Assembly (NCBI GenBank): GCA_045106435.1
Contig: JBGCEN010000057.1
Span: 1-55,253 of the forward strand
Length of the DNA: 55,253 nt
Origin: Rhodothermales bacterium
GTDB taxonomy: Bacteria; Bacteroidota; Rhodothermia; Rhodothermales; JAHQVL01
Direction of reading: 5' to 3'
Shown here one piece after another: positions 1 through 55,253 of this stretch (positions are counted from its first letter, which is position 1; the number at the start of each line of letters is the position of its first letter). The translations under genes and the position numbers were made by a program. The notes under the pieces are model-generated. The model worked only from the letters and a program-made list of their open reading frames with translations, made no database searches and was not told the DNA's origin.

Positions 1-141
1 GAGATGGTAATGCCAGGAGACAACACGCAGTTTACGGTAAGCCTGATTCAGCCAGTAGCTATGGAAGAGGGTCTGCGCTTCGCTATTCGTGAAGGCGGCC
101 GTACTGTAGGTGCAGGCGTTGTTACCAAAATCCTTGATTAA
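1..141 (+). CDS. tuf: Elongation factor Tu, C-terminal part (5' truncated by window edge)
   Basis: Frame 1 reads EMVMPGDN...[26 protein letters not shown], the canonical EF-Tu C-terminus; lies upstream of rpsJ. Confidence 0.98.
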
Positions 142-149
142 ATAAAATT

Positions 150-179
150 ACAAAGGGCGGTTTTCGAACCGCCCTTTGT
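150..179 (+). terminator. Perfect 13-bp hairpin between tuf and rpsJ (weak intrinsic terminator/attenuator)
   Basis: ACAAAGGGCGGTT-TTCG-AACCGCCCTTTGT; imperfect U-tract (TTTGTTTGT). Confidence 0.7.
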
Positions 180-194
180 TTGTCCTAGAGACGT

Positions 195-503
195 ATGGCT
201 AGTCAGAAGATTCGAATCAAGCTAAAGTCGTTTGATCACAGCTTGATTGATAAGAGTGCTGAGAAAATAATTCGTACGGTAAAGGCCACTGGCGCTGTTG
301 TTAGCGGCCCTATTCCACTGCCGACACGCAAGTCAGTATATACTGTGCTTCGTAGTCCGCATGTAGATAAGAAAAGCCGTGAGCAGTTTGAGACACGCAG
401 TCATAAGCGACTGATTGACATACTCTCCACAAGTAGCAAGACGGTTGACGCCTTGATGAAGCTGGAGCTGCCAAGTGGTGTTGATGTAGAAATTAAAGTA
501 TAA
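195..503 (+). CDS. rpsJ: 30S ribosomal protein S10
   Basis: [12 protein letters not shown]...GPIPLPT...[14 protein letters not shown] motifs. Confidence 0.99.
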
Positions 504-533
504 GCTTAATTGCTTGTGCTAAGCCTCACCGAT

Positions 534-1031
534 ATGTATAGTTCGAAAAAAATACTGCACCTTTTAGTTTTGCTTTTTGCATCAGTCGCGCTGGTAGGGT
601 GTGATACAACTGATGATGAAGGAGATGTTGAAGATGCAGCACGTTTTTTGGGGGAGTGGACGGTTGTTGAGGCAAGAGATCAGGATGGAGATAGAGACCA
701 GACTGAGGTTTTGTCAGCATTAGGTACGCTGACAATTGATCTGAATGCAGATGGGGCTTACTCTATCGAGTTTCTGTTTACTGACCCGCAAATTGAGGAC
801 GCGGTAATTAGTGAAACTTATACAGTTGATGAAGTCGCCTCGGATTTGATTCTGGTAGTCCAGATACCGGGTTTACCGCCTCAGGACTTGCCGTTGGATT
901 ACAGCTTCAGTAATGACTCAGAGGTAGAACTTACAATCGAAGGTACCCTCTTGGGTTTTTTATTGGGTCAGGGGCAAGATATCGATATTGAGTTTGAGGG
1001 TAATGTAATTCTTGTTGCGCAGAAGCAATAA
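534..1031 (+). CDS. Acidic lipoprotein, possibly lipocalin-like fold, inserted in the S10 operon
   Basis: ATG at 534; signal peptide with lipobox ALVG-C followed by DTTDDEGD; FLGEWTVVE resembles the lipocalin GxW motif. Confidence 0.8.
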   Translation: MYSSKKILHLLVLLFASVALVGCDTTDDEGDVEDAARFLGEWTVVEARDQDGDRDQTEVLSALGTLTIDLNADGAYSIEFLFTDPQIEDAVISETYTVDEVASDLILVVQIPGLPPQDLPLDYSFSNDSEVELTIEGTLLGFLLGQGQDIDIEFEGNVILVAQKQ

Positions 1032-1154
1032 AAAAGTTACCTACACAGAAAGTTAGTTAAACCTAGTGGCGAGCAAGGCGTTAGATGCGGCCGGCTCGGG
1101 AAATTTGAGTACTACTTCTTCTATTAACTGGAAGACAAATTAAGAATAGCAGCC

Positions 1155-1787
1155 ATGGGCAGCGGATTAATCGGTAAAAAAGTTGGCATGACCAGCATCT
1201 TCGACGAGGTGGGTAATAACATACCTTGCACCGTCGTTGAGGTGGAGCCCAACATTGTAACCCAGGTAAAATCATCTGAAGGTGCAGATGGTTACAATGC
1301 CGTACAATTGAGCTACGGCGAAAAGAAAGAGAAGCGAACTTCGAAGGCTATGAAAGGCCACTTCGAAAAAGCCGGCACAACACCAAAGAAAAAGGTCGTT
1401 GAGTTTCGGGATTTCGAAGCAGAAGAAGTTACCCTGGGTGAAGCCAAGAATATTGCGGATGTATTTGAAGAAGGGGATTTTGTAGATGTGGCCGGTATAT
1501 CCAAAGGTAAAGGTTTTCAGGGCGTAGTTAAGCGTCACGGATTTGCTGGAGTTGGTATGGCCACGCATGGTCAGCATAACCGCCAGCGTGCTCCGGGCTC
1601 TATTGGTCAGTCTTCTTCTCCATCCCGCGTATTTAAGGGATTGAGAATGGGTGGGCAAATGGGCAATGAGCGTGTAACGGCCCAGAATCTGGAAGTAATC
1701 AAGATTTACCCTGAGCACAATGTAATATTGGTAAAGGGTGCTGTACCAGGGCCTCGCAACGGCTTTGTAGAAATTCAGAAAGCATAA
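1155..1787 (+). CDS. rplC: 50S ribosomal protein L3
   Basis: [10 protein letters not shown]...[13 protein letters not shown]...RAPGSIG motifs. Confidence 0.99.
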
Positions 1788-1853
1788 TTGCGTAACAGCC
1801 TGAAGAAATTTGTTCTGACGGTATCAGCGAATAGAAAAGAGCATTTATAGATC

Positions 1854-2498
1854 ATGAAACTCAAGGTCTTACAGCGCGACGGGAGTGAAGCAGGGCGTAC
1901 GGTTACGCTTGACAAAACTGTATTTGGTATTGAGCCCAATAACCATACGGTTTGGCTTGATGTTAAGCGTGTGCAAGCAGGCGGACGTCAAGGTACTCAT
2001 AAAGCAAAGGAGCGCGCCGAAATAGCCGGTAGTATGAAGAAACTGTACCGACAAAAAGGTACAGGACATGCAAGGGCGGGGACTGCGAAGTCTCCGTTGC
2101 GTAGAGGAGGTGGTACCGTGTTTGGTCCTCGTCCCCGTGATTATAGCATCAAGATTAACAAGAAAACCCGGGCACTTGCTCGTCGGTCAGTACTGTCTCT
2201 GAAAGCAAAAGGAGATGCTATTCGCGTCGTTGAAGACTTTACTTTTGAAGCCCCGGACACAAAAGGGATTCGTCAGTTGATTGCTTCATTCGAGGCTGGG
2301 AATTCAAGCGTACTGTTGTTGACAACTGCACATGATGCAAATGTTTACAAATCAGGCCGTAATGTACCCAAGTTTAAAGTACTGGAAGCTACGCAGGCTT
2401 CAACTCTTGATATAATTAATGCCAAGACCTTGTTGATTCAGGAAGGCGCAGTGAAGTCACTAAGCGCGTTGTTAGGTTCAAAGAAGTCAGGCAAATAA
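1854..2498 (+). CDS. rplD: 50S ribosomal protein L4
   Basis: RQGTHKAKER...KLYRQKGTGHARAG...GGGTVFGP motifs. Confidence 0.99.
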   Translation: MKLKVLQRDGSEAGRTVTLDKTVFGIEPNNHTVWLDVKRVQAGGRQGTHKAKERAEIAGSMKKLYRQKGTGHARAGTAKSPLRRGGGTVFGPRPRDYSIKINKKTRALARRSVLSLKAKGDAIRVVEDFTFEAPDTKGIRQLIASFEAGNSSVLLLTTAHDANVYKSGRNVPKFKVLEATQASTLDIINAKTLLIQEGAVKSLSALLGSKKSGK

Positions 2499-2549
2499 TA
2501 AATTAGAACATTCATTGACGCCGCTTGGTGTTCGTGAAAGTGTAAGGCC

Positions 2550-2849
2550 ATGGAAAAAGGAATTTTAGTAAGGCCATTTGTTACCGAAAAGATGTCTCGC
2601 CTCATGGAGAGCGGGCACTATGCTTTTGTGGTTGACAAAAACGCAAACAAGGTTGAGATCCGTAAGGAAATCGAAAAGCGTTATCCTGGCGTAAAGGTCA
2701 AGGAAGTGCGCACCCTGATTGTGCGTGGCAAGCGTCGCCGGCAGACCAGCAAGCGAGGCGTTGTTGAGGGCCGCAAAGCAGCCTACAAGCGGGCTATCAT
2801 AACATTGATGCCTGATAGTGAACAGATAGATTTCTTCGAAAACGTGTAA
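2550..2849 (+). CDS. rplW: 50S ribosomal protein L23
   Basis: P(F)VTEK, ANKVEI, YKRAIITL motifs; operon position. Confidence 0.97.
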   Translation: MEKGILVRPFVTEKMSRLMESGHYAFVVDKNANKVEIRKEIEKRYPGVKVKEVRTLIVRGKRRRQTSKRGVVEGRKAAYKRAIITLMPDSEQIDFFENV

Positions 2850-2919
2850 AATTGGCTGACAGAAATAATCGTTTTTTAGGTTAAAAGCGAGAAGAGAGAG
2901 TCAGTTAGATAAGAGAGCA

Positions 2920-3747
2920 ATGGCAATCCGACAGTTAAAACCGGTTACACCCGCGCAGCGACATCGATCTATTTCGACGTTTGACGAAATTACGAAGTCA
3001 ACGCCCGAAAAAAGCTTGCTTGCACCGCTGAGGAAAAAGGCAGGGCGTAACAATACCGGACGGATCATGGTGCGCCACCAGGGTGGTGGGCACAAAAGAC
3101 GCTACCGTATCATTGATTTCAAGCGTAACAAGTTTGATATCCCGGCGAAAGTAGCAAGTATAGAATACGACCCGAATCGTTCTGCCCGCATTGCACTTTT
3201 GGTGTATGCTGATGGGGAGAAACGGTACATTATCGCCCCTAACGAAGTTAAAGTTGGATCGGTTGTACTGAACGGGCCTGATGCGCCGCCTGAAGCAGGC
3301 AATTGCATGCCTTTATCCAAGATTCCTGTAGGTACGTTTGTACATGCGATCGAGATGAAGCCAGGCAAAGGTGCACAGTTGGCCAGATCGGCTGGTACCT
3401 ATGCTCAGCTAACAGCTCGGGAAGGAAAATACGCGACGCTTCGGTTGCCGTCTGGTGAAACTCGAATGGTGCCTAGCCGCTGTATGGCGACAATCGGTAC
3501 TACGAGCAACCCGGATCATGCAAATGTTGATCACGGAAAGGCCGGCCGTAAACGCTGGTTGGGTGTTCGACCGAAGACGCGTGGTGTTGCGATGAACCCC
3601 GTCGATCATCCAATGGGTGGTGGTGAAGGTAAATCTTCTGGTGGTCATCCACGCTCTCCTACTGGAGTACCTGCGAAAGGGTATAAAACCAGGAAGAAGC
3701 GTAAAGCATCGAACAAGTTAATTGTCCGGAGACGGGGCAAAAAATAA
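2920..3747 (+). CDS. rplB: 50S ribosomal protein L2
   Basis: [33 protein letters not shown] motifs. Confidence 0.99.
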
Positions 3748-3806
3748 TCAAGTGATTTGGTCTGGGGCGAGGTATTCGTTCCGGGCTGATAAAGCGAATA
3801 ATTTTA

Positions 3807-4088
3807 ATGGCACGATCACTTAAAAAAGGACCTTTTGTTCATTTCAAGCTCCAGCGTAAGGTGGATAAGCAGAACGAAGGCGGAAAAAAGAAAGTCATTA
3901 AGACATGGAGCCGCGCATCCATGATCTCGCCTGACTTTGTAGGACACACATTTGCCGTACATAACGGTAAACAGTTTATACCTGTGTATATCACAGAAAA
4001 TATGGTAGGGCATCGCCTAGGCGAGTTTTCTCCTACCAGAACATTCCGTGGTCACGCTGGCGATAGAAAAGATAAGCGCGGTCGTTAG
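3807..4088 (+). CDS. rpsS: 30S ribosomal protein S19
   Basis: [28 protein letters not shown] motifs. Confidence 0.99.
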
Positions 4089-4146
4089 AGTCATTACGTC
4101 GAAGGATGCCCTTTGGGCTGTGACACCGTCTAGAATACGAACGGTC

Positions 4147-4506
4147 ATGAAAGCTAAAGCTGTAAGAAAATACATAAGGAGTTCGCCACGGAAGATTCGG
4201 CCAGTGGTCAATGTAATCCGTGGACAGCGGGTACCTGATGCGATCAATTCGCTCAACTTCCTCCCGCAGAAAGTTACGGATACAGTACGCCGCACAATTT
4301 TATCCGCTGTACATAACCTGATGGATCAAAATCAGGATGAAAGGTTGGATGAAGACCAGCTCATCGTACGTGAAGTGCGAGTTGATGAGGGGCCGCACTT
4401 TAAGCGATTCCGCCCAGCTCCGCGTGGCCGAGCTCAACCTATTCTGAAGCGGACAAGTCACCTTACGGTTGTCGTTGGGACGCCGGGTGACGACGAAGAA
4501 GAGTAG
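4147..4506 (+). CDS. rplV: 50S ribosomal protein L22
   Basis: Start at ATG 4147 (MKAKAVRKYIRSSPRK); VDEGP..KRFRP.PRGRA..ILKRTSHLTV. Confidence 0.97.
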   Translation: MKAKAVRKYIRSSPRKIRPVVNVIRGQRVPDAINSLNFLPQKVTDTVRRTILSAVHNLMDQNQDERLDEDQLIVREVRVDEGPHFKRFRPAPRGRAQPILKRTSHLTVVVGTPGDDEEE

Positions 4507-4563
4507 TAGAAGAAGAAAACATTAGCGCTTACCTAAGACCATAATATAAGAAAGGTTTTTACA

Positions 4564-5340
4564 GTGGGTCAGAAAACACATCCTGTAGGATTTAGACTTG
4601 GCATTATTAGAGGTTGGGATTCCAACTGGTATGCTGAGAAAGATTTCGCAGAAAAACTCGTTGAAGACGAAGAAATTCGGAAATACCTGTCTGCTCGTTT
4701 GAAGAGAGCAGGGTTAAGCCGTGTAGTTATCGAGCGTACACCAAAGCGTGTGATTCTGACGCTTCATACCAGCCGGCCGGGTGTTGTTATCGGTCGCGGT
4801 GGTGCTGAGGTCGAAAAGCTACGTGAAGAACTTAAAAAGCTCACAAGCAAAGACATTCAGATCAATATCAACGAGATTAAACGTCCTGAGTTGGATGCAA
4901 GCCTCGTTGCTCAGAATATTGCGCAACAGCTTGAGGGACGTGTTTCGTTCCGTCGTGCGATGAAGCAGGCCATCACGGCTGCCATGCGCATGGGAGCTGA
5001 AGGTATCCGTATCAAAGTAGGTGGCCGTCTTGGCGGTGCTGAAATGGGACGTACGGAGCAGTATTTGGAGGGTCGTGTGCCACTCCACACTGTACGTGCT
5101 GATATTGATTATTCAGAAATGAGAGCCTATACCATCTACGGAACCATTGGCGTTAAAGTCTGGATCTTCCGCGGTGAGGTGATCGGTAAGCCTGATTTGA
5201 GTCCTAATGTCCAGGCGCAGCGTCAGCAGGCGCAGCAGATGCCACCAGAGCGTCGTCGTCGTGGCAAAAGGAATGATAACAGGAATAGCAACAGCAATCG
5301 TCGCGGTGGCAACAGGCAAGGCGGCGGAAACAAGAGCTAG
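4564..5340 (+). CDS. rpsC: 30S ribosomal protein S3
   Basis: GTG start, [26 protein letters not shown]; R/N/G-rich C-terminal tail. Confidence 0.99.
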
Positions 5341-5384
5341 TTTTTAATTTTGATCATTGATCTAGGGATAGAGAGGGTGTCATC

Positions 5385-5813
5385 ATGTTAATGCCCAAAA
5401 GAACGAAGTACCGGCGCGTCCAAAAAGGGCGTATCAAAGGAAACGCTACGCGTGGTACTCGTATTAATTTTGGCGATTTCGGAATCAAGGCTTTAGAGCC
5501 TGGCAGACTAACAAGTCGTCAGATTGAAGCAGCCCGTATTGCCATGACGCGTCAGATGAAAAGGGCTGGGCGTGTATGGATCAGGATTTTTCCAGACAAA
5601 TCCATAACGAAAAAGGCTGCTGAAACTCGTATGGGTAAAGGTAAAGGCTCCCCTGAGTATTGGGTAGCTGTTATTCGCCCGGGACGTGTCCTTTTTGAGA
5701 TTGGAGGAAATGTATCCCCTGAATTGGCGAAAGAAGCCTTGCGCCTGGCGCAGCAGAAACTGCCGATTAAAACGAAATTTGTAATGCGCCCCGATTACGT
5801 GGACGCGGAATAA
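5385..5813 (+). CDS. rplP: 50S ribosomal protein L16
   Basis: [23 protein letters not shown] motifs. Confidence 0.99.
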
Positions 5814-5841
5814 AATACAGTACATGCTGACCGCATAAGTC

Positions 5842-6045
5842 ATGAAAGCAAAAGAAATACGTGAGTTAAGCCTTAATGAGATTCAACAGCGAATTGCTGA
5901 TGAAAAGGAAAGTTTGCAGCATCTGAATTTTCAGCATGCCATTGCAGATATCCAGAATCCAATGCAGCTAAAGCATTCTCGCCGGCTTGTTGCCAGACTC
6001 CAGACAATTTTGACGGAGAAGAAGGCAAACGGAGAAGAAGTTTAG
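5842..6045 (+). CDS. rpmC: 50S ribosomal protein L29
   Basis: MKAKEIREL...NPMQL..RR.VARLQTIL; operon position. Confidence 0.96.
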   Translation: MKAKEIRELSLNEIQQRIADEKESLQHLNFQHAIADIQNPMQLKHSRRLVARLQTILTEKKANGEEV

Positions 6046-6122
6046 AACTCACCGGTAACTGAAGAATTTTTTAAACAAGGTAGTTGGTGGGGTTTCGGCT
6101 CACCAAGCCCGATCATGAGAAT

Positions 6123-6383
6123 ATGGAAACACAAAGAAGTCGTAGAAAAGAACGTATTGGACTTGTTGTAAGCGATAAAATGGACAAATCCATTTCAATT
6201 GCAATCCAGCGTCAGGTAAAGCACCCTATCTACGGGAAGTTTATCAAGAAGACCACCAAGCTCATGGTACACGACGAGCAGAATGATGCAAACACGGGTG
6301 ATACCGTGCGCGTCCAGGAAACGCGTCCTTTGAGCAAGAATAAGCGCTGGCGCCTTGTTGAAGTACTAGAGCGAGCCAAGTAA
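6123..6383 (+). CDS. rpsQ: 30S ribosomal protein S17
   Basis: ATG at 6123; [28 protein letters not shown]. Confidence 0.98.
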
Positions 6384-6466
6384 TCTACACAGAAACTACA
6401 AATGTTTTGGCCCCATAGGGCACGATCAATCAGGTTGATCACGAGCATTTAACAATAATTACGATC

Positions 6467-6835
6467 ATGATCCAGCAGGAATCGAGACTCGCAGTAGCCG
6501 ACAATAGCGGCGCCAAAGAAGTGTTGTGTATTCGAGTATTGGGTGGCAGCGGCCGGCGATATGCGCGAATCGGAGACAGAATTATCGTTACAGTTAAGTC
6601 AGCTATTCCAGGCGGAAACGTCAAGAAAGGAGAAGTGACGCCGGCGGTGGTTGTTCGTACTAAAAAAGAGTATCGTCGCAAAGATGGTTCTTACATCAGA
6701 TTTGATGAGAACGCTGCGGTATTGCTTAATGCACAAGATGAGCCAAGAGGTACACGTATCTTCGGGCCTGTTGCGCGCGAACTCCGCGAAAAGCAGTTCA
6801 TGAGAATTGTATCTCTAGCCCCGGAAGTACTGTAA
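6467..6835 (+). CDS. rplN: 50S ribosomal protein L14
   Basis: [17 protein letters not shown]...[12 protein letters not shown]...SLAPEVL. Confidence 0.99.
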
Positions 6836-6908
6836 ATACTTGAGTTTTCCGCTGCCTCTTTAAATACGCAGCAACAATATTGAAATTTGAAATTCGAAAC
6901 TGAGCGCC

Positions 6909-7295
6909 ATGCCTCGTACGAAGAATAAACATAAAAAACTCCACGTAAAGAAAGGTGATACGGTCATGTTGACCAAGGCGATCACCGCAACTGAATCTCT
7001 TGCGTCTGACCGCGCAAAGGGATATGTGGGCAAGGTACTTCGGGTATATCCTGTTAAAGAACGGGTAATCGTTGAGGGTGTAAACCTTCGTATCCGACAT
7101 ACCAAACCAAATCAGACCTACCCGCAGGGTGGCCGGATTCCTCGTGAGATGCCTATTCACATTTCAAATGTGATGCCTGTTGATTCAGACGGCAGCCGGA
7201 CACGTGTAGGTCGTAAGCGAATCGAAGATCCTGAAACAGGTATGGGACGGTGGATTCGCTTTGCCAAGACAACTGGCGAAGAATTGGATCGTTAG
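6909..7295 (+). CDS. rplX: 50S ribosomal protein L24
   Basis: VKKGDTV...GKVLRV...VIVEGVN...EMPIHISNV; carries an insertion in the KOW region. Confidence 0.97.
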   Translation: MPRTKNKHKKLHVKKGDTVMLTKAITATESLASDRAKGYVGKVLRVYPVKERVIVEGVNLRIRHTKPNQTYPQGGRIPREMPIHISNVMPVDSDGSRTRVGRKRIEDPETGMGRWIRFAKTTGEELDR

Positions 7296-7356
7296 GCTGT
7301 ACGCAAACGATCATTATAACTGATAATAGATACATACGTTAATATCGGGAAGAGCA

Positions 7357-7929
7357 ATGGCTTACACTGTACGGTTGAAGGAGAAGTATCATGGCGAGAT
7401 CGTTGCCGAGCTGAAAAAACAGTTCGAGTATTCGAATGTCATGCAGGTACCTAGGCTCCTGAAAATCAGTGTTAATAAAGGCGTAGGCGAAGCCTCGCAA
7501 AACAAAAAGCTTCTTGACGATGCTATTCAAGAGCTTCGTGCGATTACAGGTCAACATCCTGTGTCGGCTAAAGCCAAGAAAAGTGTGTCGAACTTTAAGT
7601 TGCGTGAAGGTATGCCAATCGGTGTACACGTAACGCTTCGTGGCGATCAGATGTATGAGTTTTTTGATCGTCTCGTAACGCTAGCGCTACCACGTGTTCG
7701 TGACTTTCGCGGCGTTCCAGACAAGAGCTTTGATGGTAGGGGGAATTATACGCTTGGTGTAAAAGAGCAGATTATTTTCCCTGAGATCAACGTGGACAAA
7801 ATAGATCGCATCAGTGGACTCGATATATCTTTTGTTACATCGGCGAACACAGATGAGGAAGGACATGCCTTGCTAAAAGCGCTGGGTATGCCATTCGTTC
7901 GCAGAGAAACAGAGGCTGTAGAAGCTTAA
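7357..7929 (+). CDS. rplE: 50S ribosomal protein L5
   Basis: [29 protein letters not shown] motifs. Confidence 0.99.
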
Positions 7930-7962
7930 GAATATATAGCGGAAGCTAGACCAAGAAAAAAG

Positions 7963-8232
7963 ATGGCAAAGAAAAGCTGGATTGCACGAGAGCGTAAGCG
8001 TCGGAAAGCGGTAGAAAAGTATGCACATATTCGTGCACGCTTAAAAGCGGAGGGAGACTTTGAAGGACTTCAAAGACTGCCCAGGAACGCTAGCCCTGTT
8101 CGCTTGAAAAATCGTTGTGCCCTTACAGGACGTTCACGAGCTTATATGAGGAAATTTGGAGTTTCCCGTATTGTATTTCGTGAAATGGCGTTGGCAGGGA
8201 AAATTCCGGGAATTAGAAAAGCAAGCTGGTAA
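7963..8232 (+). CDS. rpsN: 30S ribosomal protein S14 (89-aa, zinc-independent type)
   Basis: MAKKS...LPRNASP.RLKNRC.LTGR...[11 protein letters not shown]. Confidence 0.98.
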
Positions 8233-8309
8233 TTTAGCTGGCCAGAAGATTCTTGGTCAATTGCTGGATACAGAAAGCCGTGAGATGAATCGGCTAAATT
8301 TCAAATATT

Positions 8310-8711
8310 ATGAGTGGAATTACAGATACCGTTGCAGACTACTTGACGCGCATTAGAAATGCACAGAAAGCGCGACATCGTCATGTTGATATTCCTGCAT
8401 CCAAGCTCAAAAGAGCTATGACGCAGATCATGGTCGAAAAAGGATATGTTAAAAGATTTATCGATATCGACGACAGTAAGCAGGGTCTGATTCGTATTTA
8501 CCTGAAATATGATCAAGCCGGCAAGCCAGTCATTCATGAGCTAAAGCGTGTTTCCCGTCCAGGATTGCGGAGATATGTTGGCGCAAATGACTTGCCACGT
8601 GTGAAAAATGGCCTTGGTGTTGCGATTCTTTCTACCTCACAAGGATTAATGACGGACAAAGAAGCCCGCATTGTGAAGGTAGGAGGAGAAGTACTGGCTT
8701 ACGTCTATTAG
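8310..8711 (+). CDS. rpsH: 30S ribosomal protein S8
   Basis: DYLTRIRNA, SRPGLRRY, STSQGLMTDKEAR..VGGEVL. Confidence 0.99.
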   Translation: MSGITDTVADYLTRIRNAQKARHRHVDIPASKLKRAMTQIMVEKGYVKRFIDIDDSKQGLIRIYLKYDQAGKPVIHELKRVSRPGLRRYVGANDLPRVKNGLGVAILSTSQGLMTDKEARIVKVGGEVLAYVY

Positions 8712-8810
8712 ATTGTTTTTCCTTCTACCAGGCAATTACACTGCTTGAGCAATTTGATTGCCTGTTTAAGACAGGAAACTGAGAACTGAAAACCAAAACT
8801 GAGATTAAAT

Positions 8811-9365
8811 ATGTCTCGTATCGGCAAGTTGCCAATCGAACTTAGTGGGGATGTTACCATAAACGTTGCCACTAACAATTTGGTAACCGTGAAAGGACCC
8901 AAAGGCGAGCTTTATTTGCAGGTAGATCCAGATATGGAAGTATCGCAAGAAGATAAGCTGCTATCGGTCAAGCGCCCTACAGACCAGAAAAGACACCGCG
9001 CGATGCATGGATTGTATCGCTCACTGATCAATAACATGGTTACGGGTGTTACTAAAGGGTATAAGGTTGAGCTTGAAGTGATTGGTGTGGGTTACCGCGC
9101 ATCCATGGCTAACGGCGTATTGGAATTGGGTTTAGGATTCTCCCATCCTATCTACTTCCTGCCACCAAAGGGTATCGATATTACTGTAGATACCAAGCGG
9201 GGCAAAAACGCGATCGTAGTCATTGAAGGCATTGACAACCAATTGGTTGGTCAGGTTGCCGCCAAGATTAGAAAGCTGAGACCGCCCGAACCTTACAAAG
9301 GCAAAGGTGTTCGCTATGTCGGTGAGTACGTTCGCCGTAAAGCTGGTAAAACAGCTGCTCGCTAG
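8811..9365 (+). CDS. rplF: 50S ribosomal protein L6
   Basis: MSRIGKLPI, RPPEPYKGKGVRY, RRKAGK. Confidence 0.99.
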   Translation: MSRIGKLPIELSGDVTINVATNNLVTVKGPKGELYLQVDPDMEVSQEDKLLSVKRPTDQKRHRAMHGLYRSLINNMVTGVTKGYKVELEVIGVGYRASMANGVLELGLGFSHPIYFLPPKGIDITVDTKRGKNAIVVIEGIDNQLVGQVAAKIRKLRPPEPYKGKGVRYVGEYVRRKAGKTAAR

Positions 9366-9434
9366 TCGGGTTAACTAATAACATGATCAACCGCACCAAA
9401 GGGTTGGAAATCTTTTGGTCCATAGGTTAAAAAC

Positions 9435-9788
9435 ATGGCTAAAAATAGAAAGGCGTTAAGTCGCAAGCGCATCAAGCGCCGGATTCGCAAAAGAATCAAC
9501 GGAACTCCAGAAAGTCCAAGACTTTCAGTATTTCGCTCATCGCAGCATATTTATGCGCAATTGATCGATGATCTTTCCGGCCATACCCTGGCTGCTGCAT
9601 CTTCTTTGGAAGACGTTAAAATGAAAGGATCAAGCGTTGAGAAAAGCGTAGAGGTTGGCAAGAAGTTGGCCGAGAGAGCCAAAGCTGCCGGCATCGAAAG
9701 CGCAGTATTTGACCGGAATGGATTTCGGTATCACGGTCGCGTTAAAGCTTTGGCAGAAGGCGCGCGTGAAGGAGGAATTAGCTTCTAA
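9435..9788 (+). CDS. rplR: 50S ribosomal protein L18
   Basis: [33 protein letters not shown]. Confidence 0.99.
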
Positions 9789-9853
9789 GAGAAGCTTTTA
9801 AGTTATAGATCGACAAGAATCGATCAACTAAATAGCTGTAAACAGATAAGATA

Positions 9854-10384
9854 ATGGCTAAAGGTAGAAACCGTCGCACCCGTGAAAAGGCAAGTGCACC
9901 ACAGAAAGAATGGATCGAGAAACTCGTATCCGTAAATCGTGTAGCGAAGGTTGTAAAAGGTGGTCGCCGCTTTTCCTTCAACGCAGTAGTAGTCGTTGGG
10001 GATGGCAATGGTGTTGTTGGTGCAGGTCTTGGTAAGGCCAATGAAGTTGCCAGTGCAATTGCTAAAGGGACAGAAGACGCTAAGAAGAACGTCATTTCTG
10101 TACCGCTCCGCGGAGGTACCATACCTCATCCGATCATTGGTCGGAAGGATGCTGGACGTGTTTTGCTTAAGCCGGCTTCTCATGGTACTGGTGTTATTGC
10201 AGGTGGCGGCGTTCGTGCTGTACTAGAGTGTGCCGGGGTTTCAGATATCCTGTCAAAATCTCTTGGTTCCAGTAACCCGCATAACCAAGTTGCTGCCACA
10301 ATCAATGGGCTTGCTTCATTGCAGGATCCCATGGAAGTTGCAAAACGTCGTGGTATACCATTGAAAAAGGTATTCGAGGGTTAA
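9854..10384 (+). CDS. rpsE: 30S ribosomal protein S5
   Basis: [29 protein letters not shown]. Confidence 0.99.
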
Positions 10385-10437
10385 TCCGAACAGGCTGAAA
10401 AATTATCTGCCTTAGATACCATACGAGCAGAATTATA

Positions 10438-10620
10438 ATGGGAAATTTGAAAATTACACAAACACGCAGTCTAATCCGGAAGTCGAAAAAGCAAAAGCTT
10501 ACGATGGAAGCTTTGGGATTTAGACGGATAAATCAAACCGTTGAGCATAACGACACTCCACAGCTTCGTGGGATGTTGGAAAAAGTGCACCATTTAGTAA
10601 AGATAGAAGAAACGAACTGA
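10438..10620 (+). CDS. rpmD: 50S ribosomal protein L30
   Basis: LKITQTRSLI...ALG...DTPQLRGM..KVHHLV. Confidence 0.97.
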   Translation: MGNLKITQTRSLIRKSKKQKLTMEALGFRRINQTVEHNDTPQLRGMLEKVHHLVKIEETN

Positions 10621-10621
10621 C

Positions 10622-11098
10622 ATGGATCTCAGCAATCTTAAACCTGCGAAAGGAGCCACAAAATCACGTAAGCGTATTGCGCGTGGTGTTGGTTCTGGAT
10701 ATGGTGGACATAGCTCGACTAGGGGTGATAAAGGTCAAAAGAGCCGTTCTGGATCAAGTATCCCGATCTGGTTTGAAGGTGGTCAGATGCCATTACAGCG
10801 TCGGATTCCAAAATTTGGCTTTACAAACCGTTTTCGCGTTAGCTATCGTGGCGTAAATCTGTCAAGTTTGGCAGAACTCATCGAGTCTGGCCGCATTGAT
10901 GCATCAAAGCCGATTACTCCAGAAGTAATGGTGGGTGTAGGTGTTGCCCGGAAGAATGATCTGGTTAAAGTATTGGGTGATGGTGAAGCAGGAGCAGCAC
11001 TCCAGGTTTCAGCGCACGCTTTCAGTGCTTCAGCTCGGACAAAAATAGAAAGTGCAGGTGGATCTGCAACTGTAGTTAATAAGATTGCAGCTGCTTAA
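10622..11098 (+). CDS. rplO: 50S ribosomal protein L15
   Basis: KGQKSRSG, FEGGQMPLQRRIPKFGF. Confidence 0.99.
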   Translation: MDLSNLKPAKGATKSRKRIARGVGSGYGGHSSTRGDKGQKSRSGSSIPIWFEGGQMPLQRRIPKFGFTNRFRVSYRGVNLSSLAELIESGRIDASKPITPEVMVGVGVARKNDLVKVLGDGEAGAALQVSAHAFSASARTKIESAGGSATVVNKIAAA

Positions 11099-11122
11099 AA
11101 GAGCTGATTAAAAGGATAAGTT

Positions 11123-12439
11123 ATGGCTGGTTTTGCCGAAAGTATTCGGAATATATGGAAGGTCGAGGAACTGCGTCAGCGGATTCTGTACACATTGGGC
11201 CTTCTCATAGTTTATCGTATTGGCGCTCAGGTAACCCTCCCTGGCATCGACGCCAATGTGTTGGCTACAGTGAATTCGCAAACTGATTCGAATAACCTTC
11301 TGGGTTTTCTCGACATGTTTGTTGGAGGAGCTTTTAGCCAGGCAGGTATTTTTGCCTTGGGCATTATGCCTTATATCACCGCTTCGATTATTATTCAGCT
11401 ATTGGGGGCGGTTAATCCGTACTTCCAAAAGCTACAGCGCGAAGGGGAAGAAGGCAGGCGAAAAATTACCCAGTTAACGCGATATGGTACAGTGGTGATT
11501 ACGCTCATCCAGTCCACTGGTTATGCGATAAACCTGCTTGCGGGTGCAACGGGGTCCGCCATTGTCATTGCCTCCACTTTCTTTATGTTTACGACCGTTA
11601 TTACGCTTACGGCTGGGACGGTGTTTGTGATGTGGCTTGGTGAGCGAATAACCGAGAGTGGTATTGGTAACGGTATATCACTGATCATTATGATTGGTAT
11701 TATTGCCTTCTTGCCAACATCTATATTTAATGAGTTTAATCTCTCTGCCAACTTCTTCATCTTCCTTGCGGAGATTGCGGTACTGCTGGGGGTTATTGCT
11801 TTCATTATCCTTGTTTCGCAAGGGACACGTCGAATCCCTGTGCAATACGCCAAGCGCGTAGTAGGTCGCAAGGTGTACGGAGGCACAACACAGTATTTGC
11901 CAATTCGTGTGAATGCTGCAGGTGTGATGCCGATCATCTTTGCCCAGTCTATTATGTTTGTGCCGGCAACGATTGCACAGTTCTTCCCTGATAGCGATGG
12001 TATGCAACAATTTGGCGCATGGTTTAGCGATATATCAGGATGGGGATACTCAATTGTATTCTTTGTCATCTGTGTATTCTTTACCTACTTCTATACAGCT
12101 ATCGCGGTTAACCCCAAGGAGATGGCTGATACGATGAAGCGTCAGGGTGGCTTTATCCCGGGTATTCGCCCAGGTAAGCAGACAAGCGAATTTGTAGATA
12201 ACATTCTCACAAGAATTACATTACCTGGTTCTGTATTTCTTGGTCTTGTGGCTATTCTTCCTGCATTTGCAATGCAGGCAGGCGTTACGGCAGGCTTTGC
12301 AATGTTCTACGGTGGAACGAGTTTGATTATTCTCGTGCAGGTTACCCTGGATACGCTGCAACAGGTTGAGAGTCACTTATTAATGCGCCACTACGACGGC
12401 TTTATGAAGAGCGGTCGTGTAAAAGGCCGGCGCGTTTAA
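11123..12439 (+). CDS. secY: Preprotein translocase subunit SecY
   Basis: IFALGIMPYITASII, WLGERITESGIGNGISL, FIPGIRPG; about 10 TM segments. Confidence 0.99.
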   Translation: MAGFAESIRNIWKVEELRQRILYTLGLLIVYRIGAQVTLPGIDANVLATVNSQTDSNNLLGFLDMFVGGAFSQAGIFALGIMPYITASIIIQLLGAVNPYFQKLQREGEEGRRKITQLTRYGTVVITLIQSTGYAINLLAGATGSAIVIASTFFMFTTVITLTAGTVFVMWLGERITESGIGNGISLIIMIGIIAFLPTSIFNEFNLSANFFIFLAEIAVLLGVIAFIILVSQGTRRIPVQYAKRVVGRKVYGGTTQYLPIRVNAAGVMPIIFAQSIMFVPATIAQFFPDSDGMQQFGAWFSDISGWGYSIVFFVICVFFTYFYTAIAVNPKEMADTMKRQGGFIPGIRPGKQTSEFVDNILTRITLPGSVFLGLVAILPAFAMQAGVTAGFAMFYGGTSLIILVQVTLDTLQQVESHLLMRHYDGFMKSGRVKGRRV

Positions 12440-12473
12440 CAAAGGCTTAAAGTATTTTAAATCTTTACTTGGC

Positions 12474-13286
12474 ATGATCCACTTAAAAAACCTGCAAGAA
12501 GTAGAAAAGCTTAGGGAGAGCGCCGACTTGGTGAGTCGAACTCTTGCTGAAGTAGCAGGGCATATCAAGCCAGGTGTAAAGACGATAACGCTGGACGAGA
12601 TTGCTGAGAAGTATATTCTTGGCCACAATGCGAAGCCGGCGTTTAAAGGGTATAAAGTTGGTCGGGCTGTGTTTCCCAGTACACTTTGCATATCCATCAA
12701 TGATGAGGTAGTGCATGGTATTCCCGGAGAACACACGCTCAAAGAAGGTGATCTTGTTTCGGTCGATTGTGGTGTCCTGCTAAATGGATATTACGGAGAC
12801 ACTGCCTACACATTTGCTGTAGGGGAGATTTCACCAGAAGATGCCCAGCTTTGCCGGGTAACGTACGAATCTCTCATGAAAGGGATTGACAAAGCGCGTG
12901 TTGGATTCAGGATTGGTGATATCTCCAATGCCGTGCAGTCGCACTGTGAGTCGTATGGCTATGGTGTTGTAAGGGATCTGGTTGGACATGGAATTGGCAA
13001 GAGCCTCCATGAAGCACCACAAGTGCCCAATTTTGGACGACAGGGGAGTGGGCGGAAATTAAAAGATGGGACCTCTATGTGCATTGAGCCAATGATCAAT
13101 GCCGGCACATTCGAAGTGTTTACTGCAGATGATGAATGGACCATCAAGACAGCGGACAATAGCCAGTCTGCGCATTACGAATTAACGATTGTTGTGCGCA
13201 AAGGTGAACCTGAAATGCTCAGCACCTTCTCTCATATAGAGAAGATAATAGATGCGCCTTATAAGCTTGCATTAACTGATGGTTAA
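12474..13286 (+). CDS. map: Type I methionine aminopeptidase
   Basis: CISINDEVVHGIP, DCGV..NGYYGD, GHGIG..LHE.P, IEPMIN, SAHYE. Confidence 0.98.
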   Translation: MIHLKNLQEVEKLRESADLVSRTLAEVAGHIKPGVKTITLDEIAEKYILGHNAKPAFKGYKVGRAVFPSTLCISINDEVVHGIPGEHTLKEGDLVSVDCGVLLNGYYGDTAYTFAVGEISPEDAQLCRVTYESLMKGIDKARVGFRIGDISNAVQSHCESYGYGVVRDLVGHGIGKSLHEAPQVPNFGRQGSGRKLKDGTSMCIEPMINAGTFEVFTADDEWTIKTADNSQSAHYELTIVVRKGEPEMLSTFSHIEKIIDAPYKLALTDG

Positions 13287-13453
13287 TGGAAATGGAAGCG
13301 CAGAAGTATTGCTGAATTAAGTACCCTTTGTGAAAGAAGTAGTGTTGATGAATTGCAGTGTGCACTACAGAACTTTTACAATATTATACCGTTTACGCTA
13401 GGCTTTGCAAGAAATTGCCAGAGTGTACGTAAATAATACAAGAGAACATCGCG

Positions 13454-13570
13454 ATGAAAGTACAAGCGAGTGTAAAGAAAAGAAGCGCCGACGACAAGAT
13501 TGTACGTCGTAAAGGGCGTGTTTACGTAATCAATAAAAAGAATCCAAAACATAAGCAGCGCCAAGGTTGA
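13454..13570 (+). CDS. rpmJ: 50S ribosomal protein L36 (no cysteines); below the ORF-track cutoff
   Basis: Manual translation [38 protein letters not shown]. Confidence 0.97.
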
Positions 13571-13601
13571 GCGCCGCCTAGTGTATAGTTGACAGAGAAT
13601 T

Positions 13602-13982
13602 ATGCCACGAATCGCTGGAGTTGACGTCCCTAATAATAAGCGAGGTGAGATTGCACTAACGTCCATTTTTGGCGTTGGTCGTTCCCTGGCCAAGGAAATC
13701 CTTGGTAAAGTCGGAATTGACTACAATCTACATCCAAGCAAATGGACGGAAGAGCAGACCAAAGAAGTCCGTCGTGTTATTGAAGACGACTATTTGGTTG
13801 AAGGACAGCTGCGTACAGAACGGCAGATGAACATCAAGCGACTGATGGATATTGGTTGCTATAGAGGATTGCGTCATCGCCGGAGTTTGCCATTGCGCGG
13901 GCAGCGTACTAAAACAAATGCACGCACCCGTAAAGGTCGCAAGAAGACTGTTGCAGGTAAGAAGAAGGCTCCACGTAAGTAA
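13602..13982 (+). CDS. rpsM: 30S ribosomal protein S13
   Basis: [31 protein letters not shown]. Confidence 0.99.
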
Positions 13983-14014
13983 TATTTTCTGCCAAGTTTG
14001 TAGGAACTGAGATA

Positions 14015-14413
14015 ATGGCTAAAAAGCAAAAAGGTGGTCGGACTGTTCGTAAAAAGAAAGTCGTTGTAGAGGCGAACGGTCAGGCACATATTAAAGCTAC
14101 GTTTAACAATGTAATGGTCACTTTGACCGACCAGTATGGCAACGCGATTTCGTGGGCCAGTTCTGGTAAGATGGGCTTCAAAGGAAGTAGAAAGAATACT
14201 CCTTATGCTGCACAGGTTGCATCCTCAGCAGCTGCAAAAGAAGCTCATGATCTTGGATTGCGGCGTGTAGAAGTGTTTGTTAAAGGTCCTGGTTCAGGGC
14301 GCGAGTCAGCGATTCGTGCACTTTCGACTTCAGGTCTGGAAATTGCCACAATACGCGACGTCACTCCTATTCCTCACAATGGCTGCCGGCCTCCCAAGCG
14401 TCGTCGTGTCTGA
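14015..14413 (+). CDS. rpsK: 30S ribosomal protein S11
   Basis: [32 protein letters not shown]. Confidence 0.99.
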
Positions 14414-14519
14414 TTTTTTTACAGACATTTGTACGTTTAGGTTTAAGTATCCGGCTACGATTAGCACAAGGCTATTCGTACGTTTGTAGTAATTGTTAGC
14501 AAACGATAGGTAAAAAACT

Positions 14520-15122
14520 ATGGCCCGTTATAGAGGCCCCAAGCAAAAAATCGCTCGGCGGTTTAAAGAACCGCTTTTTGGTCCGAGTAAATCACTCGAG
14601 AGAAAACCGTATCCCCCTGGACAACACGGGCGATCAAGACGCGGGAAAGAAAGCGAATACTCTGTCCAGCTTAAAGAGAAGCAAAAAGCAAAACATACGT
14701 ACGGATTGCTCGAACGCCAATTCCGTAATTTGTTCGAGAAAGCTGCAAGGAAAAGAGGTGTTACAGGTGAAAACCTTCTTCGCTTCCTGGAGTCACGCCT
14801 GGATAATACTGTTTTCCGTCTTGGCTTTGCAATGACTAGACGTCAAGCACGCCAGTTCGTCACGCATTGCCACATCTTGGTTAATGATCGCGTCGTTAAC
14901 ATTCCTTCTTTTCAGATGCGCACGGGCGATGTAATTTCAATTCGGCCACGTAGCAGACGCTCTCCTGCTATTAGAGATGCCGTTCAGCGCAACCGTCGCA
15001 CATATCCTTGGCTGGAAGTTGATCGTAAGGACATGAAAGGAAAATTCCTGGATACACCCAATCGCGAAGACATTCCCGAGAATATTCGCGAGCAGCTAAT
15101 CGTAGAGCTCTATTCGAAATAG
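14520..15122 (+). CDS. rpsD: 30S ribosomal protein S4
   Basis: MARYRGP, LESRLDN.VFRLG, EQLIVELYSK. Confidence 0.99.
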   Translation: MARYRGPKQKIARRFKEPLFGPSKSLERKPYPPGQHGRSRRGKESEYSVQLKEKQKAKHTYGLLERQFRNLFEKAARKRGVTGENLLRFLESRLDNTVFRLGFAMTRRQARQFVTHCHILVNDRVVNIPSFQMRTGDVISIRPRSRRSPAIRDAVQRNRRTYPWLEVDRKDMKGKFLDTPNREDIPENIREQLIVELYSK

Positions 15123-15224
15123 CCACTAACGGAAGGAGAGTGCCACATACTATTTCTTTGGCAGGTTCTCCAATTATTTTTCCGTGGTCGGGTCTTTGAC
15201 AAATAAAAGAACATAGTACTAATT

Positions 15225-16199
15225 ATGAGTACATACACGATCCAGATGCCGGATGGCGTTCAGCCAGAAGAAATTACAGATACAAATGGTGTATTTGTTG
15301 TACAGCCATTAGAGCGAGGATACGGGGTAACAATAGGTAACGCCTTGCGGCGTGTGCTGTTATCTTCTCTGGAAGGGGTCGCTGTCACCGCAATCAAGAT
15401 TGACGGGGTTCAGCACGAGTTTTCTACCATTCCAGGCGTTATGGAAGATGCAGCGGATATCATCCTGAATCTTAAAGGCGTCCGTTTCAAAGCAAACGAT
15501 GTAGTTGATAGTAATATTCACCTTGTATTAAGAGGTCCTGGAGAATGGACAGCTAAAGATATTGGTGATGCAACGGGTGACTATGAAGTCCTGAATCCAG
15601 ACTTTCATATCGCTCACTTGTCAGAAGGCGCTGAGTTGTCTGTCGAATTGCGAATGGGTAGAGGTACAGGCTATGTACCATCAACTGAAAATAAGCAATC
15701 AGACGACCCGATTGGGATTATTGCAATAGATTCAATCTTTACCCCAATCCAAAACGTTAAGTATGTCGTTAAGCCTACACGTGTAGGAGAACGTATTGAT
15801 TACGAACGTTTGATTTTTGAAATAGCCACCGATGGTTCTGTTTCTCCTGAGGAAGCATTACACCAGGCTGCCCTGATCCTTAGAGATCATGTAGCCATGT
15901 TCCTTAAAATAGACGAACCAACCCAGCCCACAGTTGAAGAAAAAGAAGTTGATGCTGAAGTACAGCGCATCCGTGAACTTCTTTCCCAGACTGTTGATGA
16001 ATTAGATTTGTCAGTTCGTGCGCACAATTGCTTGAAAGCAGCCAATATCAAAAATATCGGTGACCTTGTACGCAGAGATGAGCCAGAAATGCTGAAATTC
16101 CGCAACTTTGGTAGAAAATCTCTACAAGAACTTATGCAGGTTCTTGAAGAACGTGGGTTATTCTTTGGAATGGATGTAGATAAATACCTCCAGGATTAA
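15225..16199 (+). CDS. rpoA: RNA polymerase alpha subunit
   Basis: PLERGYGVTIGNALRRVLLSS, LSVRAHNCLK, RNFGRKSL. Confidence 0.99.
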   Translation: MSTYTIQMPDGVQPEEITDTNGVFVVQPLERGYGVTIGNALRRVLLSSLEGVAVTAIKIDGVQHEFSTIPGVMEDAADIILNLKGVRFKANDVVDSNIHLVLRGPGEWTAKDIGDATGDYEVLNPDFHIAHLSEGAELSVELRMGRGTGYVPSTENKQSDDPIGIIAIDSIFTPIQNVKYVVKPTRVGERIDYERLIFEIATDGSVSPEEALHQAALILRDHVAMFLKIDEPTQPTVEEKEVDAEVQRIRELLSQTVDELDLSVRAHNCLKAANIKNIGDLVRRDEPEMLKFRNFGRKSLQELMQVLEERGLFFGMDVDKYLQD

Positions 16200-16262
16200 A
16201 TTTTTAGCTAGCAGGTAGTTGAAAGCATACGCTTCCACTTCCCCAGACGCTAATAGCGAACC

Positions 16263-16847
16263 ATGAGACATCAGAAGAAAGGATTTAAGCTAGGCCGCAC
16301 GCAATCGCATAGAAAGGCAACTTTAGCCTCTATGGCACATGCGTTGATCGCTCACAAGCGAATTACTACGACACGCACCAAAGCGCGTGCGCTTCGTATG
16401 TACATCGAGCCAATTATTACTCGTTCTAAAGAAGATACTACCCATAATCGCCGGCAGGTCTTTCGTTTTCTGCAGAATAACAAGGCAGTTTCCGAACTAT
16501 TTGACGAGATTGCCGGGCAAGTTGGTGATCGTCCTGGTGGATACACCAGAATCACTAAACTCGGTCAGCGTGCCGGTGATGCTGCCGAAATGGCCATCAT
16601 TGAATTGGTAGATTATAACGATACACGCCCAGAGGGAAGTGCATCAGGATCTGGCAAGAAACGGACACGTCGTGGTCGTAGAGGAAGCGCCTCAACAGCT
16701 GCCGCTGCGAAGCCTGTGGCTGATGCAATAGAGGAAGTCGCTGAAGAGACAACCGCGGTTGTCGAAGAGGCTACTGAAGCTATTGCTGAGGATGTAGATG
16801 CGGCTGCAGAAACACCCGACGCCGACGCTGAAAAAGGGGAGAAGTAG
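16263..16847 (+). CDS. rplQ: 50S ribosomal protein L17 with acidic Ala/Glu-rich tail
   Basis: MRHQKKGFKLGRT..HR, DRPGGYTRI, RAGDAAEMA.IELV. Confidence 0.99.
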   Translation: MRHQKKGFKLGRTQSHRKATLASMAHALIAHKRITTTRTKARALRMYIEPIITRSKEDTTHNRRQVFRFLQNNKAVSELFDEIAGQVGDRPGGYTRITKLGQRAGDAAEMAIIELVDYNDTRPEGSASGSGKKRTRRGRRGSASTAAAAKPVADAIEEVAEETTAVVEEATEAIAEDVDAAAETPDADAEKGEK

Positions 16848-16878
16848 TAGCGGGAATTTTATTTTTTAGAGAATAGTG

Positions 16879-16917
16879 AAAAAACGCTATCGAATGATGT
16901 TCGGTAGCGTTTTTTTA
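16879..16917 (+). terminator. Intrinsic terminator ending the ribosomal superoperon
   Basis: AAAAAACGCTATCGAA-TGATG-TTCGGTAGCGTTTTTTT hairpin with U-tract. Confidence 0.85.
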
Positions 16918-17155
16918 TTCTTTCTACTTTTAAGGCTGTAACGATTCTTTAGGGCGTGTTATAGTTAAAAGTATCAGGTTGGACTGCACCGAGTAATAGT
17001 CGAATTTAGTGGATTAATGGCCACTTTTGCCTCGGGAATACTATCTCACGCAAAAGAACGGACGATATACACTAAGGTATAGACAATAAAAACCTGGTAC
17101 TAAACAAGAGGACGCCCTCATTGGAACTGGCCAATCATCTTGAGTTTAATGTAGC

Positions 17156-19399
17156 ATGATTGAAGTCTCCGATATTCTAAAAAATGCGGATATTCATGTT
17201 GAGCCGGAATATGTACAGAAGCTAGACGATTTACTGGTACTTTGCCGTAAACATCTGCTCTCTGTCAACGAAGAGCTTGTCGAACGCGCTTTCCGATTGA
17301 GTTACTGGGCACATCGTAACGATCGTAGGGCCTCCGGTGAACTATATATCAACCATCCGCTGGCAGTAGCCGCAATTGTAGCAAAAGATATCAGCTTTGA
17401 TGATATCAGTGTTGCCGCAGCTTTATTACACGATGTAGTCGAAGATACTGAGCTATCTATAGAGTTTATCAAGCAAGAGTTCGGCGAAACGCTTGCAATC
17501 ATAATTGATGGACTCACAAAGATTGACGGTGTTTTTGCTTCTCGTGAGATGGGTCAGGCAGAGAATGTACGCAAGTTGATGCTTTCGATGGCATCTGATA
17601 TTCGTGTTATTCTGGTCAAATTTGCAGACCGCCTACACAATATGCGGACGCTTGATTCACTTCCTCGAAAGAAACAGATTAAAATAGCCAGTGAAACGCT
17701 GGATTTGTTTGCGCCACTGGCACATCGGTTTGGATTGTTTGCGATTAAAGGAGAGTTGGAAGACCTGACCCTCAAGATTCTCAAGCCAGATTCTTATTTC
17801 GAAATTGCCGAAGGACTCAGCGATACAAAGCGCTTTAGAAGTGATTATGTCAACTCTTTCATCGAGCCGCTGCAAGAGCAGCTCAAGGGTAAAGGATTTG
17901 AGTTTGAAATCTACGGCCGGCCAAAGCATATCTATTCAATTCACCGAAAGATGCTCCGGCAGGACAAACCGCTCGAAGAAATTTACGACCTCTTTGCTAT
18001 TCGAATTGTTTTAAAAAGTACTGGCAAAAGGGGCAAGGAGGATTGTTGGCGGGTCTATTCAATTATTACTGATCTGTACAGGCCGCTTACTGAGCGGTTT
18101 AGAGATTTTATCTCAGTACCTAAATCTAATGGATACCAGAGTCTGCACACAACAGTGCTGGGCCCGCAGGGGAGGAGGGTAGAAGTACAAATCCGGACAG
18201 AGGAAATGCACGCGATTGCCGAACGCGGTCTTGCAGCCCACTGGAAGTACAAGGAAGGCGTGAGTAATGCGAGCGAGCATGTCGACCAGTGGTTGTCCTG
18301 GGTAAGGGATCTGCTGGAGAACCCACGTCCTGAGCAGGCTACAGAGTTTGTGCAGGAGTTCAGGTTGAATCTGTATGATGAAGAGATATATGTCTTTTCT
18401 CCCAAAGGAGACTTATACAATTTACCCAGCAAGGCAACACCTGTTGATTTTGCATATCTGGTACATACAGAGGTAGGTAATCGATGTATTGGGGCGAAGG
18501 TCAACGGCAAAATGGTACCGCTCTCTAAACGATTAAAAAGCGGCGACCAGGTTGAAGTCATTACCTCTAAAAAACAGACCCCCAGGCCAGATTGGGTCAA
18601 ATTTGTTGTTACGCATAAAGCAAAAAGCCGTATCAGGCACTGGATCAACGAAGAAAGAAGGCATATTACGGAAGTTGGCCAAGATATATGGCGAAAAAAA
18701 TCCAAACGTTCGCGTATTCATATAGACGACAGAGAGTTGCAGCGCTACGCCAAGCGGTTCAAGTTTCCAAGTCCGCAACAGATGTTCTATGAAATTGGCG
18801 CCGGCCTCTTTGATGTAAAAGAGCTGATCAAATTCATCAAGAATAAAGAAGCAGATACGGCTGCAGAAGCTGACACGGACGAAAAAGCCGTTCCGTTACA
18901 AGTTCGCTATGATACGTTTCTTGACAAAGCGCAGTCTATTGGGAAGCCGGCACTCAAAATTGACGGTGAACTGCACACAGACATTGTGACCCAATACGCC
19001 ACTTGTTGTAATCCGATTCCAGGAGATGAGGTATTTGGTTTTCTCAGCAAAACAGGCAGTATTAACATCCATCGGGTCGGATGTAAAAATGCAGCATACC
19101 TTTTAGTAAACCATCACGACAGAATTTTGCAGGTGGAATGGAGCCGACAAAAAGACGTGCAGTTTGTATCGGCATTGAGGTTAATCGGGGAAGATAGGGT
19201 AGGACTTTTGAACGACATATCGACCGTCATTTCTAAAAATCTTAAGACGAATATTCGCTCAATGACAATCGATTCTGACGAGGGTGTGTTCGAAGGTACG
19301 CTCGTCCTTAGTGTCAATGACCTGGAGCACTTGGGCCGGCTTATGGAGAGATTGCGACGGATTGATAGCATACATGGAGTGTATAGATTTGAGGAATAG
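17156..19399 (+). CDS. Long bifunctional (p)ppGpp synthetase/hydrolase (Rel/SpoT: HD-SYN-TGS-ZFD-ACT)
   Basis: Intact HD motif LLHDVVED; synthetase motifs GRPKHIYS, YQSLHTTV, EVQIRT; TGS FAYLVHTEVG; CCNPIPGD; C-terminal ACT. Confidence 0.97.
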   Translation: MIEVSDILKNADIHVEPEYVQKLDDLLVLCRKHLLSVNEELVERAFRLSYWAHRNDRRASGELYINHPLAVAAIVAKDISFDDISVAAALLHDVVEDTELSIEFIKQEFGETLAIIIDGLTKIDGVFASREMGQAENVRKLMLSMASDIRVILVKFADRLHNMRTLDSLPRKKQIKIASETLDLFAPLAHRFGLFAIKGELEDLTLKILKPDSYFEIAEGLSDTKRFRSDYVNSFIEPLQEQLKGKGFEFEIYGRPKHIYSIHRKMLRQDKPLEEIYDLFAIRIVLKSTGKRGKEDCWRVYSIITDLYRPLTERFRDFISVPKSNGYQSLHTTVLGPQGRRVEVQIRTEEMHAIAERGLAAHWKYKEGVSNASEHVDQWLSWVRDLLENPRPEQATEFVQEFRLNLYDEEIYVFSPKGDLYNLPSKATPVDFAYLVHTEVGNRCIGAKVNGKMVPLSKRLKSGDQVEVITSKKQTPRPDWVKFVVTHKAKSRIRHWINEERRHITEVGQDIWRKKSKRSRIHIDDRELQRYAKRFKFPSPQQMFYEIGAGLFDVKELIKFIKNKEADTAAEADTDEKAVPLQVRYDTFLDKAQSIGKPALKIDGELHTDIVTQYATCCNPIPGDEVFGFLSKTGSINIHRVGCKNAAYLLVNHHDRILQVEWSRQKDVQFVSALRLIGEDRVGLLNDISTVISKNLKTNIRSMTIDSDEGVFEGTLVLSVNDLEHLGRLMERLRRIDSIHGVYRFEE

Positions 19400-19445
19400 T
19401 GAAGGAATTGTTAAGATCTTGTAACGGATACGCTACATCATCTAA

Positions 19446-19665
19446 ACCAACACATTAGCTGACACGACTTCCCGTCAATTAGGGAAATCCAATAGTGTCG
19501 GTCAGGTCAGTTCATTGGTCATGATCATCTTTTTAAATAGCTGTTATTGTTGGTAAGGTGACTTCTTCAATTAGTCAAAGGAAGTGCCTTGTTTGGCTTG
19601 CTTCAGGTTGTATATCCGTTTTGTATTTCTCCCCTTTCATGAGAGGATTCTGAAGCAGTTTTTTT
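19446..19665 (+). other. Candidate structured RNA (sRNA or leader) in the rel-hup spacer
   Basis: Several nested complementary segments found by eye, ending in stem TGCTTCAG/CTGAAGCA followed by GTTTTTTT. Confidence 0.3.
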
Positions 19666-19798
19666 GTGTTGGCTCTTAAGCTTGTGAAGCTATACACATT
19701 CGGATGAAAAGATTGGGGTTTTTGCATCTGGAATTCTTTGATCTAAGTGTTTACTTTACATACAACTAGATCAAAAACTATTGAGCAGATACCCCATC

Positions 19799-20224
19799 AT
19801 GGAGGAGAAAATAAATACACTCACGAAAAAGGATGTAGCTCGTCGTGTCTCCGATTTGATGGACGAGCCCATCTACAAAAGCGAACCTTGGGTCAATGCT
19901 GTTATCTCCGCGATTGGCGAGCTAATGGTAGAAGCTGATCCTGAAGTACGGATTGAGTTAAGGGATTTTGGTGTCTTTGAAGTGAAGAAAACAAAGGCAA
20001 AGCCCAAGGCTCGAAATCCAAAGACCAATGAAACTGTGTTTATTCCCAGCCGGCGAAAAACACACTTCAAACCAAGCAAGCGGTTAAAGAAAATCCTTCA
20101 AGTACCCTTGACGGATTTGGAATACACCATTCCAATGGGAAGTGCTGATGCTCTTGCGGAACTTACCTCTTCATTCTCAACCAATGGGAATGGGTTTTCG
20201 CAGAATGGAAACGGTCATCACTAA
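19799..20224 (+). CDS. HU/IHF family DNA-binding protein with C-terminal extension
   Basis: LTKKDV, IELRDFGVFEV, ARNPKTNE.V.IP, HFKPSKRLK; ATG at 19799. Confidence 0.92.
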   Translation: MEEKINTLTKKDVARRVSDLMDEPIYKSEPWVNAVISAIGELMVEADPEVRIELRDFGVFEVKKTKAKPKARNPKTNETVFIPSRRKTHFKPSKRLKKILQVPLTDLEYTIPMGSADALAELTSSFSTNGNGFSQNGNGHH

Positions 20225-20301
20225 ATAAACACGCTTTGGTTTTTAACTAATTACTGGAAGGGTGCTGATTCACCAAAAATCAGAGTTAGGAGTCTGAGTT
20301 A

Positions 20302-20745
20302 TTGCGTATCATCGGAATTGATTATGGAAGAAAACGGGTTGGCCTCGCAATGGCCGATCCGTTTCGTATGTTTGCCCAAACGATTGGCACCTACACACCA
20401 AAGCATGCCATGAGAGAGCTTATTCGTATTAACGAAGAAAGCGGCATTGAACTAATTGTGATTGGATGGCCGCTCACCTTGGATGATGGCGAAAATGAGG
20501 TGACCCGTTTTGTGCAGGACTATATCTATCGCATCAAGAAAAAGCTTCGTGGAATTCCTGTTGTAAAATACGACGAACGATTTTCCTCAAGAAGAGCGAG
20601 TGCAGCGTTATTTGATGCAGGTGTAGGGAAAAAAGCACGTGGGAAAAAGGGCCGCCTGGATATGGCCGCCGCTGCCGTTATTTTGCAAGACTATTTAGAC
20701 GAGAAGAGGCCGATGGATAGCGAAGGAAACGAGGCCTTATTTTAA
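20302..20745 (+). CDS. ruvX: YqgF/RuvX-family RNase H-like nuclease (pre-16S rRNA processing)
   Basis: GIDYGRKRVGLA, IGWP, DERFSS, D..AAA.ILQDYL. Confidence 0.95.
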   Translation: MRIIGIDYGRKRVGLAMADPFRMFAQTIGTYTPKHAMRELIRINEESGIELIVIGWPLTLDDGENEVTRFVQDYIYRIKKKLRGIPVVKYDERFSSRRASAALFDAGVGKKARGKKGRLDMAAAAVILQDYLDEKRPMDSEGNEALF

Positions 20746-20788
20746 AGGTATACGACTTCTCAGTTATCTGGAGAGCACTGCAAAAATC

Positions 20789-21349
20789 ATGATTTTACCC
20801 ATATACGTTTATGGTGCGCCTATTCTAACACAGCGTACCATTGAGGTGACGGAAAATACACCTGAGCTTCAGCAATTGATCGACGACATGATCGAGACCA
20901 TGCACGGCGCTTCAGGTATTGGACTTGCGGCGCCCCAGATTGGCAGATCCGAACGGTTGTTTGTTGTAGATTTAAGCCCGATGGCGGAAGAAGAAGAGGC
21001 GGAGGAGATAAAACCTATGGTGTTTATTAATCCCGAAATCTACGATGAGAGTGAGGAGGATGAGGAATATGAAGAAGGATGTCTCTCAATTCCTGATATA
21101 AGAGAATACGTAGTGCGTCCGGAAGGAATCAGGATGAGGTATTTGGACCGTAATCTGGATAAACAAGATATAACAGCGGATGGAATGTTGGCCCGTGTGA
21201 TTCAGCATGAATTTGACCACCTGGATGGCGTGCTATTCCTTGACCACATCAGCTCATTCAAAAAAAGGTTGTTAAAGCGCCGGCTCAAAGAAATGGTTAA
21301 CGGAAAAGTCGAGGCTGACTATCCGGTTAAATTTGCCCATATCGTCTAA
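20789..21349 (+). CDS. def: Peptide deformylase
   Basis: GIGLAAPQIG, EGCLS, QHEFDHLDG. Confidence 0.99.
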   Translation: MILPIYVYGAPILTQRTIEVTENTPELQQLIDDMIETMHGASGIGLAAPQIGRSERLFVVDLSPMAEEEEAEEIKPMVFINPEIYDESEEDEEYEEGCLSIPDIREYVVRPEGIRMRYLDRNLDKQDITADGMLARVIQHEFDHLDGVLFLDHISSFKKRLLKRRLKEMVNGKVEADYPVKFAHIV

Positions 21350-21516
21350 ATAAAGGCAGTGCTAACTTCTCTAATTGCATGCTGTATGCATGAGCGTATC
21401 GAGATTTCGTGTCCGACGGCTTTCTTATATGCTTTGATTTGTTAAATTTGTGCGGCAGGGGTATCAACATCCATCAATTTCCCCTGCAGTTGTTCGACAC
21501 TCAATCTCCTCTAATC

Positions 21517-22572
21517 ATGAAGTATACCCCGCATTTTTTCCTCACGATATTAGCCGTAGCAATAATGAGTTTATTGCCGGCCCAGTCTGTGCAAGCGCAG
21601 TATGACTGGAAAGTACATGACTTGAATCGCCCCAGGCCCGAAATTGTAACACCGCCGGCGCAAGTACTCCCCGTGCCGCCACCACCCGATGCAGTTGTTT
21701 TGTTTGATGGTTCTGATCTCTCAGGCTGGGAAGCCGTTGATGGGAGCCCGACGAAGTGGGTGATCAAAAATGGAAATATGGAATCTGTCGCCGGCGCTGG
21801 ATACATACAATCCAAAGCAAAATTTGGTGATATGCACCTGCACGTGGAATGGGCGGCCCCGTTGCCAGTAAAAGGGCATAGTCAGGGGAGAGGGAATAGC
21901 GGTGTTTTCTTAATGGGTATGTATGAAGTGCAGGTCCTGGATTCTTATGATAACCCAACTTATGCAGACGGGCAGGCCGGCGCTATCTACGGGCAATATC
22001 CGCCGATGGTGAACGCAAGCCGGCCCCCTGGTGAGTGGCAGGCATACGATATTTATTGGCACCGTCCACGGTTTGGTACGGCCGGTAACGTGATTTCGCC
22101 TGCACGGGTTACGGTGATACACAACGGCATCATGATTCATGACGGTGTTGAACCATGGGGGACAACAGATTGGCTGCAATACAGTCCTTACAAGCAGCAT
22201 GCAGACCGCTTGCCTTTGCGTTTTCAAGATCATGGTAATCCTGTACTATTTCGAAATGTTTGGGCGAGAGACCTGGAGAAAGAAGTACGACGCACCATGC
22301 CTCCTCAGATAAGCATGGATGCTGAAATGCTTGATCGTTATGTCGGCAGCTATGCGTATGGGAACAATACGTATGAAATATCCAGAAATGGGCAAGATAT
22401 GATGGCCCAGATTAACGGACGGACGTTCTATATCGTGCCGCAGTCCCCGACAAAGTTTTTGATGAGAAATACCTCTGGATCATTCACATTCGACCTGGAT
22501 GTGAATGGCAAGCCAACGGATGTGCTTTGGGAAATGAGTGGTTCTCGCCAGGAAGCTAAACGCGTAAAGTAA
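21517..22572 (+). CDS. Secreted DUF1080 (3-keto-disaccharide hydrolase family) protein with a DUF3471-like C-terminal domain
   Basis: Signal peptide ..VQA-Q; LFDGSDLSGW, GNSGVF, YEVQVLDS, GEWQ.YDI, FQDHGNPV.FRN.W; then LDRYVGSY domain. Confidence 0.85.
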   Translation: MKYTPHFFLTILAVAIMSLLPAQSVQAQYDWKVHDLNRPRPEIVTPPAQVLPVPPPPDAVVLFDGSDLSGWEAVDGSPTKWVIKNGNMESVAGAGYIQSKAKFGDMHLHVEWAAPLPVKGHSQGRGNSGVFLMGMYEVQVLDSYDNPTYADGQAGAIYGQYPPMVNASRPPGEWQAYDIYWHRPRFGTAGNVISPARVTVIHNGIMIHDGVEPWGTTDWLQYSPYKQHADRLPLRFQDHGNPVLFRNVWARDLEKEVRRTMPPQISMDAEMLDRYVGSYAYGNNTYEISRNGQDMMAQINGRTFYIVPQSPTKFLMRNTSGSFTFDLDVNGKPTDVLWEMSGSRQEAKRVK

Positions 22573-22592
22573 ACTGCTATTTTCAAGCGCAG

Positions 22593-22641
22593 CGGCTATG
22601 CACGTGTGAAAAGATACATTGCATGTGCATAGCTGTTTTTT
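22593..22641 (+). terminator. Intrinsic terminator
   Basis: CGGCTATGCAC...GTGCATAGCTG stem followed by TTTTTT. Confidence 0.75.
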
Positions 22642-22704
22642 GGGTAGATATGGCGTAATTTTTACTTGTGTGGAGATGCTGATCCCGGTAAGCTGAGATC
22701 TTGC

Positions 22705-23223
22705 CTACACTTCTACAGGATCAAGTTCTATCAGAAGGTCGCCTTTAGCAACTGGGTCGCCAGGGGACACGTGAATTTTTTTTATGATACTCTCGGCGGA
22801 CGCCTTGATTTCGTTCTCCATTTTCATGGCCTCCAGAACAATTAATCCGCTGCCTTCATTTACTTCTTGATTGTTTTGTACAAGGATATCTAGCACAAGA
22901 CCTGGCATCGGGGCTCTTACTTCTCTTTCAACTGATTTTTGGCTATCCGCGATGCCGTATAATTCGAGCAGTTGATCTCTTTCGTCCTGAACAACGACTT
23001 TCTGCTGGATTCCGTTTACTGTGAGCGTACAGATATTGGCGTCAAGTGACTCTAAAAATATCTTGTAAGGTTTATTGTTTATAACAACAACATACGTACT
23101 GGCTGAAAGCTGCTCTACGACAGGGTTTGTACTGTTTCCTTCAATTGAAATACCTTCCCGGTCTATTACGAGATCAATCTGCTTTTCGTCAATCAGTATT
23201 TTGTATGCGTGAGGCCGGGCCAT
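22705..23223 (-). CDS. Biotin carboxyl carrier (biotinyl domain) protein of an acyl-CoA carboxylase
   Basis: APMPGLV and EAMKMENE biotinylation motif; start taken at ATG 23223. Confidence 0.93.
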   Translation of the reverse strand: MARPHAYKILIDEKQIDLVIDREGISIEGNSTNPVVEQLSASTYVVVINNKPYKIFLESLDANICTLTVNGIQQKVVVQDERDQLLELYGIADSQKSVEREVRAPMPGLVLDILVQNNQEVNEGSGLIVLEAMKMENEIKASAESIIKKIHVSPGDPVAKGDLLIELDPVEV

Positions 23224-23265
23224 ATAATCTTTAAGTCTTGACGTAAAATTAGACGCTGAAATTGG

Positions 23266-23865
23266 ATGATGCATAACAGGCTGACACCTGAAATGTTGCT
23301 GTACGGCTATCAAATTGGTGCTTTCCCTATGGCGGAAGACAGAGATAGTGATGCCGTACAATGGTTTGCACCTGATCCGAGGGCAGTATTACCTCTAGAT
23401 GATTTTCATGTATCCAAGACGTTAGCAAAACTTGTTCGTCAAAACAAATTTGAAATAGCTACAGATAGAGATTTTGAAGGCGTAATGCACGCTTGCGCTG
23501 AACGCAATGAGACATGGATCTCTGATGAGATCATTCGCTCCTATGTGGCATTACATGAGATGGGTTATGCGCATACCATTGAGTGCTGGCGCGCCGGCCA
23601 AATGGTTGGTGGACTGTATGGCGTTGCTATCGGAGGTGCGTTTTTTGGAGAATCTATGTTTCACCGTGAAAGAGATGCATCGAAGGTTGCACTGGTTCAT
23701 CTGGTGCGATGTTTGAATGAAAATGGCTACGTGTTACTCGATACGCAGTTCACCACCTCGCATCTTGAAAAATTTGGTGTAATAGAAATTCCTCGGATGG
23801 ACTATGAAAAGCAGCTGGAAGTAGCGTTGCAAAAGCAGGTTAAGCCGTGGAAGCTTCCACTTTAG
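23266..23865 (+). CDS. aat: Leucyl/phenylalanyl-tRNA--protein transferase
   Basis: GAFPM, WFAPDPR, GGLYGV..GGAFFGESMF, DASKVAL, LDTQ. Confidence 0.96.
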   Translation: MMHNRLTPEMLLYGYQIGAFPMAEDRDSDAVQWFAPDPRAVLPLDDFHVSKTLAKLVRQNKFEIATDRDFEGVMHACAERNETWISDEIIRSYVALHEMGYAHTIECWRAGQMVGGLYGVAIGGAFFGESMFHRERDASKVALVHLVRCLNENGYVLLDTQFTTSHLEKFGVIEIPRMDYEKQLEVALQKQVKPWKLPL

Positions 23866-23930
23866 CACCAGTCTGTCTAAACACCAAGTCCTTTTAAGCC
23901 GTTTTATATAACCTTCTTGCTTCAGTACAC

Positions 23931-24881
23931 ATGCGCAGTTCTCTCGTGAAATCATATTTGCCAATAAAAAAGGGTCGTTTTGGTGTTTTGCTGATAAGTG
24001 CGACCATCGTATTGTTCGGGTGTAATCCCTCTGGCAGTACACAACAGCACACGCCTGCAAAACAGGATGTCGTAAAGACCATTGCGTTACCCGCTGATAC
24101 CACTGGGCAAATTTTTAAAGACCTGATGGGTATCGCTAAAGAAAAGGGATGGCATCAGGAAGAACTGGGGCAGCTGATGACGCAAGTGGGTAGCTGGTTT
24201 AGTGGGAAGCCCTATGCTGCTGGTACACTCGATGCGCCGGCTTATGAGCAACTTGTTATAAAGCTTGATGGATTTGATTGCGTCACCTTTGTAGAGTCTG
24301 TTCTGGCGCTATCCAGAACGATTAAAGACCAGTCTTATGATTATGAGACGTTTATAGCGCACATGCGTGCACAGCGATATCGGGATGGGGTGCTTGATGG
24401 GTATTGTAGCCGACTCCACTATTTCTCTGAATGGATACTGGACAATGAAACGCGGGGTAACGTTCGAAATATCACCCATGATGTTGGTGGGGTAAAACTC
24501 GATAAGCAACTCAATTTCATGAGTAGTCACCGCGGCAGCTATGCGCCATTGATCGATGACAGTTTGTATGCGGGAATTATTGCAGTGGAAGAAAAACTAA
24601 AAACGTTTCAAATGTACTACATCCCGCAATCCGATATATCCACGGTTTATAATCAGTTAGCAGCCGGCGATATTATCGCACTTGCTACAGATATTGGCGG
24701 CCTTGATGTTGCGCACACGGGTCTTGTCTATAAACACCCAGAGGGAGGCGCCGGGTTATTACATGCCTCTACTGCCAGGGGTGTTGTAGTTTCGCCAGAT
24801 CTTCAAGCGTATGTAGAGAACAATAAGCGCCAGATTGGCATTGTGATAGCTCGCCCACTAGAAGTACCGGATATCGATTGA
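23931..24881 (+). CDS. DUF1460 N-acetylmuramoyl-L-alanine amidase-like (NlpC/P60-related) lipoprotein
   Basis: Lipobox LFG-C; FDCVTFVE, SRLHYFSEW, GLDVAHTG, LLHAS motifs. Confidence 0.88.
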   Translation: MRSSLVKSYLPIKKGRFGVLLISATIVLFGCNPSGSTQQHTPAKQDVVKTIALPADTTGQIFKDLMGIAKEKGWHQEELGQLMTQVGSWFSGKPYAAGTLDAPAYEQLVIKLDGFDCVTFVESVLALSRTIKDQSYDYETFIAHMRAQRYRDGVLDGYCSRLHYFSEWILDNETRGNVRNITHDVGGVKLDKQLNFMSSHRGSYAPLIDDSLYAGIIAVEEKLKTFQMYYIPQSDISTVYNQLAAGDIIALATDIGGLDVAHTGLVYKHPEGGAGLLHASTARGVVVSPDLQAYVENNKRQIGIVIARPLEVPDID

Positions 24882-24950
24882 TAGTAACCGAATTGTGAAA
24901 TTCGAATCACCCAATCCCACACCACGATATTCGGAAATTACAATTGTACT

Positions 24951-25934
24951 ATGGACGCGTTAAACAGAGTTGCTGTATATACAAGTGGAGGGGATGCGCC
25001 TGGCATGAATGCGTGCCTCCGTGCTGCTGTGCGAACTGCATTGTCTCATGATCTTGAAGTGATTGGCATTCGCAGAGGATATGCCGGCATGATCGAAGGC
25101 GATTTTGCTGAAATGGATGCACGATCTGTCTCTAACATCTTGCAGATGGGGGGCACCATTTTAAAAAGTGCGCGATCTGATGAATTCAGAACCTCTGAAG
25201 GCAGAGCAAAAGCGGCCGAGATGTTAAAGAAGGCCGAGATTGATGCCTTGATTGGCATTGGTGGTGACGGCTCCCTCAAAGGTGCTGCTCTATTCCATGA
25301 AGAACACGGCATTCCAGTAATTGGTTGTCCGGGGACGATTGATAACGATCTCTTCGGGACAGATGAAACCATTGGTTATGATACAGCACTGAATACGGCT
25401 CTGGAAAGCATTGATAGAATTCGGGATACAGCTGATGCGCATAATCGCTTGTTTTTGATTGAGGTGATGGGACGAGATTCCGGATTTATTGCGTTGAACT
25501 GTGCCGTTGCGGGAGGCGCAGAGATGGTGCTTGTGCCTGAAACGCTCACAGATGTTGATTCTGTAAAAGATCGTATCAATTCTTTAATGTCCGCCCAGGC
25601 CAGGTCTTCGATCGTTATAGTAGCAGAGGGTGAAGATTTTGGTGGAGCGACAAGAATTGCTGAAGCCTTGAAAGGAGATCGTACATTTGATGCGATTGAC
25701 CTTAAGGTATGCATTCTTGGGCACACACAGCGCGGTGGGTCTCCCAACGCCAGAGATCGGGTATTGGCAAGTCGACTCGGGTCCCACGCAGTAGAAGCCC
25801 TGTTGGAGGGGCATACAAGCGTAATGGTGGGTATAGTAAATAACGAGATTAAACTTACGCCGATGCGTAATGTATGGAGCCGTAAAAAGAACATTGATTA
25901 TGAGCTTTTAAGGCTTACAGAATTACTTTCTTAG
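24951..25934 (+). CDS. pfkA: ATP-dependent 6-phosphofructokinase
   Basis: TSGGDAPGMNA, GGDGS, TIDND, EVMGR, LGHTQRGG. Confidence 0.98.
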   Translation: MDALNRVAVYTSGGDAPGMNACLRAAVRTALSHDLEVIGIRRGYAGMIEGDFAEMDARSVSNILQMGGTILKSARSDEFRTSEGRAKAAEMLKKAEIDALIGIGGDGSLKGAALFHEEHGIPVIGCPGTIDNDLFGTDETIGYDTALNTALESIDRIRDTADAHNRLFLIEVMGRDSGFIALNCAVAGGAEMVLVPETLTDVDSVKDRINSLMSAQARSSIVIVAEGEDFGGATRIAEALKGDRTFDAIDLKVCILGHTQRGGSPNARDRVLASRLGSHAVEALLEGHTSVMVGIVNNEIKLTPMRNVWSRKKNIDYELLRLTELLS

Positions 25935-25967
25935 GAACGTTGAGATTTTAGTTTGAAGGAGCGCGAG

Positions 25968-26702
25968 ATGAAACACTATCCACCAATTGGCGAAGTAAAA
26001 GGTAAGAAGCAGGAAATCGCGTTAATGTTTGACGCAGTAGCCCCTCGTTACGATTTGTTGAACAGGGTGCTGAGTGGGGGAATAGACCGCAGTTGGCGCA
26101 CTGCGGCAGTAAAATGGCTTGCCCCACATAACCCGAAACGTATCCTGGATCTTGCAACAGGTACCGCAGATCTTGCCATTGAGGCGAACAAACTTCAGCC
26201 GGAAAAAATCATTGGCGTAGATATCGCTGAAGAAATGCTGAAGTTGGGCAGAGAAAAACTTAAACGACTTGGGCTCGACGACCGAATTACTTTGCAGAGT
26301 GGAGATGCGGAGAAGTTGCCATTTTCAGATTCGCAATTTGACGCGGCGATGGTAGCATTTGGGGTGCGTAATTTTGAAAACCTGCAACGGGGCCTCAAGG
26401 AAATTCGCCGTGTGCTAAAGCCCGGTGGTGCATTGGTAGTTTTAGAATTCAGCCGGCCTACAGCCTTTCCAGTCAAGCAGTTTTACAATTTCTATAGCAA
26501 AGTAATTATGCCCAATATTGGCAGGCTCTTTTCGTCTGCGAGCGGGGCTTATAAATATTTGCCGGAGTCCATTGCCGCATTTCCTGATGGGAAAGACTTT
26601 TTGGAAGCGTTGAACAAGGCGGGATATCAGGGGGAGGAGGTGAAAAAGCTTACCTTTGGTGTGGCATCCCTTTACAAAGGAATCGTTCCTGCCAAAAAAT
26701 AG
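25968..26702 (+). CDS. menG: Demethylmenaquinone methyltransferase (UbiE/MenG)
   Basis: MFDAVAPRYDLLN, LDLATGTAD, AFGVRN, YLPESI; AAGGAG just upstream of ATG 25968. Confidence 0.95.
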   Translation: MKHYPPIGEVKGKKQEIALMFDAVAPRYDLLNRVLSGGIDRSWRTAAVKWLAPHNPKRILDLATGTADLAIEANKLQPEKIIGVDIAEEMLKLGREKLKRLGLDDRITLQSGDAEKLPFSDSQFDAAMVAFGVRNFENLQRGLKEIRRVLKPGGALVVLEFSRPTAFPVKQFYNFYSKVIMPNIGRLFSSASGAYKYLPESIAAFPDGKDFLEALNKAGYQGEEVKKLTFGVASLYKGIVPAKK

Positions 26703-26774
26703 GTGTGGGACTGAATAGTGGTCTATTCTGTTTTATGTACAGGGTGCGTTGTTTATTAACGTATCTCGGAAGAT

Positions 26775-27227
26775 TTAGCGACCATTCTTAACGTGGCTGT
26801 TCAGGTATTTAGTTAGACGCACTTCATTGACTTTGCCCTGGCTTGAGTATTCTACATGATCCATGAGCCGGCGCATAATATGCACGCCAAATCCACCTGC
26901 TTGCCGGCGTTTGGCTAGCTCGAAAATATCGGGTTCATTGTATTCCTTGGGGCGAAAAGCCACGCCTTTATCTAGAATGCAGATCGTACATCGATCTGAT
27001 TCCACGATGACTTTTATATTCAGCTTATGTGAATCATCGCCGCTGTAGGCATGCTTGATCACATTGGTACATGCTTCATCAACAGCAACCTTGAATTGCT
27101 CAACCGATTCAGTATTGAAGCCGGCTTGCACCGTATGCTTCTCTATGAATCGACGCACATCCTCCAGGTAGCGTGTCGAACTCGGGATGGATAATTTGTA
27201 GGATGAACTAGCCACGGGGATAGTCAT
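26775..27227 (-). CDS. Anti-sigma factor / Ser kinase (RsbW/SpoIIAB-like, HATPase_c_2)
   Basis: VDEACTNVIKHAY, D.G..F, GGFGVHIMRRLMD. Confidence 0.93.
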   Translation of the reverse strand: MTIPVASSSYKLSIPSSTRYLEDVRRFIEKHTVQAGFNTESVEQFKVAVDEACTNVIKHAYSGDDSHKLNIKVIVESDRCTICILDKGVAFRPKEYNEPDIFELAKRRQAGGFGVHIMRRLMDHVEYSSQGKVNEVRLTKYLNSHVKNGR

Positions 27228-27268
27228 GTGTTTGGTTACAGAGGCAGTTGTAAATCGAAAAAATCATC

Positions 27269-27637
27269 TTATTCAGCAGTTTGCTGTGTATCAAATTTTT
27301 CGATGGCTTCTTCCTCTGTGTCAACGATATCAAAAAGCATAGGAAATCCTAGCAAATCGAATACGTTGAAAACCTTTGGTTGAAGCGCCGCAATCTTAAT
27401 ATCTCCGCCATTAGCCCTCAAATCCTCTATATAGGCCATGAAGACACCAAGGCCCGCACTTGATATATAGTTCAGATTAGTCCCGTTTACTACAATCTGG
27501 TAGACACTGTCATCCTGACATTTCTTTATCGCAGCTTCCAATTCCGAAGCTGTGTGGGCATCTAATTCGCCTTTAAGATCCAATACGTTAACCGAATTTA
27601 ACGATCGGAATCCAACAGAAAAACTACTCATGTTCAC
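27269..27637 (-). CDS. STAS anti-anti-sigma factor (RsbV/SpoIIAA-like)
   Basis: GELDAHTA, YISSAGLG (phospho-Ser motif), VFDLLG. Confidence 0.94.
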   Translation of the reverse strand: MNMSSFSVGFRSLNSVNVLDLKGELDAHTASELEAAIKKCQDDSVYQIVVNGTNLNYISSAGLGVFMAYIEDLRANGGDIKIAALQPKVFNVFDLLGFPMLFDIVDTEEEAIEKFDTQQTAE

Positions 27638-27675
27638 ACTCTTTATAATGCACTTTGGTAAAAATCAAAATGTTG

Positions 27676-29922
27676 TTACTTGACTTCCTGCTCAATTTGA
27701 GCAGGCTGTTCCTTTAAGTTTTTTGTCTTCTTTACAGAAGGCGTTAGATGAATGCCATTCCACTTTAGCACAACTAAAGTCATGTCGTCATCATAGGCTT
27801 CTGCTTCTAAAAAGGTATGCAAATCAGCAAGCAGGGCATCATGGATACCGCTCGCATCCTCGTGGCGGTGCTGTTTGAGCGCCTCTAGCAAGCGGTCGTA
27901 CCCATATTCCTCGCCTTCGCTGTCTCTGCTTTCTACCACACCATCTGTGTAAAGAACAAAGACATCGCCAGGACGAAGAGAAATCCGCTCTTCTTCTAAT
28001 GTTTTTTCAAAAAGTTTGCCACGATCCAGTCCCAGGCCCATCCCCGAAGGGCGTAAATATCGCGCGTTACCCGATAAATCAATCATGGCAACAGGGCAAT
28101 GGCCGGCTCTTCCAGTCACGAATTCCTCTTTTTCCAGGTCCAAAATGCCGTAGATCAAAGAGATAAAGACATTTTTATCTAGAGAATGTGCAAGAGCAGC
28201 ATTGGCATGTTTTAGAAACTCTGCCGGATTTGGCGCGAGGCGAGATACTGATTGAAAGATGCCTTTCATTTCAGCCATATAAAAAGCTGCAGAAGCACCT
28301 TTGCCCGATACGTCTCCAATAACGAGACAAAGTCGATCATCATCCAGCACCAGAAAATCGTAATAGTCTCCGCCAACCCGTTCTGCGGATACGTTTGATG
28401 CAGCGATGGTGAGACCGTCGATAGATGGTACGCTTTGCGGCAAGAGCTTGCGCTGGACTTCTCTTGCGATATCAAGTTCTCGGGCGAGCCGTTCTTTTTC
28501 TATTTGCTCTTCAAAGAGTCTCGCATTATCCATTGCGATAGCGGCTTGCGCTGCATACACCGTAATGGCATCAATATCATCTTGTTCAAATCCCTGGGTA
28601 ACGTCTTTGGTTACAAACAGGATGCCGAGAGTTTCTTCACGTGCAATGAGAGGCACCACAAGCATGCTACCAAAACCGTCTCCAGGACGAACGCTCAAGC
28701 GGTGATCCGCTGCAGCTTCTCCGAGGTAGATATGCGACTGTGTTGCAGATACATCAGCAAAGAGAGCAGCCGTGTCAACCAGTCGATTTACCCGGCCCGG
28801 TGTTACCTTGTTTGTAGCGACAATATGGGGCGTGAGCGAACCTGATTGTGGGTCTGCAACAGCAAGCCAGGATGCCTGTGCTGAGCCAGCTTCAACAGGA
28901 GATGCTGCAATTTTTGCGTAGAGTTTTTCTGGATCGGAGGCCTGATTAATCAGATCCGTCAACGAGTGCATAACAGCCCGCTCATGTTCTTTCCGCTGGA
29001 AATCACCCGTTGTTGGCAAGTGAAAAAGGAGCAAGAGCAGAGAAGCAGTGCTATAGAGCACTCCAAATCCAATTCCCAGCATGACAAAGATGTTCAGTCC
29101 GTAATTATAAAAACGGATGTACGTAAACATGTCTTGCAGGAACGGGGAGGGATTGGGAAAAGGGCCGGCATCGATGCTGCTGAGCAAGAATATCAATAAG
29201 AGGGTAGAAAGACTGATACTAATCAGCTTTTCCTTAAAGTTCAGGTACACAATCCAGGATGCCCGAAGTGAGTTAACAACCATTAACCCAAGTGGTGGAA
29301 TGAGGGCAATAGATTGAAAGATGCCCGGGTCTTCCTGGGGCGACTTCATGAAGAAGGTCAACGATGCAATGATCATCGCTCCGATCATCAGATACCAGTT
29401 GCGTTGGGCCGTTTTTGTACGTTTAAACAGGACCAGATCCCTGATCCTGAAGATCATGTACATCGTGAAAATCAGCGCAAAAAAACTGAGAAAGGTAGAT
29501 TTGATGATTGTCGTTATAACCAGCGGAGCGCCTGTGTTATAATCAAATTCATCAACGGCATCAAAAATATCGATGAGTTCTGCATCCCTGCCAAATGAGG
29601 TGAGCGGGATTGCAGCGGAGATGAAAAGCACGCCCAATAGCAACATCGTCCAAAATACGCGGGCCGGCGAAGCTGTTCTGGATTTATAACGTTGGGCAAG
29701 CAGGGTCCAGAGGCAGGCAAATCCTAAAGCGATGACAATGTTGTAGATGAAGTAGAATGAACCACTAACGGGTTCTTCGGAATTCATCGCAATAAATTGG
29801 TAGAAGAAGCCGTACCCAAAAGATACAATGCCTAGTGCCAGCAGTATCACATGCCCTAACCGCGAGCCTACTGATAAGGCACGCAATCGATCAGAAATGT
29901 TTTCGGGTGATAATACAGGCAT
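27676..29922 (-). CDS. Membrane-bound GAF + SpoIIE/PP2C phosphatase (RsbU-like)
   Basis: About 8 N-terminal TM helices, GAF (VVPLIARE..LGIL), VGGDYYD, IGDVSGKG, AGH, YTDGVVE, DDMT. Confidence 0.93.
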   Translation of the reverse strand: MPVLSPENISDRLRALSVGSRLGHVILLALGIVSFGYGFFYQFIAMNSEEPVSGSFYFIYNIVIALGFACLWTLLAQRYKSRTASPARVFWTMLLLGVLFISAAIPLTSFGRDAELIDIFDAVDEFDYNTGAPLVITTIIKSTFLSFFALIFTMYMIFRIRDLVLFKRTKTAQRNWYLMIGAMIIASLTFFMKSPQEDPGIFQSIALIPPLGLMVVNSLRASWIVYLNFKEKLISISLSTLLLIFLLSSIDAGPFPNPSPFLQDMFTYIRFYNYGLNIFVMLGIGFGVLYSTASLLLLLFHLPTTGDFQRKEHERAVMHSLTDLINQASDPEKLYAKIAASPVEAGSAQASWLAVADPQSGSLTPHIVATNKVTPGRVNRLVDTAALFADVSATQSHIYLGEAAADHRLSVRPGDGFGSMLVVPLIAREETLGILFVTKDVTQGFEQDDIDAITVYAAQAAIAMDNARLFEEQIEKERLARELDIAREVQRKLLPQSVPSIDGLTIAASNVSAERVGGDYYDFLVLDDDRLCLVIGDVSGKGASAAFYMAEMKGIFQSVSRLAPNPAEFLKHANAALAHSLDKNVFISLIYGILDLEKEEFVTGRAGHCPVAMIDLSGNARYLRPSGMGLGLDRGKLFEKTLEEERISLRPGDVFVLYTDGVVESRDSEGEEYGYDRLLEALKQHRHEDASGIHDALLADLHTFLEAEAYDDDMTLVVLKWNGIHLTPSVKKTKNLKEQPAQIEQEVK

Positions 29923-30541
29923 TCGCCGTGGACAAGCTGCTTTGTAGCCGCAATATGAGGCAGTTGGCGGGTTCTTAGGCCGGCTGCCTCAAGTTTGAAA
30001 GACCACTGGTAGTACTGTTGCTGCAACTATTTGTTACAGCTTTGGCCTATTTACTAAAAGCGTAAAGTTACACAATCCCTGAACCTTCTGCACCATATTC
30101 CTTTATGAAGCAATGAATTTATCCTCATGCTTTTTAAGTTCTATCGATGAATGGGTAGACAAGGTGTTGAAATCATACCAAGGGTACAATGAACCGCATG
30201 ATATAGTTACCTTATTCTAAACGTAGTCTTCGATATCTTGCTGAATTATCTGGCCTGTTCAGTCTATTGGTACGAGACTTGTTTCACACACTTTGTGCCC
30301 TTTCCATGCTTTGTTCCATTGTTCGTGGGGCTGAAATTCAACAAGTCGATTATATTGCGCCTGGCATACAAGAATCGATCGTAGATATAAAGCAGAATTG
30401 GCATAGAAAAATACTGCCTTAAATAGTAACTTAGCATAGATTCTACCGTAGAAGCCCCTTTGATGAAAAGAGAGAACGATCAAGCAGGATCGCATGCGTT
30501 AAAAACCGCTTGATAACATTTTTGTAAACACGATTATTTTT

Positions 30542-32458
30542 ATGAGAAAGAATCCCGTTATTCGCTGGCAGCTCTTGGTACTAGGGGGAATAACGCTTCT
30601 TTTGCTTTATCGTGTAGTTGGTGGCCCACCGCCACGTGAAGGATTGGTTGTACTCGAGCGGATGGATGCCAAGACATTGCACCATCGTTCTTTTGAAGTA
30701 GAGCGGACAATCAAGGTTTCTGTTGAGGGGAATGGGTCATTTCAAAGTCTTGAAGCGAGTGATGGTGCGATGGCTGCATATGGCTGGGTCATCAATGCTG
30801 AGACCCGAGAGCCTATCTGGACGATGAGCCCTCAGAATACAACGCGTATTAAAGGGACCCTTGCCGAAGTAAAAGATGTACTAAAACTTGAAGCCGGCAC
30901 GTACCATCTCATGTTTGCGTCTTATGGAGATGAATTAAGAGGCCGGCTGGATCGATCATCCCGTGCGGATGCCGATTGGGAAGAGGATGAGGGAGAATGG
31001 CACATTGTAATGAATTTGGTTGAGGGTAAAGAAACGGACATTCGAACAGTGCATCTTGATAAAGATGATGAAGTGTCTTACGAAGGGGAGCGACTCGTTT
31101 GGCGCTCTGAGCCCGTGGGCAATAACACTACCCGGTCATTTCTCTTTCGGCTAGCTGAAAAAACATCTTTTAGAATTCGTGCAACGGGAGAACACTCTGA
31201 GGATGTGAACGATTTTGGTTATATCGAAGATCAGATTACGGGCAGAAGGGTTTGGGAAATGGATTTTAGTAACTCACTGCCAGCAGGCGGTGTAGCTGAA
31301 AACCGGCGCGTGCAACAAGAGGTCTTCCTTGATGCTGGTATCTACAAGGTGGCTTATCAGACAGACGCAACGCATGCTTATGAGAGTTGGAAAGGCAATC
31401 CACCTTTTGATCCGATGAGCTGGGGCTTGGTAATGACCACAAGAGATACGAGTGATCCCATTGCAGCCTTTGATCCCTGGGAAATAGGTGAGCCGGCTAT
31501 CAGCATGACGCCCTTTAGGGATCATCAACTGAAGGCTACTTCTTTCAAAATTACTGAAAAGAAAAAGGTAGCGCTGTTTGGAATGGGGGAAATGAAACGT
31601 AATGATCGGTATGATTACGGATGGATTGAGCGCAGTCATGCCGGTTCTTTAAACCTGTCGAATAACGATGATCGGCACCCAGATGCTGATTATTCCGTTT
31701 GGGAAATGACTTATGAGGAATCTATGCCGGCTGGCGGAGATGACTCAAACCGTCGGGTGTTGGCTTTTGTAGACCTGATGCCAGACGATTACACACTGTA
31801 TTACCGTACCGATGGATCTCACTCCTTTGAAGATTGGTCAAATGGTGAACCGGCCGAAGGTGAAAAATGGGGTATTTCTCTCTTCCCTCTGAACGAAGCA
31901 GAAAGAACCAAAATTCAAGTGCTCGCCCAAATAGATTTGTCCAACATGGATGATAATAATGACGACGATTATGAGGAAGGCGATGATGAGCATGATGGAT
32001 TTGATATCGAAGTGAATGTAGGAGACATTACTGTCGCACCTGAATTTCCTGTTGCAGTACAGCCTCCTTCTACGCTCAGTTTTAATCCTTCAGATATTGT
32101 TCTATCGATGAACAAGCTGGGGAGTGAAGTAACAGTCCAGAAACCTTTGGAGTTGCAAGGATGGTCACGTCTGAACATTGTTGCTGTTGGAGAAATTACC
32201 ATGAGCGGCAATCGATATGACTATGGATACATCGTAAAAGCAGAAAACGGCGAAGTTGTTTGGGAAATGAACCTCGAGAATACGCAGCCGGCCGGTGGAG
32301 ACGAAGCCAATAGAATCTTTGACGGTACCATTGATCTGGCTGCAGGATCGTATATCGTGCACTTCAAGACAGATGGCACGCATGCGTTTGGTGACTTTAA
32401 CACGCCGGCTCCGATGATTCCTGAAGCATGGGGCATTACAATCGCCCGCGCTGAGTAA
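30542..32458 (+). CDS. N-terminally anchored hypothetical protein with four tandem ~110-aa repeats
   Basis: Recurrent motif D[FY]G[YW]I...VWEM...PAGG...NR...L..G.Y.....TD..H.[FY]..W....P...WG. Confidence 0.85.
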   Translation: MRKNPVIRWQLLVLGGITLLLLYRVVGGPPPREGLVVLERMDAKTLHHRSFEVERTIKVSVEGNGSFQSLEASDGAMAAYGWVINAETREPIWTMSPQNTTRIKGTLAEVKDVLKLEAGTYHLMFASYGDELRGRLDRSSRADADWEEDEGEWHIVMNLVEGKETDIRTVHLDKDDEVSYEGERLVWRSEPVGNNTTRSFLFRLAEKTSFRIRATGEHSEDVNDFGYIEDQITGRRVWEMDFSNSLPAGGVAENRRVQQEVFLDAGIYKVAYQTDATHAYESWKGNPPFDPMSWGLVMTTRDTSDPIAAFDPWEIGEPAISMTPFRDHQLKATSFKITEKKKVALFGMGEMKRNDRYDYGWIERSHAGSLNLSNNDDRHPDADYSVWEMTYEESMPAGGDDSNRRVLAFVDLMPDDYTLYYRTDGSHSFEDWSNGEPAEGEKWGISLFPLNEAERTKIQVLAQIDLSNMDDNNDDDYEEGDDEHDGFDIEVNVGDITVAPEFPVAVQPPSTLSFNPSDIVLSMNKLGSEVTVQKPLELQGWSRLNIVAVGEITMSGNRYDYGYIVKAENGEVVWEMNLENTQPAGGDEANRIFDGTIDLAAGSYIVHFKTDGTHAFGDFNTPAPMIPEAWGITIARAE

Positions 32459-32533
32459 GCAACTGACCAGTTTCTAGAAACCTTTCCAATGATGTAGGTA
32501 TATGTCTACCTTTTGACATAAAAGGGCGATGTA

Positions 32534-33376
32534 TTGACAAACGTACCTACCCTCGAACTGGCATTAACAATTCCCTTCCCTCTCCATGATCTGTTGATTG
32601 CAGAGCTGGATGCACTTGGGTTTACAGGATTTGTACAGGATGATGAGCAAATCATGTCGTACATCCCGTTCAGCTTGTGGACTGGTGAACTGAAGCGGCA
32701 TGTCGAAGCGTGGATACAGCAGCACCATGCAGATGCCGACTGGAGAGAAAAGGAAATTGAGCCGCAGGACTGGAATAAAACGTGGGAAGAATCTATCCAA
32801 CCCATCAGGATTCCTCCTTTTTACGTGCGCCCAAGCTGGGCAGCCCCTGAAGCAGATCTAATTGACATCGTTGTGGATCCAAAGATGAGCTTTGGAACGG
32901 GGCATCACGAAACCACGCGACTCCTCCTCAAAATGATGCCGGCCTACCTGAAGCCGGGTGACAAGGTCTTGGATGCTGGTACAGGCACTGCCATTCTTGC
33001 CATCGCTGCCGTTAAGCTACAGGCTTTATCGGTACTTGCGTTTGATATCGATCCCTGGGTGACTGACAACGTTGCTGAGAATCTGAAACTGAATGAGGTA
33101 TCGCACCTGATTTCTTTTCGGGTTGGTACGCTCGATGTTATACCGGAAGCCGGCTTCAATGTGGTATTGGCGAATATCAATAGAAATGTATTGCTGGAGT
33201 ATCTAAAAGACTTTGCTGCCAAAGTGGCGGCCGGGGGGTATCTGTTTTTATCCGGTGTACTTGTAGTGGATCGACCCATGATGGAAGAGGCTGCTGCCAA
33301 AGTGGGCATGCGTTTAGTCGCAGACGATCATGAAGGAGAATGGTGGGCCGGCATCTTTACACATGATGCATCTTAA
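32534..33376 (+). CDS. prmA: Ribosomal protein L11 methyltransferase
   Basis: DWNKTW, PKMSFGTGHHETT, VLDAGTGTAILAI, ANINRN. Confidence 0.95.
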   Translation: MTNVPTLELALTIPFPLHDLLIAELDALGFTGFVQDDEQIMSYIPFSLWTGELKRHVEAWIQQHHADADWREKEIEPQDWNKTWEESIQPIRIPPFYVRPSWAAPEADLIDIVVDPKMSFGTGHHETTRLLLKMMPAYLKPGDKVLDAGTGTAILAIAAVKLQALSVLAFDIDPWVTDNVAENLKLNEVSHLISFRVGTLDVIPEAGFNVVLANINRNVLLEYLKDFAAKVAAGGYLFLSGVLVVDRPMMEEAAAKVGMRLVADDHEGEWWAGIFTHDAS

Positions 33377-33395
33377 TAAAGGAGCGTAATAACTG

Positions 33396-34352
33396 ATGCG
33401 TGAAATGAGCGGACTGCCTAAACCCATCGCCACCATTGATGTGGGTACCAATACAGCACTTTTACTTGTTTCTAGTTGGAATCAAGGCGAATTGGTTGTA
33501 CTCCACGATGAAACCCGTTTTGTACGTTTGGGGCAGGGGGTAGATGCAGCCGGCATAGTGAATCAAGCTGCAATGCAACGTCTAACCGATACCTTGTCCC
33601 ACTACAATAAGGTCATCGAAAAGTGGGAGGTGTCGACGGTTATTATTGGTGCAACAAGTGCATCAAGGGATGCTGCAAATAAAGATGCGCTTATCAAGTC
33701 TGTGAAAGAGAAGACAGGCCTGACGTATAGATTGTTATCTGGTTTGGAAGAAGCTGAATGGAGTTTTGCCGGCGTCGGCGCAGGGATAAGAAATGACCTT
33801 TCCTCTATCCTGACCATTGATATTGGGGGAGGCTCAACCGAATTCACATTGGGGCATAAAGAAGGGGGAGCCTATATAATTGATGCCGCACAAAGCCTCA
33901 ATGTAGGCTCCGTCAGGCTGATGGAAAAATTCTTTGTCACCCAGCCTCCTACACAGGAAATGTTAACTGAAGCGCGGCATTGGCTATTAGAGCAGCTTGC
34001 TTTGTTGCAGCCCGTTTATCGGGGGAATAATGCAGCACTCATTGGTGCTTCTGGCACAACAACTACGTTAGCTTCGCTCAAAGCTCCTGGGCACTCAGCA
34101 ACGGCTACGCTTAAGAGTGTAATGGGTACAATTTCTGAGGTCAGTGTGCAGGAGTGGTGCGATAGATTGCTAGGCATGAACATCCAGGAAGTGCTTGCCC
34201 TGAACCCGAACGTTATGAAAGGGCGAGAAGATGTTTTTCCAGCCGGCGTATTTATTCTGCGTACAATTATGGAATACCTGGATAAAGAGCTGCTACATGT
34301 AAATACGTGGGGATTACGGCACGGACTGGCGTTGCGGTATTGGCGTATATAG
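33396..34352 (+). CDS. Ppx/GppA family phosphatase (short form)
   Basis: IDVGTNT, ATSASRDAAN, EEA, DIGGGSTE, GSVR, GLRHG. Confidence 0.93.
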   Translation: MREMSGLPKPIATIDVGTNTALLLVSSWNQGELVVLHDETRFVRLGQGVDAAGIVNQAAMQRLTDTLSHYNKVIEKWEVSTVIIGATSASRDAANKDALIKSVKEKTGLTYRLLSGLEEAEWSFAGVGAGIRNDLSSILTIDIGGGSTEFTLGHKEGGAYIIDAAQSLNVGSVRLMEKFFVTQPPTQEMLTEARHWLLEQLALLQPVYRGNNAALIGASGTTTTLASLKAPGHSATATLKSVMGTISEVSVQEWCDRLLGMNIQEVLALNPNVMKGREDVFPAGVFILRTIMEYLDKELLHVNTWGLRHGLALRYWRI

Positions 34353-34557
34353 TATGATATAACATCTCGCGGTACGCAAATAGAAGCACCGTTAAAAAGG
34401 AACAATAGCCGAAACCCTCCGTCCTAGGCGACTCATTATGTGGTTATTTTTTGTCTGTCGAAAACTGTTATAAAAGTAGATTTTTCGGCTTGTAAGTAAT
34501 TGCAATATTGACGTTTGTAACGGGCCATGTCTCGCCCCAATTTTAATCTAGATAGCC

Positions 34558-35667
34558 ATGCCTAATACGCCCGAAAAGGTGATTGAAGCGCTGCGGCGCA
34601 TTACAGATCCTGTGTCAAAAAAGGATCTTGTAAGGAATGATATGATTCGCGATTTAAACATCACGGATGATACCCTGAGCTTTACCGTCATTGTTTCAGA
34701 TCCATCTTCTACTTTTGCAAAAGAGCTGCCGCTAAAAGCAGTAGAGACCGTTAAGGCCGAAGTAGGTGAGGATGTGAAGGTCCAGGTGCATATCGATACA
34801 GCCATGATTGGCCTTGGTGCAGAGGTTATTGGCGGAGGGAAACCGAAGCAACATGACTTTAACGGAGCAAGTGTTATCGCTGTAGCATCGGGTAAAGGAG
34901 GCGTGGGTAAAAGCACGGTGACGGTTAACCTTGCTGTTACATTGGCCAAGGCTGGATATTCAGTAGGATTAATTGATACCGACATCTATGGTCCTTCTAT
35001 TCCAACCATGTTTGGTGTGACAGAAGAAAAACCGCGGGTGAATAGCGATCGCAAAATCCTGCCGATTGAAAAAGCCGGCGTCAAGTTATTGTCTATGGGC
35101 TTTTTAGCAGATCCTAATCAGGCGATGATTTGGAGAGGCCCAATGGTATCGAATGCAGTCCGACAGTTTTTGGGAGACGCCGAATGGGGTGATCTCGACT
35201 TTTTATTACTGGACCTGCCGCCTGGCACAGGGGATATCCAGCTTACAATCGTACAGACGGTTGCCCTTACGGGAGCGATTATTGTTTCAACACCGCAGGA
35301 GGTTGCTCTGGCAGATGCACGCAGAGGCGTTGCAATGTTTCAGAATGTGAAGGTGCCGGTGTTGGGGATTGTCGAAAATATGGCTTATTTCACGCCGCCC
35401 GAATTGCCTGAGAAGAAGTACCATTTATTTGGAGAAGGCGGTGCGCGCCGGCTTGCTGATACACTCGATGTGCCTTTTCTGGCCGAGATTCCTATAGAGC
35501 AGGCGTTAAGAGAAAGTGGAGACGCTGGGACGCCTTTGATGCAAGGGACAGCAGATTCAGAATCAACACGTGCATTTGATCTGTTGGCTAAGCAAGCCAT
35601 TCTACAAACAGCTCTTTGTAAAGCCAAGCTACCTGCACAAGAACAGGTGGAAATTGTTTATCGATAA
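34558..35667 (+). CDS. mrp: Mrp/NBP35 (ApbC) ATP-binding protein lacking the CxxC motif
   Basis: N-terminal DUF59-like domain, GKGGVGKST, DIYGPS, WRGPM, DLPPGTGD, ENMAYF. Confidence 0.95.
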   Translation: MPNTPEKVIEALRRITDPVSKKDLVRNDMIRDLNITDDTLSFTVIVSDPSSTFAKELPLKAVETVKAEVGEDVKVQVHIDTAMIGLGAEVIGGGKPKQHDFNGASVIAVASGKGGVGKSTVTVNLAVTLAKAGYSVGLIDTDIYGPSIPTMFGVTEEKPRVNSDRKILPIEKAGVKLLSMGFLADPNQAMIWRGPMVSNAVRQFLGDAEWGDLDFLLLDLPPGTGDIQLTIVQTVALTGAIIVSTPQEVALADARRGVAMFQNVKVPVLGIVENMAYFTPPELPEKKYHLFGEGGARRLADTLDVPFLAEIPIEQALRESGDAGTPLMQGTADSESTRAFDLLAKQAILQTALCKAKLPAQEQVEIVYR

Positions 35668-35906
35668 ACCTCCATCTTCTGCTTGTAACCAGTATCAGAC
35701 ATTATCCGTAGTTGGTTGAGGATCTCTTTGGGGGATGGTTGATGTTTGTGGGTAATAGGTATGCATATTAAAAAAGTCTGTAACAAGACGCTGTGCCGCG
35801 TTGAGTATTGAGGTGTATTAATGGGTAAGCTACAATAGATAAAGACTATACGATAAAAGGGCGCATCTTTTTATTGTTTGATTCACGTGATTGGATAATT
35901 GCAGAT

Positions 35907-38201
35907 ATGATAGATTGGGCTGGATTGATAGATTTACCAGGCAATTCGCGGAGACGTGTGGTTTACACGTTTTTCTTTTTACTTTTCTTTGCTCCAGGTT
36001 TGGTTGTTGCACAAGACAACGCCTCGTTGAATGGATTTGTGAAAGATGCGACTACGGGTGAAACGCTTTTATTTGCGAATGTTGTTTTGTGGGATACCAA
36101 TGCAGGTACAGCTACAAACAACACGGGGTATTACACGCTGACTGGTTTGGCACCGGGTACCTATGAGGTGGTGTGTACATACATTGGCTTTCGCGAATTT
36201 CGTGAAACAGTAACCATCGCTGATGCAGAAAACAGACGGCTGGACATCAATTTGATTCCGGATAATGTTGTGCTTGAAGGGGTTGAAGTAACTGCCGAAA
36301 AAGAGTTGGAAGATGAGGAGCGCAACATTGGTGTAAGTCAACTGGACATTCAATCTGTTCAGCGACTACCAACCATTCTGGAGCCTGATGTGTTCAGGTC
36401 CTTGCAGCTACTACCGGGTGTAAAGGCTGCATCTGATTATTCAAGCGGCCTGTATATTCGGGGTGGGAGCCCTGATCAAACGCTCATCTTGCTGGATCGC
36501 ACAACCGTTTATAATCCGTCGCATTTCTTCGGGTTTTTCTCCACGTTTAATCCTGATGCCATTAAAGATGTGCGCCTGTATAAAGGCGCTTATCCAGCAG
36601 AATTCGGCGGCCGGCTTGGTTCAGTTGTTGATATCTATAACAAAGATGGAAACCGGGTGGAAAACAAAGGCGGACTGAGTCTCGGTTTGCTCGCGTCTAG
36701 AGCCTATGTGGAAGGACCCTATAGCAAAGGATCCTGGATGTTCGCCATTCGCAGATCAACGCTAGAGCCCATTCTTTCTGTCCTCAGAAATCAAGACGTG
36801 GATGGCATACCAAACAGTTTCTATTTCATCGATCTCAATGGTAAAATCAACTTTGATCTTAACGAAAACGACCGATTTTCTGTAGCCTTTTATGGCGGTA
36901 CAGATGAACTGGACTTGCCTTTGTTCGATGATGCCAATATTGATCTTGCTTACGGCAATCGGACATTAAGTATGAACTGGACGCATATATTTAACCAGAA
37001 TCTTTTTTCCAACTTTACGCTGACATATTCCCGGTATTTCAACGAACCAAATTTCGATTTTGGGGGGACGCAGTTTAATCGTGTGAACAACGTTTGGGAC
37101 CTTTCAGCAAAAGGAGATTTCGAATACATTCCAAATGAACGTCATTCTTTGGCCGTTGGGTTTTGGGGAGGGAGTTTTACCTTCCGCTTGCGCGATATGT
37201 TTGACGGCGAAACAGGGTTAACCGAACGTGTCAGATCTCCTTATGCTGCGCTGTATGTTGAAGAGACATACAAGCCTCGTCCAGATTTGCAAATCCAGGT
37301 CGGACTACGGGCTAATTACTTTGAGCAAGGAGATTATCTACGCATTGAACCACGCGTTAGTGTGGAGCATAGACCGAACAGTGCTGTTCGTTTACAGGCC
37401 GGCTATGGTAGGTATAACCAGTTTCTGACGCTAATTACAAGCGAACTCTTTACCGGGTTTGACCTTTGGCTCACAACGGGTGAAGGCGTTAAACCGGCTT
37501 TTGGTGACCAATTTGTTGCCGGCATCAAGACGACATTGCCCAATGAGTGGAATCTCGATTTTGAAGTATACTACCGGACGATGAAGGACCTTTTTCAATT
37601 GGATCCTTTCCTTCCTGATGCAGCTGGTTTGGAGTATGCAGAACTATTTAGTTTTGGTGAGGGGTTTGCATATGGTTCAGAACTGCTCCTGCGGAAGAAT
37701 GAAGGCCGGCTCAATGGCTTCATCGGATATACGCTCGGTTACACAAAGCGACGTATCCCTGAAATCAATAACTTTGAGTATTTCCCCCCGAAATACGACC
37801 GCCGGCATGAAATCAACGTCGTAATGAACTATGAATTGTCCTCTAAGTGGCGCTTTACCAGTGTCTGGAATCTTGCGTCAGGGCAAGCTTATACCGAGCC
37901 TAATGGTCAGTTCAAGTTATTAGACAATCCGATTGGCGTTGATGTGCGCGATGTACTAATCAGCCCGTTTAATCAAGCGAGATTGCCGACGTATCATCGA
38001 CTTGATCTGGGATTCTCTCGTCTTGGCAAGTTCTTTAAACTGGGTGAATCTGAGTTGCAAATTCAGCTCATCAATGCTTATGGACGGTCGAATATATGGT
38101 TTTACTTCTTTGAATTTGAAGAAGACAATACCGTCAAAAGAAATGAGATTCCTCAAATTCCAGTGCCCATCCCTAATGTCTCCTATACAATCAGGTTCTA
38201 A
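35907..38201 (+). CDS. TonB-dependent receptor with N-terminal carboxypeptidase-regulatory-like domain (start uncertain)
   Basis: GFVKDATTGETL, LQLLPGV, YIRGGSPDQ, YKGAYPAEFGGRL, YHRLD; C-terminal Phe. Confidence 0.92.
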   Translation: MIDWAGLIDLPGNSRRRVVYTFFFLLFFAPGLVVAQDNASLNGFVKDATTGETLLFANVVLWDTNAGTATNNTGYYTLTGLAPGTYEVVCTYIGFREFRETVTIADAENRRLDINLIPDNVVLEGVEVTAEKELEDEERNIGVSQLDIQSVQRLPTILEPDVFRSLQLLPGVKAASDYSSGLYIRGGSPDQTLILLDRTTVYNPSHFFGFFSTFNPDAIKDVRLYKGAYPAEFGGRLGSVVDIYNKDGNRVENKGGLSLGLLASRAYVEGPYSKGSWMFAIRRSTLEPILSVLRNQDVDGIPNSFYFIDLNGKINFDLNENDRFSVAFYGGTDELDLPLFDDANIDLAYGNRTLSMNWTHIFNQNLFSNFTLTYSRYFNEPNFDFGGTQFNRVNNVWDLSAKGDFEYIPNERHSLAVGFWGGSFTFRLRDMFDGETGLTERVRSPYAALYVEETYKPRPDLQIQVGLRANYFEQGDYLRIEPRVSVEHRPNSAVRLQAGYGRYNQFLTLITSELFTGFDLWLTTGEGVKPAFGDQFVAGIKTTLPNEWNLDFEVYYRTMKDLFQLDPFLPDAAGLEYAELFSFGEGFAYGSELLLRKNEGRLNGFIGYTLGYTKRRIPEINNFEYFPPKYDRRHEINVVMNYELSSKWRFTSVWNLASGQAYTEPNGQFKLLDNPIGVDVRDVLISPFNQARLPTYHRLDLGFSRLGKFFKLGESELQIQLINAYGRSNIWFYFFEFEEDNTVKRNEIPQIPVPIPNVSYTIRF

Positions 38202-38257
38202 AACGCTACATCTGTCATCATCGTTAGAAAAGAACCCGAATTAGATCTGGGAAACCC

Positions 38258-39172
38258 ATGAAAGTAAATAGATTTATTGCCCGTATTGGTCATTGTACTG
38301 CTGTTGTTGCGTTGTTATTTCTGCTTGGCTGTGATTCAAATGATTTAGAGCGACATACACCAGAAATTGTTGTAGAATCTTACTTGGTTGCTGGCGAGCC
38401 TGTGGCCAAGGTGCGTGTGAGCCAAAGTGCCTCGACCCAAAAAACGTACGACTTTACTGAAAATGCTGTTACGGGAGCGGAAGTGATGGTCATTAGGCTT
38501 GATGCGAATGGTGCGGCTGAGGAAGTAACGAGATTTGTCGAGCTTGATGAGCAGCCGGGACTCTATTGGCCAACGGAAGAGAACACTGTTGTAGCCGGTA
38601 AATCGTATCGTCTTGAAGTCAATCCAAGAGGGTTTCCACTGGTCACGTCTACCACCTTTGTGCCCGGCGCTTTTGAGTTGGTTCGAAATAGTGCTGATAC
38701 GTTGGTTTATCAAGGGAGTGATCAGTTTGAGCTCGACGTGACAAGGAGTGAATTTCCTGGCCGGCAGAGTATCTTCATCTTTGCTACAGAATCTCTGAAT
38801 CCCATTGGAGATCTTTTAACGCCCTTTTACAGGGATATAACCGGTGATAGCGAAGATGATCTTGCAAGTCTGCGCATTACAGAGTCGCCTTTGATCAATG
38901 AGGGCAATTATGATGTCAATGAAGATGGTACGCTGACGATCAAATTGCCCTGGATTGCTGTTGCGTTTTATGGACCGAATCGTCTGACCGCAAATGCAGT
39001 TGATGATAATATGTACGATTTTATACGTTCTCAAACGGTACAGCAGGGTGGTTCAACACTTGCTCCGGGAGAAATTCCGAATGTACTCAACCGAGTGGAG
39101 GGCGGTACAGGTATTTTTGGTAGCCTGGCTCGCTCGATTGTTGATGTAGAAGTTATTCCACCATCCCAGTAG
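38258..39172 (+). CDS. DUF4249-like lipoprotein (TBDR partner)
   Basis: Lipobox LLG-C; IVVESYL near the N-terminus, VEGGTGIFGS near the C-terminus; follows the TBDR. Confidence 0.8.
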   Translation: MKVNRFIARIGHCTAVVALLFLLGCDSNDLERHTPEIVVESYLVAGEPVAKVRVSQSASTQKTYDFTENAVTGAEVMVIRLDANGAAEEVTRFVELDEQPGLYWPTEENTVVAGKSYRLEVNPRGFPLVTSTTFVPGAFELVRNSADTLVYQGSDQFELDVTRSEFPGRQSIFIFATESLNPIGDLLTPFYRDITGDSEDDLASLRITESPLINEGNYDVNEDGTLTIKLPWIAVAFYGPNRLTANAVDDNMYDFIRSQTVQQGGSTLAPGEIPNVLNRVEGGTGIFGSLARSIVDVEVIPPSQ

Positions 39173-39181
39173 CCGGCGCAA

Positions 39182-39592
39182 ATGTCAGCCATTGACGATA
39201 TTCTTTTATCCTTCGATCAACTTGATCCAGTAGACAGACTGGAGTGGTTAATTGAATTTGGCAATAGTTTGCCCGAATTGCCTAACGCTCTGCACGAAGA
39301 AAGAGATGCTGGCCGTTATATCGTGCATGAATGTCAGGCACCTGTGTTTTTGAAGGCTGAGGTGATTGAAGGCAACTTACACCTCTATGCTGATGCTCCC
39401 AGGGAGGCTGCCATTGCAAAAGGATTTATATCAGTATTGATATCCATGTTTGATAAGATGCCTACAATTACGCTGCAAGAAGGGCCGGCGGACATGTTGC
39501 AAGCCCTAAAGATATACGATTTGGTTGGCATGCAACGAAAACGCGGTTTGTCTGCTATCTATGCGTCTCTACGCGCCCAGGTATTGAATTAA
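39182..39592 (+). CDS. sufE: SufE family sulfur-acceptor protein
   Basis: DRLEWLIEFG..LP, VHECQAPV (acceptor Cys), IAKG, R.RGL. Confidence 0.85.
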   Translation: MSAIDDILLSFDQLDPVDRLEWLIEFGNSLPELPNALHEERDAGRYIVHECQAPVFLKAEVIEGNLHLYADAPREAAIAKGFISVLISMFDKMPTITLQEGPADMLQALKIYDLVGMQRKRGLSAIYASLRAQVLN

Positions 39593-39652
39593 GCAGGACT
39601 TTACGCTGCGCTCCAATAAATTGTAGCACATGGGGATTAAACACTACGCGGA

Positions 39653-40303
39653 TTAGTCATTCTTCTGCGGCGAATTAAAAAGGGAAAGTAATTCGGCGAG
39701 CATCATGGCAGTAGCTCCCCAGATGGTTTCGCCTTCATAGGCATAATAGGGGATGGTCGTCTCAGCGCCATTAAGCACCCAATTCTCACGTCTTTGTAAT
39801 GCGGGGTCTGCGAGATGTTGAAGCGGCACCTTTAAAATACGTTCTACCTCTGAATCCTGAGGTGTTAAGGATAGAGGAGTTTCTTTTAGCGCTCCGACAA
39901 ACGGATATACGCAGAAATTAGATACGTTTATATAGAGTGGGCTTAAAGATCCAAGAAGTGAGATATCGTTCGCAAACAACCCAATTTCTTCGTGCGTTTC
40001 CCTAAGGGCTGTTTGGGTGAGCGATTCATGCTGTTCGTGTTTGCCGCCCGGGAAGGAGATTTGGCCGGGGTGCTTGCTGAGGGTTTGTTTTCTTTTGGTT
40101 AGAATGACACCTGTAGCATCGGCCATAGGAAACAGAACAGCTAATACGGCAGCTTTGCGACAGATTTTTCCTTCTATACTCAGCGCTTCCGGTGTTACAC
40201 GCGATGCCGGCGCCATGTTAAGATGTGCATCGAGCCCCGGGAGATCGTGTTGCAAGCGTTCGCCAAGGAACGCGATCTGTTCAGAAAAAGGATAGTCAAG
40301 CAT
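39653..40303 (-). CDS. Nudix CoA pyrophosphatase
   Basis: LTKR...HPGQISFPGG, Nudix box TALRETHEEIG, IWGATA. Confidence 0.93.
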   Translation of the reverse strand: MLDYPFSEQIAFLGERLQHDLPGLDAHLNMAPASRVTPEALSIEGKICRKAAVLAVLFPMADATGVILTKRKQTLSKHPGQISFPGGKHEQHESLTQTALRETHEEIGLFANDISLLGSLSPLYINVSNFCVYPFVGALKETPLSLTPQDSEVERILKVPLQHLADPALQRRENWVLNGAETTIPYYAYEGETIWGATAMMLAELLSLFNSPQKND

Positions 40304-40449
40304 GTATGAGCAATTCGATGATTGGATGCCCTTTTGCATATCCATACAAAAAAGGAGTATACAGACAACATGCTGTATACTCCTGAACTTGTTGTTGATC
40401 CGGGCTTGTGGGCGCGATCAACCTTCAAAATGCTGAATTTTAAGACGAC

Positions 40450-41223
40450 CTATCGGAAGCTGTAATTCGAATACTCTCCTCTTACATCGAAAAAGAGTGT
40501 TAAAATTCTACTGCGCCGGCGAGATTGTACCTTCCCTTCAAATCTCCGTTTGACAGGAACGTCGATGCCGCTTACGCGCTTGTAGTCGGTAACAACTTCG
40601 ATAGAAGAGCGACGGTCTGCCATTACAGCACGCGAACGAGTCAGGTATCCAACCTCCTGGTGAACCCAAAGCGTTACACGCTGATAGGGTACGCCACCGC
40701 GGCTTGGGACCATTTCGATTCGCCAGTGCATGGCACCGTTGATACGTTCTTCTTTTGCGTTACCAGATGGTTTCATTTGGTCGAATAACTGCAATGGAAG
40801 CGCAGGATCTTCAACTATGGGCGAGAACTCATCACTGAGTAAACTTCGAAACTGAGAGTACATATCATTCCAGTCGGAACGTGGTAATGATTGTCCATCG
40901 CTTCTAAATCCGGTAACATCGTTTTGCCAATTGTTATTACTGGCATAACCAGACACATTCAGATCAATCGTCGAATTCCAGGGGCCTGCTGGGCCATCTA
41001 ATCGGGACGTTAGCCTTTCACGCAAGGAAATGCGTTGGATACGTTGGCTGTTCTGGCGCTGGAGAGAGCGCCAAGCCTGAAAGAGCACACGAGCATCAGT
41101 ACGATTATTGGAACGTGCCTCAGAAATCATTTGGCCACGGCGAAGCTGCTGTGCTTGTGCAGGAGGAGATATGCACCACAGAACGCTCAGGCAAATAAAT
41201 AATATGGAGAGGCGTGTCATCAT
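40450..41223 (-). CDS. Secreted hypothetical protein, possibly LolA/RseB-like beta-sheet fold
   Basis: Signal peptide ..AQA-Q; EERING..HWRIEMVP, VTLWVH..G, DYKRVSGIDVP pattern. Confidence 0.7.
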   Translation of the reverse strand: MMTRLSILFICLSVLWCISPPAQAQQLRRGQMISEARSNNRTDARVLFQAWRSLQRQNSQRIQRISLRERLTSRLDGPAGPWNSTIDLNVSGYASNNNWQNDVTGFRSDGQSLPRSDWNDMYSQFRSLLSDEFSPIVEDPALPLQLFDQMKPSGNAKEERINGAMHWRIEMVPSRGGVPYQRVTLWVHQEVGYLTRSRAVMADRRSSIEVVTDYKRVSGIDVPVKRRFEGKVQSRRRSRILTLFFDVRGEYSNYSFR

Positions 41224-41279
41224 GAGTTAATTTGATAAATTACAACGATGGGATTATATGCATTGGAGGGCCCCTGAGG

Positions 41280-41300
41280 TGTCACGGAATTATCACGGTT
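41280..41300. promoter_or_regulatory. Candidate OmpR/PhoB-family binding box (direct repeat, 11-bp period)
   Basis: TGTCACGG-AAT-TATCACGG in the divergent promoter next to an OmpR-family regulator. Confidence 0.4.
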
Positions 41301-41450
41301 TTTCGGTTTTTTGCCGACCCGGTGCGTTGAGAGGACATAACTAGTATATTGTCAGCATCGCTCGTCACAACAAACGACTATCATATCAGTTAAATCGTCT
41401 CAAATTGACAACTTTGTAATAGCAAAAGATTGATTATTTAAAATAATACT

Positions 41451-42176
41451 ATGCAGGAACCCCGAATTTTACTTGTAGAGGATGATGCGGAGCTTAGAGC
41501 ACTTGTTGAAGGGAGGCTAAGGGAGTCAGGTTACAATATTCGGACCGCAGCTACCGGGACTGAAGCGCTAGAACGTGTAGAAGAGCAGGTACCTAATCTG
41601 GTTCTGTTGGACGTTATGCTTCCTGAACTCGACGGTCTTGAAGTCTGTCGCCGGCTCAGAGCCAAATATCCCCTTTTATATATCATCATGTTAACAGCTC
41701 GTGCCGATGAATTGGACCGAGTTGTTGGACTTGAAGTAGGTGCAGATGATTATGTAACAAAACCGTTTAGTTTACAAGAGCTTGTGGCGCGTGTACGTGC
41801 AGCACTTCGGCGCATGCGCCTTACAGCCGAGCAAAAACCTGAGGTTGAAAACGAGGATGAAGAGGCTACTTTGTCCTTTGATGACCTGCAGGTTGACCCT
41901 TTGCGCCGCGAAGTTCGAAGAAGCGGAGATTTAATCCGGCTCACCGTTCGTGAATTTGATTTGCTGCTCTTTCTGGCCCGCAATGCAGATCGGCCATTTA
42001 CGCGTACACAGTTGCTTGGAAAGGTTTGGGAAATACAGTACGAAGGGTATGACCGAACGGTAGACTCGCATGTGCAACGCTTGCGCGCAAAAATTGAAGA
42101 TGATGCCGGCAACCCCCGTTTTATCCGTACTGTTTGGGGCGTCGGATACAAGTTTCAGGCTGAATTAGAAGGATGA
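41451..42176 (+). CDS. OmpR-family response regulator
   Basis: LLVEDD, LLDVMLP, GADDYVTKPF, winged helix LTVREFDLL...RTVDSHVQRLR...TVWGVGY. Confidence 0.97.
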   Translation: MQEPRILLVEDDAELRALVEGRLRESGYNIRTAATGTEALERVEEQVPNLVLLDVMLPELDGLEVCRRLRAKYPLLYIIMLTARADELDRVVGLEVGADDYVTKPFSLQELVARVRAALRRMRLTAEQKPEVENEDEEATLSFDDLQVDPLRREVRRSGDLIRLTVREFDLLLFLARNADRPFTRTQLLGKVWEIQYEGYDRTVDSHVQRLRAKIEDDAGNPRFIRTVWGVGYKFQAELEG

Positions 42177-43741
42177 ATAGAGAAGAGCACGAGGCTGAAT
42201 CGGGTTTATCCCCTTGGTTCAGCCTCTCTCGATCTGCATTCTGGAAAGTTGCAGGAATTCTGATAGGTATTCAAATTGCTACAGGTCTGCTTGCTGTAGT
42301 ACTTAGTGCCTGGTTTGCTTACGATAGAAGTCTTGACCTCGTCGAGCAAACAATTCGTGTCAAAATTGATGATCTTGCTACCGAGATTGAACGCCGTGCA
42401 TTTCCTCCTGGAATAGCCCCTGAAAAGGTGTTTTCGTTAGCTGATTTACCTTCTTCTCTGGTACTGGATCTAAGTACGCGCTTTCCAGACCCAATCACGC
42501 TTCTTGATGAAAATGGCCAGGTTATCCGTACAATTCAGCCAGATGCCAGTGAGTTTGACCGAGACCTCAAGCCTGGACCCCTCGTTGTAAACACGCCTGA
42601 GGACATAGGCGCGCAACTCCTGAGAGATCGGGTAAGTATTTATACCGATAGTGATGAGATTGAAGGGGAGACCACCTATGGCCTCGCGCCGATTTATAAC
42701 GGCGGCGGTGATATTATTGGTGGCGTGCTGATTCAACCACTTACGAACTCCATCGATCAGGAAATTGTTGGTACGTATAAGGCCTTTTATGACGCTGTCA
42801 GGTACGTCATTGCAATTTCTCTTTTCACTGCATTGTTTATCGGAGGCTTCTTTACCTGGCGTATTGTAAAGCCATTACGAGATATGATGCAGCAGGTAGA
42901 AAGTATTGGTGCAGGCGACTATAGCGTGCGTGTTAATACTTCGTCGGAAGATGAACTGGGACGGCTTGCCAATGCAATTAACCTCATGGCTGAGGATGTG
43001 GAGCACAGCATGGAGGCATTGCGAGAGACTGACAAGTTGCGCCGGCAAATGATTGCGAATTTTGGTCATGATCTAAGGACACCCCTTGCTGCGCTGCTGG
43101 GCTATCTGGAAGAAACCAACCGCTATCTTGAAGGTGGACATCGTGAATCTGCGCTGGAATCTGTCACAACCGCAGAGCGGCAGGGGAAGTACCTGCAAAA
43201 GCTTATTGGTGATCTTTTTGAACTAAGCTTGCTTGACAGTGCGCAGGCGCCGCTTAGAAAAGAACCTATTCCACTCGCCGAATTGCTTACCGACGCTGCG
43301 AATACACACCGGCAGGTGATGAGTAAAGACGATATTTCGTTTGAATTGAGTCTGCCTTCTTCACTGCCAATGATTGAAGGAGATGGTGTCAGATTGTTAA
43401 GAGTACTGGATAACTTGATGTCGAATGCCAGGAATCATACGCCGGCTGGTGGCACAGTTACACTGCACTCTGAAGTTACTGAAACAGGCATTCTTATCGC
43501 CGTTCAGGATACGGGCTGTGGAATTAGTACAGAGGATCTAGGGCATGTTTTTGATCGATATTATAGTGGCTCTGGCCCGAGAACGCGTCGTAAGCGGGGC
43601 ACTGGATTAGGATTACCCATTAGTTGGGCCATTGCAAGGGCACACGGGGGCAGCTTGATTGCAGAAAGCGAACTCGGTGTAGGCAGTTCTTTTATTTTAC
43701 AGTTACCGTTTTCGGTTAAAGAGCCAGTTCCAGTCGTTTAG
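42173..43741 (+). CDS. HAMP-domain sensor histidine kinase
   Basis: 2 TM, HAMP (DELGRLA), H-box GHDLRTPL, N-box NLMSNA, DTGCGI, GTGLGL; ATGA overlap with the regulator. Confidence 0.96.
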   Translation: MNREEHEAESGLSPWFSLSRSAFWKVAGILIGIQIATGLLAVVLSAWFAYDRSLDLVEQTIRVKIDDLATEIERRAFPPGIAPEKVFSLADLPSSLVLDLSTRFPDPITLLDENGQVIRTIQPDASEFDRDLKPGPLVVNTPEDIGAQLLRDRVSIYTDSDEIEGETTYGLAPIYNGGGDIIGGVLIQPLTNSIDQEIVGTYKAFYDAVRYVIAISLFTALFIGGFFTWRIVKPLRDMMQQVESIGAGDYSVRVNTSSEDELGRLANAINLMAEDVEHSMEALRETDKLRRQMIANFGHDLRTPLAALLGYLEETNRYLEGGHRESALESVTTAERQGKYLQKLIGDLFELSLLDSAQAPLRKEPIPLAELLTDAANTHRQVMSKDDISFELSLPSSLPMIEGDGVRLLRVLDNLMSNARNHTPAGGTVTLHSEVTETGILIAVQDTGCGISTEDLGHVFDRYYSGSGPRTRRKRGTGLGLPISWAIARAHGGSLIAESELGVGSSFILQLPFSVKEPVPVV

Positions 43742-43785
43742 GTTGTCCACACAACCTGGAAAACACAAATCCGGAAAAGTGGCAG

Positions 43786-43824
43786 AAAAAAAGGGGCCAG
43801 ATATGAAAGTATCTGGCCCCTTTT
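43786..43824. terminator. Bidirectional intrinsic terminator between convergent kinase and hsp20
   Basis: AAAAAAAGGGGCCAGATA-TGAAAG-TATCTGGCCCCTTTT. Confidence 0.9.
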
Positions 43825-43855
43825 GCTATATCGTGTTCTATACGCTCACCGCATG

Positions 43856-44305
43856 TTAAGCAACTTTAACCTTGATTGGTTTAACTTCTTCCGCTTTAAG
43901 CAGCGTGATATTGAGCACGCCATCCTTGTATGCTGCGCTGATTTTATCGGTTTGTATTGCGTTAGGGATTTTGAAGGATCTTGAGAATACTCCTGAACGG
44001 CGTTCAGTGCGCAAAAAATTATGCCCTTCTTTTTCTTCCCTTTCGGCTTTTTCTCCTGATACAGTTAGCACACCATCCTGGAAATTAATGGCAATGTCTT
44101 TTTTATTCATGCCGGGCAGATCCAGTATAATCGAATATCCGTCTTCGTTTTCGCTTAAATCTACAAGCGGACTCCAGGCAGAGTGTGCTTCACTATGTGA
44201 ATGTTGACGGTGCTGTCCGGGGAAGAAGTCGTTAAAGATACGATCAAATTCGTTTTGCATACGGGCAAGATCACGACCAGGTGAGAAACGTACGATTTTA
44301 GTCAT
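43856..44305 (-). CDS. Hsp20/alpha-crystallin small heat shock protein
   Basis: WSPLVDL.E, DLPG, LTVSGE, ER..G.FSRSF, A.YKDGVLNITL. Confidence 0.97.
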   Translation of the reverse strand: MTKIVRFSPGRDLARMQNEFDRIFNDFFPGQHRQHSHSEAHSAWSPLVDLSENEDGYSIILDLPGMNKKDIAINFQDGVLTVSGEKAEREEKEGHNFLRTERRSGVFSRSFKIPNAIQTDKISAAYKDGVLNITLLKAEEVKPIKVKVA

Positions 44306-44377
44306 TTTGTATACCTAATGTGTTGTTTATAATAAACTTGTGGTAAAAGAATTTCGTTTGCAGACACGATCAACTTT

Positions 44378-44394
44378 TACAAGGGATGTGCCAA
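44378..44394 (-). promoter_or_regulatory. Sigma54-type -24/-12 promoter of hsp20
   Basis: Minus strand TTGGCAC-ATCCC-TTGTA versus consensus TGGCAC-N5-TTGCW; 72 bp upstream of the hsp20 start. Confidence 0.65.
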
Positions 44395-44531
44395 CCGAAG
44401 AAGTCTGACATATCGACAAGGCCGGTTGTATATGGCGAGAAATTTTGTCTGGGTCTACTGAAATAGTGTCAAGAGGAGAGAGGCGGTTCTGACAGGTGGT
44501 AATCAGATTGTCAGCGTAACTGCTGCAGGTT

Positions 44532-44566
44532 TGTCAGTGTATTTTTATGTCAGTGTATTTTTATGT
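44532..44566. repeat. Exact 16-bp tandem duplication upstream of hsp20
   Basis: TGTCAGTGTATTTTTA x2 plus TGT. Confidence 0.9.
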
Positions 44567-44884
44567 GCAAACGAAGTTGAATAGCAACTCTTGAGGATTA
44601 GAAGTGTCTTCGTCAGAGGTATAAAAACGGTCCAATGCGTAGAAAAATCAGAAATAGCTGTATTTTTTAACGCAAATCATTAAATTTCTTCAAGTTCTGT
44701 AAATTGATATCCCTTGAATACTGAATGAGGGGGTTGTAAAAAAATAGCTATCGTTTTTATACTATGTAGCTGTACATTTTGCGATTTTACAGATGAAATC
44801 GTTCTAAATAAGAAATTTACTAGGTTTATAGCCTCGTATAATTGTTAGAAAATAGTAACACTCATTGCCGGAGGGCAAAACAAA

Positions 44885-46093
44885 ATGAAGAAGCAACTAT
44901 GTCTTTTATGCAGTGTGCTCTTTGCAGGGTTACTGCTGCTAGGCGCAGGATGCGGAGGAGATCCTAACGTAGAAGGTGCAAAATTGGCTCTTACGCTGGA
45001 TGATGTTGATTATAATGATTACATCGCTAAACTTGACCAAAGTATTGCAGCAGATCCCACAAATGCAGAGGCATTCACGGTCAAAGGGAAACTCCTCCAG
45101 AAACAGGCTAGCGAAATCCGGGATGCTGATCAGCATATTTCCCTGATTGAAAAAATGGTTGAAGCCTATCAAGGTGCTTTGAACATCGAGCCTGAAAATG
45201 CTGAAGTAATTCAGAAGCTCAGAGAAGCTTATGTAAATGAGTTTCAGCTTGGTATCCAGGCCTTTAACCGTGGTCGGGAAGACGAATCAGCTTATGACGA
45301 AGCTGTGAAGTTTTTCGGCAGTACTTCAACCGTACAGCCTGACTCTGCTGGTCCTTACGTTAATCAGGCGTATGCGCTGATTAATGCCGGCCGGCAAGAA
45401 GATGCCATCATGCCATTTGAAATGGCTATTGAACGTGGCGAAAAAGATGCAGATACATTCCTGCTGCTCTCAAACATCTACCAGACACAAAGTGAGCTTG
45501 CCAAAGCGATTGCGTTACTGGAGAGCTCTCGTGAGATGTTTCCAGAGCGTGAAGACTTACAGTCTGCATTGCTGAATGCCTACATCTCTGATGGCCAGAT
45601 GGATCGTGCAATGAATGACTATTCAGCTGCAGTTGAACGCGAGCCAGATAACAAGCTGTATCGCTACAACTTCGGTACGCTGTTACTTGAAGCAGAGAAA
45701 TATGATGAATCTGCTGAGCAGTTTGCCGCAGCCATTGGTATTGATCCTGAATATGGCGTAGCTCACTACAACTTGGGCGCTTCATACGTTAACAAGGCGG
45801 TTGAAATCAACGAAGAGATCACAATGATTGACGATGATCTTCGGGCAAATCGCTCTAGCTATTCTGCTGCACAAATCAAGGATGCCGAAAACAAACTTGA
45901 TATGTTGACAGAAGAACGGAAAGGATTTTTTGTCAAAGCGGTTACCCCGCTTGAAGATGCGCGTAGACTCTTCGAGTCAAACGGAGAAGATGCATCTGCA
46001 GTTTGTACTGCATTATTCCAGTCCTATGTTCAGACTGGAGATGACACAAAAGCTGAAAGTGCTGCTGCCTGTGCTGGTATCGACCTAAATTAG
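44885..46093 (+). CDS. TPR-repeat lipoprotein
   Basis: Lipobox GAG-C; TPR units (AIGIDPEYGVAHYNLG, REPDNKLYRYNFG). Confidence 0.88.
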   Translation: MKKQLCLLCSVLFAGLLLLGAGCGGDPNVEGAKLALTLDDVDYNDYIAKLDQSIAADPTNAEAFTVKGKLLQKQASEIRDADQHISLIEKMVEAYQGALNIEPENAEVIQKLREAYVNEFQLGIQAFNRGREDESAYDEAVKFFGSTSTVQPDSAGPYVNQAYALINAGRQEDAIMPFEMAIERGEKDADTFLLLSNIYQTQSELAKAIALLESSREMFPEREDLQSALLNAYISDGQMDRAMNDYSAAVEREPDNKLYRYNFGTLLLEAEKYDESAEQFAAAIGIDPEYGVAHYNLGASYVNKAVEINEEITMIDDDLRANRSSYSAAQIKDAENKLDMLTEERKGFFVKAVTPLEDARRLFESNGEDASAVCTALFQSYVQTGDDTKAESAAACAGIDLN

Positions 46094-46208
46094 GTTCAGG
46101 ATTCATCTTTGGGGTGATTCAAGATCTATCGATGAACGTGATCGAGTACCTCAGAGCTGAATATTAAGATACAGCCATAAAGGCGTAGCAATTTTGCTAT
46201 CAGTTTTT

Positions 46209-46244
46209 AAAAGGCCCGGATATAAACTATATCCGGGCCTTTTT
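46209..46244 (+). terminator. Intrinsic terminator
   Basis: AAAAGGCCCGGATATA-AAC-TATATCCGGGCCTTTTT. Confidence 0.9.
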
Positions 46245-46360
46245 GCGTTTAGATTCCCCAGTGTGAAACAGTGCTAGAATCCGTGCATCTAAGCAGAAAA
46301 TGTTGTGCAGCAACGTGCACAATGGTGCTATTAGGCTATCATATTTTCAAACAAGCGCAC

Positions 46361-47530
46361 ATGCAAGTAGAAAAGACACTAGAGCAGGGTTTTGGAACCC
46401 TCGCCGTTCATGCCGGCCAAGAACCTGACCCGACCACGGGAGCCATCATGACGCCCATTTATCAAACATCAACGTATGTGCAGAAGTCCCCAGGTGAACA
46501 TCAGGGGCACGAATATGCAAGGGTAACAAATCCTACCAGAACTGCACTTGAGAAGAATCTTGCGGCGCTGGAATCTGCGGCATACGGTGTTTGTTTTTCT
46601 TCAGGTGTTGCCTGTACTGATGCCATATTGAAAGGACTCCGGCCCGGCGACCACATCATATCGACAAACGACTTGTATGGGGGCACCTTTCGTCTGTTTA
46701 GGCAAGTTTTCGAACCTTTTGGCCTGAACTTCTCTTTTGTAGATATGCGTAATCTGGACGAGGTGGCGGCTGCTATCACGCCGGCGACCCGCTTGATGTG
46801 GATCGAGACGCCGACCAATCCACTCATTCGTATTCTTGATGTCGAGGCGCTTTCGAAATTGGCAAAAGCCCATCAGATTGATGTCGCTGTTGACAATACT
46901 TTTTCTTCGCCTTATTTGCAGCAGCCTTTGAAATTAGGGGCTGATATGGTTATTCACTCCAGCACCAAATACCTGGGGGGACATTCTGACCTGATTGGCG
47001 GTGTGGTGTGTACCAGCAGAGAGGATTGGCATGAAAAACTACGTTTCCAGGTGAAATGCGCTGGCGCTGTTCCCGGCCCAATGGATTGCTTTTTGAATCT
47101 ACGGGGTACAAAAACGTTGCATATTCGCATGGAAAGGCATTGTGCCAACGCAATGAAGATTGCCAATTTCCTGAATGATCACCGTAAAGTAGGACGTGTT
47201 TATTACCCTGGTTTGCAGGATGATCCGGGACATGCGCTGGCTGCAAAGCAAATGCGTCTTTTTGGCGGCATGCTTTCTTTTACGCTGGAAAATGATAGCG
47301 TGGAGAATGCGATGAAAGTACTATCGGGCACGTCTGTGTTTGCGCTTGCAGAAAGCCTGGGTGGAGTAGAGAGTTTGATTGGCCACCCAGCGTCCATGAC
47401 GCACGCATCGATTCCTAAAGAAGATCGAGTTAAAGCGGGCCTGAGTGATTCTTTAATTCGTCTGTCTGTAGGTATTGAGGAAGTAGAGGATCTGATTTAT
47501 GATCTGGATAAAGCCTTGAGTACTGTATAG
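46361..47530 (+). CDS. Cystathionine gamma-lyase/synthase (Cys/Met metabolism PLP enzyme)
   Basis: PIYQTSTY, YAR..NPTR, ETPTNP, DNTF, SSTKYLGGHSD (PLP Lys), ESLGGVESL; ATG 46361. Confidence 0.95.
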   Translation: MQVEKTLEQGFGTLAVHAGQEPDPTTGAIMTPIYQTSTYVQKSPGEHQGHEYARVTNPTRTALEKNLAALESAAYGVCFSSGVACTDAILKGLRPGDHIISTNDLYGGTFRLFRQVFEPFGLNFSFVDMRNLDEVAAAITPATRLMWIETPTNPLIRILDVEALSKLAKAHQIDVAVDNTFSSPYLQQPLKLGADMVIHSSTKYLGGHSDLIGGVVCTSREDWHEKLRFQVKCAGAVPGPMDCFLNLRGTKTLHIRMERHCANAMKIANFLNDHRKVGRVYYPGLQDDPGHALAAKQMRLFGGMLSFTLENDSVENAMKVLSGTSVFALAESLGGVESLIGHPASMTHASIPKEDRVKAGLSDSLIRLSVGIEEVEDLIYDLDKALSTV

Positions 47531-47613
47531 AAGAGCGTGTAGAATTGTGTTAAAGCTGATTTGTGCTCAGTCAATTCTGCTGTTCTCACAATCACAGACT
47601 TGAACTTGTGGCT

Positions 47614-47657
47614 AAAGCGGGGGACAGGGAGAATTATCTTCTTGCTCCCCGTTTTTT
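47614..47657. terminator. Hairpin/terminator between convergent genes
   Basis: AAAGCGGGG..CAGGGAGA-ATTA-TCTTCTTG..CCCCGTTTTTT. Confidence 0.6.
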
Positions 47658-47658
47658 G

Positions 47659-48819
47659 TTATTCAACATTGACGCGAAGTTCGAAAACAGGGTTGGTGCC
47701 ATCGAGGTCGTTTTCGTCGGTGAAAGGCTGAGAATTTCCGCTATTGTCTGTAGCCCGTACACGGATTGTATGGCTGCCGGGTGTTGCATTCCATGTTGAT
47801 TCCCATAAGGTCCACACGCCTCTGAACGGATAGGCAAAGCCGGCGTCTTGTAGTTGAACGGTCTCTCTGATCTGGGGATTGCTGGACAGTACTTCGCTCA
47901 GGGGTAAAATGCGAGCCGATTCGAACGGCCCGTCATTGAAAGAAAGTTGGACGTCTCGAATACCGGCTTTCCCACTGAGAGCATAGCCGAATAACTTAAA
48001 AGCGCCGGCGGATATCGTTTGACCCTGAAGTGGGTTGGTCACTTTGTTGATTACACTCACTTCGCCGTCATCCACATAGCCCAACTGCTCCTGATAACTG
48101 CCAAATACCTCGTCAAGACCCGATACCTCAATGCGATTGAGCCACTTTACACTTTTATAGCCATATGCACCTGGTACGAGTAACCGGACGGGATTGCCGT
48201 GTTCAGGTGTGAGGGGGACCCCATTCATCTCGTAAACAAGCAGTGGTTCGACCAAGTCTTGATCAATGGGACCATATATCTGATTGAATTTCAGATTATT
48301 GGTAAAACCGTCAGAGCCGTAGAAGCGAATACGCTTACTCAGGACAGGGTCAATGCCGGCTCTGTCTAGAAAAATGCGAAGCGGTACGCCTGTCCAGATG
48401 GTCGTGCCAATCAAGCCAGGTACAAACGTTTCATCCACAATGCATCGCAAAGTCGAAAGAATACGCACGGCTTTATCTGATTCCTGCTGGATGTCGGCAA
48501 ACGTAAGTTGAAGAGACGTGTCAACTAAGCCGTCGATTATCATCGACCAGGTATTTCGAGATAACTGCTGGACTCCTGGCCAATTGGGAATAGCAGCCTC
48601 TCCGCCGTATTGAATAAAGAAGGCTTCGTCTGGATTATTGTGTTGAATTGGCGAGAGAAAAGGAATGTCTGTGCCGAGCAAGATTGGTTCAAAGCTGTTT
48701 TTCTCACAGCCGACCATGGGGAGTATAGATAAACCTAATAAAGTACTGCCGGCTTTTTTTATAAATTCTCTTCGAGGAGTTGAGCTAGCCTGTTTCATAA
48801 ATTCCTGAGCGAACTGCAT
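47659..48819 (-). CDS. Sulfite-oxidase-family molybdopterin oxidoreductase with Tat lipoprotein signal
   Basis: PRREFIK twin-Arg, MVG-C lipobox; TLRC (Mo-ligand Cys), WTGVPL, HGNPVRLLVPG.YGYKSVKW, C-terminal Mo-co dimer domain (VRATD..GNSQP). Confidence 0.92.
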   Translation of the reverse strand: MQFAQEFMKQASSTPRREFIKKAGSTLLGLSILPMVGCEKNSFEPILLGTDIPFLSPIQHNNPDEAFFIQYGGEAAIPNWPGVQQLSRNTWSMIIDGLVDTSLQLTFADIQQESDKAVRILSTLRCIVDETFVPGLIGTTIWTGVPLRIFLDRAGIDPVLSKRIRFYGSDGFTNNLKFNQIYGPIDQDLVEPLLVYEMNGVPLTPEHGNPVRLLVPGAYGYKSVKWLNRIEVSGLDEVFGSYQEQLGYVDDGEVSVINKVTNPLQGQTISAGAFKLFGYALSGKAGIRDVQLSFNDGPFESARILPLSEVLSSNPQIRETVQLQDAGFAYPFRGVWTLWESTWNATPGSHTIRVRATDNSGNSQPFTDENDLDGTNPVFELRVNVE

Positions 48820-49820
48820 TAAAATCTGACACGATATTCTATGCCTACAAACAAATCATTGGATACAATCGTGTTGCGGCCGTAGGGGGTGAGGAAATAC
48901 TGTGCACTAAAGCCGAGATCTGACAAGCCATAGAGACGCGTAATCCGAAAGGGGTATATCGCAAACCCTCCGCCGGCTTTAATGTATCTCTGTAGTGTCG
49001 GGATTGGATTGATGGCCGTGAATCCAATGAAAGGCTCTTCAACTGACCAAACCCCATTGGCTAAGGCCTGAAAGAAAAGCATACCATTCAAAAACATCAT
49101 GCCGGCTTCTGCGCTGAATACAAGCTCATCGCCGTAATCTGGCTGAAGGTCTCTTATACAATTGATATCGTTGCCTACATTGCAGTTGATCGCTTTTGAA
49201 AAAGCGTAAATGGAAGATCGGTAGCGATATCCTGCAGTGGTTTGTATGTATGCGGCTGTTGGGTAAAAGCTTAATCCAAATCCGAGAGAAGCCTGTGCGT
49301 CTAATTGACCAGCGCCGGCGCTGGGGGCAAAGTTTCTTGTATAGCCCATCGGCACATTGGCACTCAGGTTCAGAGCAACAGATACAGCAGAGGGTTTGGC
49401 ACCGAACAGGGGGAGTAGCGCGAGCCGGACGCCGATAGTGCCAGTCCCAATGGCAGAGGTCTGGTATTTGAAGGCCAGGTCTTCGACAAAGGTGCGCTTG
49501 TAGGGGAGGGAAAGTACAAGGGTTAGCTTTTCGAAAAGTCCAAATTCTCCGTACAAATACAGGCTTTCGTCTCGAAATGCATCTTTCTTTACCCCGTTAG
49601 AGAAGTCAACTGAACGGCCGTCAAAGGTATATTGCTTTGATGCAGAAACATTGCTGCCGGTAATTTTAATAAAGTGCTCACCTTTAGGCATGGTCCAGGC
49701 TTGGCCATAACAAGGTGTTTTAATAGAGGAAACGGAAATGATGATTATGAGGCTGGCAAATTTTATCCAGCGCACTGATCTAATTATTGTGGCCCGATTC
49801 CAAGGTTCTCTCGATAACAT
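48819..49820 (-). CDS. Hypothetical outer-membrane beta-barrel-like protein
   Basis: Signal peptide then QAWT; alternating hydrophobic strands (YLYGEFGL, TLVLSLPY); ends GIEYRVRF; TAATG overlap with the downstream gene. Confidence 0.75.
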   Translation of the reverse strand: MLSREPWNRATIIRSVRWIKFASLIIIISVSSIKTPCYGQAWTMPKGEHFIKITGSNVSASKQYTFDGRSVDFSNGVKKDAFRDESLYLYGEFGLFEKLTLVLSLPYKRTFVEDLAFKYQTSAIGTGTIGVRLALLPLFGAKPSAVSVALNLSANVPMGYTRNFAPSAGAGQLDAQASLGFGLSFYPTAAYIQTTAGYRYRSSIYAFSKAINCNVGNDINCIRDLQPDYGDELVFSAEAGMMFLNGMLFFQALANGVWSVEEPFIGFTAINPIPTLQRYIKAGGGFAIYPFRITRLYGLSDLGFSAQYFLTPYGRNTIVSNDLFVGIEYRVRF

Positions 49821-50000
49821 AGCTTCCCTTCTGGCCTTCGATAGCGTTTGCTTTCATAGCATTTTGTATCGGTTGCCGACAAATAACATACCACATGGCT
49901 TGTAATGACCAGAAAATATAGAAAAGATAGCTAATTTTCGAGAAGTCTTATTTTAAATCATGTTTCCACGCGGCCATATTATCGAACAGGAGAGGGCGTG

Positions 50001-52121
50001 TTACCAGCTCAGTAATTCTCGCACCGCATCCAGAATGTTTTTGTCTTGTGGGAGAACGGCTCTTTCAAGTGGGTCTGCAAAAGGAATATAGGTGAACTTG
50101 CCGGCAACGCGTCGAACCGGTGCATCGAGATCTGCAAATGCCTTGTCTGCAATTTGAGCGCATATTTCGGCACCATATCCCAGAAATTCGTGGTCTTCAT
50201 AAAGTACCAGCGCACGTCCTGTTTTGCGAACGGAAGCCAGAATAGCTTCTGAATCTACCGGCACAAGACTTCTGAGATCAATGACTTCAACCGACACCCC
50301 TTCTTTTTCAACGGTTTTAGCTGCAGCAAGTGCTTTGTGCACCATAAATCCGTAGGTAATGATGGATAGGTCCGTGCCCTCTTTTACTGTTTTTGCTTTG
50401 CCGAATGGTACCAGATAATCTTCATCAGGCTCCAGCGCGCGCGCATGAGATGCACGATATAACGCTTTGTGCTCCAGGAAGATGACGGGGTCTTGCATTC
50501 GAATGGCTGTTTTAAGCAATCCTTTTGCGTCATCTGCGGTGGAGGGCATAACAACCTTCAGGCCCGGGGTATGTCCGAAAATAGATTCAATGTTTTGTGA
50601 GTGGCACAAGCCGCCATGTATGTATCCTCCACATGGGACGCGTACAACAACAGGGCATCCCCATTCTCCGTTTGACCGGTACCTGAATGTGGCCAGCTGA
50701 TTCCTGATTTGCTGCATTGCCGGCCAGATGTAATCAGCAAACTGAATTTCTACAACAGGTTTATAGCCGGCCGCGCTAAATCCAACAGCGGTGCCAATGA
50801 CTGATGCTTCAGCCAGTGGAGAGTTAAAGCAGCGTTCTGATCCAAACTTGTCTGTCAGATTTCTCGTTGCTGTAAACACCCCTCCTTTGTCTCCTGCGAC
50901 GTCCTCACCATAAACGATGACTTTGTCGTTATGCTGCATTTCTTCATCAAGCGCATGGTTTATAGCATCTACCATGACGACCAGCTCACCGGATGGCTCG
51001 CTCTTTTCATATTCGAGATCGAGCGTGCCTTCGAAGAAAACGTGCTTTGTCGCAGTTGTCGGGTCTGGGTCTGGTTGTGCTTCAGCCCAAACAGTATCGT
51101 CATCAACCTGTTGTTTCACGGATTGGCGCAGTTCGAGGATGCGCTCTTCGTTTAGCAAACCTGATTCAATCAGCGAAAGCTCGAGTTTAGCAATTGGGTC
51201 GACCAATTTGTCTTTTTCCAATTCCTCGCTGCTACGGTATTTCGCATGGTTATCCGACGATGAATGTGGCATGAGTCGCACAACATCAGCCAAAAGAAGT
51301 ACAGGGCCTTTGCCTTCTCTGATGTGTTCAATGGCAGCTCTTGCAACGGAAGCCGTTTTGAAAAAGTCAGTCCCATCTACCCTGGCGCGTACAATGCCTT
51401 CATAGCCGGCGCCAAAGTTATAAGAAGAGCCGCCGGCGGTTTGCTCGCTAACGGGAACGGAAATCGCGTATTTGTTATCCTGGACGAAGAATAAAACAGG
51501 TGCCTGGATTCTAGTGGCCCAGTTAAGCGCCTCGTGGAAATCACCTTGCGATGTTGCACCGTCGCCACTGGAGACATATACATAGTTGTCTGAGCCGTTA
51601 CGCTGAAGCGCCATGGCCGCCCCCAGTGCCGGTAAATATTGTGCCCCAACGGATGATGACGTAGTAAGCAGGTTGATTTCTTTTGAGGAGAAGTGCTCTG
51701 CCATCTGACGTCCGCCTGAATTTGGGTCGTCAGCCTTGGCTAAATGCGCGAGCAATGTGTCTCTGGAGGTCATACCCAAAGACAATGACATGCACAGGTC
51801 GCGATAATAAGAGACAAACCAGTCGTTTCCAGGGCGGGAGAAGTGGGCTACTGCAGCCTGCGCAGCTTCATGGCCGGCACATCCGATGTGGAAAAAGCCT
51901 TTGCCCTGTTTGAGCAGGTTGATCATCTTCTCATCCAGCCGGCGCGATAGTAGCATGGTCCGGTAAATATTCAGAAGATCATCCTTATTGAAATCAGTAG
52001 CTGAGAGATGTCTGATAGCTAACTCGCTTTTCCCTTTTCCTTTTACAGGGCTAACCAATTCAATTTCTGATTCATTTACCGATGTAGAACTTAACTCCAT
52101 TGGTGTTTCGTTTTTTGCCAT
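50001..52121 (-). CDS. Fused E1 alpha/beta 2-oxoacid dehydrogenase (branched-chain type likely)
   Basis: GHEAAQ, YYRD, GDGATSQGDFHEALN..QDNKYAIS (TPP), HSSSD, GEDVA..KGGVF, EIQFADY, GGLCHSQ. Confidence 0.95.
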   Translation of the reverse strand: MAKNETPMELSSTSVNESEIELVSPVKGKGKSELAIRHLSATDFNKDDLLNIYRTMLLSRRLDEKMINLLKQGKGFFHIGCAGHEAAQAAVAHFSRPGNDWFVSYYRDLCMSLSLGMTSRDTLLAHLAKADDPNSGGRQMAEHFSSKEINLLTTSSSVGAQYLPALGAAMALQRNGSDNYVYVSSGDGATSQGDFHEALNWATRIQAPVLFFVQDNKYAISVPVSEQTAGGSSYNFGAGYEGIVRARVDGTDFFKTASVARAAIEHIREGKGPVLLLADVVRLMPHSSSDNHAKYRSSEELEKDKLVDPIAKLELSLIESGLLNEERILELRQSVKQQVDDDTVWAEAQPDPDPTTATKHVFFEGTLDLEYEKSEPSGELVVMVDAINHALDEEMQHNDKVIVYGEDVAGDKGGVFTATRNLTDKFGSERCFNSPLAEASVIGTAVGFSAAGYKPVVEIQFADYIWPAMQQIRNQLATFRYRSNGEWGCPVVVRVPCGGYIHGGLCHSQNIESIFGHTPGLKVVMPSTADDAKGLLKTAIRMQDPVIFLEHKALYRASHARALEPDEDYLVPFGKAKTVKEGTDLSIITYGFMVHKALAAAKTVEKEGVSVEVIDLRSLVPVDSEAILASVRKTGRALVLYEDHEFLGYGAEICAQIADKAFADLDAPVRRVAGKFTYIPFADPLERAVLPQDKNILDAVRELLSW

Positions 52122-52545
52122 AAGACTTTCGTGATCTACCTACAAGCAACGCGCAAAAAGAAACGGGAGCGTGCTTGTCTTATCGAGAAATACCTAAACG
52201 TACTCCTAAAGAGAGGATACTGAACTTCTGGTGGAGGTCAGTATGACGTACTATCAAAGATGATGCTGTATCGCGTCAGGGGTAACCAGCCTTCATTAGA
52301 CTTTGGATAGTACAACTGGTTCGGATTGAGCACAAGGCTCTATATGCTATTAGCATAAACTTTGCGCAATCTTTAATGTAGAAGGGTATAACGATTTAGC
52401 GTTACAATGATCCTTGTTTTTAAAAAAATGGTAGCGCTTCCAAGGCGTGGATTTTACTTCTTGAATACGGCCTGTTGAATTCCAAATTCCTGTCCTGTGA
52501 CCCTGAGCTTGGCCCTGAATTGTACAAACTGATTGGCGATCCAGC

Positions 52546-54048
52546 CTAGTCCGTTTCCTCCTGAATCTCGTCTTCCGCAAGAGGTAAGTCAAACCAAAAT
52601 CTCGTCCCTCTACCCAGTGTGCTCTCCACCTGAATCTGTTCTCCGTGTGCGTGGAGGATCTGTTTGACGATACTCAGGCCCAGGCCTGTACCGCCGCTTT
52701 TGCGGGATCTATCCGGATCAACGCGATAAAAGCGTTCAAAGATGCGTTCCAGGTTTTCTTCTGGAATGCCCCTGCCTGTATCGGAGACTTCAATACGTAC
52801 CTTATCTTGCCGGCGCCTGTATTTGAATTTTACTCCGCCTTCGTCTGTATAAACAATCGCGTTTTCTATTAGATTTACCAGAACTTGACGGATGCGATCA
52901 CGATCAGCATGGGCCTTTATTTTTACGTGCTCGATTTCAAGTTGTAAATCCTTCTTGGCTGCCTTTTGCTGGAGCAGCTCTTCCAGTTCCAGAGATAGCT
53001 CGGACAGATCAAAGTCGTCGAGCCGAATCATGTCTTCCCGATATTCAAGCCTTGCTATCTCGATCAAGTCGTTAAACAGATTGCTTAATCTCTCGAGATT
53101 TACCAGTGCTTTTTCTGCATAGCGTTTTTGTTGCTCAGGCTTGAGTACTGGTGTTGCGAGTGCTTCTAAATATCCGCTAATTGCAAAAATCGGGTTGCGT
53201 ACCTCGTGGGATACGTTGCCTATAAACTCGCTTTGAAGGTTTGATAGCCGCTCCAGGTTCTCAATCTTTTTCCGAAACTGGCCGGACATTCGATTAAGGC
53301 TGGTTGCCAGGTCCTGAAACTCAGCCGCTCGGGACCTCACAAAAATCTTCTGATTAGACTTCTCGTCAGAAATTTTGCGTGCCCTTTCATTAATGGCTCT
53401 GAGAGGCTTGATAACTCTTCTCGCAGTTACCCAACTGCCAAACATGGCAAGAATAAAAGCCATCACCATACCAACTATAAGTGCCGTTTGCATATTCCTC
53501 GCCTGGGAATATAACGGGGGCTCGGGGACGTATAGGCGGATGACAAACCCTGTGAGTGCGTGATTTACAGCACATATCAGGATTGGGTCACCGTTTGTGG
53601 TGGTATGTTCTATGAAGCGCATCCTGCCCTCCGGTACCAGAAGATCCTGTTCAAGATCTTCTGGTAGATAGAATTGAGGGATGAAGGTTTCGCCTCTGGC
53701 GTCTACGTATAGGGTATCGTCTGCATACGCTTCAATGCGCATGCCCAGCACACGACTGGTTTGTTCAGTGGCTTGCCAGGCTTCTTCGTAAGATCGAGCC
53801 TTGCCAAGCGTGGTAGCAATCTGTAGCGCTTGTTCACGGAGCTGTCGTCTTGCAGCAGTTTCGGTTTGATTATGGAGTACGAAACGCGCGTATAGACCAA
53901 CAACAAGTACAGCACCTCCTACAAAAAACGCGAACGTTAGAAACATCCAGGTTTGTGTAGAAGCTCTTTTAGGGACAATAGTGCTTGCAACTTCCCTGAA
54001 AAGGAGCCTCAGCCAGAGGAGCAGGCGTCGTACTCGTCTCCAGCCCAT
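52546..54048 (-). CDS. PhoR-like HAMP sensor histidine kinase
   Basis: 2 TM, HAMP, H-box VSHEVRNP, NLIENA, DTGRGI, FERFYRVD..RSR..GGTGLGLSIVK. Confidence 0.95.
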   Translation of the reverse strand: MGWRRVRRLLLWLRLLFREVASTIVPKRASTQTWMFLTFAFFVGGAVLVVGLYARFVLHNQTETAARRQLREQALQIATTLGKARSYEEAWQATEQTSRVLGMRIEAYADDTLYVDARGETFIPQFYLPEDLEQDLLVPEGRMRFIEHTTTNGDPILICAVNHALTGFVIRLYVPEPPLYSQARNMQTALIVGMVMAFILAMFGSWVTARRVIKPLRAINERARKISDEKSNQKIFVRSRAAEFQDLATSLNRMSGQFRKKIENLERLSNLQSEFIGNVSHEVRNPIFAISGYLEALATPVLKPEQQKRYAEKALVNLERLSNLFNDLIEIARLEYREDMIRLDDFDLSELSLELEELLQQKAAKKDLQLEIEHVKIKAHADRDRIRQVLVNLIENAIVYTDEGGVKFKYRRRQDKVRIEVSDTGRGIPEENLERIFERFYRVDPDRSRKSGGTGLGLSIVKQILHAHGEQIQVESTLGRGTRFWFDLPLAEDEIQEETD

Positions 54049-54756
54049 CTATTCCTCTGGCAAGCCGTCTTCTACAAACCGGTATCCTACACCGCGGACC
54101 GTCTGGATATGCTGGGCGAAGCTGCCTAGCTTTTCTCTGAGGTTTTTGATGTGGGCATCTACCGTTCGTTCGGTGACCATCATGGCATCTTTCCAGATCG
54201 TTTCCAGCAATTGCTGTCTGGTGAATGCTTTTCGAGGATGCCGTACGAGATATCGCAGGAGCTCAAATTCGGTGAGGGTAAGTCCGAGATCTTTTTCATC
54301 CAGCGCAGCCCGGTACTCATCTTCATAGATGGTCAGGTTGTTAATCTGGATGATACGGCTCTCATCTACACCCATGCGCCGTAGAACGGCTTTAACATGC
54401 GCGAGAATGACCTGGGGAGATGCCGGCTTTGTCAGATAGTCATCACCACCCAGCATAAGACCTTTGATCTGGTCTTCTTCCTCTACTTTAGCGCTCAGAA
54501 AGATGATGGGAATCGTTTCTGTTTCTGCGCGAGATCTTAATGTTTTGCAAACCTCGTAGCCATCCAGGCCAGGCAACATAATATCTAATACAAGAAGATC
54601 GATCTCAGAGGTGGCTTTTTGTAACGCTTCTTCTCCGTCAAAAGCTTTGTGAACTGTATATCCTTCCTGCTCCAGGAAATGGCTAACAACTTCAACTACA
54701 TCTTCTTCGTCATCAACAACGAGGATATTTATTTCAGAGGGGTCAGCAGTAATCAT
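54049..54756 (-). CDS. PhoB/PhoP-like OmpR-family response regulator
   Basis: LVVDDE, LDIMLPG.DG, GGDDYLTKP, LTLTEFELL, RTVDAHIKNLR.K, TVRGVGY; abuts the kinase gene. Confidence 0.96.
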   Translation of the reverse strand: MITADPSEINILVVDDEEDVVEVVSHFLEQEGYTVHKAFDGEEALQKATSEIDLLVLDIMLPGLDGYEVCKTLRSRAETETIPIIFLSAKVEEEDQIKGLMLGGDDYLTKPASPQVILAHVKAVLRRMGVDESRIIQINNLTIYEDEYRAALDEKDLGLTLTEFELLRYLVRHPRKAFTRQQLLETIWKDAMMVTERTVDAHIKNLREKLGSFAQHIQTVRGVGYRFVEDGLPEE

Positions 54757-55253
54757 GCTTGGCTTATGGTTGTTTCAAAACAATTGTGGCTAAATAAAGC
54801 GTTTTCGAAGCAAGCAACACGCAAACAGCGTAAGATGCCTCGAATATTCTTCATCCTATGCCAAAGAATCTACGAAAAACGCGTAGATATACCTATGGAT
54901 CCGTATGAGTAAATTATTCTGAACGCAATTCAGTTGCAAAAAGCCGTTTTTATCTTCATAAACGCGCTTTGTGAGATAAATTTCTACACAAATTGCTATG
55001 CATATACGCCGGCTTTTCTCCCTGCGCCAATCAATATACGTGATAAGTCACTTTTTCGGCTACCAAGGTTACCTGCTGTGCAAGCCCTCGCGTCATTAAG
55101 TCTTTCGTGATTTGTAAGAACCTGTCTACGATCTATGGCCGAGATTGCATTTGCAGCAATTTTTGTTCAAATCAAGGCGCTTTTTGTGTTCGATGCAGCG
55201 CATCGGGCGCAAAAAGGAACGCAGATATGGGCAAAAAGGGCGCACAATGCACC

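Follow-up and report, generated by a model that had tools for sequence, protein, structure and literature searches.

GCCGGC is a highly iterated palindrome in a family of the Rhodothermales

GCCGGC sites in the window

The window, the whole analyzed stretch of 55,253 nucleotides, includes a ribosomal-protein operon and carries GCCGGC along its entire length (Table 1). The initial annotation had counted about 89 sites by eye; exact pattern search returned exactly 89 matches, the coordinates it had given being correct. Its zero-order expectation of about 8 sites per 55 kb was reproduced (8.1), as was its roughly 10-fold excess: dinucleotide-preserving shuffles of the window (n = 100) yielded a mean of 10.96 sites (SD 2.96, maximum 18), with 89 or more in 0 of 100, and the genome-wide count was 11.5 times the zero-order expectation. 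Markov models of the first to fourth order predicted 11.0, 13.7, 28.2, and 64.0 sites in the window. The runner-up palindromic hexamer was TTCGAA with 32 matches, and the GC-only palindromes CGGCCG, GCGCGC, and GGCGCC occurred 16, 10, and 9 times.

In the open reading frames (ORFs) of at least 120 aa, 37, 24, and 20 sites lay in codon phases 0, 1, and 2, and the other 8 sites were located outside such ORFs. The phases assigned earlier to the sites at 1371, 2737, and 6640 were confirmed as 0, 1, and 2, and the sites described as noncoding (1090, 29979, and 55008) were covered by no convincing ORF. Site density, estimated at about 1/kb in the ribosomal operon (17 sites) and about 1.9/kb elsewhere (72 sites), was 1.01/kb up to position 16900 and 1.88/kb in the remainder of the window. 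Of the Ala-Gly pairs, GCC-GGC encoded 3 of 31 in the ribosomal operon versus 31 of 69 in ORFs elsewhere in the window. Pairs of sites at a spacing of 4, of which the window holds one example, numbered 121 genome-wide.

Table 1. GCCGGC sites and related features of the window
Feature	Position	Strand	Details
All GCCGGC sites (exact search)	1090..55013	strandless; palindromic, same reading on both strands	Starts: 1090, 1371, 2737, 3541, 4772, 5981, 6552, 6640, 8517, 9687, 10171, 11962, 12426, 12635, 13101, 14385, 16450, 17916, 18800, 18946, 19335, 20049, 21279, 21576, 21654, 21790, 21976, 22019, 23593, 24236, 24663, 25083, 26452, 26867, 26903, 27120, 28102, 29164, 29663, 29979, 30893, 30942, 31492, 31726, 32287, 32404, 32938, 33149, 33347, 33549, 33768, 34242, 35074, 35447, 36610, 37398, 37518, 37705, 37801, 38760, 39172, 39484, 40206, 40515, 41650, 42105, 43041, 43441, 45386, 45390, 46412, 46780, 47839, 48004, 48355, 48748, 48972, 49101, 49314, 50100, 50719, 50766, 51405, 51432, 51873, 51938, 52809, 54422, 55008
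Ribosomal-protein/SecY/RpoA operon	1155..16847	+	SecY at 11123-12439; GCCGGC diluted to 1.01 sites/kb
Phase-0 example, GCC-GGC (Ala-Gly)	1371..1376	+	Ribosomal-operon ORF, + frame 1128-1784
Phase-1 example, xGC-CGG-Cxx	2737..2742	+	+ frame 2538-2846 (103 aa)
Phase-2 example, xxG-CCG-GCx (Pro-Ala)	6640..6645	+	+ frame 6419-6832 (138 aa)
Noncoding example	29979..29984	strandless	Lies upstream of the minus-strand ORF 27676-29922, whose ATG is at 29922
Overlapping double site, GCCGGCCGGC	45386..45395	strandless	GCCGGC starts at 45386 and 45390

GCCGGC in the genome and its relatives

The host is a Rhodothermales bacterium, consistent with the Rhodothermota lineage named in the initial annotation. 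Its genome, a metagenome-assembled genome (MAG) in 570 contigs with a completeness of 93.67%, contained 14,495 copies of GCCGGC, the top hexamer by observed/expected ratio (O/E). In its 497 motif-rich contigs, GCCGGC had the highest raw count among the 4,096 hexamers and an O/E of 12.6. None of the other GC-only hexamers, of which the initial annotation had named GGCGCC, CGGCCG, and GCGCGC, was equally frequent; they reached at most 4.5-fold genome-wide, and the highest of them were overlapping shifts of GCCGGC.

Of the null models proposed in the initial annotation, synonymous-codon shuffles (n = 20) left an O/E of 4.8, far from 1. Under the Markov nulls, the window showed an excess at the lower orders, and the genome-wide O/E was 1.40 at the fourth order. 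The latter value is no refutation, because that null is made of the pentamers GCCGG and CCGGC, 75% of which belong to GCCGGC. The probability of C after GCCGG was 0.752 versus 0.27 to 0.31 after A-, C-, or T-CCGG, a true dependency at the level of the hexamer.

Sites in phases 0, 1, and 2 numbered 7070, 2342, and 3250 versus 1632, 279, and 711 in the codon shuffles, a 4.3- to 8.4-fold excess in each phase. Between convergent genes, 47 sites were found versus 6.5 to 7.1 expected (about 7-fold), and seven other GC-only palindromes occurred there 1 to 8 times each. The enrichment is thus present in all three phases and in noncoding DNA, as had been claimed; it is not confined to the Ala-Gly phase, and amino acid composition alone does not account for it. 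A flanking consensus was absent, also as described, with no position exceeding 0.027 bits across 14,465 sites, and the motif is a bare 6-mer with a weak symmetric preference for C at -1 and G at +1. At the level of DNA, the highly iterated palindrome is genuine; it is neither a repeat element nor a by-product of codon or amino acid usage.

The excess was observed in all eight species of the host's family, whose genomes were assembled independently and range from 47 to 64% GC. Five other family members across this GC range had an approximate O/E of 3.6 to 8.3, and a 380-kb block of the genome G001 had an O/E of 9.3. The five further families of this order with GC sampled showed no excess (approximate O/E 0.8 to 1.6). 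The genome G019, from another lineage of the same order, avoids GCCGGC (O/E 0.23) and uses GCC-GGC in 2.9% of Ala-Gly pairs versus 18.8% expected, despite having more GCC and GGC codons. The mapping of the enrichment across relatives suggested earlier identified a family-wide trait, strongest in the host's genus.

Within the host genome, 73 contigs (662 kb) showed an O/E of 1.2 at the same GC as the rest, and three internal islands carry accessory genes; the motif-poor contigs are putatively foreign DNA. The GCC-GGC share of Ala-Gly pairs dropped from 59% to 22% along a proxy of codon bias; this fall and the low share in the ribosomal operon indicate that the force maintaining the motif is weak. 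Site density was even along genes. In the 380-kb block of G001, the index of dispersion was 0.77 in 1-kb bins, with sites evenly spread, and a periodicity of 5 to 130 kb was not detected (permutation P = 0.51).

Whole-site preference and its possible cause

At fourfold synonymous sites, the motif base was used in 79 to 91% of cases versus a baseline of 18 to 38% at all six positions, with odds of about 9 to 24 at each, and the nonmotif bases had shares of 0.5 to 1.4 of baseline. The one-mismatch neighbors of GCCGGC totaled 28,594 versus 24,369 expected at zero order or about 29,054 under a first-order Markov model. The depletion of these neighbors considered in the initial annotation was not seen for transition neighbors at synonymous sites (ratios of 1.26 to 1.33 for T at position 2 and 1.20 to 1.28 for A at position 5), and GTCGGC/GCCGAC were mildly low genome-wide (0.63 to 0.68). 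Only strict GCCGGC was enriched genome-wide, with ratios of 1.24 for GCCGGT/ACCGGC and 0.73 for ACCGGT. At 330 Ala-Gly pairs conserved between the host and G001, the GCC-GGC share was 59.7% and 63.3%, respectively, and joint use had an odds ratio of 1.33 versus a baseline median of 1.36. Saturation at these pairs is independent in the two species, with no positional conservation beyond baseline; third-position identity between the available species was 0.414, that is, synonymous sites were saturated. GCCGGC is kept by a weak force favoring the whole site, and the data fit both drive and direct weak selection, each of which predicts whole-site preference and unchanged nonmotif ratios.

The explanation we favor, with about even confidence, is that this family-wide palindrome is at steady state under a weak whole-hexamer force, likely a drive via a dimeric double-stranded DNA (dsDNA)-binding protein. 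The force per site would act in favor of the hexamer as an intact whole, the odds given above corresponding to a scaled advantage of about 2 to 3, and would fill about half to two-thirds of the positions where the protein sequence allows GCCGGC. It would act equally on noncoding DNA, yield to translational selection in genes with high expression, and not yet have reached recently acquired DNA. The symmetric flank preference and the palindromy point to a dimeric dsDNA-binding protein, probably a homodimer, which would recognize the symmetric site and bias the allele surviving repair or recombination. This bias could be gene conversion or mismatch correction toward the site-bearing strand, or preferential retention of incoming site-bearing DNA; GCCGGC would then build up as a molecular drive, as proposed for HIP1 and uptake sequences.

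Direct weak selection is possible but doubtful; here GCCGGC would be a landmark bound by an abundant protein of the nucleoid or of chromosome segregation, each site would add a tiny fitness gain, and density would be selected, not driven. If fitness depended on the intact site, all six positions should be favored equally and the nonmotif ratios left unchanged, as observed; the even spread of sites in G001 and along genes is consistent with such selection, and the available parts of Xu et al. 2018 argue for selection and a nucleoid function of HIP1. Against it stand the conserved Ala-Gly pairs without positional conservation beyond baseline, the lack of 5- to 130-kb periodicity in the 380-kb block, the effective selection required at about 14,000 individual sites, and the fact that no candidate binding protein was found.

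It is unlikely that GCCGGC marks incoming or broken DNA as self and spreads by recombination after DUS/USS-like uptake or Chi-like protection. The Neisseria DUS, the Haemophilus USS, and Chi are asymmetric, nonpalindromic words of 5 to 12 bp (9 to 12 bp for DUS/USS), and Chi is oriented relative to replication and read as single-stranded DNA. They are dense genome-wide at about 1 per kb, underrepresented in foreign DNA, and thought to accumulate via transmission bias. The density of GCCGGC (about 2 per kb), its absence from putatively foreign DNA, and the whole-site preference are compatible with such a role, but GCCGGC is symmetric, and a 6-mer discriminates little. ComEC is present in the genome, which says little because it is nearly universal (matched in 10 of 14 control genomes). 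HIP1 itself was recently proposed as an uptake signal, according to the available parts of the sources (PMC13756078; bioRxiv 10.1101/2024.09.10.611283).

Candidate enzymes and known systems

The initial annotation had suggested an orphan m5C methyltransferase with biased repair. In its wider form, a GCCGGC-specific m5C or m4C methyltransferase combined with Vsr-type or methyl-directed mismatch repair would turn near-cognate sites into GCCGGC, which we regard as improbable. In Escherichia coli, Dcm/Vsr very-short-patch repair shapes CCWGG and CTWGG frequencies and can raise the frequency of the methyltransferase site; the effect there is modest compared with the 12-fold excess of GCCGGC, and both Dcm and Vsr are required. 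Neither a C5-methyltransferase (PF00145) nor Vsr (PF03852) nor an N4-methyltransferase (PF01555) was matched in the host genome. Among the eight family genomes, Vsr was matched in none, PF00145 gave one partial hit inside a restriction-modification island (G002), and PF01555 exceeded the cutoff in three, at nonhomologous loci; across relatives, none of the three families tracked the excess. A motif-based scan of 6,092 host ORFs returned an adenine-type IIG enzyme as the sole DNA methyltransferase, on a contig with zero GCCGGC.

The predicted depletion of T neighbors was not seen at synonymous sites, the favored positions comprise all six and not the cytosines alone, and only the strict hexamer is enriched. 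The mildly low GTCGGC/GCCGAC would fit methylation-linked repair, and a methyltransferase of an unrecognized family could be involved. The available parts of Elhai 2015 assign a cognate methyltransferase to all alternate HIPs, among them rCCGGy with its GCCGGC form, and propose GmeC-dependent mismatch repair. A Dcm/Vsr mechanism is not supported by the present data.

MutH, NaeI, NgoMIV, and Bse634I had no match in the host genome, the last three negatives being weak because these models matched none of 14 control genomes. Over the whole set of searched families (PF00145, PF01555, PF03852, PF02976, PF09015, PF09126, PF07832, and DUF559), each either lacked a match or did not track the trait. 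Judged by these profile searches, the recognizer appears to lie outside the families covered, namely DNA cytosine-methyltransferases, Vsr, MutH, and NaeI/NgoMIV/Bse634I, and its gene could be missing from the assembly, given the 570 contigs and 93.67% completeness. GCCGGC is the NaeI/NgoMIV site, and G019 shows classical restriction-site avoidance, whereas the sign is reversed in the host's family. A compositional artefact, whether from codon usage, the abundance of Ala-Gly, heterogeneous GC, errors of assembly, or some longer family of repeats, might be suggested by the fourth-order ratio and the phase-0 majority (7,070 of 12,662 sites) but is ruled out with near certainty by the pentamer makeup of that null, the codon shuffles, the convergent-gene DNA, the uninformative flanks, the spread over eight genomes, and G019.

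The HIP1-like label was apt, GCCGGC being short, GC-rich, palindromic, dispersed in all phases and noncoding DNA, devoid of a flank consensus, and lineage specific. Like cyanobacterial HIP1 (GCGATCGC), it is overrepresented roughly 10-fold or more, is scattered over coding and noncoding DNA, and characterizes a whole lineage. Unlike HIP1, it has 6 instead of 8 bp, its excess is about 12-fold compared with a reported 15- to 300-fold, and no cognate methyltransferase was found in the searches, whereas DmtA and DmtC recognize HIP1. Positional conservation and periodicity, reported for HIP1 in the available parts of Xu et al. 2018, were not seen for GCCGGC (periodicity over 5 to 130 kb in 380 kb). 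In Oscillatoria PCC 10802, GCCGGC is one of three overrepresented forms of the alternate HIP rCCGGy, with GCCGGT and ACCGGC also enriched and the m5C methyltransferase DmtD present, as far as the available parts of Elhai 2015 describe; the host genome is enriched in strict GCCGGC only, and no C5-methyltransferase was found in it. The mechanism of HIP1 is debated between biased repair, selection, and an uptake signal in the available parts of the literature (PMC4390886, PMC5861425, and PMC13756078). Although the enzymes usually invoked were not found in the host genome, the family-wide excess of GCCGGC resembles that of HIP1 in cyanobacteria.

Size, form, and coding context of the GCCGGC excess

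An exact pattern search of the window (55,253 bp, 46.1% GC) returned 89 copies of GCCGGC, confirming the number and coordinates of the sites in the initial annotation. Expected were 8.1 copies from base composition (zero order) and 11.0, 13.7, 28.2, and 64.0 copies under Markov models of orders 1 to 4, and 0 of 100 dinucleotide-preserving shuffles reached 89 (mean 10.96, SD 2.96, maximum 18). The runner-up among palindromic hexamers had 32 copies, and between 7 and 16 were counted for each of the other GC-only palindromes. The density split described before was exact, the ribosomal operon containing 17 sites (1.01/kb) and the remainder of the window 72 (1.88/kb); the example sites lay in the codon phases ascribed to them, and the three sites called noncoding fell outside convincing open reading frames (ORFs).

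In the whole assembly G000 (7.19 Mb, 570 contigs, 93.67% complete), of which the window is the entire contig C57, 14,495 copies were counted versus 1,258 expected at zero order. This 11.5-fold observed/expected ratio (O/E) was the highest of all hexamers, and the excess was 5.9-fold, 2.7-fold, and 1.4-fold over Markov models of orders 2, 3, and 4. The runners-up by O/E (CGCCGG, CCGGCG, and similar words, at most 4.5-fold) were overlapping shifts of GCCGGC itself, and the GC-only hexamers GGCGCC, CGGCCG, and GCGCGC, proposed as controls in the initial annotation, reached just 1.35- to 1.55-fold. The probability of C at position 6 after GCCGG was 0.752, compared to 0.265 to 0.310 with A, C, or T at position 1, and the dependency spans all six bases. 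The 1.4-fold value at order 4 is no counter-evidence, because the pentamers GCCGG and CCGGC in that null arise from the hexamer. CTAG-containing hexamers were very rare (ACTAGT once in the window; ACTAGG with a genome-wide O/E of 0.16), which is the usual bacterial CTAG deficit.

The flanks of 14,465 sites carried at most 0.027 bits at every position, their sole trace being a slight symmetric tendency toward C at −1 and G at +1; GCCGGC is therefore a bare palindromic 6-mer and no part of a repeat element. A repeat element of REP or MITE type was ruled out by the lack of a flanking consensus and the location of 12,662 of the 14,495 sites inside ORFs. As in the class of highly iterated palindromes (HIPs), a short GC-rich palindrome thus exceeded its composition expectation about 10-fold or more (11.5-fold in the genome, 12.6-fold in the motif-rich contigs), and it did so as dispersed single sites, in all codon phases and in noncoding DNA, not within a longer repeat. 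Sites were evenly spread along genes and, at the 1-kb scale, slightly more evenly than Poisson (dispersion index 0.77 over 380 kb of G001). Spacings of 7 to 14 bp were underrepresented in G000, and the overlapping double site GCCGGCCGGC occurred 121 times. No period between 5 and 130 kb was significant (P = 0.51) in one 380-kb block of the congener G001, a test of low power; the contigs of G000 were too short.

Codon phase was analyzed in 4,707 ORFs with a minimum length of 120 aa, which together span 77% of the genome. Phases 0, 1, and 2 held 7,070, 2,342, and 3,250 sites, compared to 1,632, 279, and 711 in 20 synonymous-codon shuffles within genes, i.e., 4.3-, 8.4-, and 4.6-fold enrichment over shuffles that retain a codon usage already inflated by GCCGGC. 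In gaps with a stop codon at either end (468 convergent gene pairs, 67.6 kb, 42.9% GC), 47 copies were found versus 6.5 to 7.1 expected, and seven other GC-only palindromes occurred there 1 to 8 times each. With every phase and the convergent gaps enriched, the excess is explained by neither codon nor amino acid usage, and the doubt raised in the initial annotation about amino acid composition as the sole cause was upheld. The word reshapes codon-pair usage, GCC-GGC making up about half of all Ala-Gly pairs. Ala-Gly and Pro-Ala dipeptides had O/E values of 1.17 and 1.22 in two enriched genomes versus 1.04 and 0.94 in G019, a GCCGGC-avoiding relative; a slight rise of both dipeptides through GCCGGC is suggestive only, the comparator being one unmatched genome.

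The share of GCC-GGC among Ala-Gly pairs fell monotonically from 59% in the lowest codon-bias quintile to 22% in the most biased 1% of genes, using a codon-bias proxy built solely from amino acids outside the motif. In the window, 3 of 31 Ala-Gly pairs were written GCC-GGC in the ribosomal operon, compared to 31 of 69 in ORFs outside it. The force per site is weak.

Distribution within the assembly and among relatives

Counts of GCCGGC per 5-kb window of G000 were bimodal, and the low mode consisted mostly of entire contigs. The motif-rich part (497 contigs, 6.53 Mb, 47.3% GC) held 14,352 sites (2.20/kb, O/E 12.6), and GCCGGC was there the first of 4,096 hexamers by raw count, the second having 5,535 copies. 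The motif-poor part (73 contigs, 661,863 bp, 47.2% GC) held 143 sites (O/E 1.2) and is probably foreign, that is, mis-binned, mobile, or recently acquired DNA. Inside the motif-rich contigs only three site-free gaps of at least 4 kb were present (see the table below). Their ORFs were accessory-like, namely, Por_Secre_tail/type IX secretion (T9SS) cargo, FG-GAP proteins, an esterase, a glyoxalase, a Gp49/HigB-like protein, and a hybrid histidine kinase-AraC regulator, which fits recent acquisition. The excess is absent from foreign DNA, and the density of GCCGGC would give a sharp marker of native versus foreign or mis-binned contigs in metagenome bins.

SecY placed the organism in Rhodothermales, with a top match of 89% to a Rhodothermaceae metagenome-assembled genome. 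Its family comprises eight species in all within the genome collection, and 31 relatives were compared, including 23 genomes from elsewhere in the order. Whole-genome counts were set against those of the reversed word CGGCCG as the control. The GCCGGC/CGGCCG ratio was 8.5, 6.8, and 6.7 within the genus (three species), 2.0 to 3.3 in the remaining five species of the family, and 0.24 to 5.8 in the 23 genomes outside the family. Because CGGCCG is itself avoided in many genomes, local GC was sampled in relatives; 80 ribosomal-operon loci, short, constrained, and mostly with counts below 20, were left out of this mapping. Five family members (GC 47 to 64%) had approximate GCCGGC O/E values of 8.3, 6.5, 5.5, 4.1, and 3.6, and GCCGGC was the top GC-only hexamer in each of them; the 380-kb block of G001 had an O/E of 9.3. 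The trait is lineage-wide, as in known HIPs, with approximate O/E values of 3.6 to 12 in the seven of eight family species that had a GC estimate. The excess is real, acts at the DNA level, and is shared across the family.

Five other families of the order had O/E values of 0.8 to 1.6 (G009, G010, G014, G017, and G028). Two of these genomes, G014 and G010, with ratios of 5.8 and 4.7, were considered as independently enriched lineages and rejected after GC sampling (G014, about 70% GC, O/E 1.2 to 1.5; G010, O/E 0.8). Their high ratios arose because CGGCCG is avoided there, and the reversed-word control misleads when used alone. CGGCCG (EagI-type) was extremely rare in several Bacteroidota, for instance, G143, G121, G044, and G104, with examples of 9, 7, and 23 copies per genome and approximate O/E values of 0.01 to 0.08. 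This rarity suggests strong restriction avoidance and makes CGGCCG a poor control word.

The relative G019 avoided GCCGGC, with an O/E of 0.23 (loci L127 to L143, 229.5 kb sampled) and 2.9% of Ala-Gly pairs written GCC-GGC versus 18.8% predicted by its own codon usage. Neither PF00145 (C5-methyltransferase) nor PF01555 (N4/N6-methyltransferase) had a match in this genome, which at 58% GC is no matched control, although it was first picked as a same-GC nonenriched comparator. Low GCCGGC/CGGCCG ratios of 0.24 to 0.44 were also found in G015, G025, and G024. Opposite pressures thus act on the same hexamer within one order: one lineage has it raised about 12-fold, another lowered about 4-fold.

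In a 300-genome sample of the phylum, no genome had both a density of about 2 sites/kb and a ratio above 3. Approximate O/E values of 3 to 10 were observed in five distant, low-GC Bacteroidia (G084, G132, G098, G088, and G290). In G084 (locus L107) the excess was about 9.7-fold, with 16 sites in 20 kb, isolated and without a longer consensus, which hints at recurrence across the phylum. These Bacteroidia may show the phenomenon independently. A C5-methyltransferase was present in three of the five, similar to 9 of 14 control genomes.

Comparison of sites between species and search for a recognizing enzyme

Congeners had a DNA identity of about 70 to 78%. For 145 ortholog pairs of G000 and G001, taken from 380 kb of G001, the ungapped codon alignment amounted to 188 kb, with a third-position identity of 0.414. 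Of 519 sites in G000, 247 had a GCCGGC counterpart at the aligned position in G001 (0.476; median hexamer 0.116), the first rank in conservation among 2,191 hexamers. These shared sites are no sign of positional conservation. Among 330 conserved Ala-Gly pairs, GCC-GGC was used in 59.7% in G000 and 63.3% in G001, and its presence in one species hardly predicted that in the other (0.660 versus 0.594, odds ratio 1.33, P = 0.24), so each species has saturated its synonymous space with the word independently of the other. For other qualifying conserved dipeptides, the odds ratio of the commonest codon pair had a median of 1.36. In phases 1 and 2, the word filled 58 to 69% of the compatible conserved contexts, and the odds ratios of 6.2 and 2.95 came from pooled and heterogeneous contexts and are not clean. 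For cyanobacterial HIP1, conservation of positions beyond neutral and a periodicity of 10 to 90 kb are reported by Xu et al. (2018), whereas for GCCGGC neither was seen, conserved Ala-Gly pairs staying at the level of other dipeptides and periodicity being judged on 380 kb only.

At fourfold-degenerate sites whose five partner positions matched GCCGGC, the motif base was present in 79 to 91% of cases, compared to baselines of 18 to 38%, at all six positions (odds ratios 8.9 to 23.9), and the three nonmotif bases stood at 0.5 to 1.4 of their baseline shares. Transition neighbors, the products expected of C-to-T deamination, were not depleted at these sites (0.88 to 1.33 of baseline). The 18 one-mismatch neighbors summed to expectation. 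GTCGGC/GCCGAC, with a genome O/E of 0.63 to 0.68, was considered as an entry gate for repair and rejected, no depletion being present at synonymous sites. The pattern is a preference for the intact site, through selection or transmission bias, and differs from that expected of repairing one specific mismatch.

A sister lineage differing from the window by about 3.3% (positions 30001 to 50000 compared) was found in four public sequencing runs from four studies (X4, X5, X6, and X17). A 42.6-kb contig from X17 had 660 differences over 20 kb, mostly transitions. The lineage had 785 differences in all, the 40 listed covering two motif sites, and a 34-base replacement at window positions 47658 to 47661 was found in three of the four runs.

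Models for C5-methyltransferases (PF00145), N4/N6-methyltransferases (PF01555), Vsr (PF03852), and MutH (PF02976) had no match in G000, and each was matched in control genomes. The models for NgoMIV, NaeI, and Bse634I (PF09015, PF09126, and PF07832), endonucleases of restriction-modification systems of the NaeI/NgoMIV/Cfr10I type, were likewise unmatched in G000, but none of them matched in 14 control genomes either. Among the 31 relatives, Vsr was found only in G008, adjoining a C5-methyltransferase, and in 0 of 8 family genomes. PF00145 was matched in one of the eight, partially, beside a PF01555 methyltransferase in G002, and in none of G000, G001, and G003 to G007. The G002 pair is probably a restriction-modification island, and no counterpart was found in G000 or G001. 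PF01555 was above the cut-off in G001, G002, and G007 at unrelated loci, and no DNA methyltransferase of these two families was conserved across the eight genomes.

Regular expressions for amino- and C5-methyltransferase catalytic motifs were run on 6,092 stop-to-stop ORFs no shorter than 150 aa and returned seven candidates. By Pfam, four were RNA-modifying or unrelated enzymes (an oxidoreductase, Dus, and RlmL-like and RsmD-like proteins); the others were a secreted repeat protein, a protein without a family, and a type IIG adenine methyltransferase. The latter, the sole DNA methyltransferase candidate of the assembly, lies on an 8-kb contig with zero GCCGGC. DUF559, with a Vsr-like fold and two ORFs in G000, was rejected as the agent since it does not track the trait: it was present in 18 of the 31 relatives, including nonenriched ones and G019, and had no match in G001 and G004, both of them enriched. 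The family searches and the motif scan thus gave no candidate recognizer of GCCGGC.

Features of G000 and of the family member G002 referred to in the text
Feature	Genome	Contig and positions	Locus	Remark
Eco57I/N6_Mtase/MmeI-type (type IIG, adenine) methyltransferase ORF	G000	C487:1-3033	L153	1,011 aa
PF01555 methyltransferase beside partial PF00145 match	G002	C198:5953-7389		
Site-free gap	G000	C172:1407-9239	within L144-L146	
Site-free gap	G000	C340:2093-6098	within L144-L146	
Site-free gap	G000	C474:2516-6738	within L144-L146	
Motif-poor contigs, examples	G000	C248, C45, C199, C345, C388, C227, C499		of 73; ~9% of assembly

The m5C methyltransferase with Vsr-type biased repair put forward in the initial annotation was not borne out. 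All three marks of Dcm/Vsr-driven enrichment were missing, PF00145 and Vsr being unmatched in G000, Vsr throughout the family, and transition neighbors undepleted. The excess is without association to known cytosine methyltransferases or Vsr.

Possible transmission bias or selection, and significance for highly iterated palindromes

The whole GCCGGC site is preferred. Its perfect symmetry would suggest recognition of double-stranded DNA by a dimeric protein, and the strand or allele bearing the site would be preferentially kept during repair or recombination. Such a drive, or transmission bias, is the cause that we favor for the excess, with about an even chance of being correct. Direct weak selection on GCCGGC as a nucleoid landmark would produce the same preference for the intact site and is rather unlikely; drive is favored over it because individually effective selection on about 14,000 sites seems less plausible. 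The two are inseparable with the present data, because both leave the ratios of nonmotif variants unchanged and synonymous sites between species are saturated.

DNA uptake sequences (DUS/USS) are asymmetric words of 9 to 12 bp recognized by the uptake machinery. A role of GCCGGC as an uptake or Chi-like mark of self is improbable, the word being a 6-bp palindrome without flanking information, and the presence of ComEC in G000 counts little since ComEC is near-universal. A hidden methyltransferase-linked repair system, which could rest on a methyltransferase of unknown family or on a gene missing from the 93.67%-complete assembly, has very little probability.

The closest known system is cyanobacterial HIP1, with which GCCGGC shares its phenomenology but not the methyltransferase: the cognate, usually orphan enzyme described for HIPs by Elhai (2015) was not found for GCCGGC in G000. 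In sequence, the nearest parallel is rCCGGy, an alternate HIP of Oscillatoria PCC 10802 that is linked to the m5C methyltransferase DmtD (Elhai 2015). Full-text literature searches, supplementary tables not covered, found no description of a GCCGGC-type motif in Rhodothermota/Bacteroidota.

Until now, the riddle of highly iterated palindromes has been largely confined to cyanobacteria, and their function is disputed between a by-product of methyl-directed repair, nucleoid organization, and a DNA uptake signal. The case of GCCGGC, in another phylum, with another word, and apparently without methyltransferases, offers a setting in which these hypotheses can be weighed against each other. Returning to transmission bias, we tentatively propose, as a possibility somewhat short of an even chance, that the palindrome is kept without a cytosine methyltransferase of a known family or Vsr, through a new bias acting on the whole site. 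The agent may be a site-specific protein of a new kind that binds or modifies DNA, or the palindrome may serve as a self mark in recombination or uptake. If this is true, the methyltransferase link proposed for cyanobacterial HIPs would not be general, and the Rhodothermales family would be an independent second system for the thirty-year-old HIP problem.
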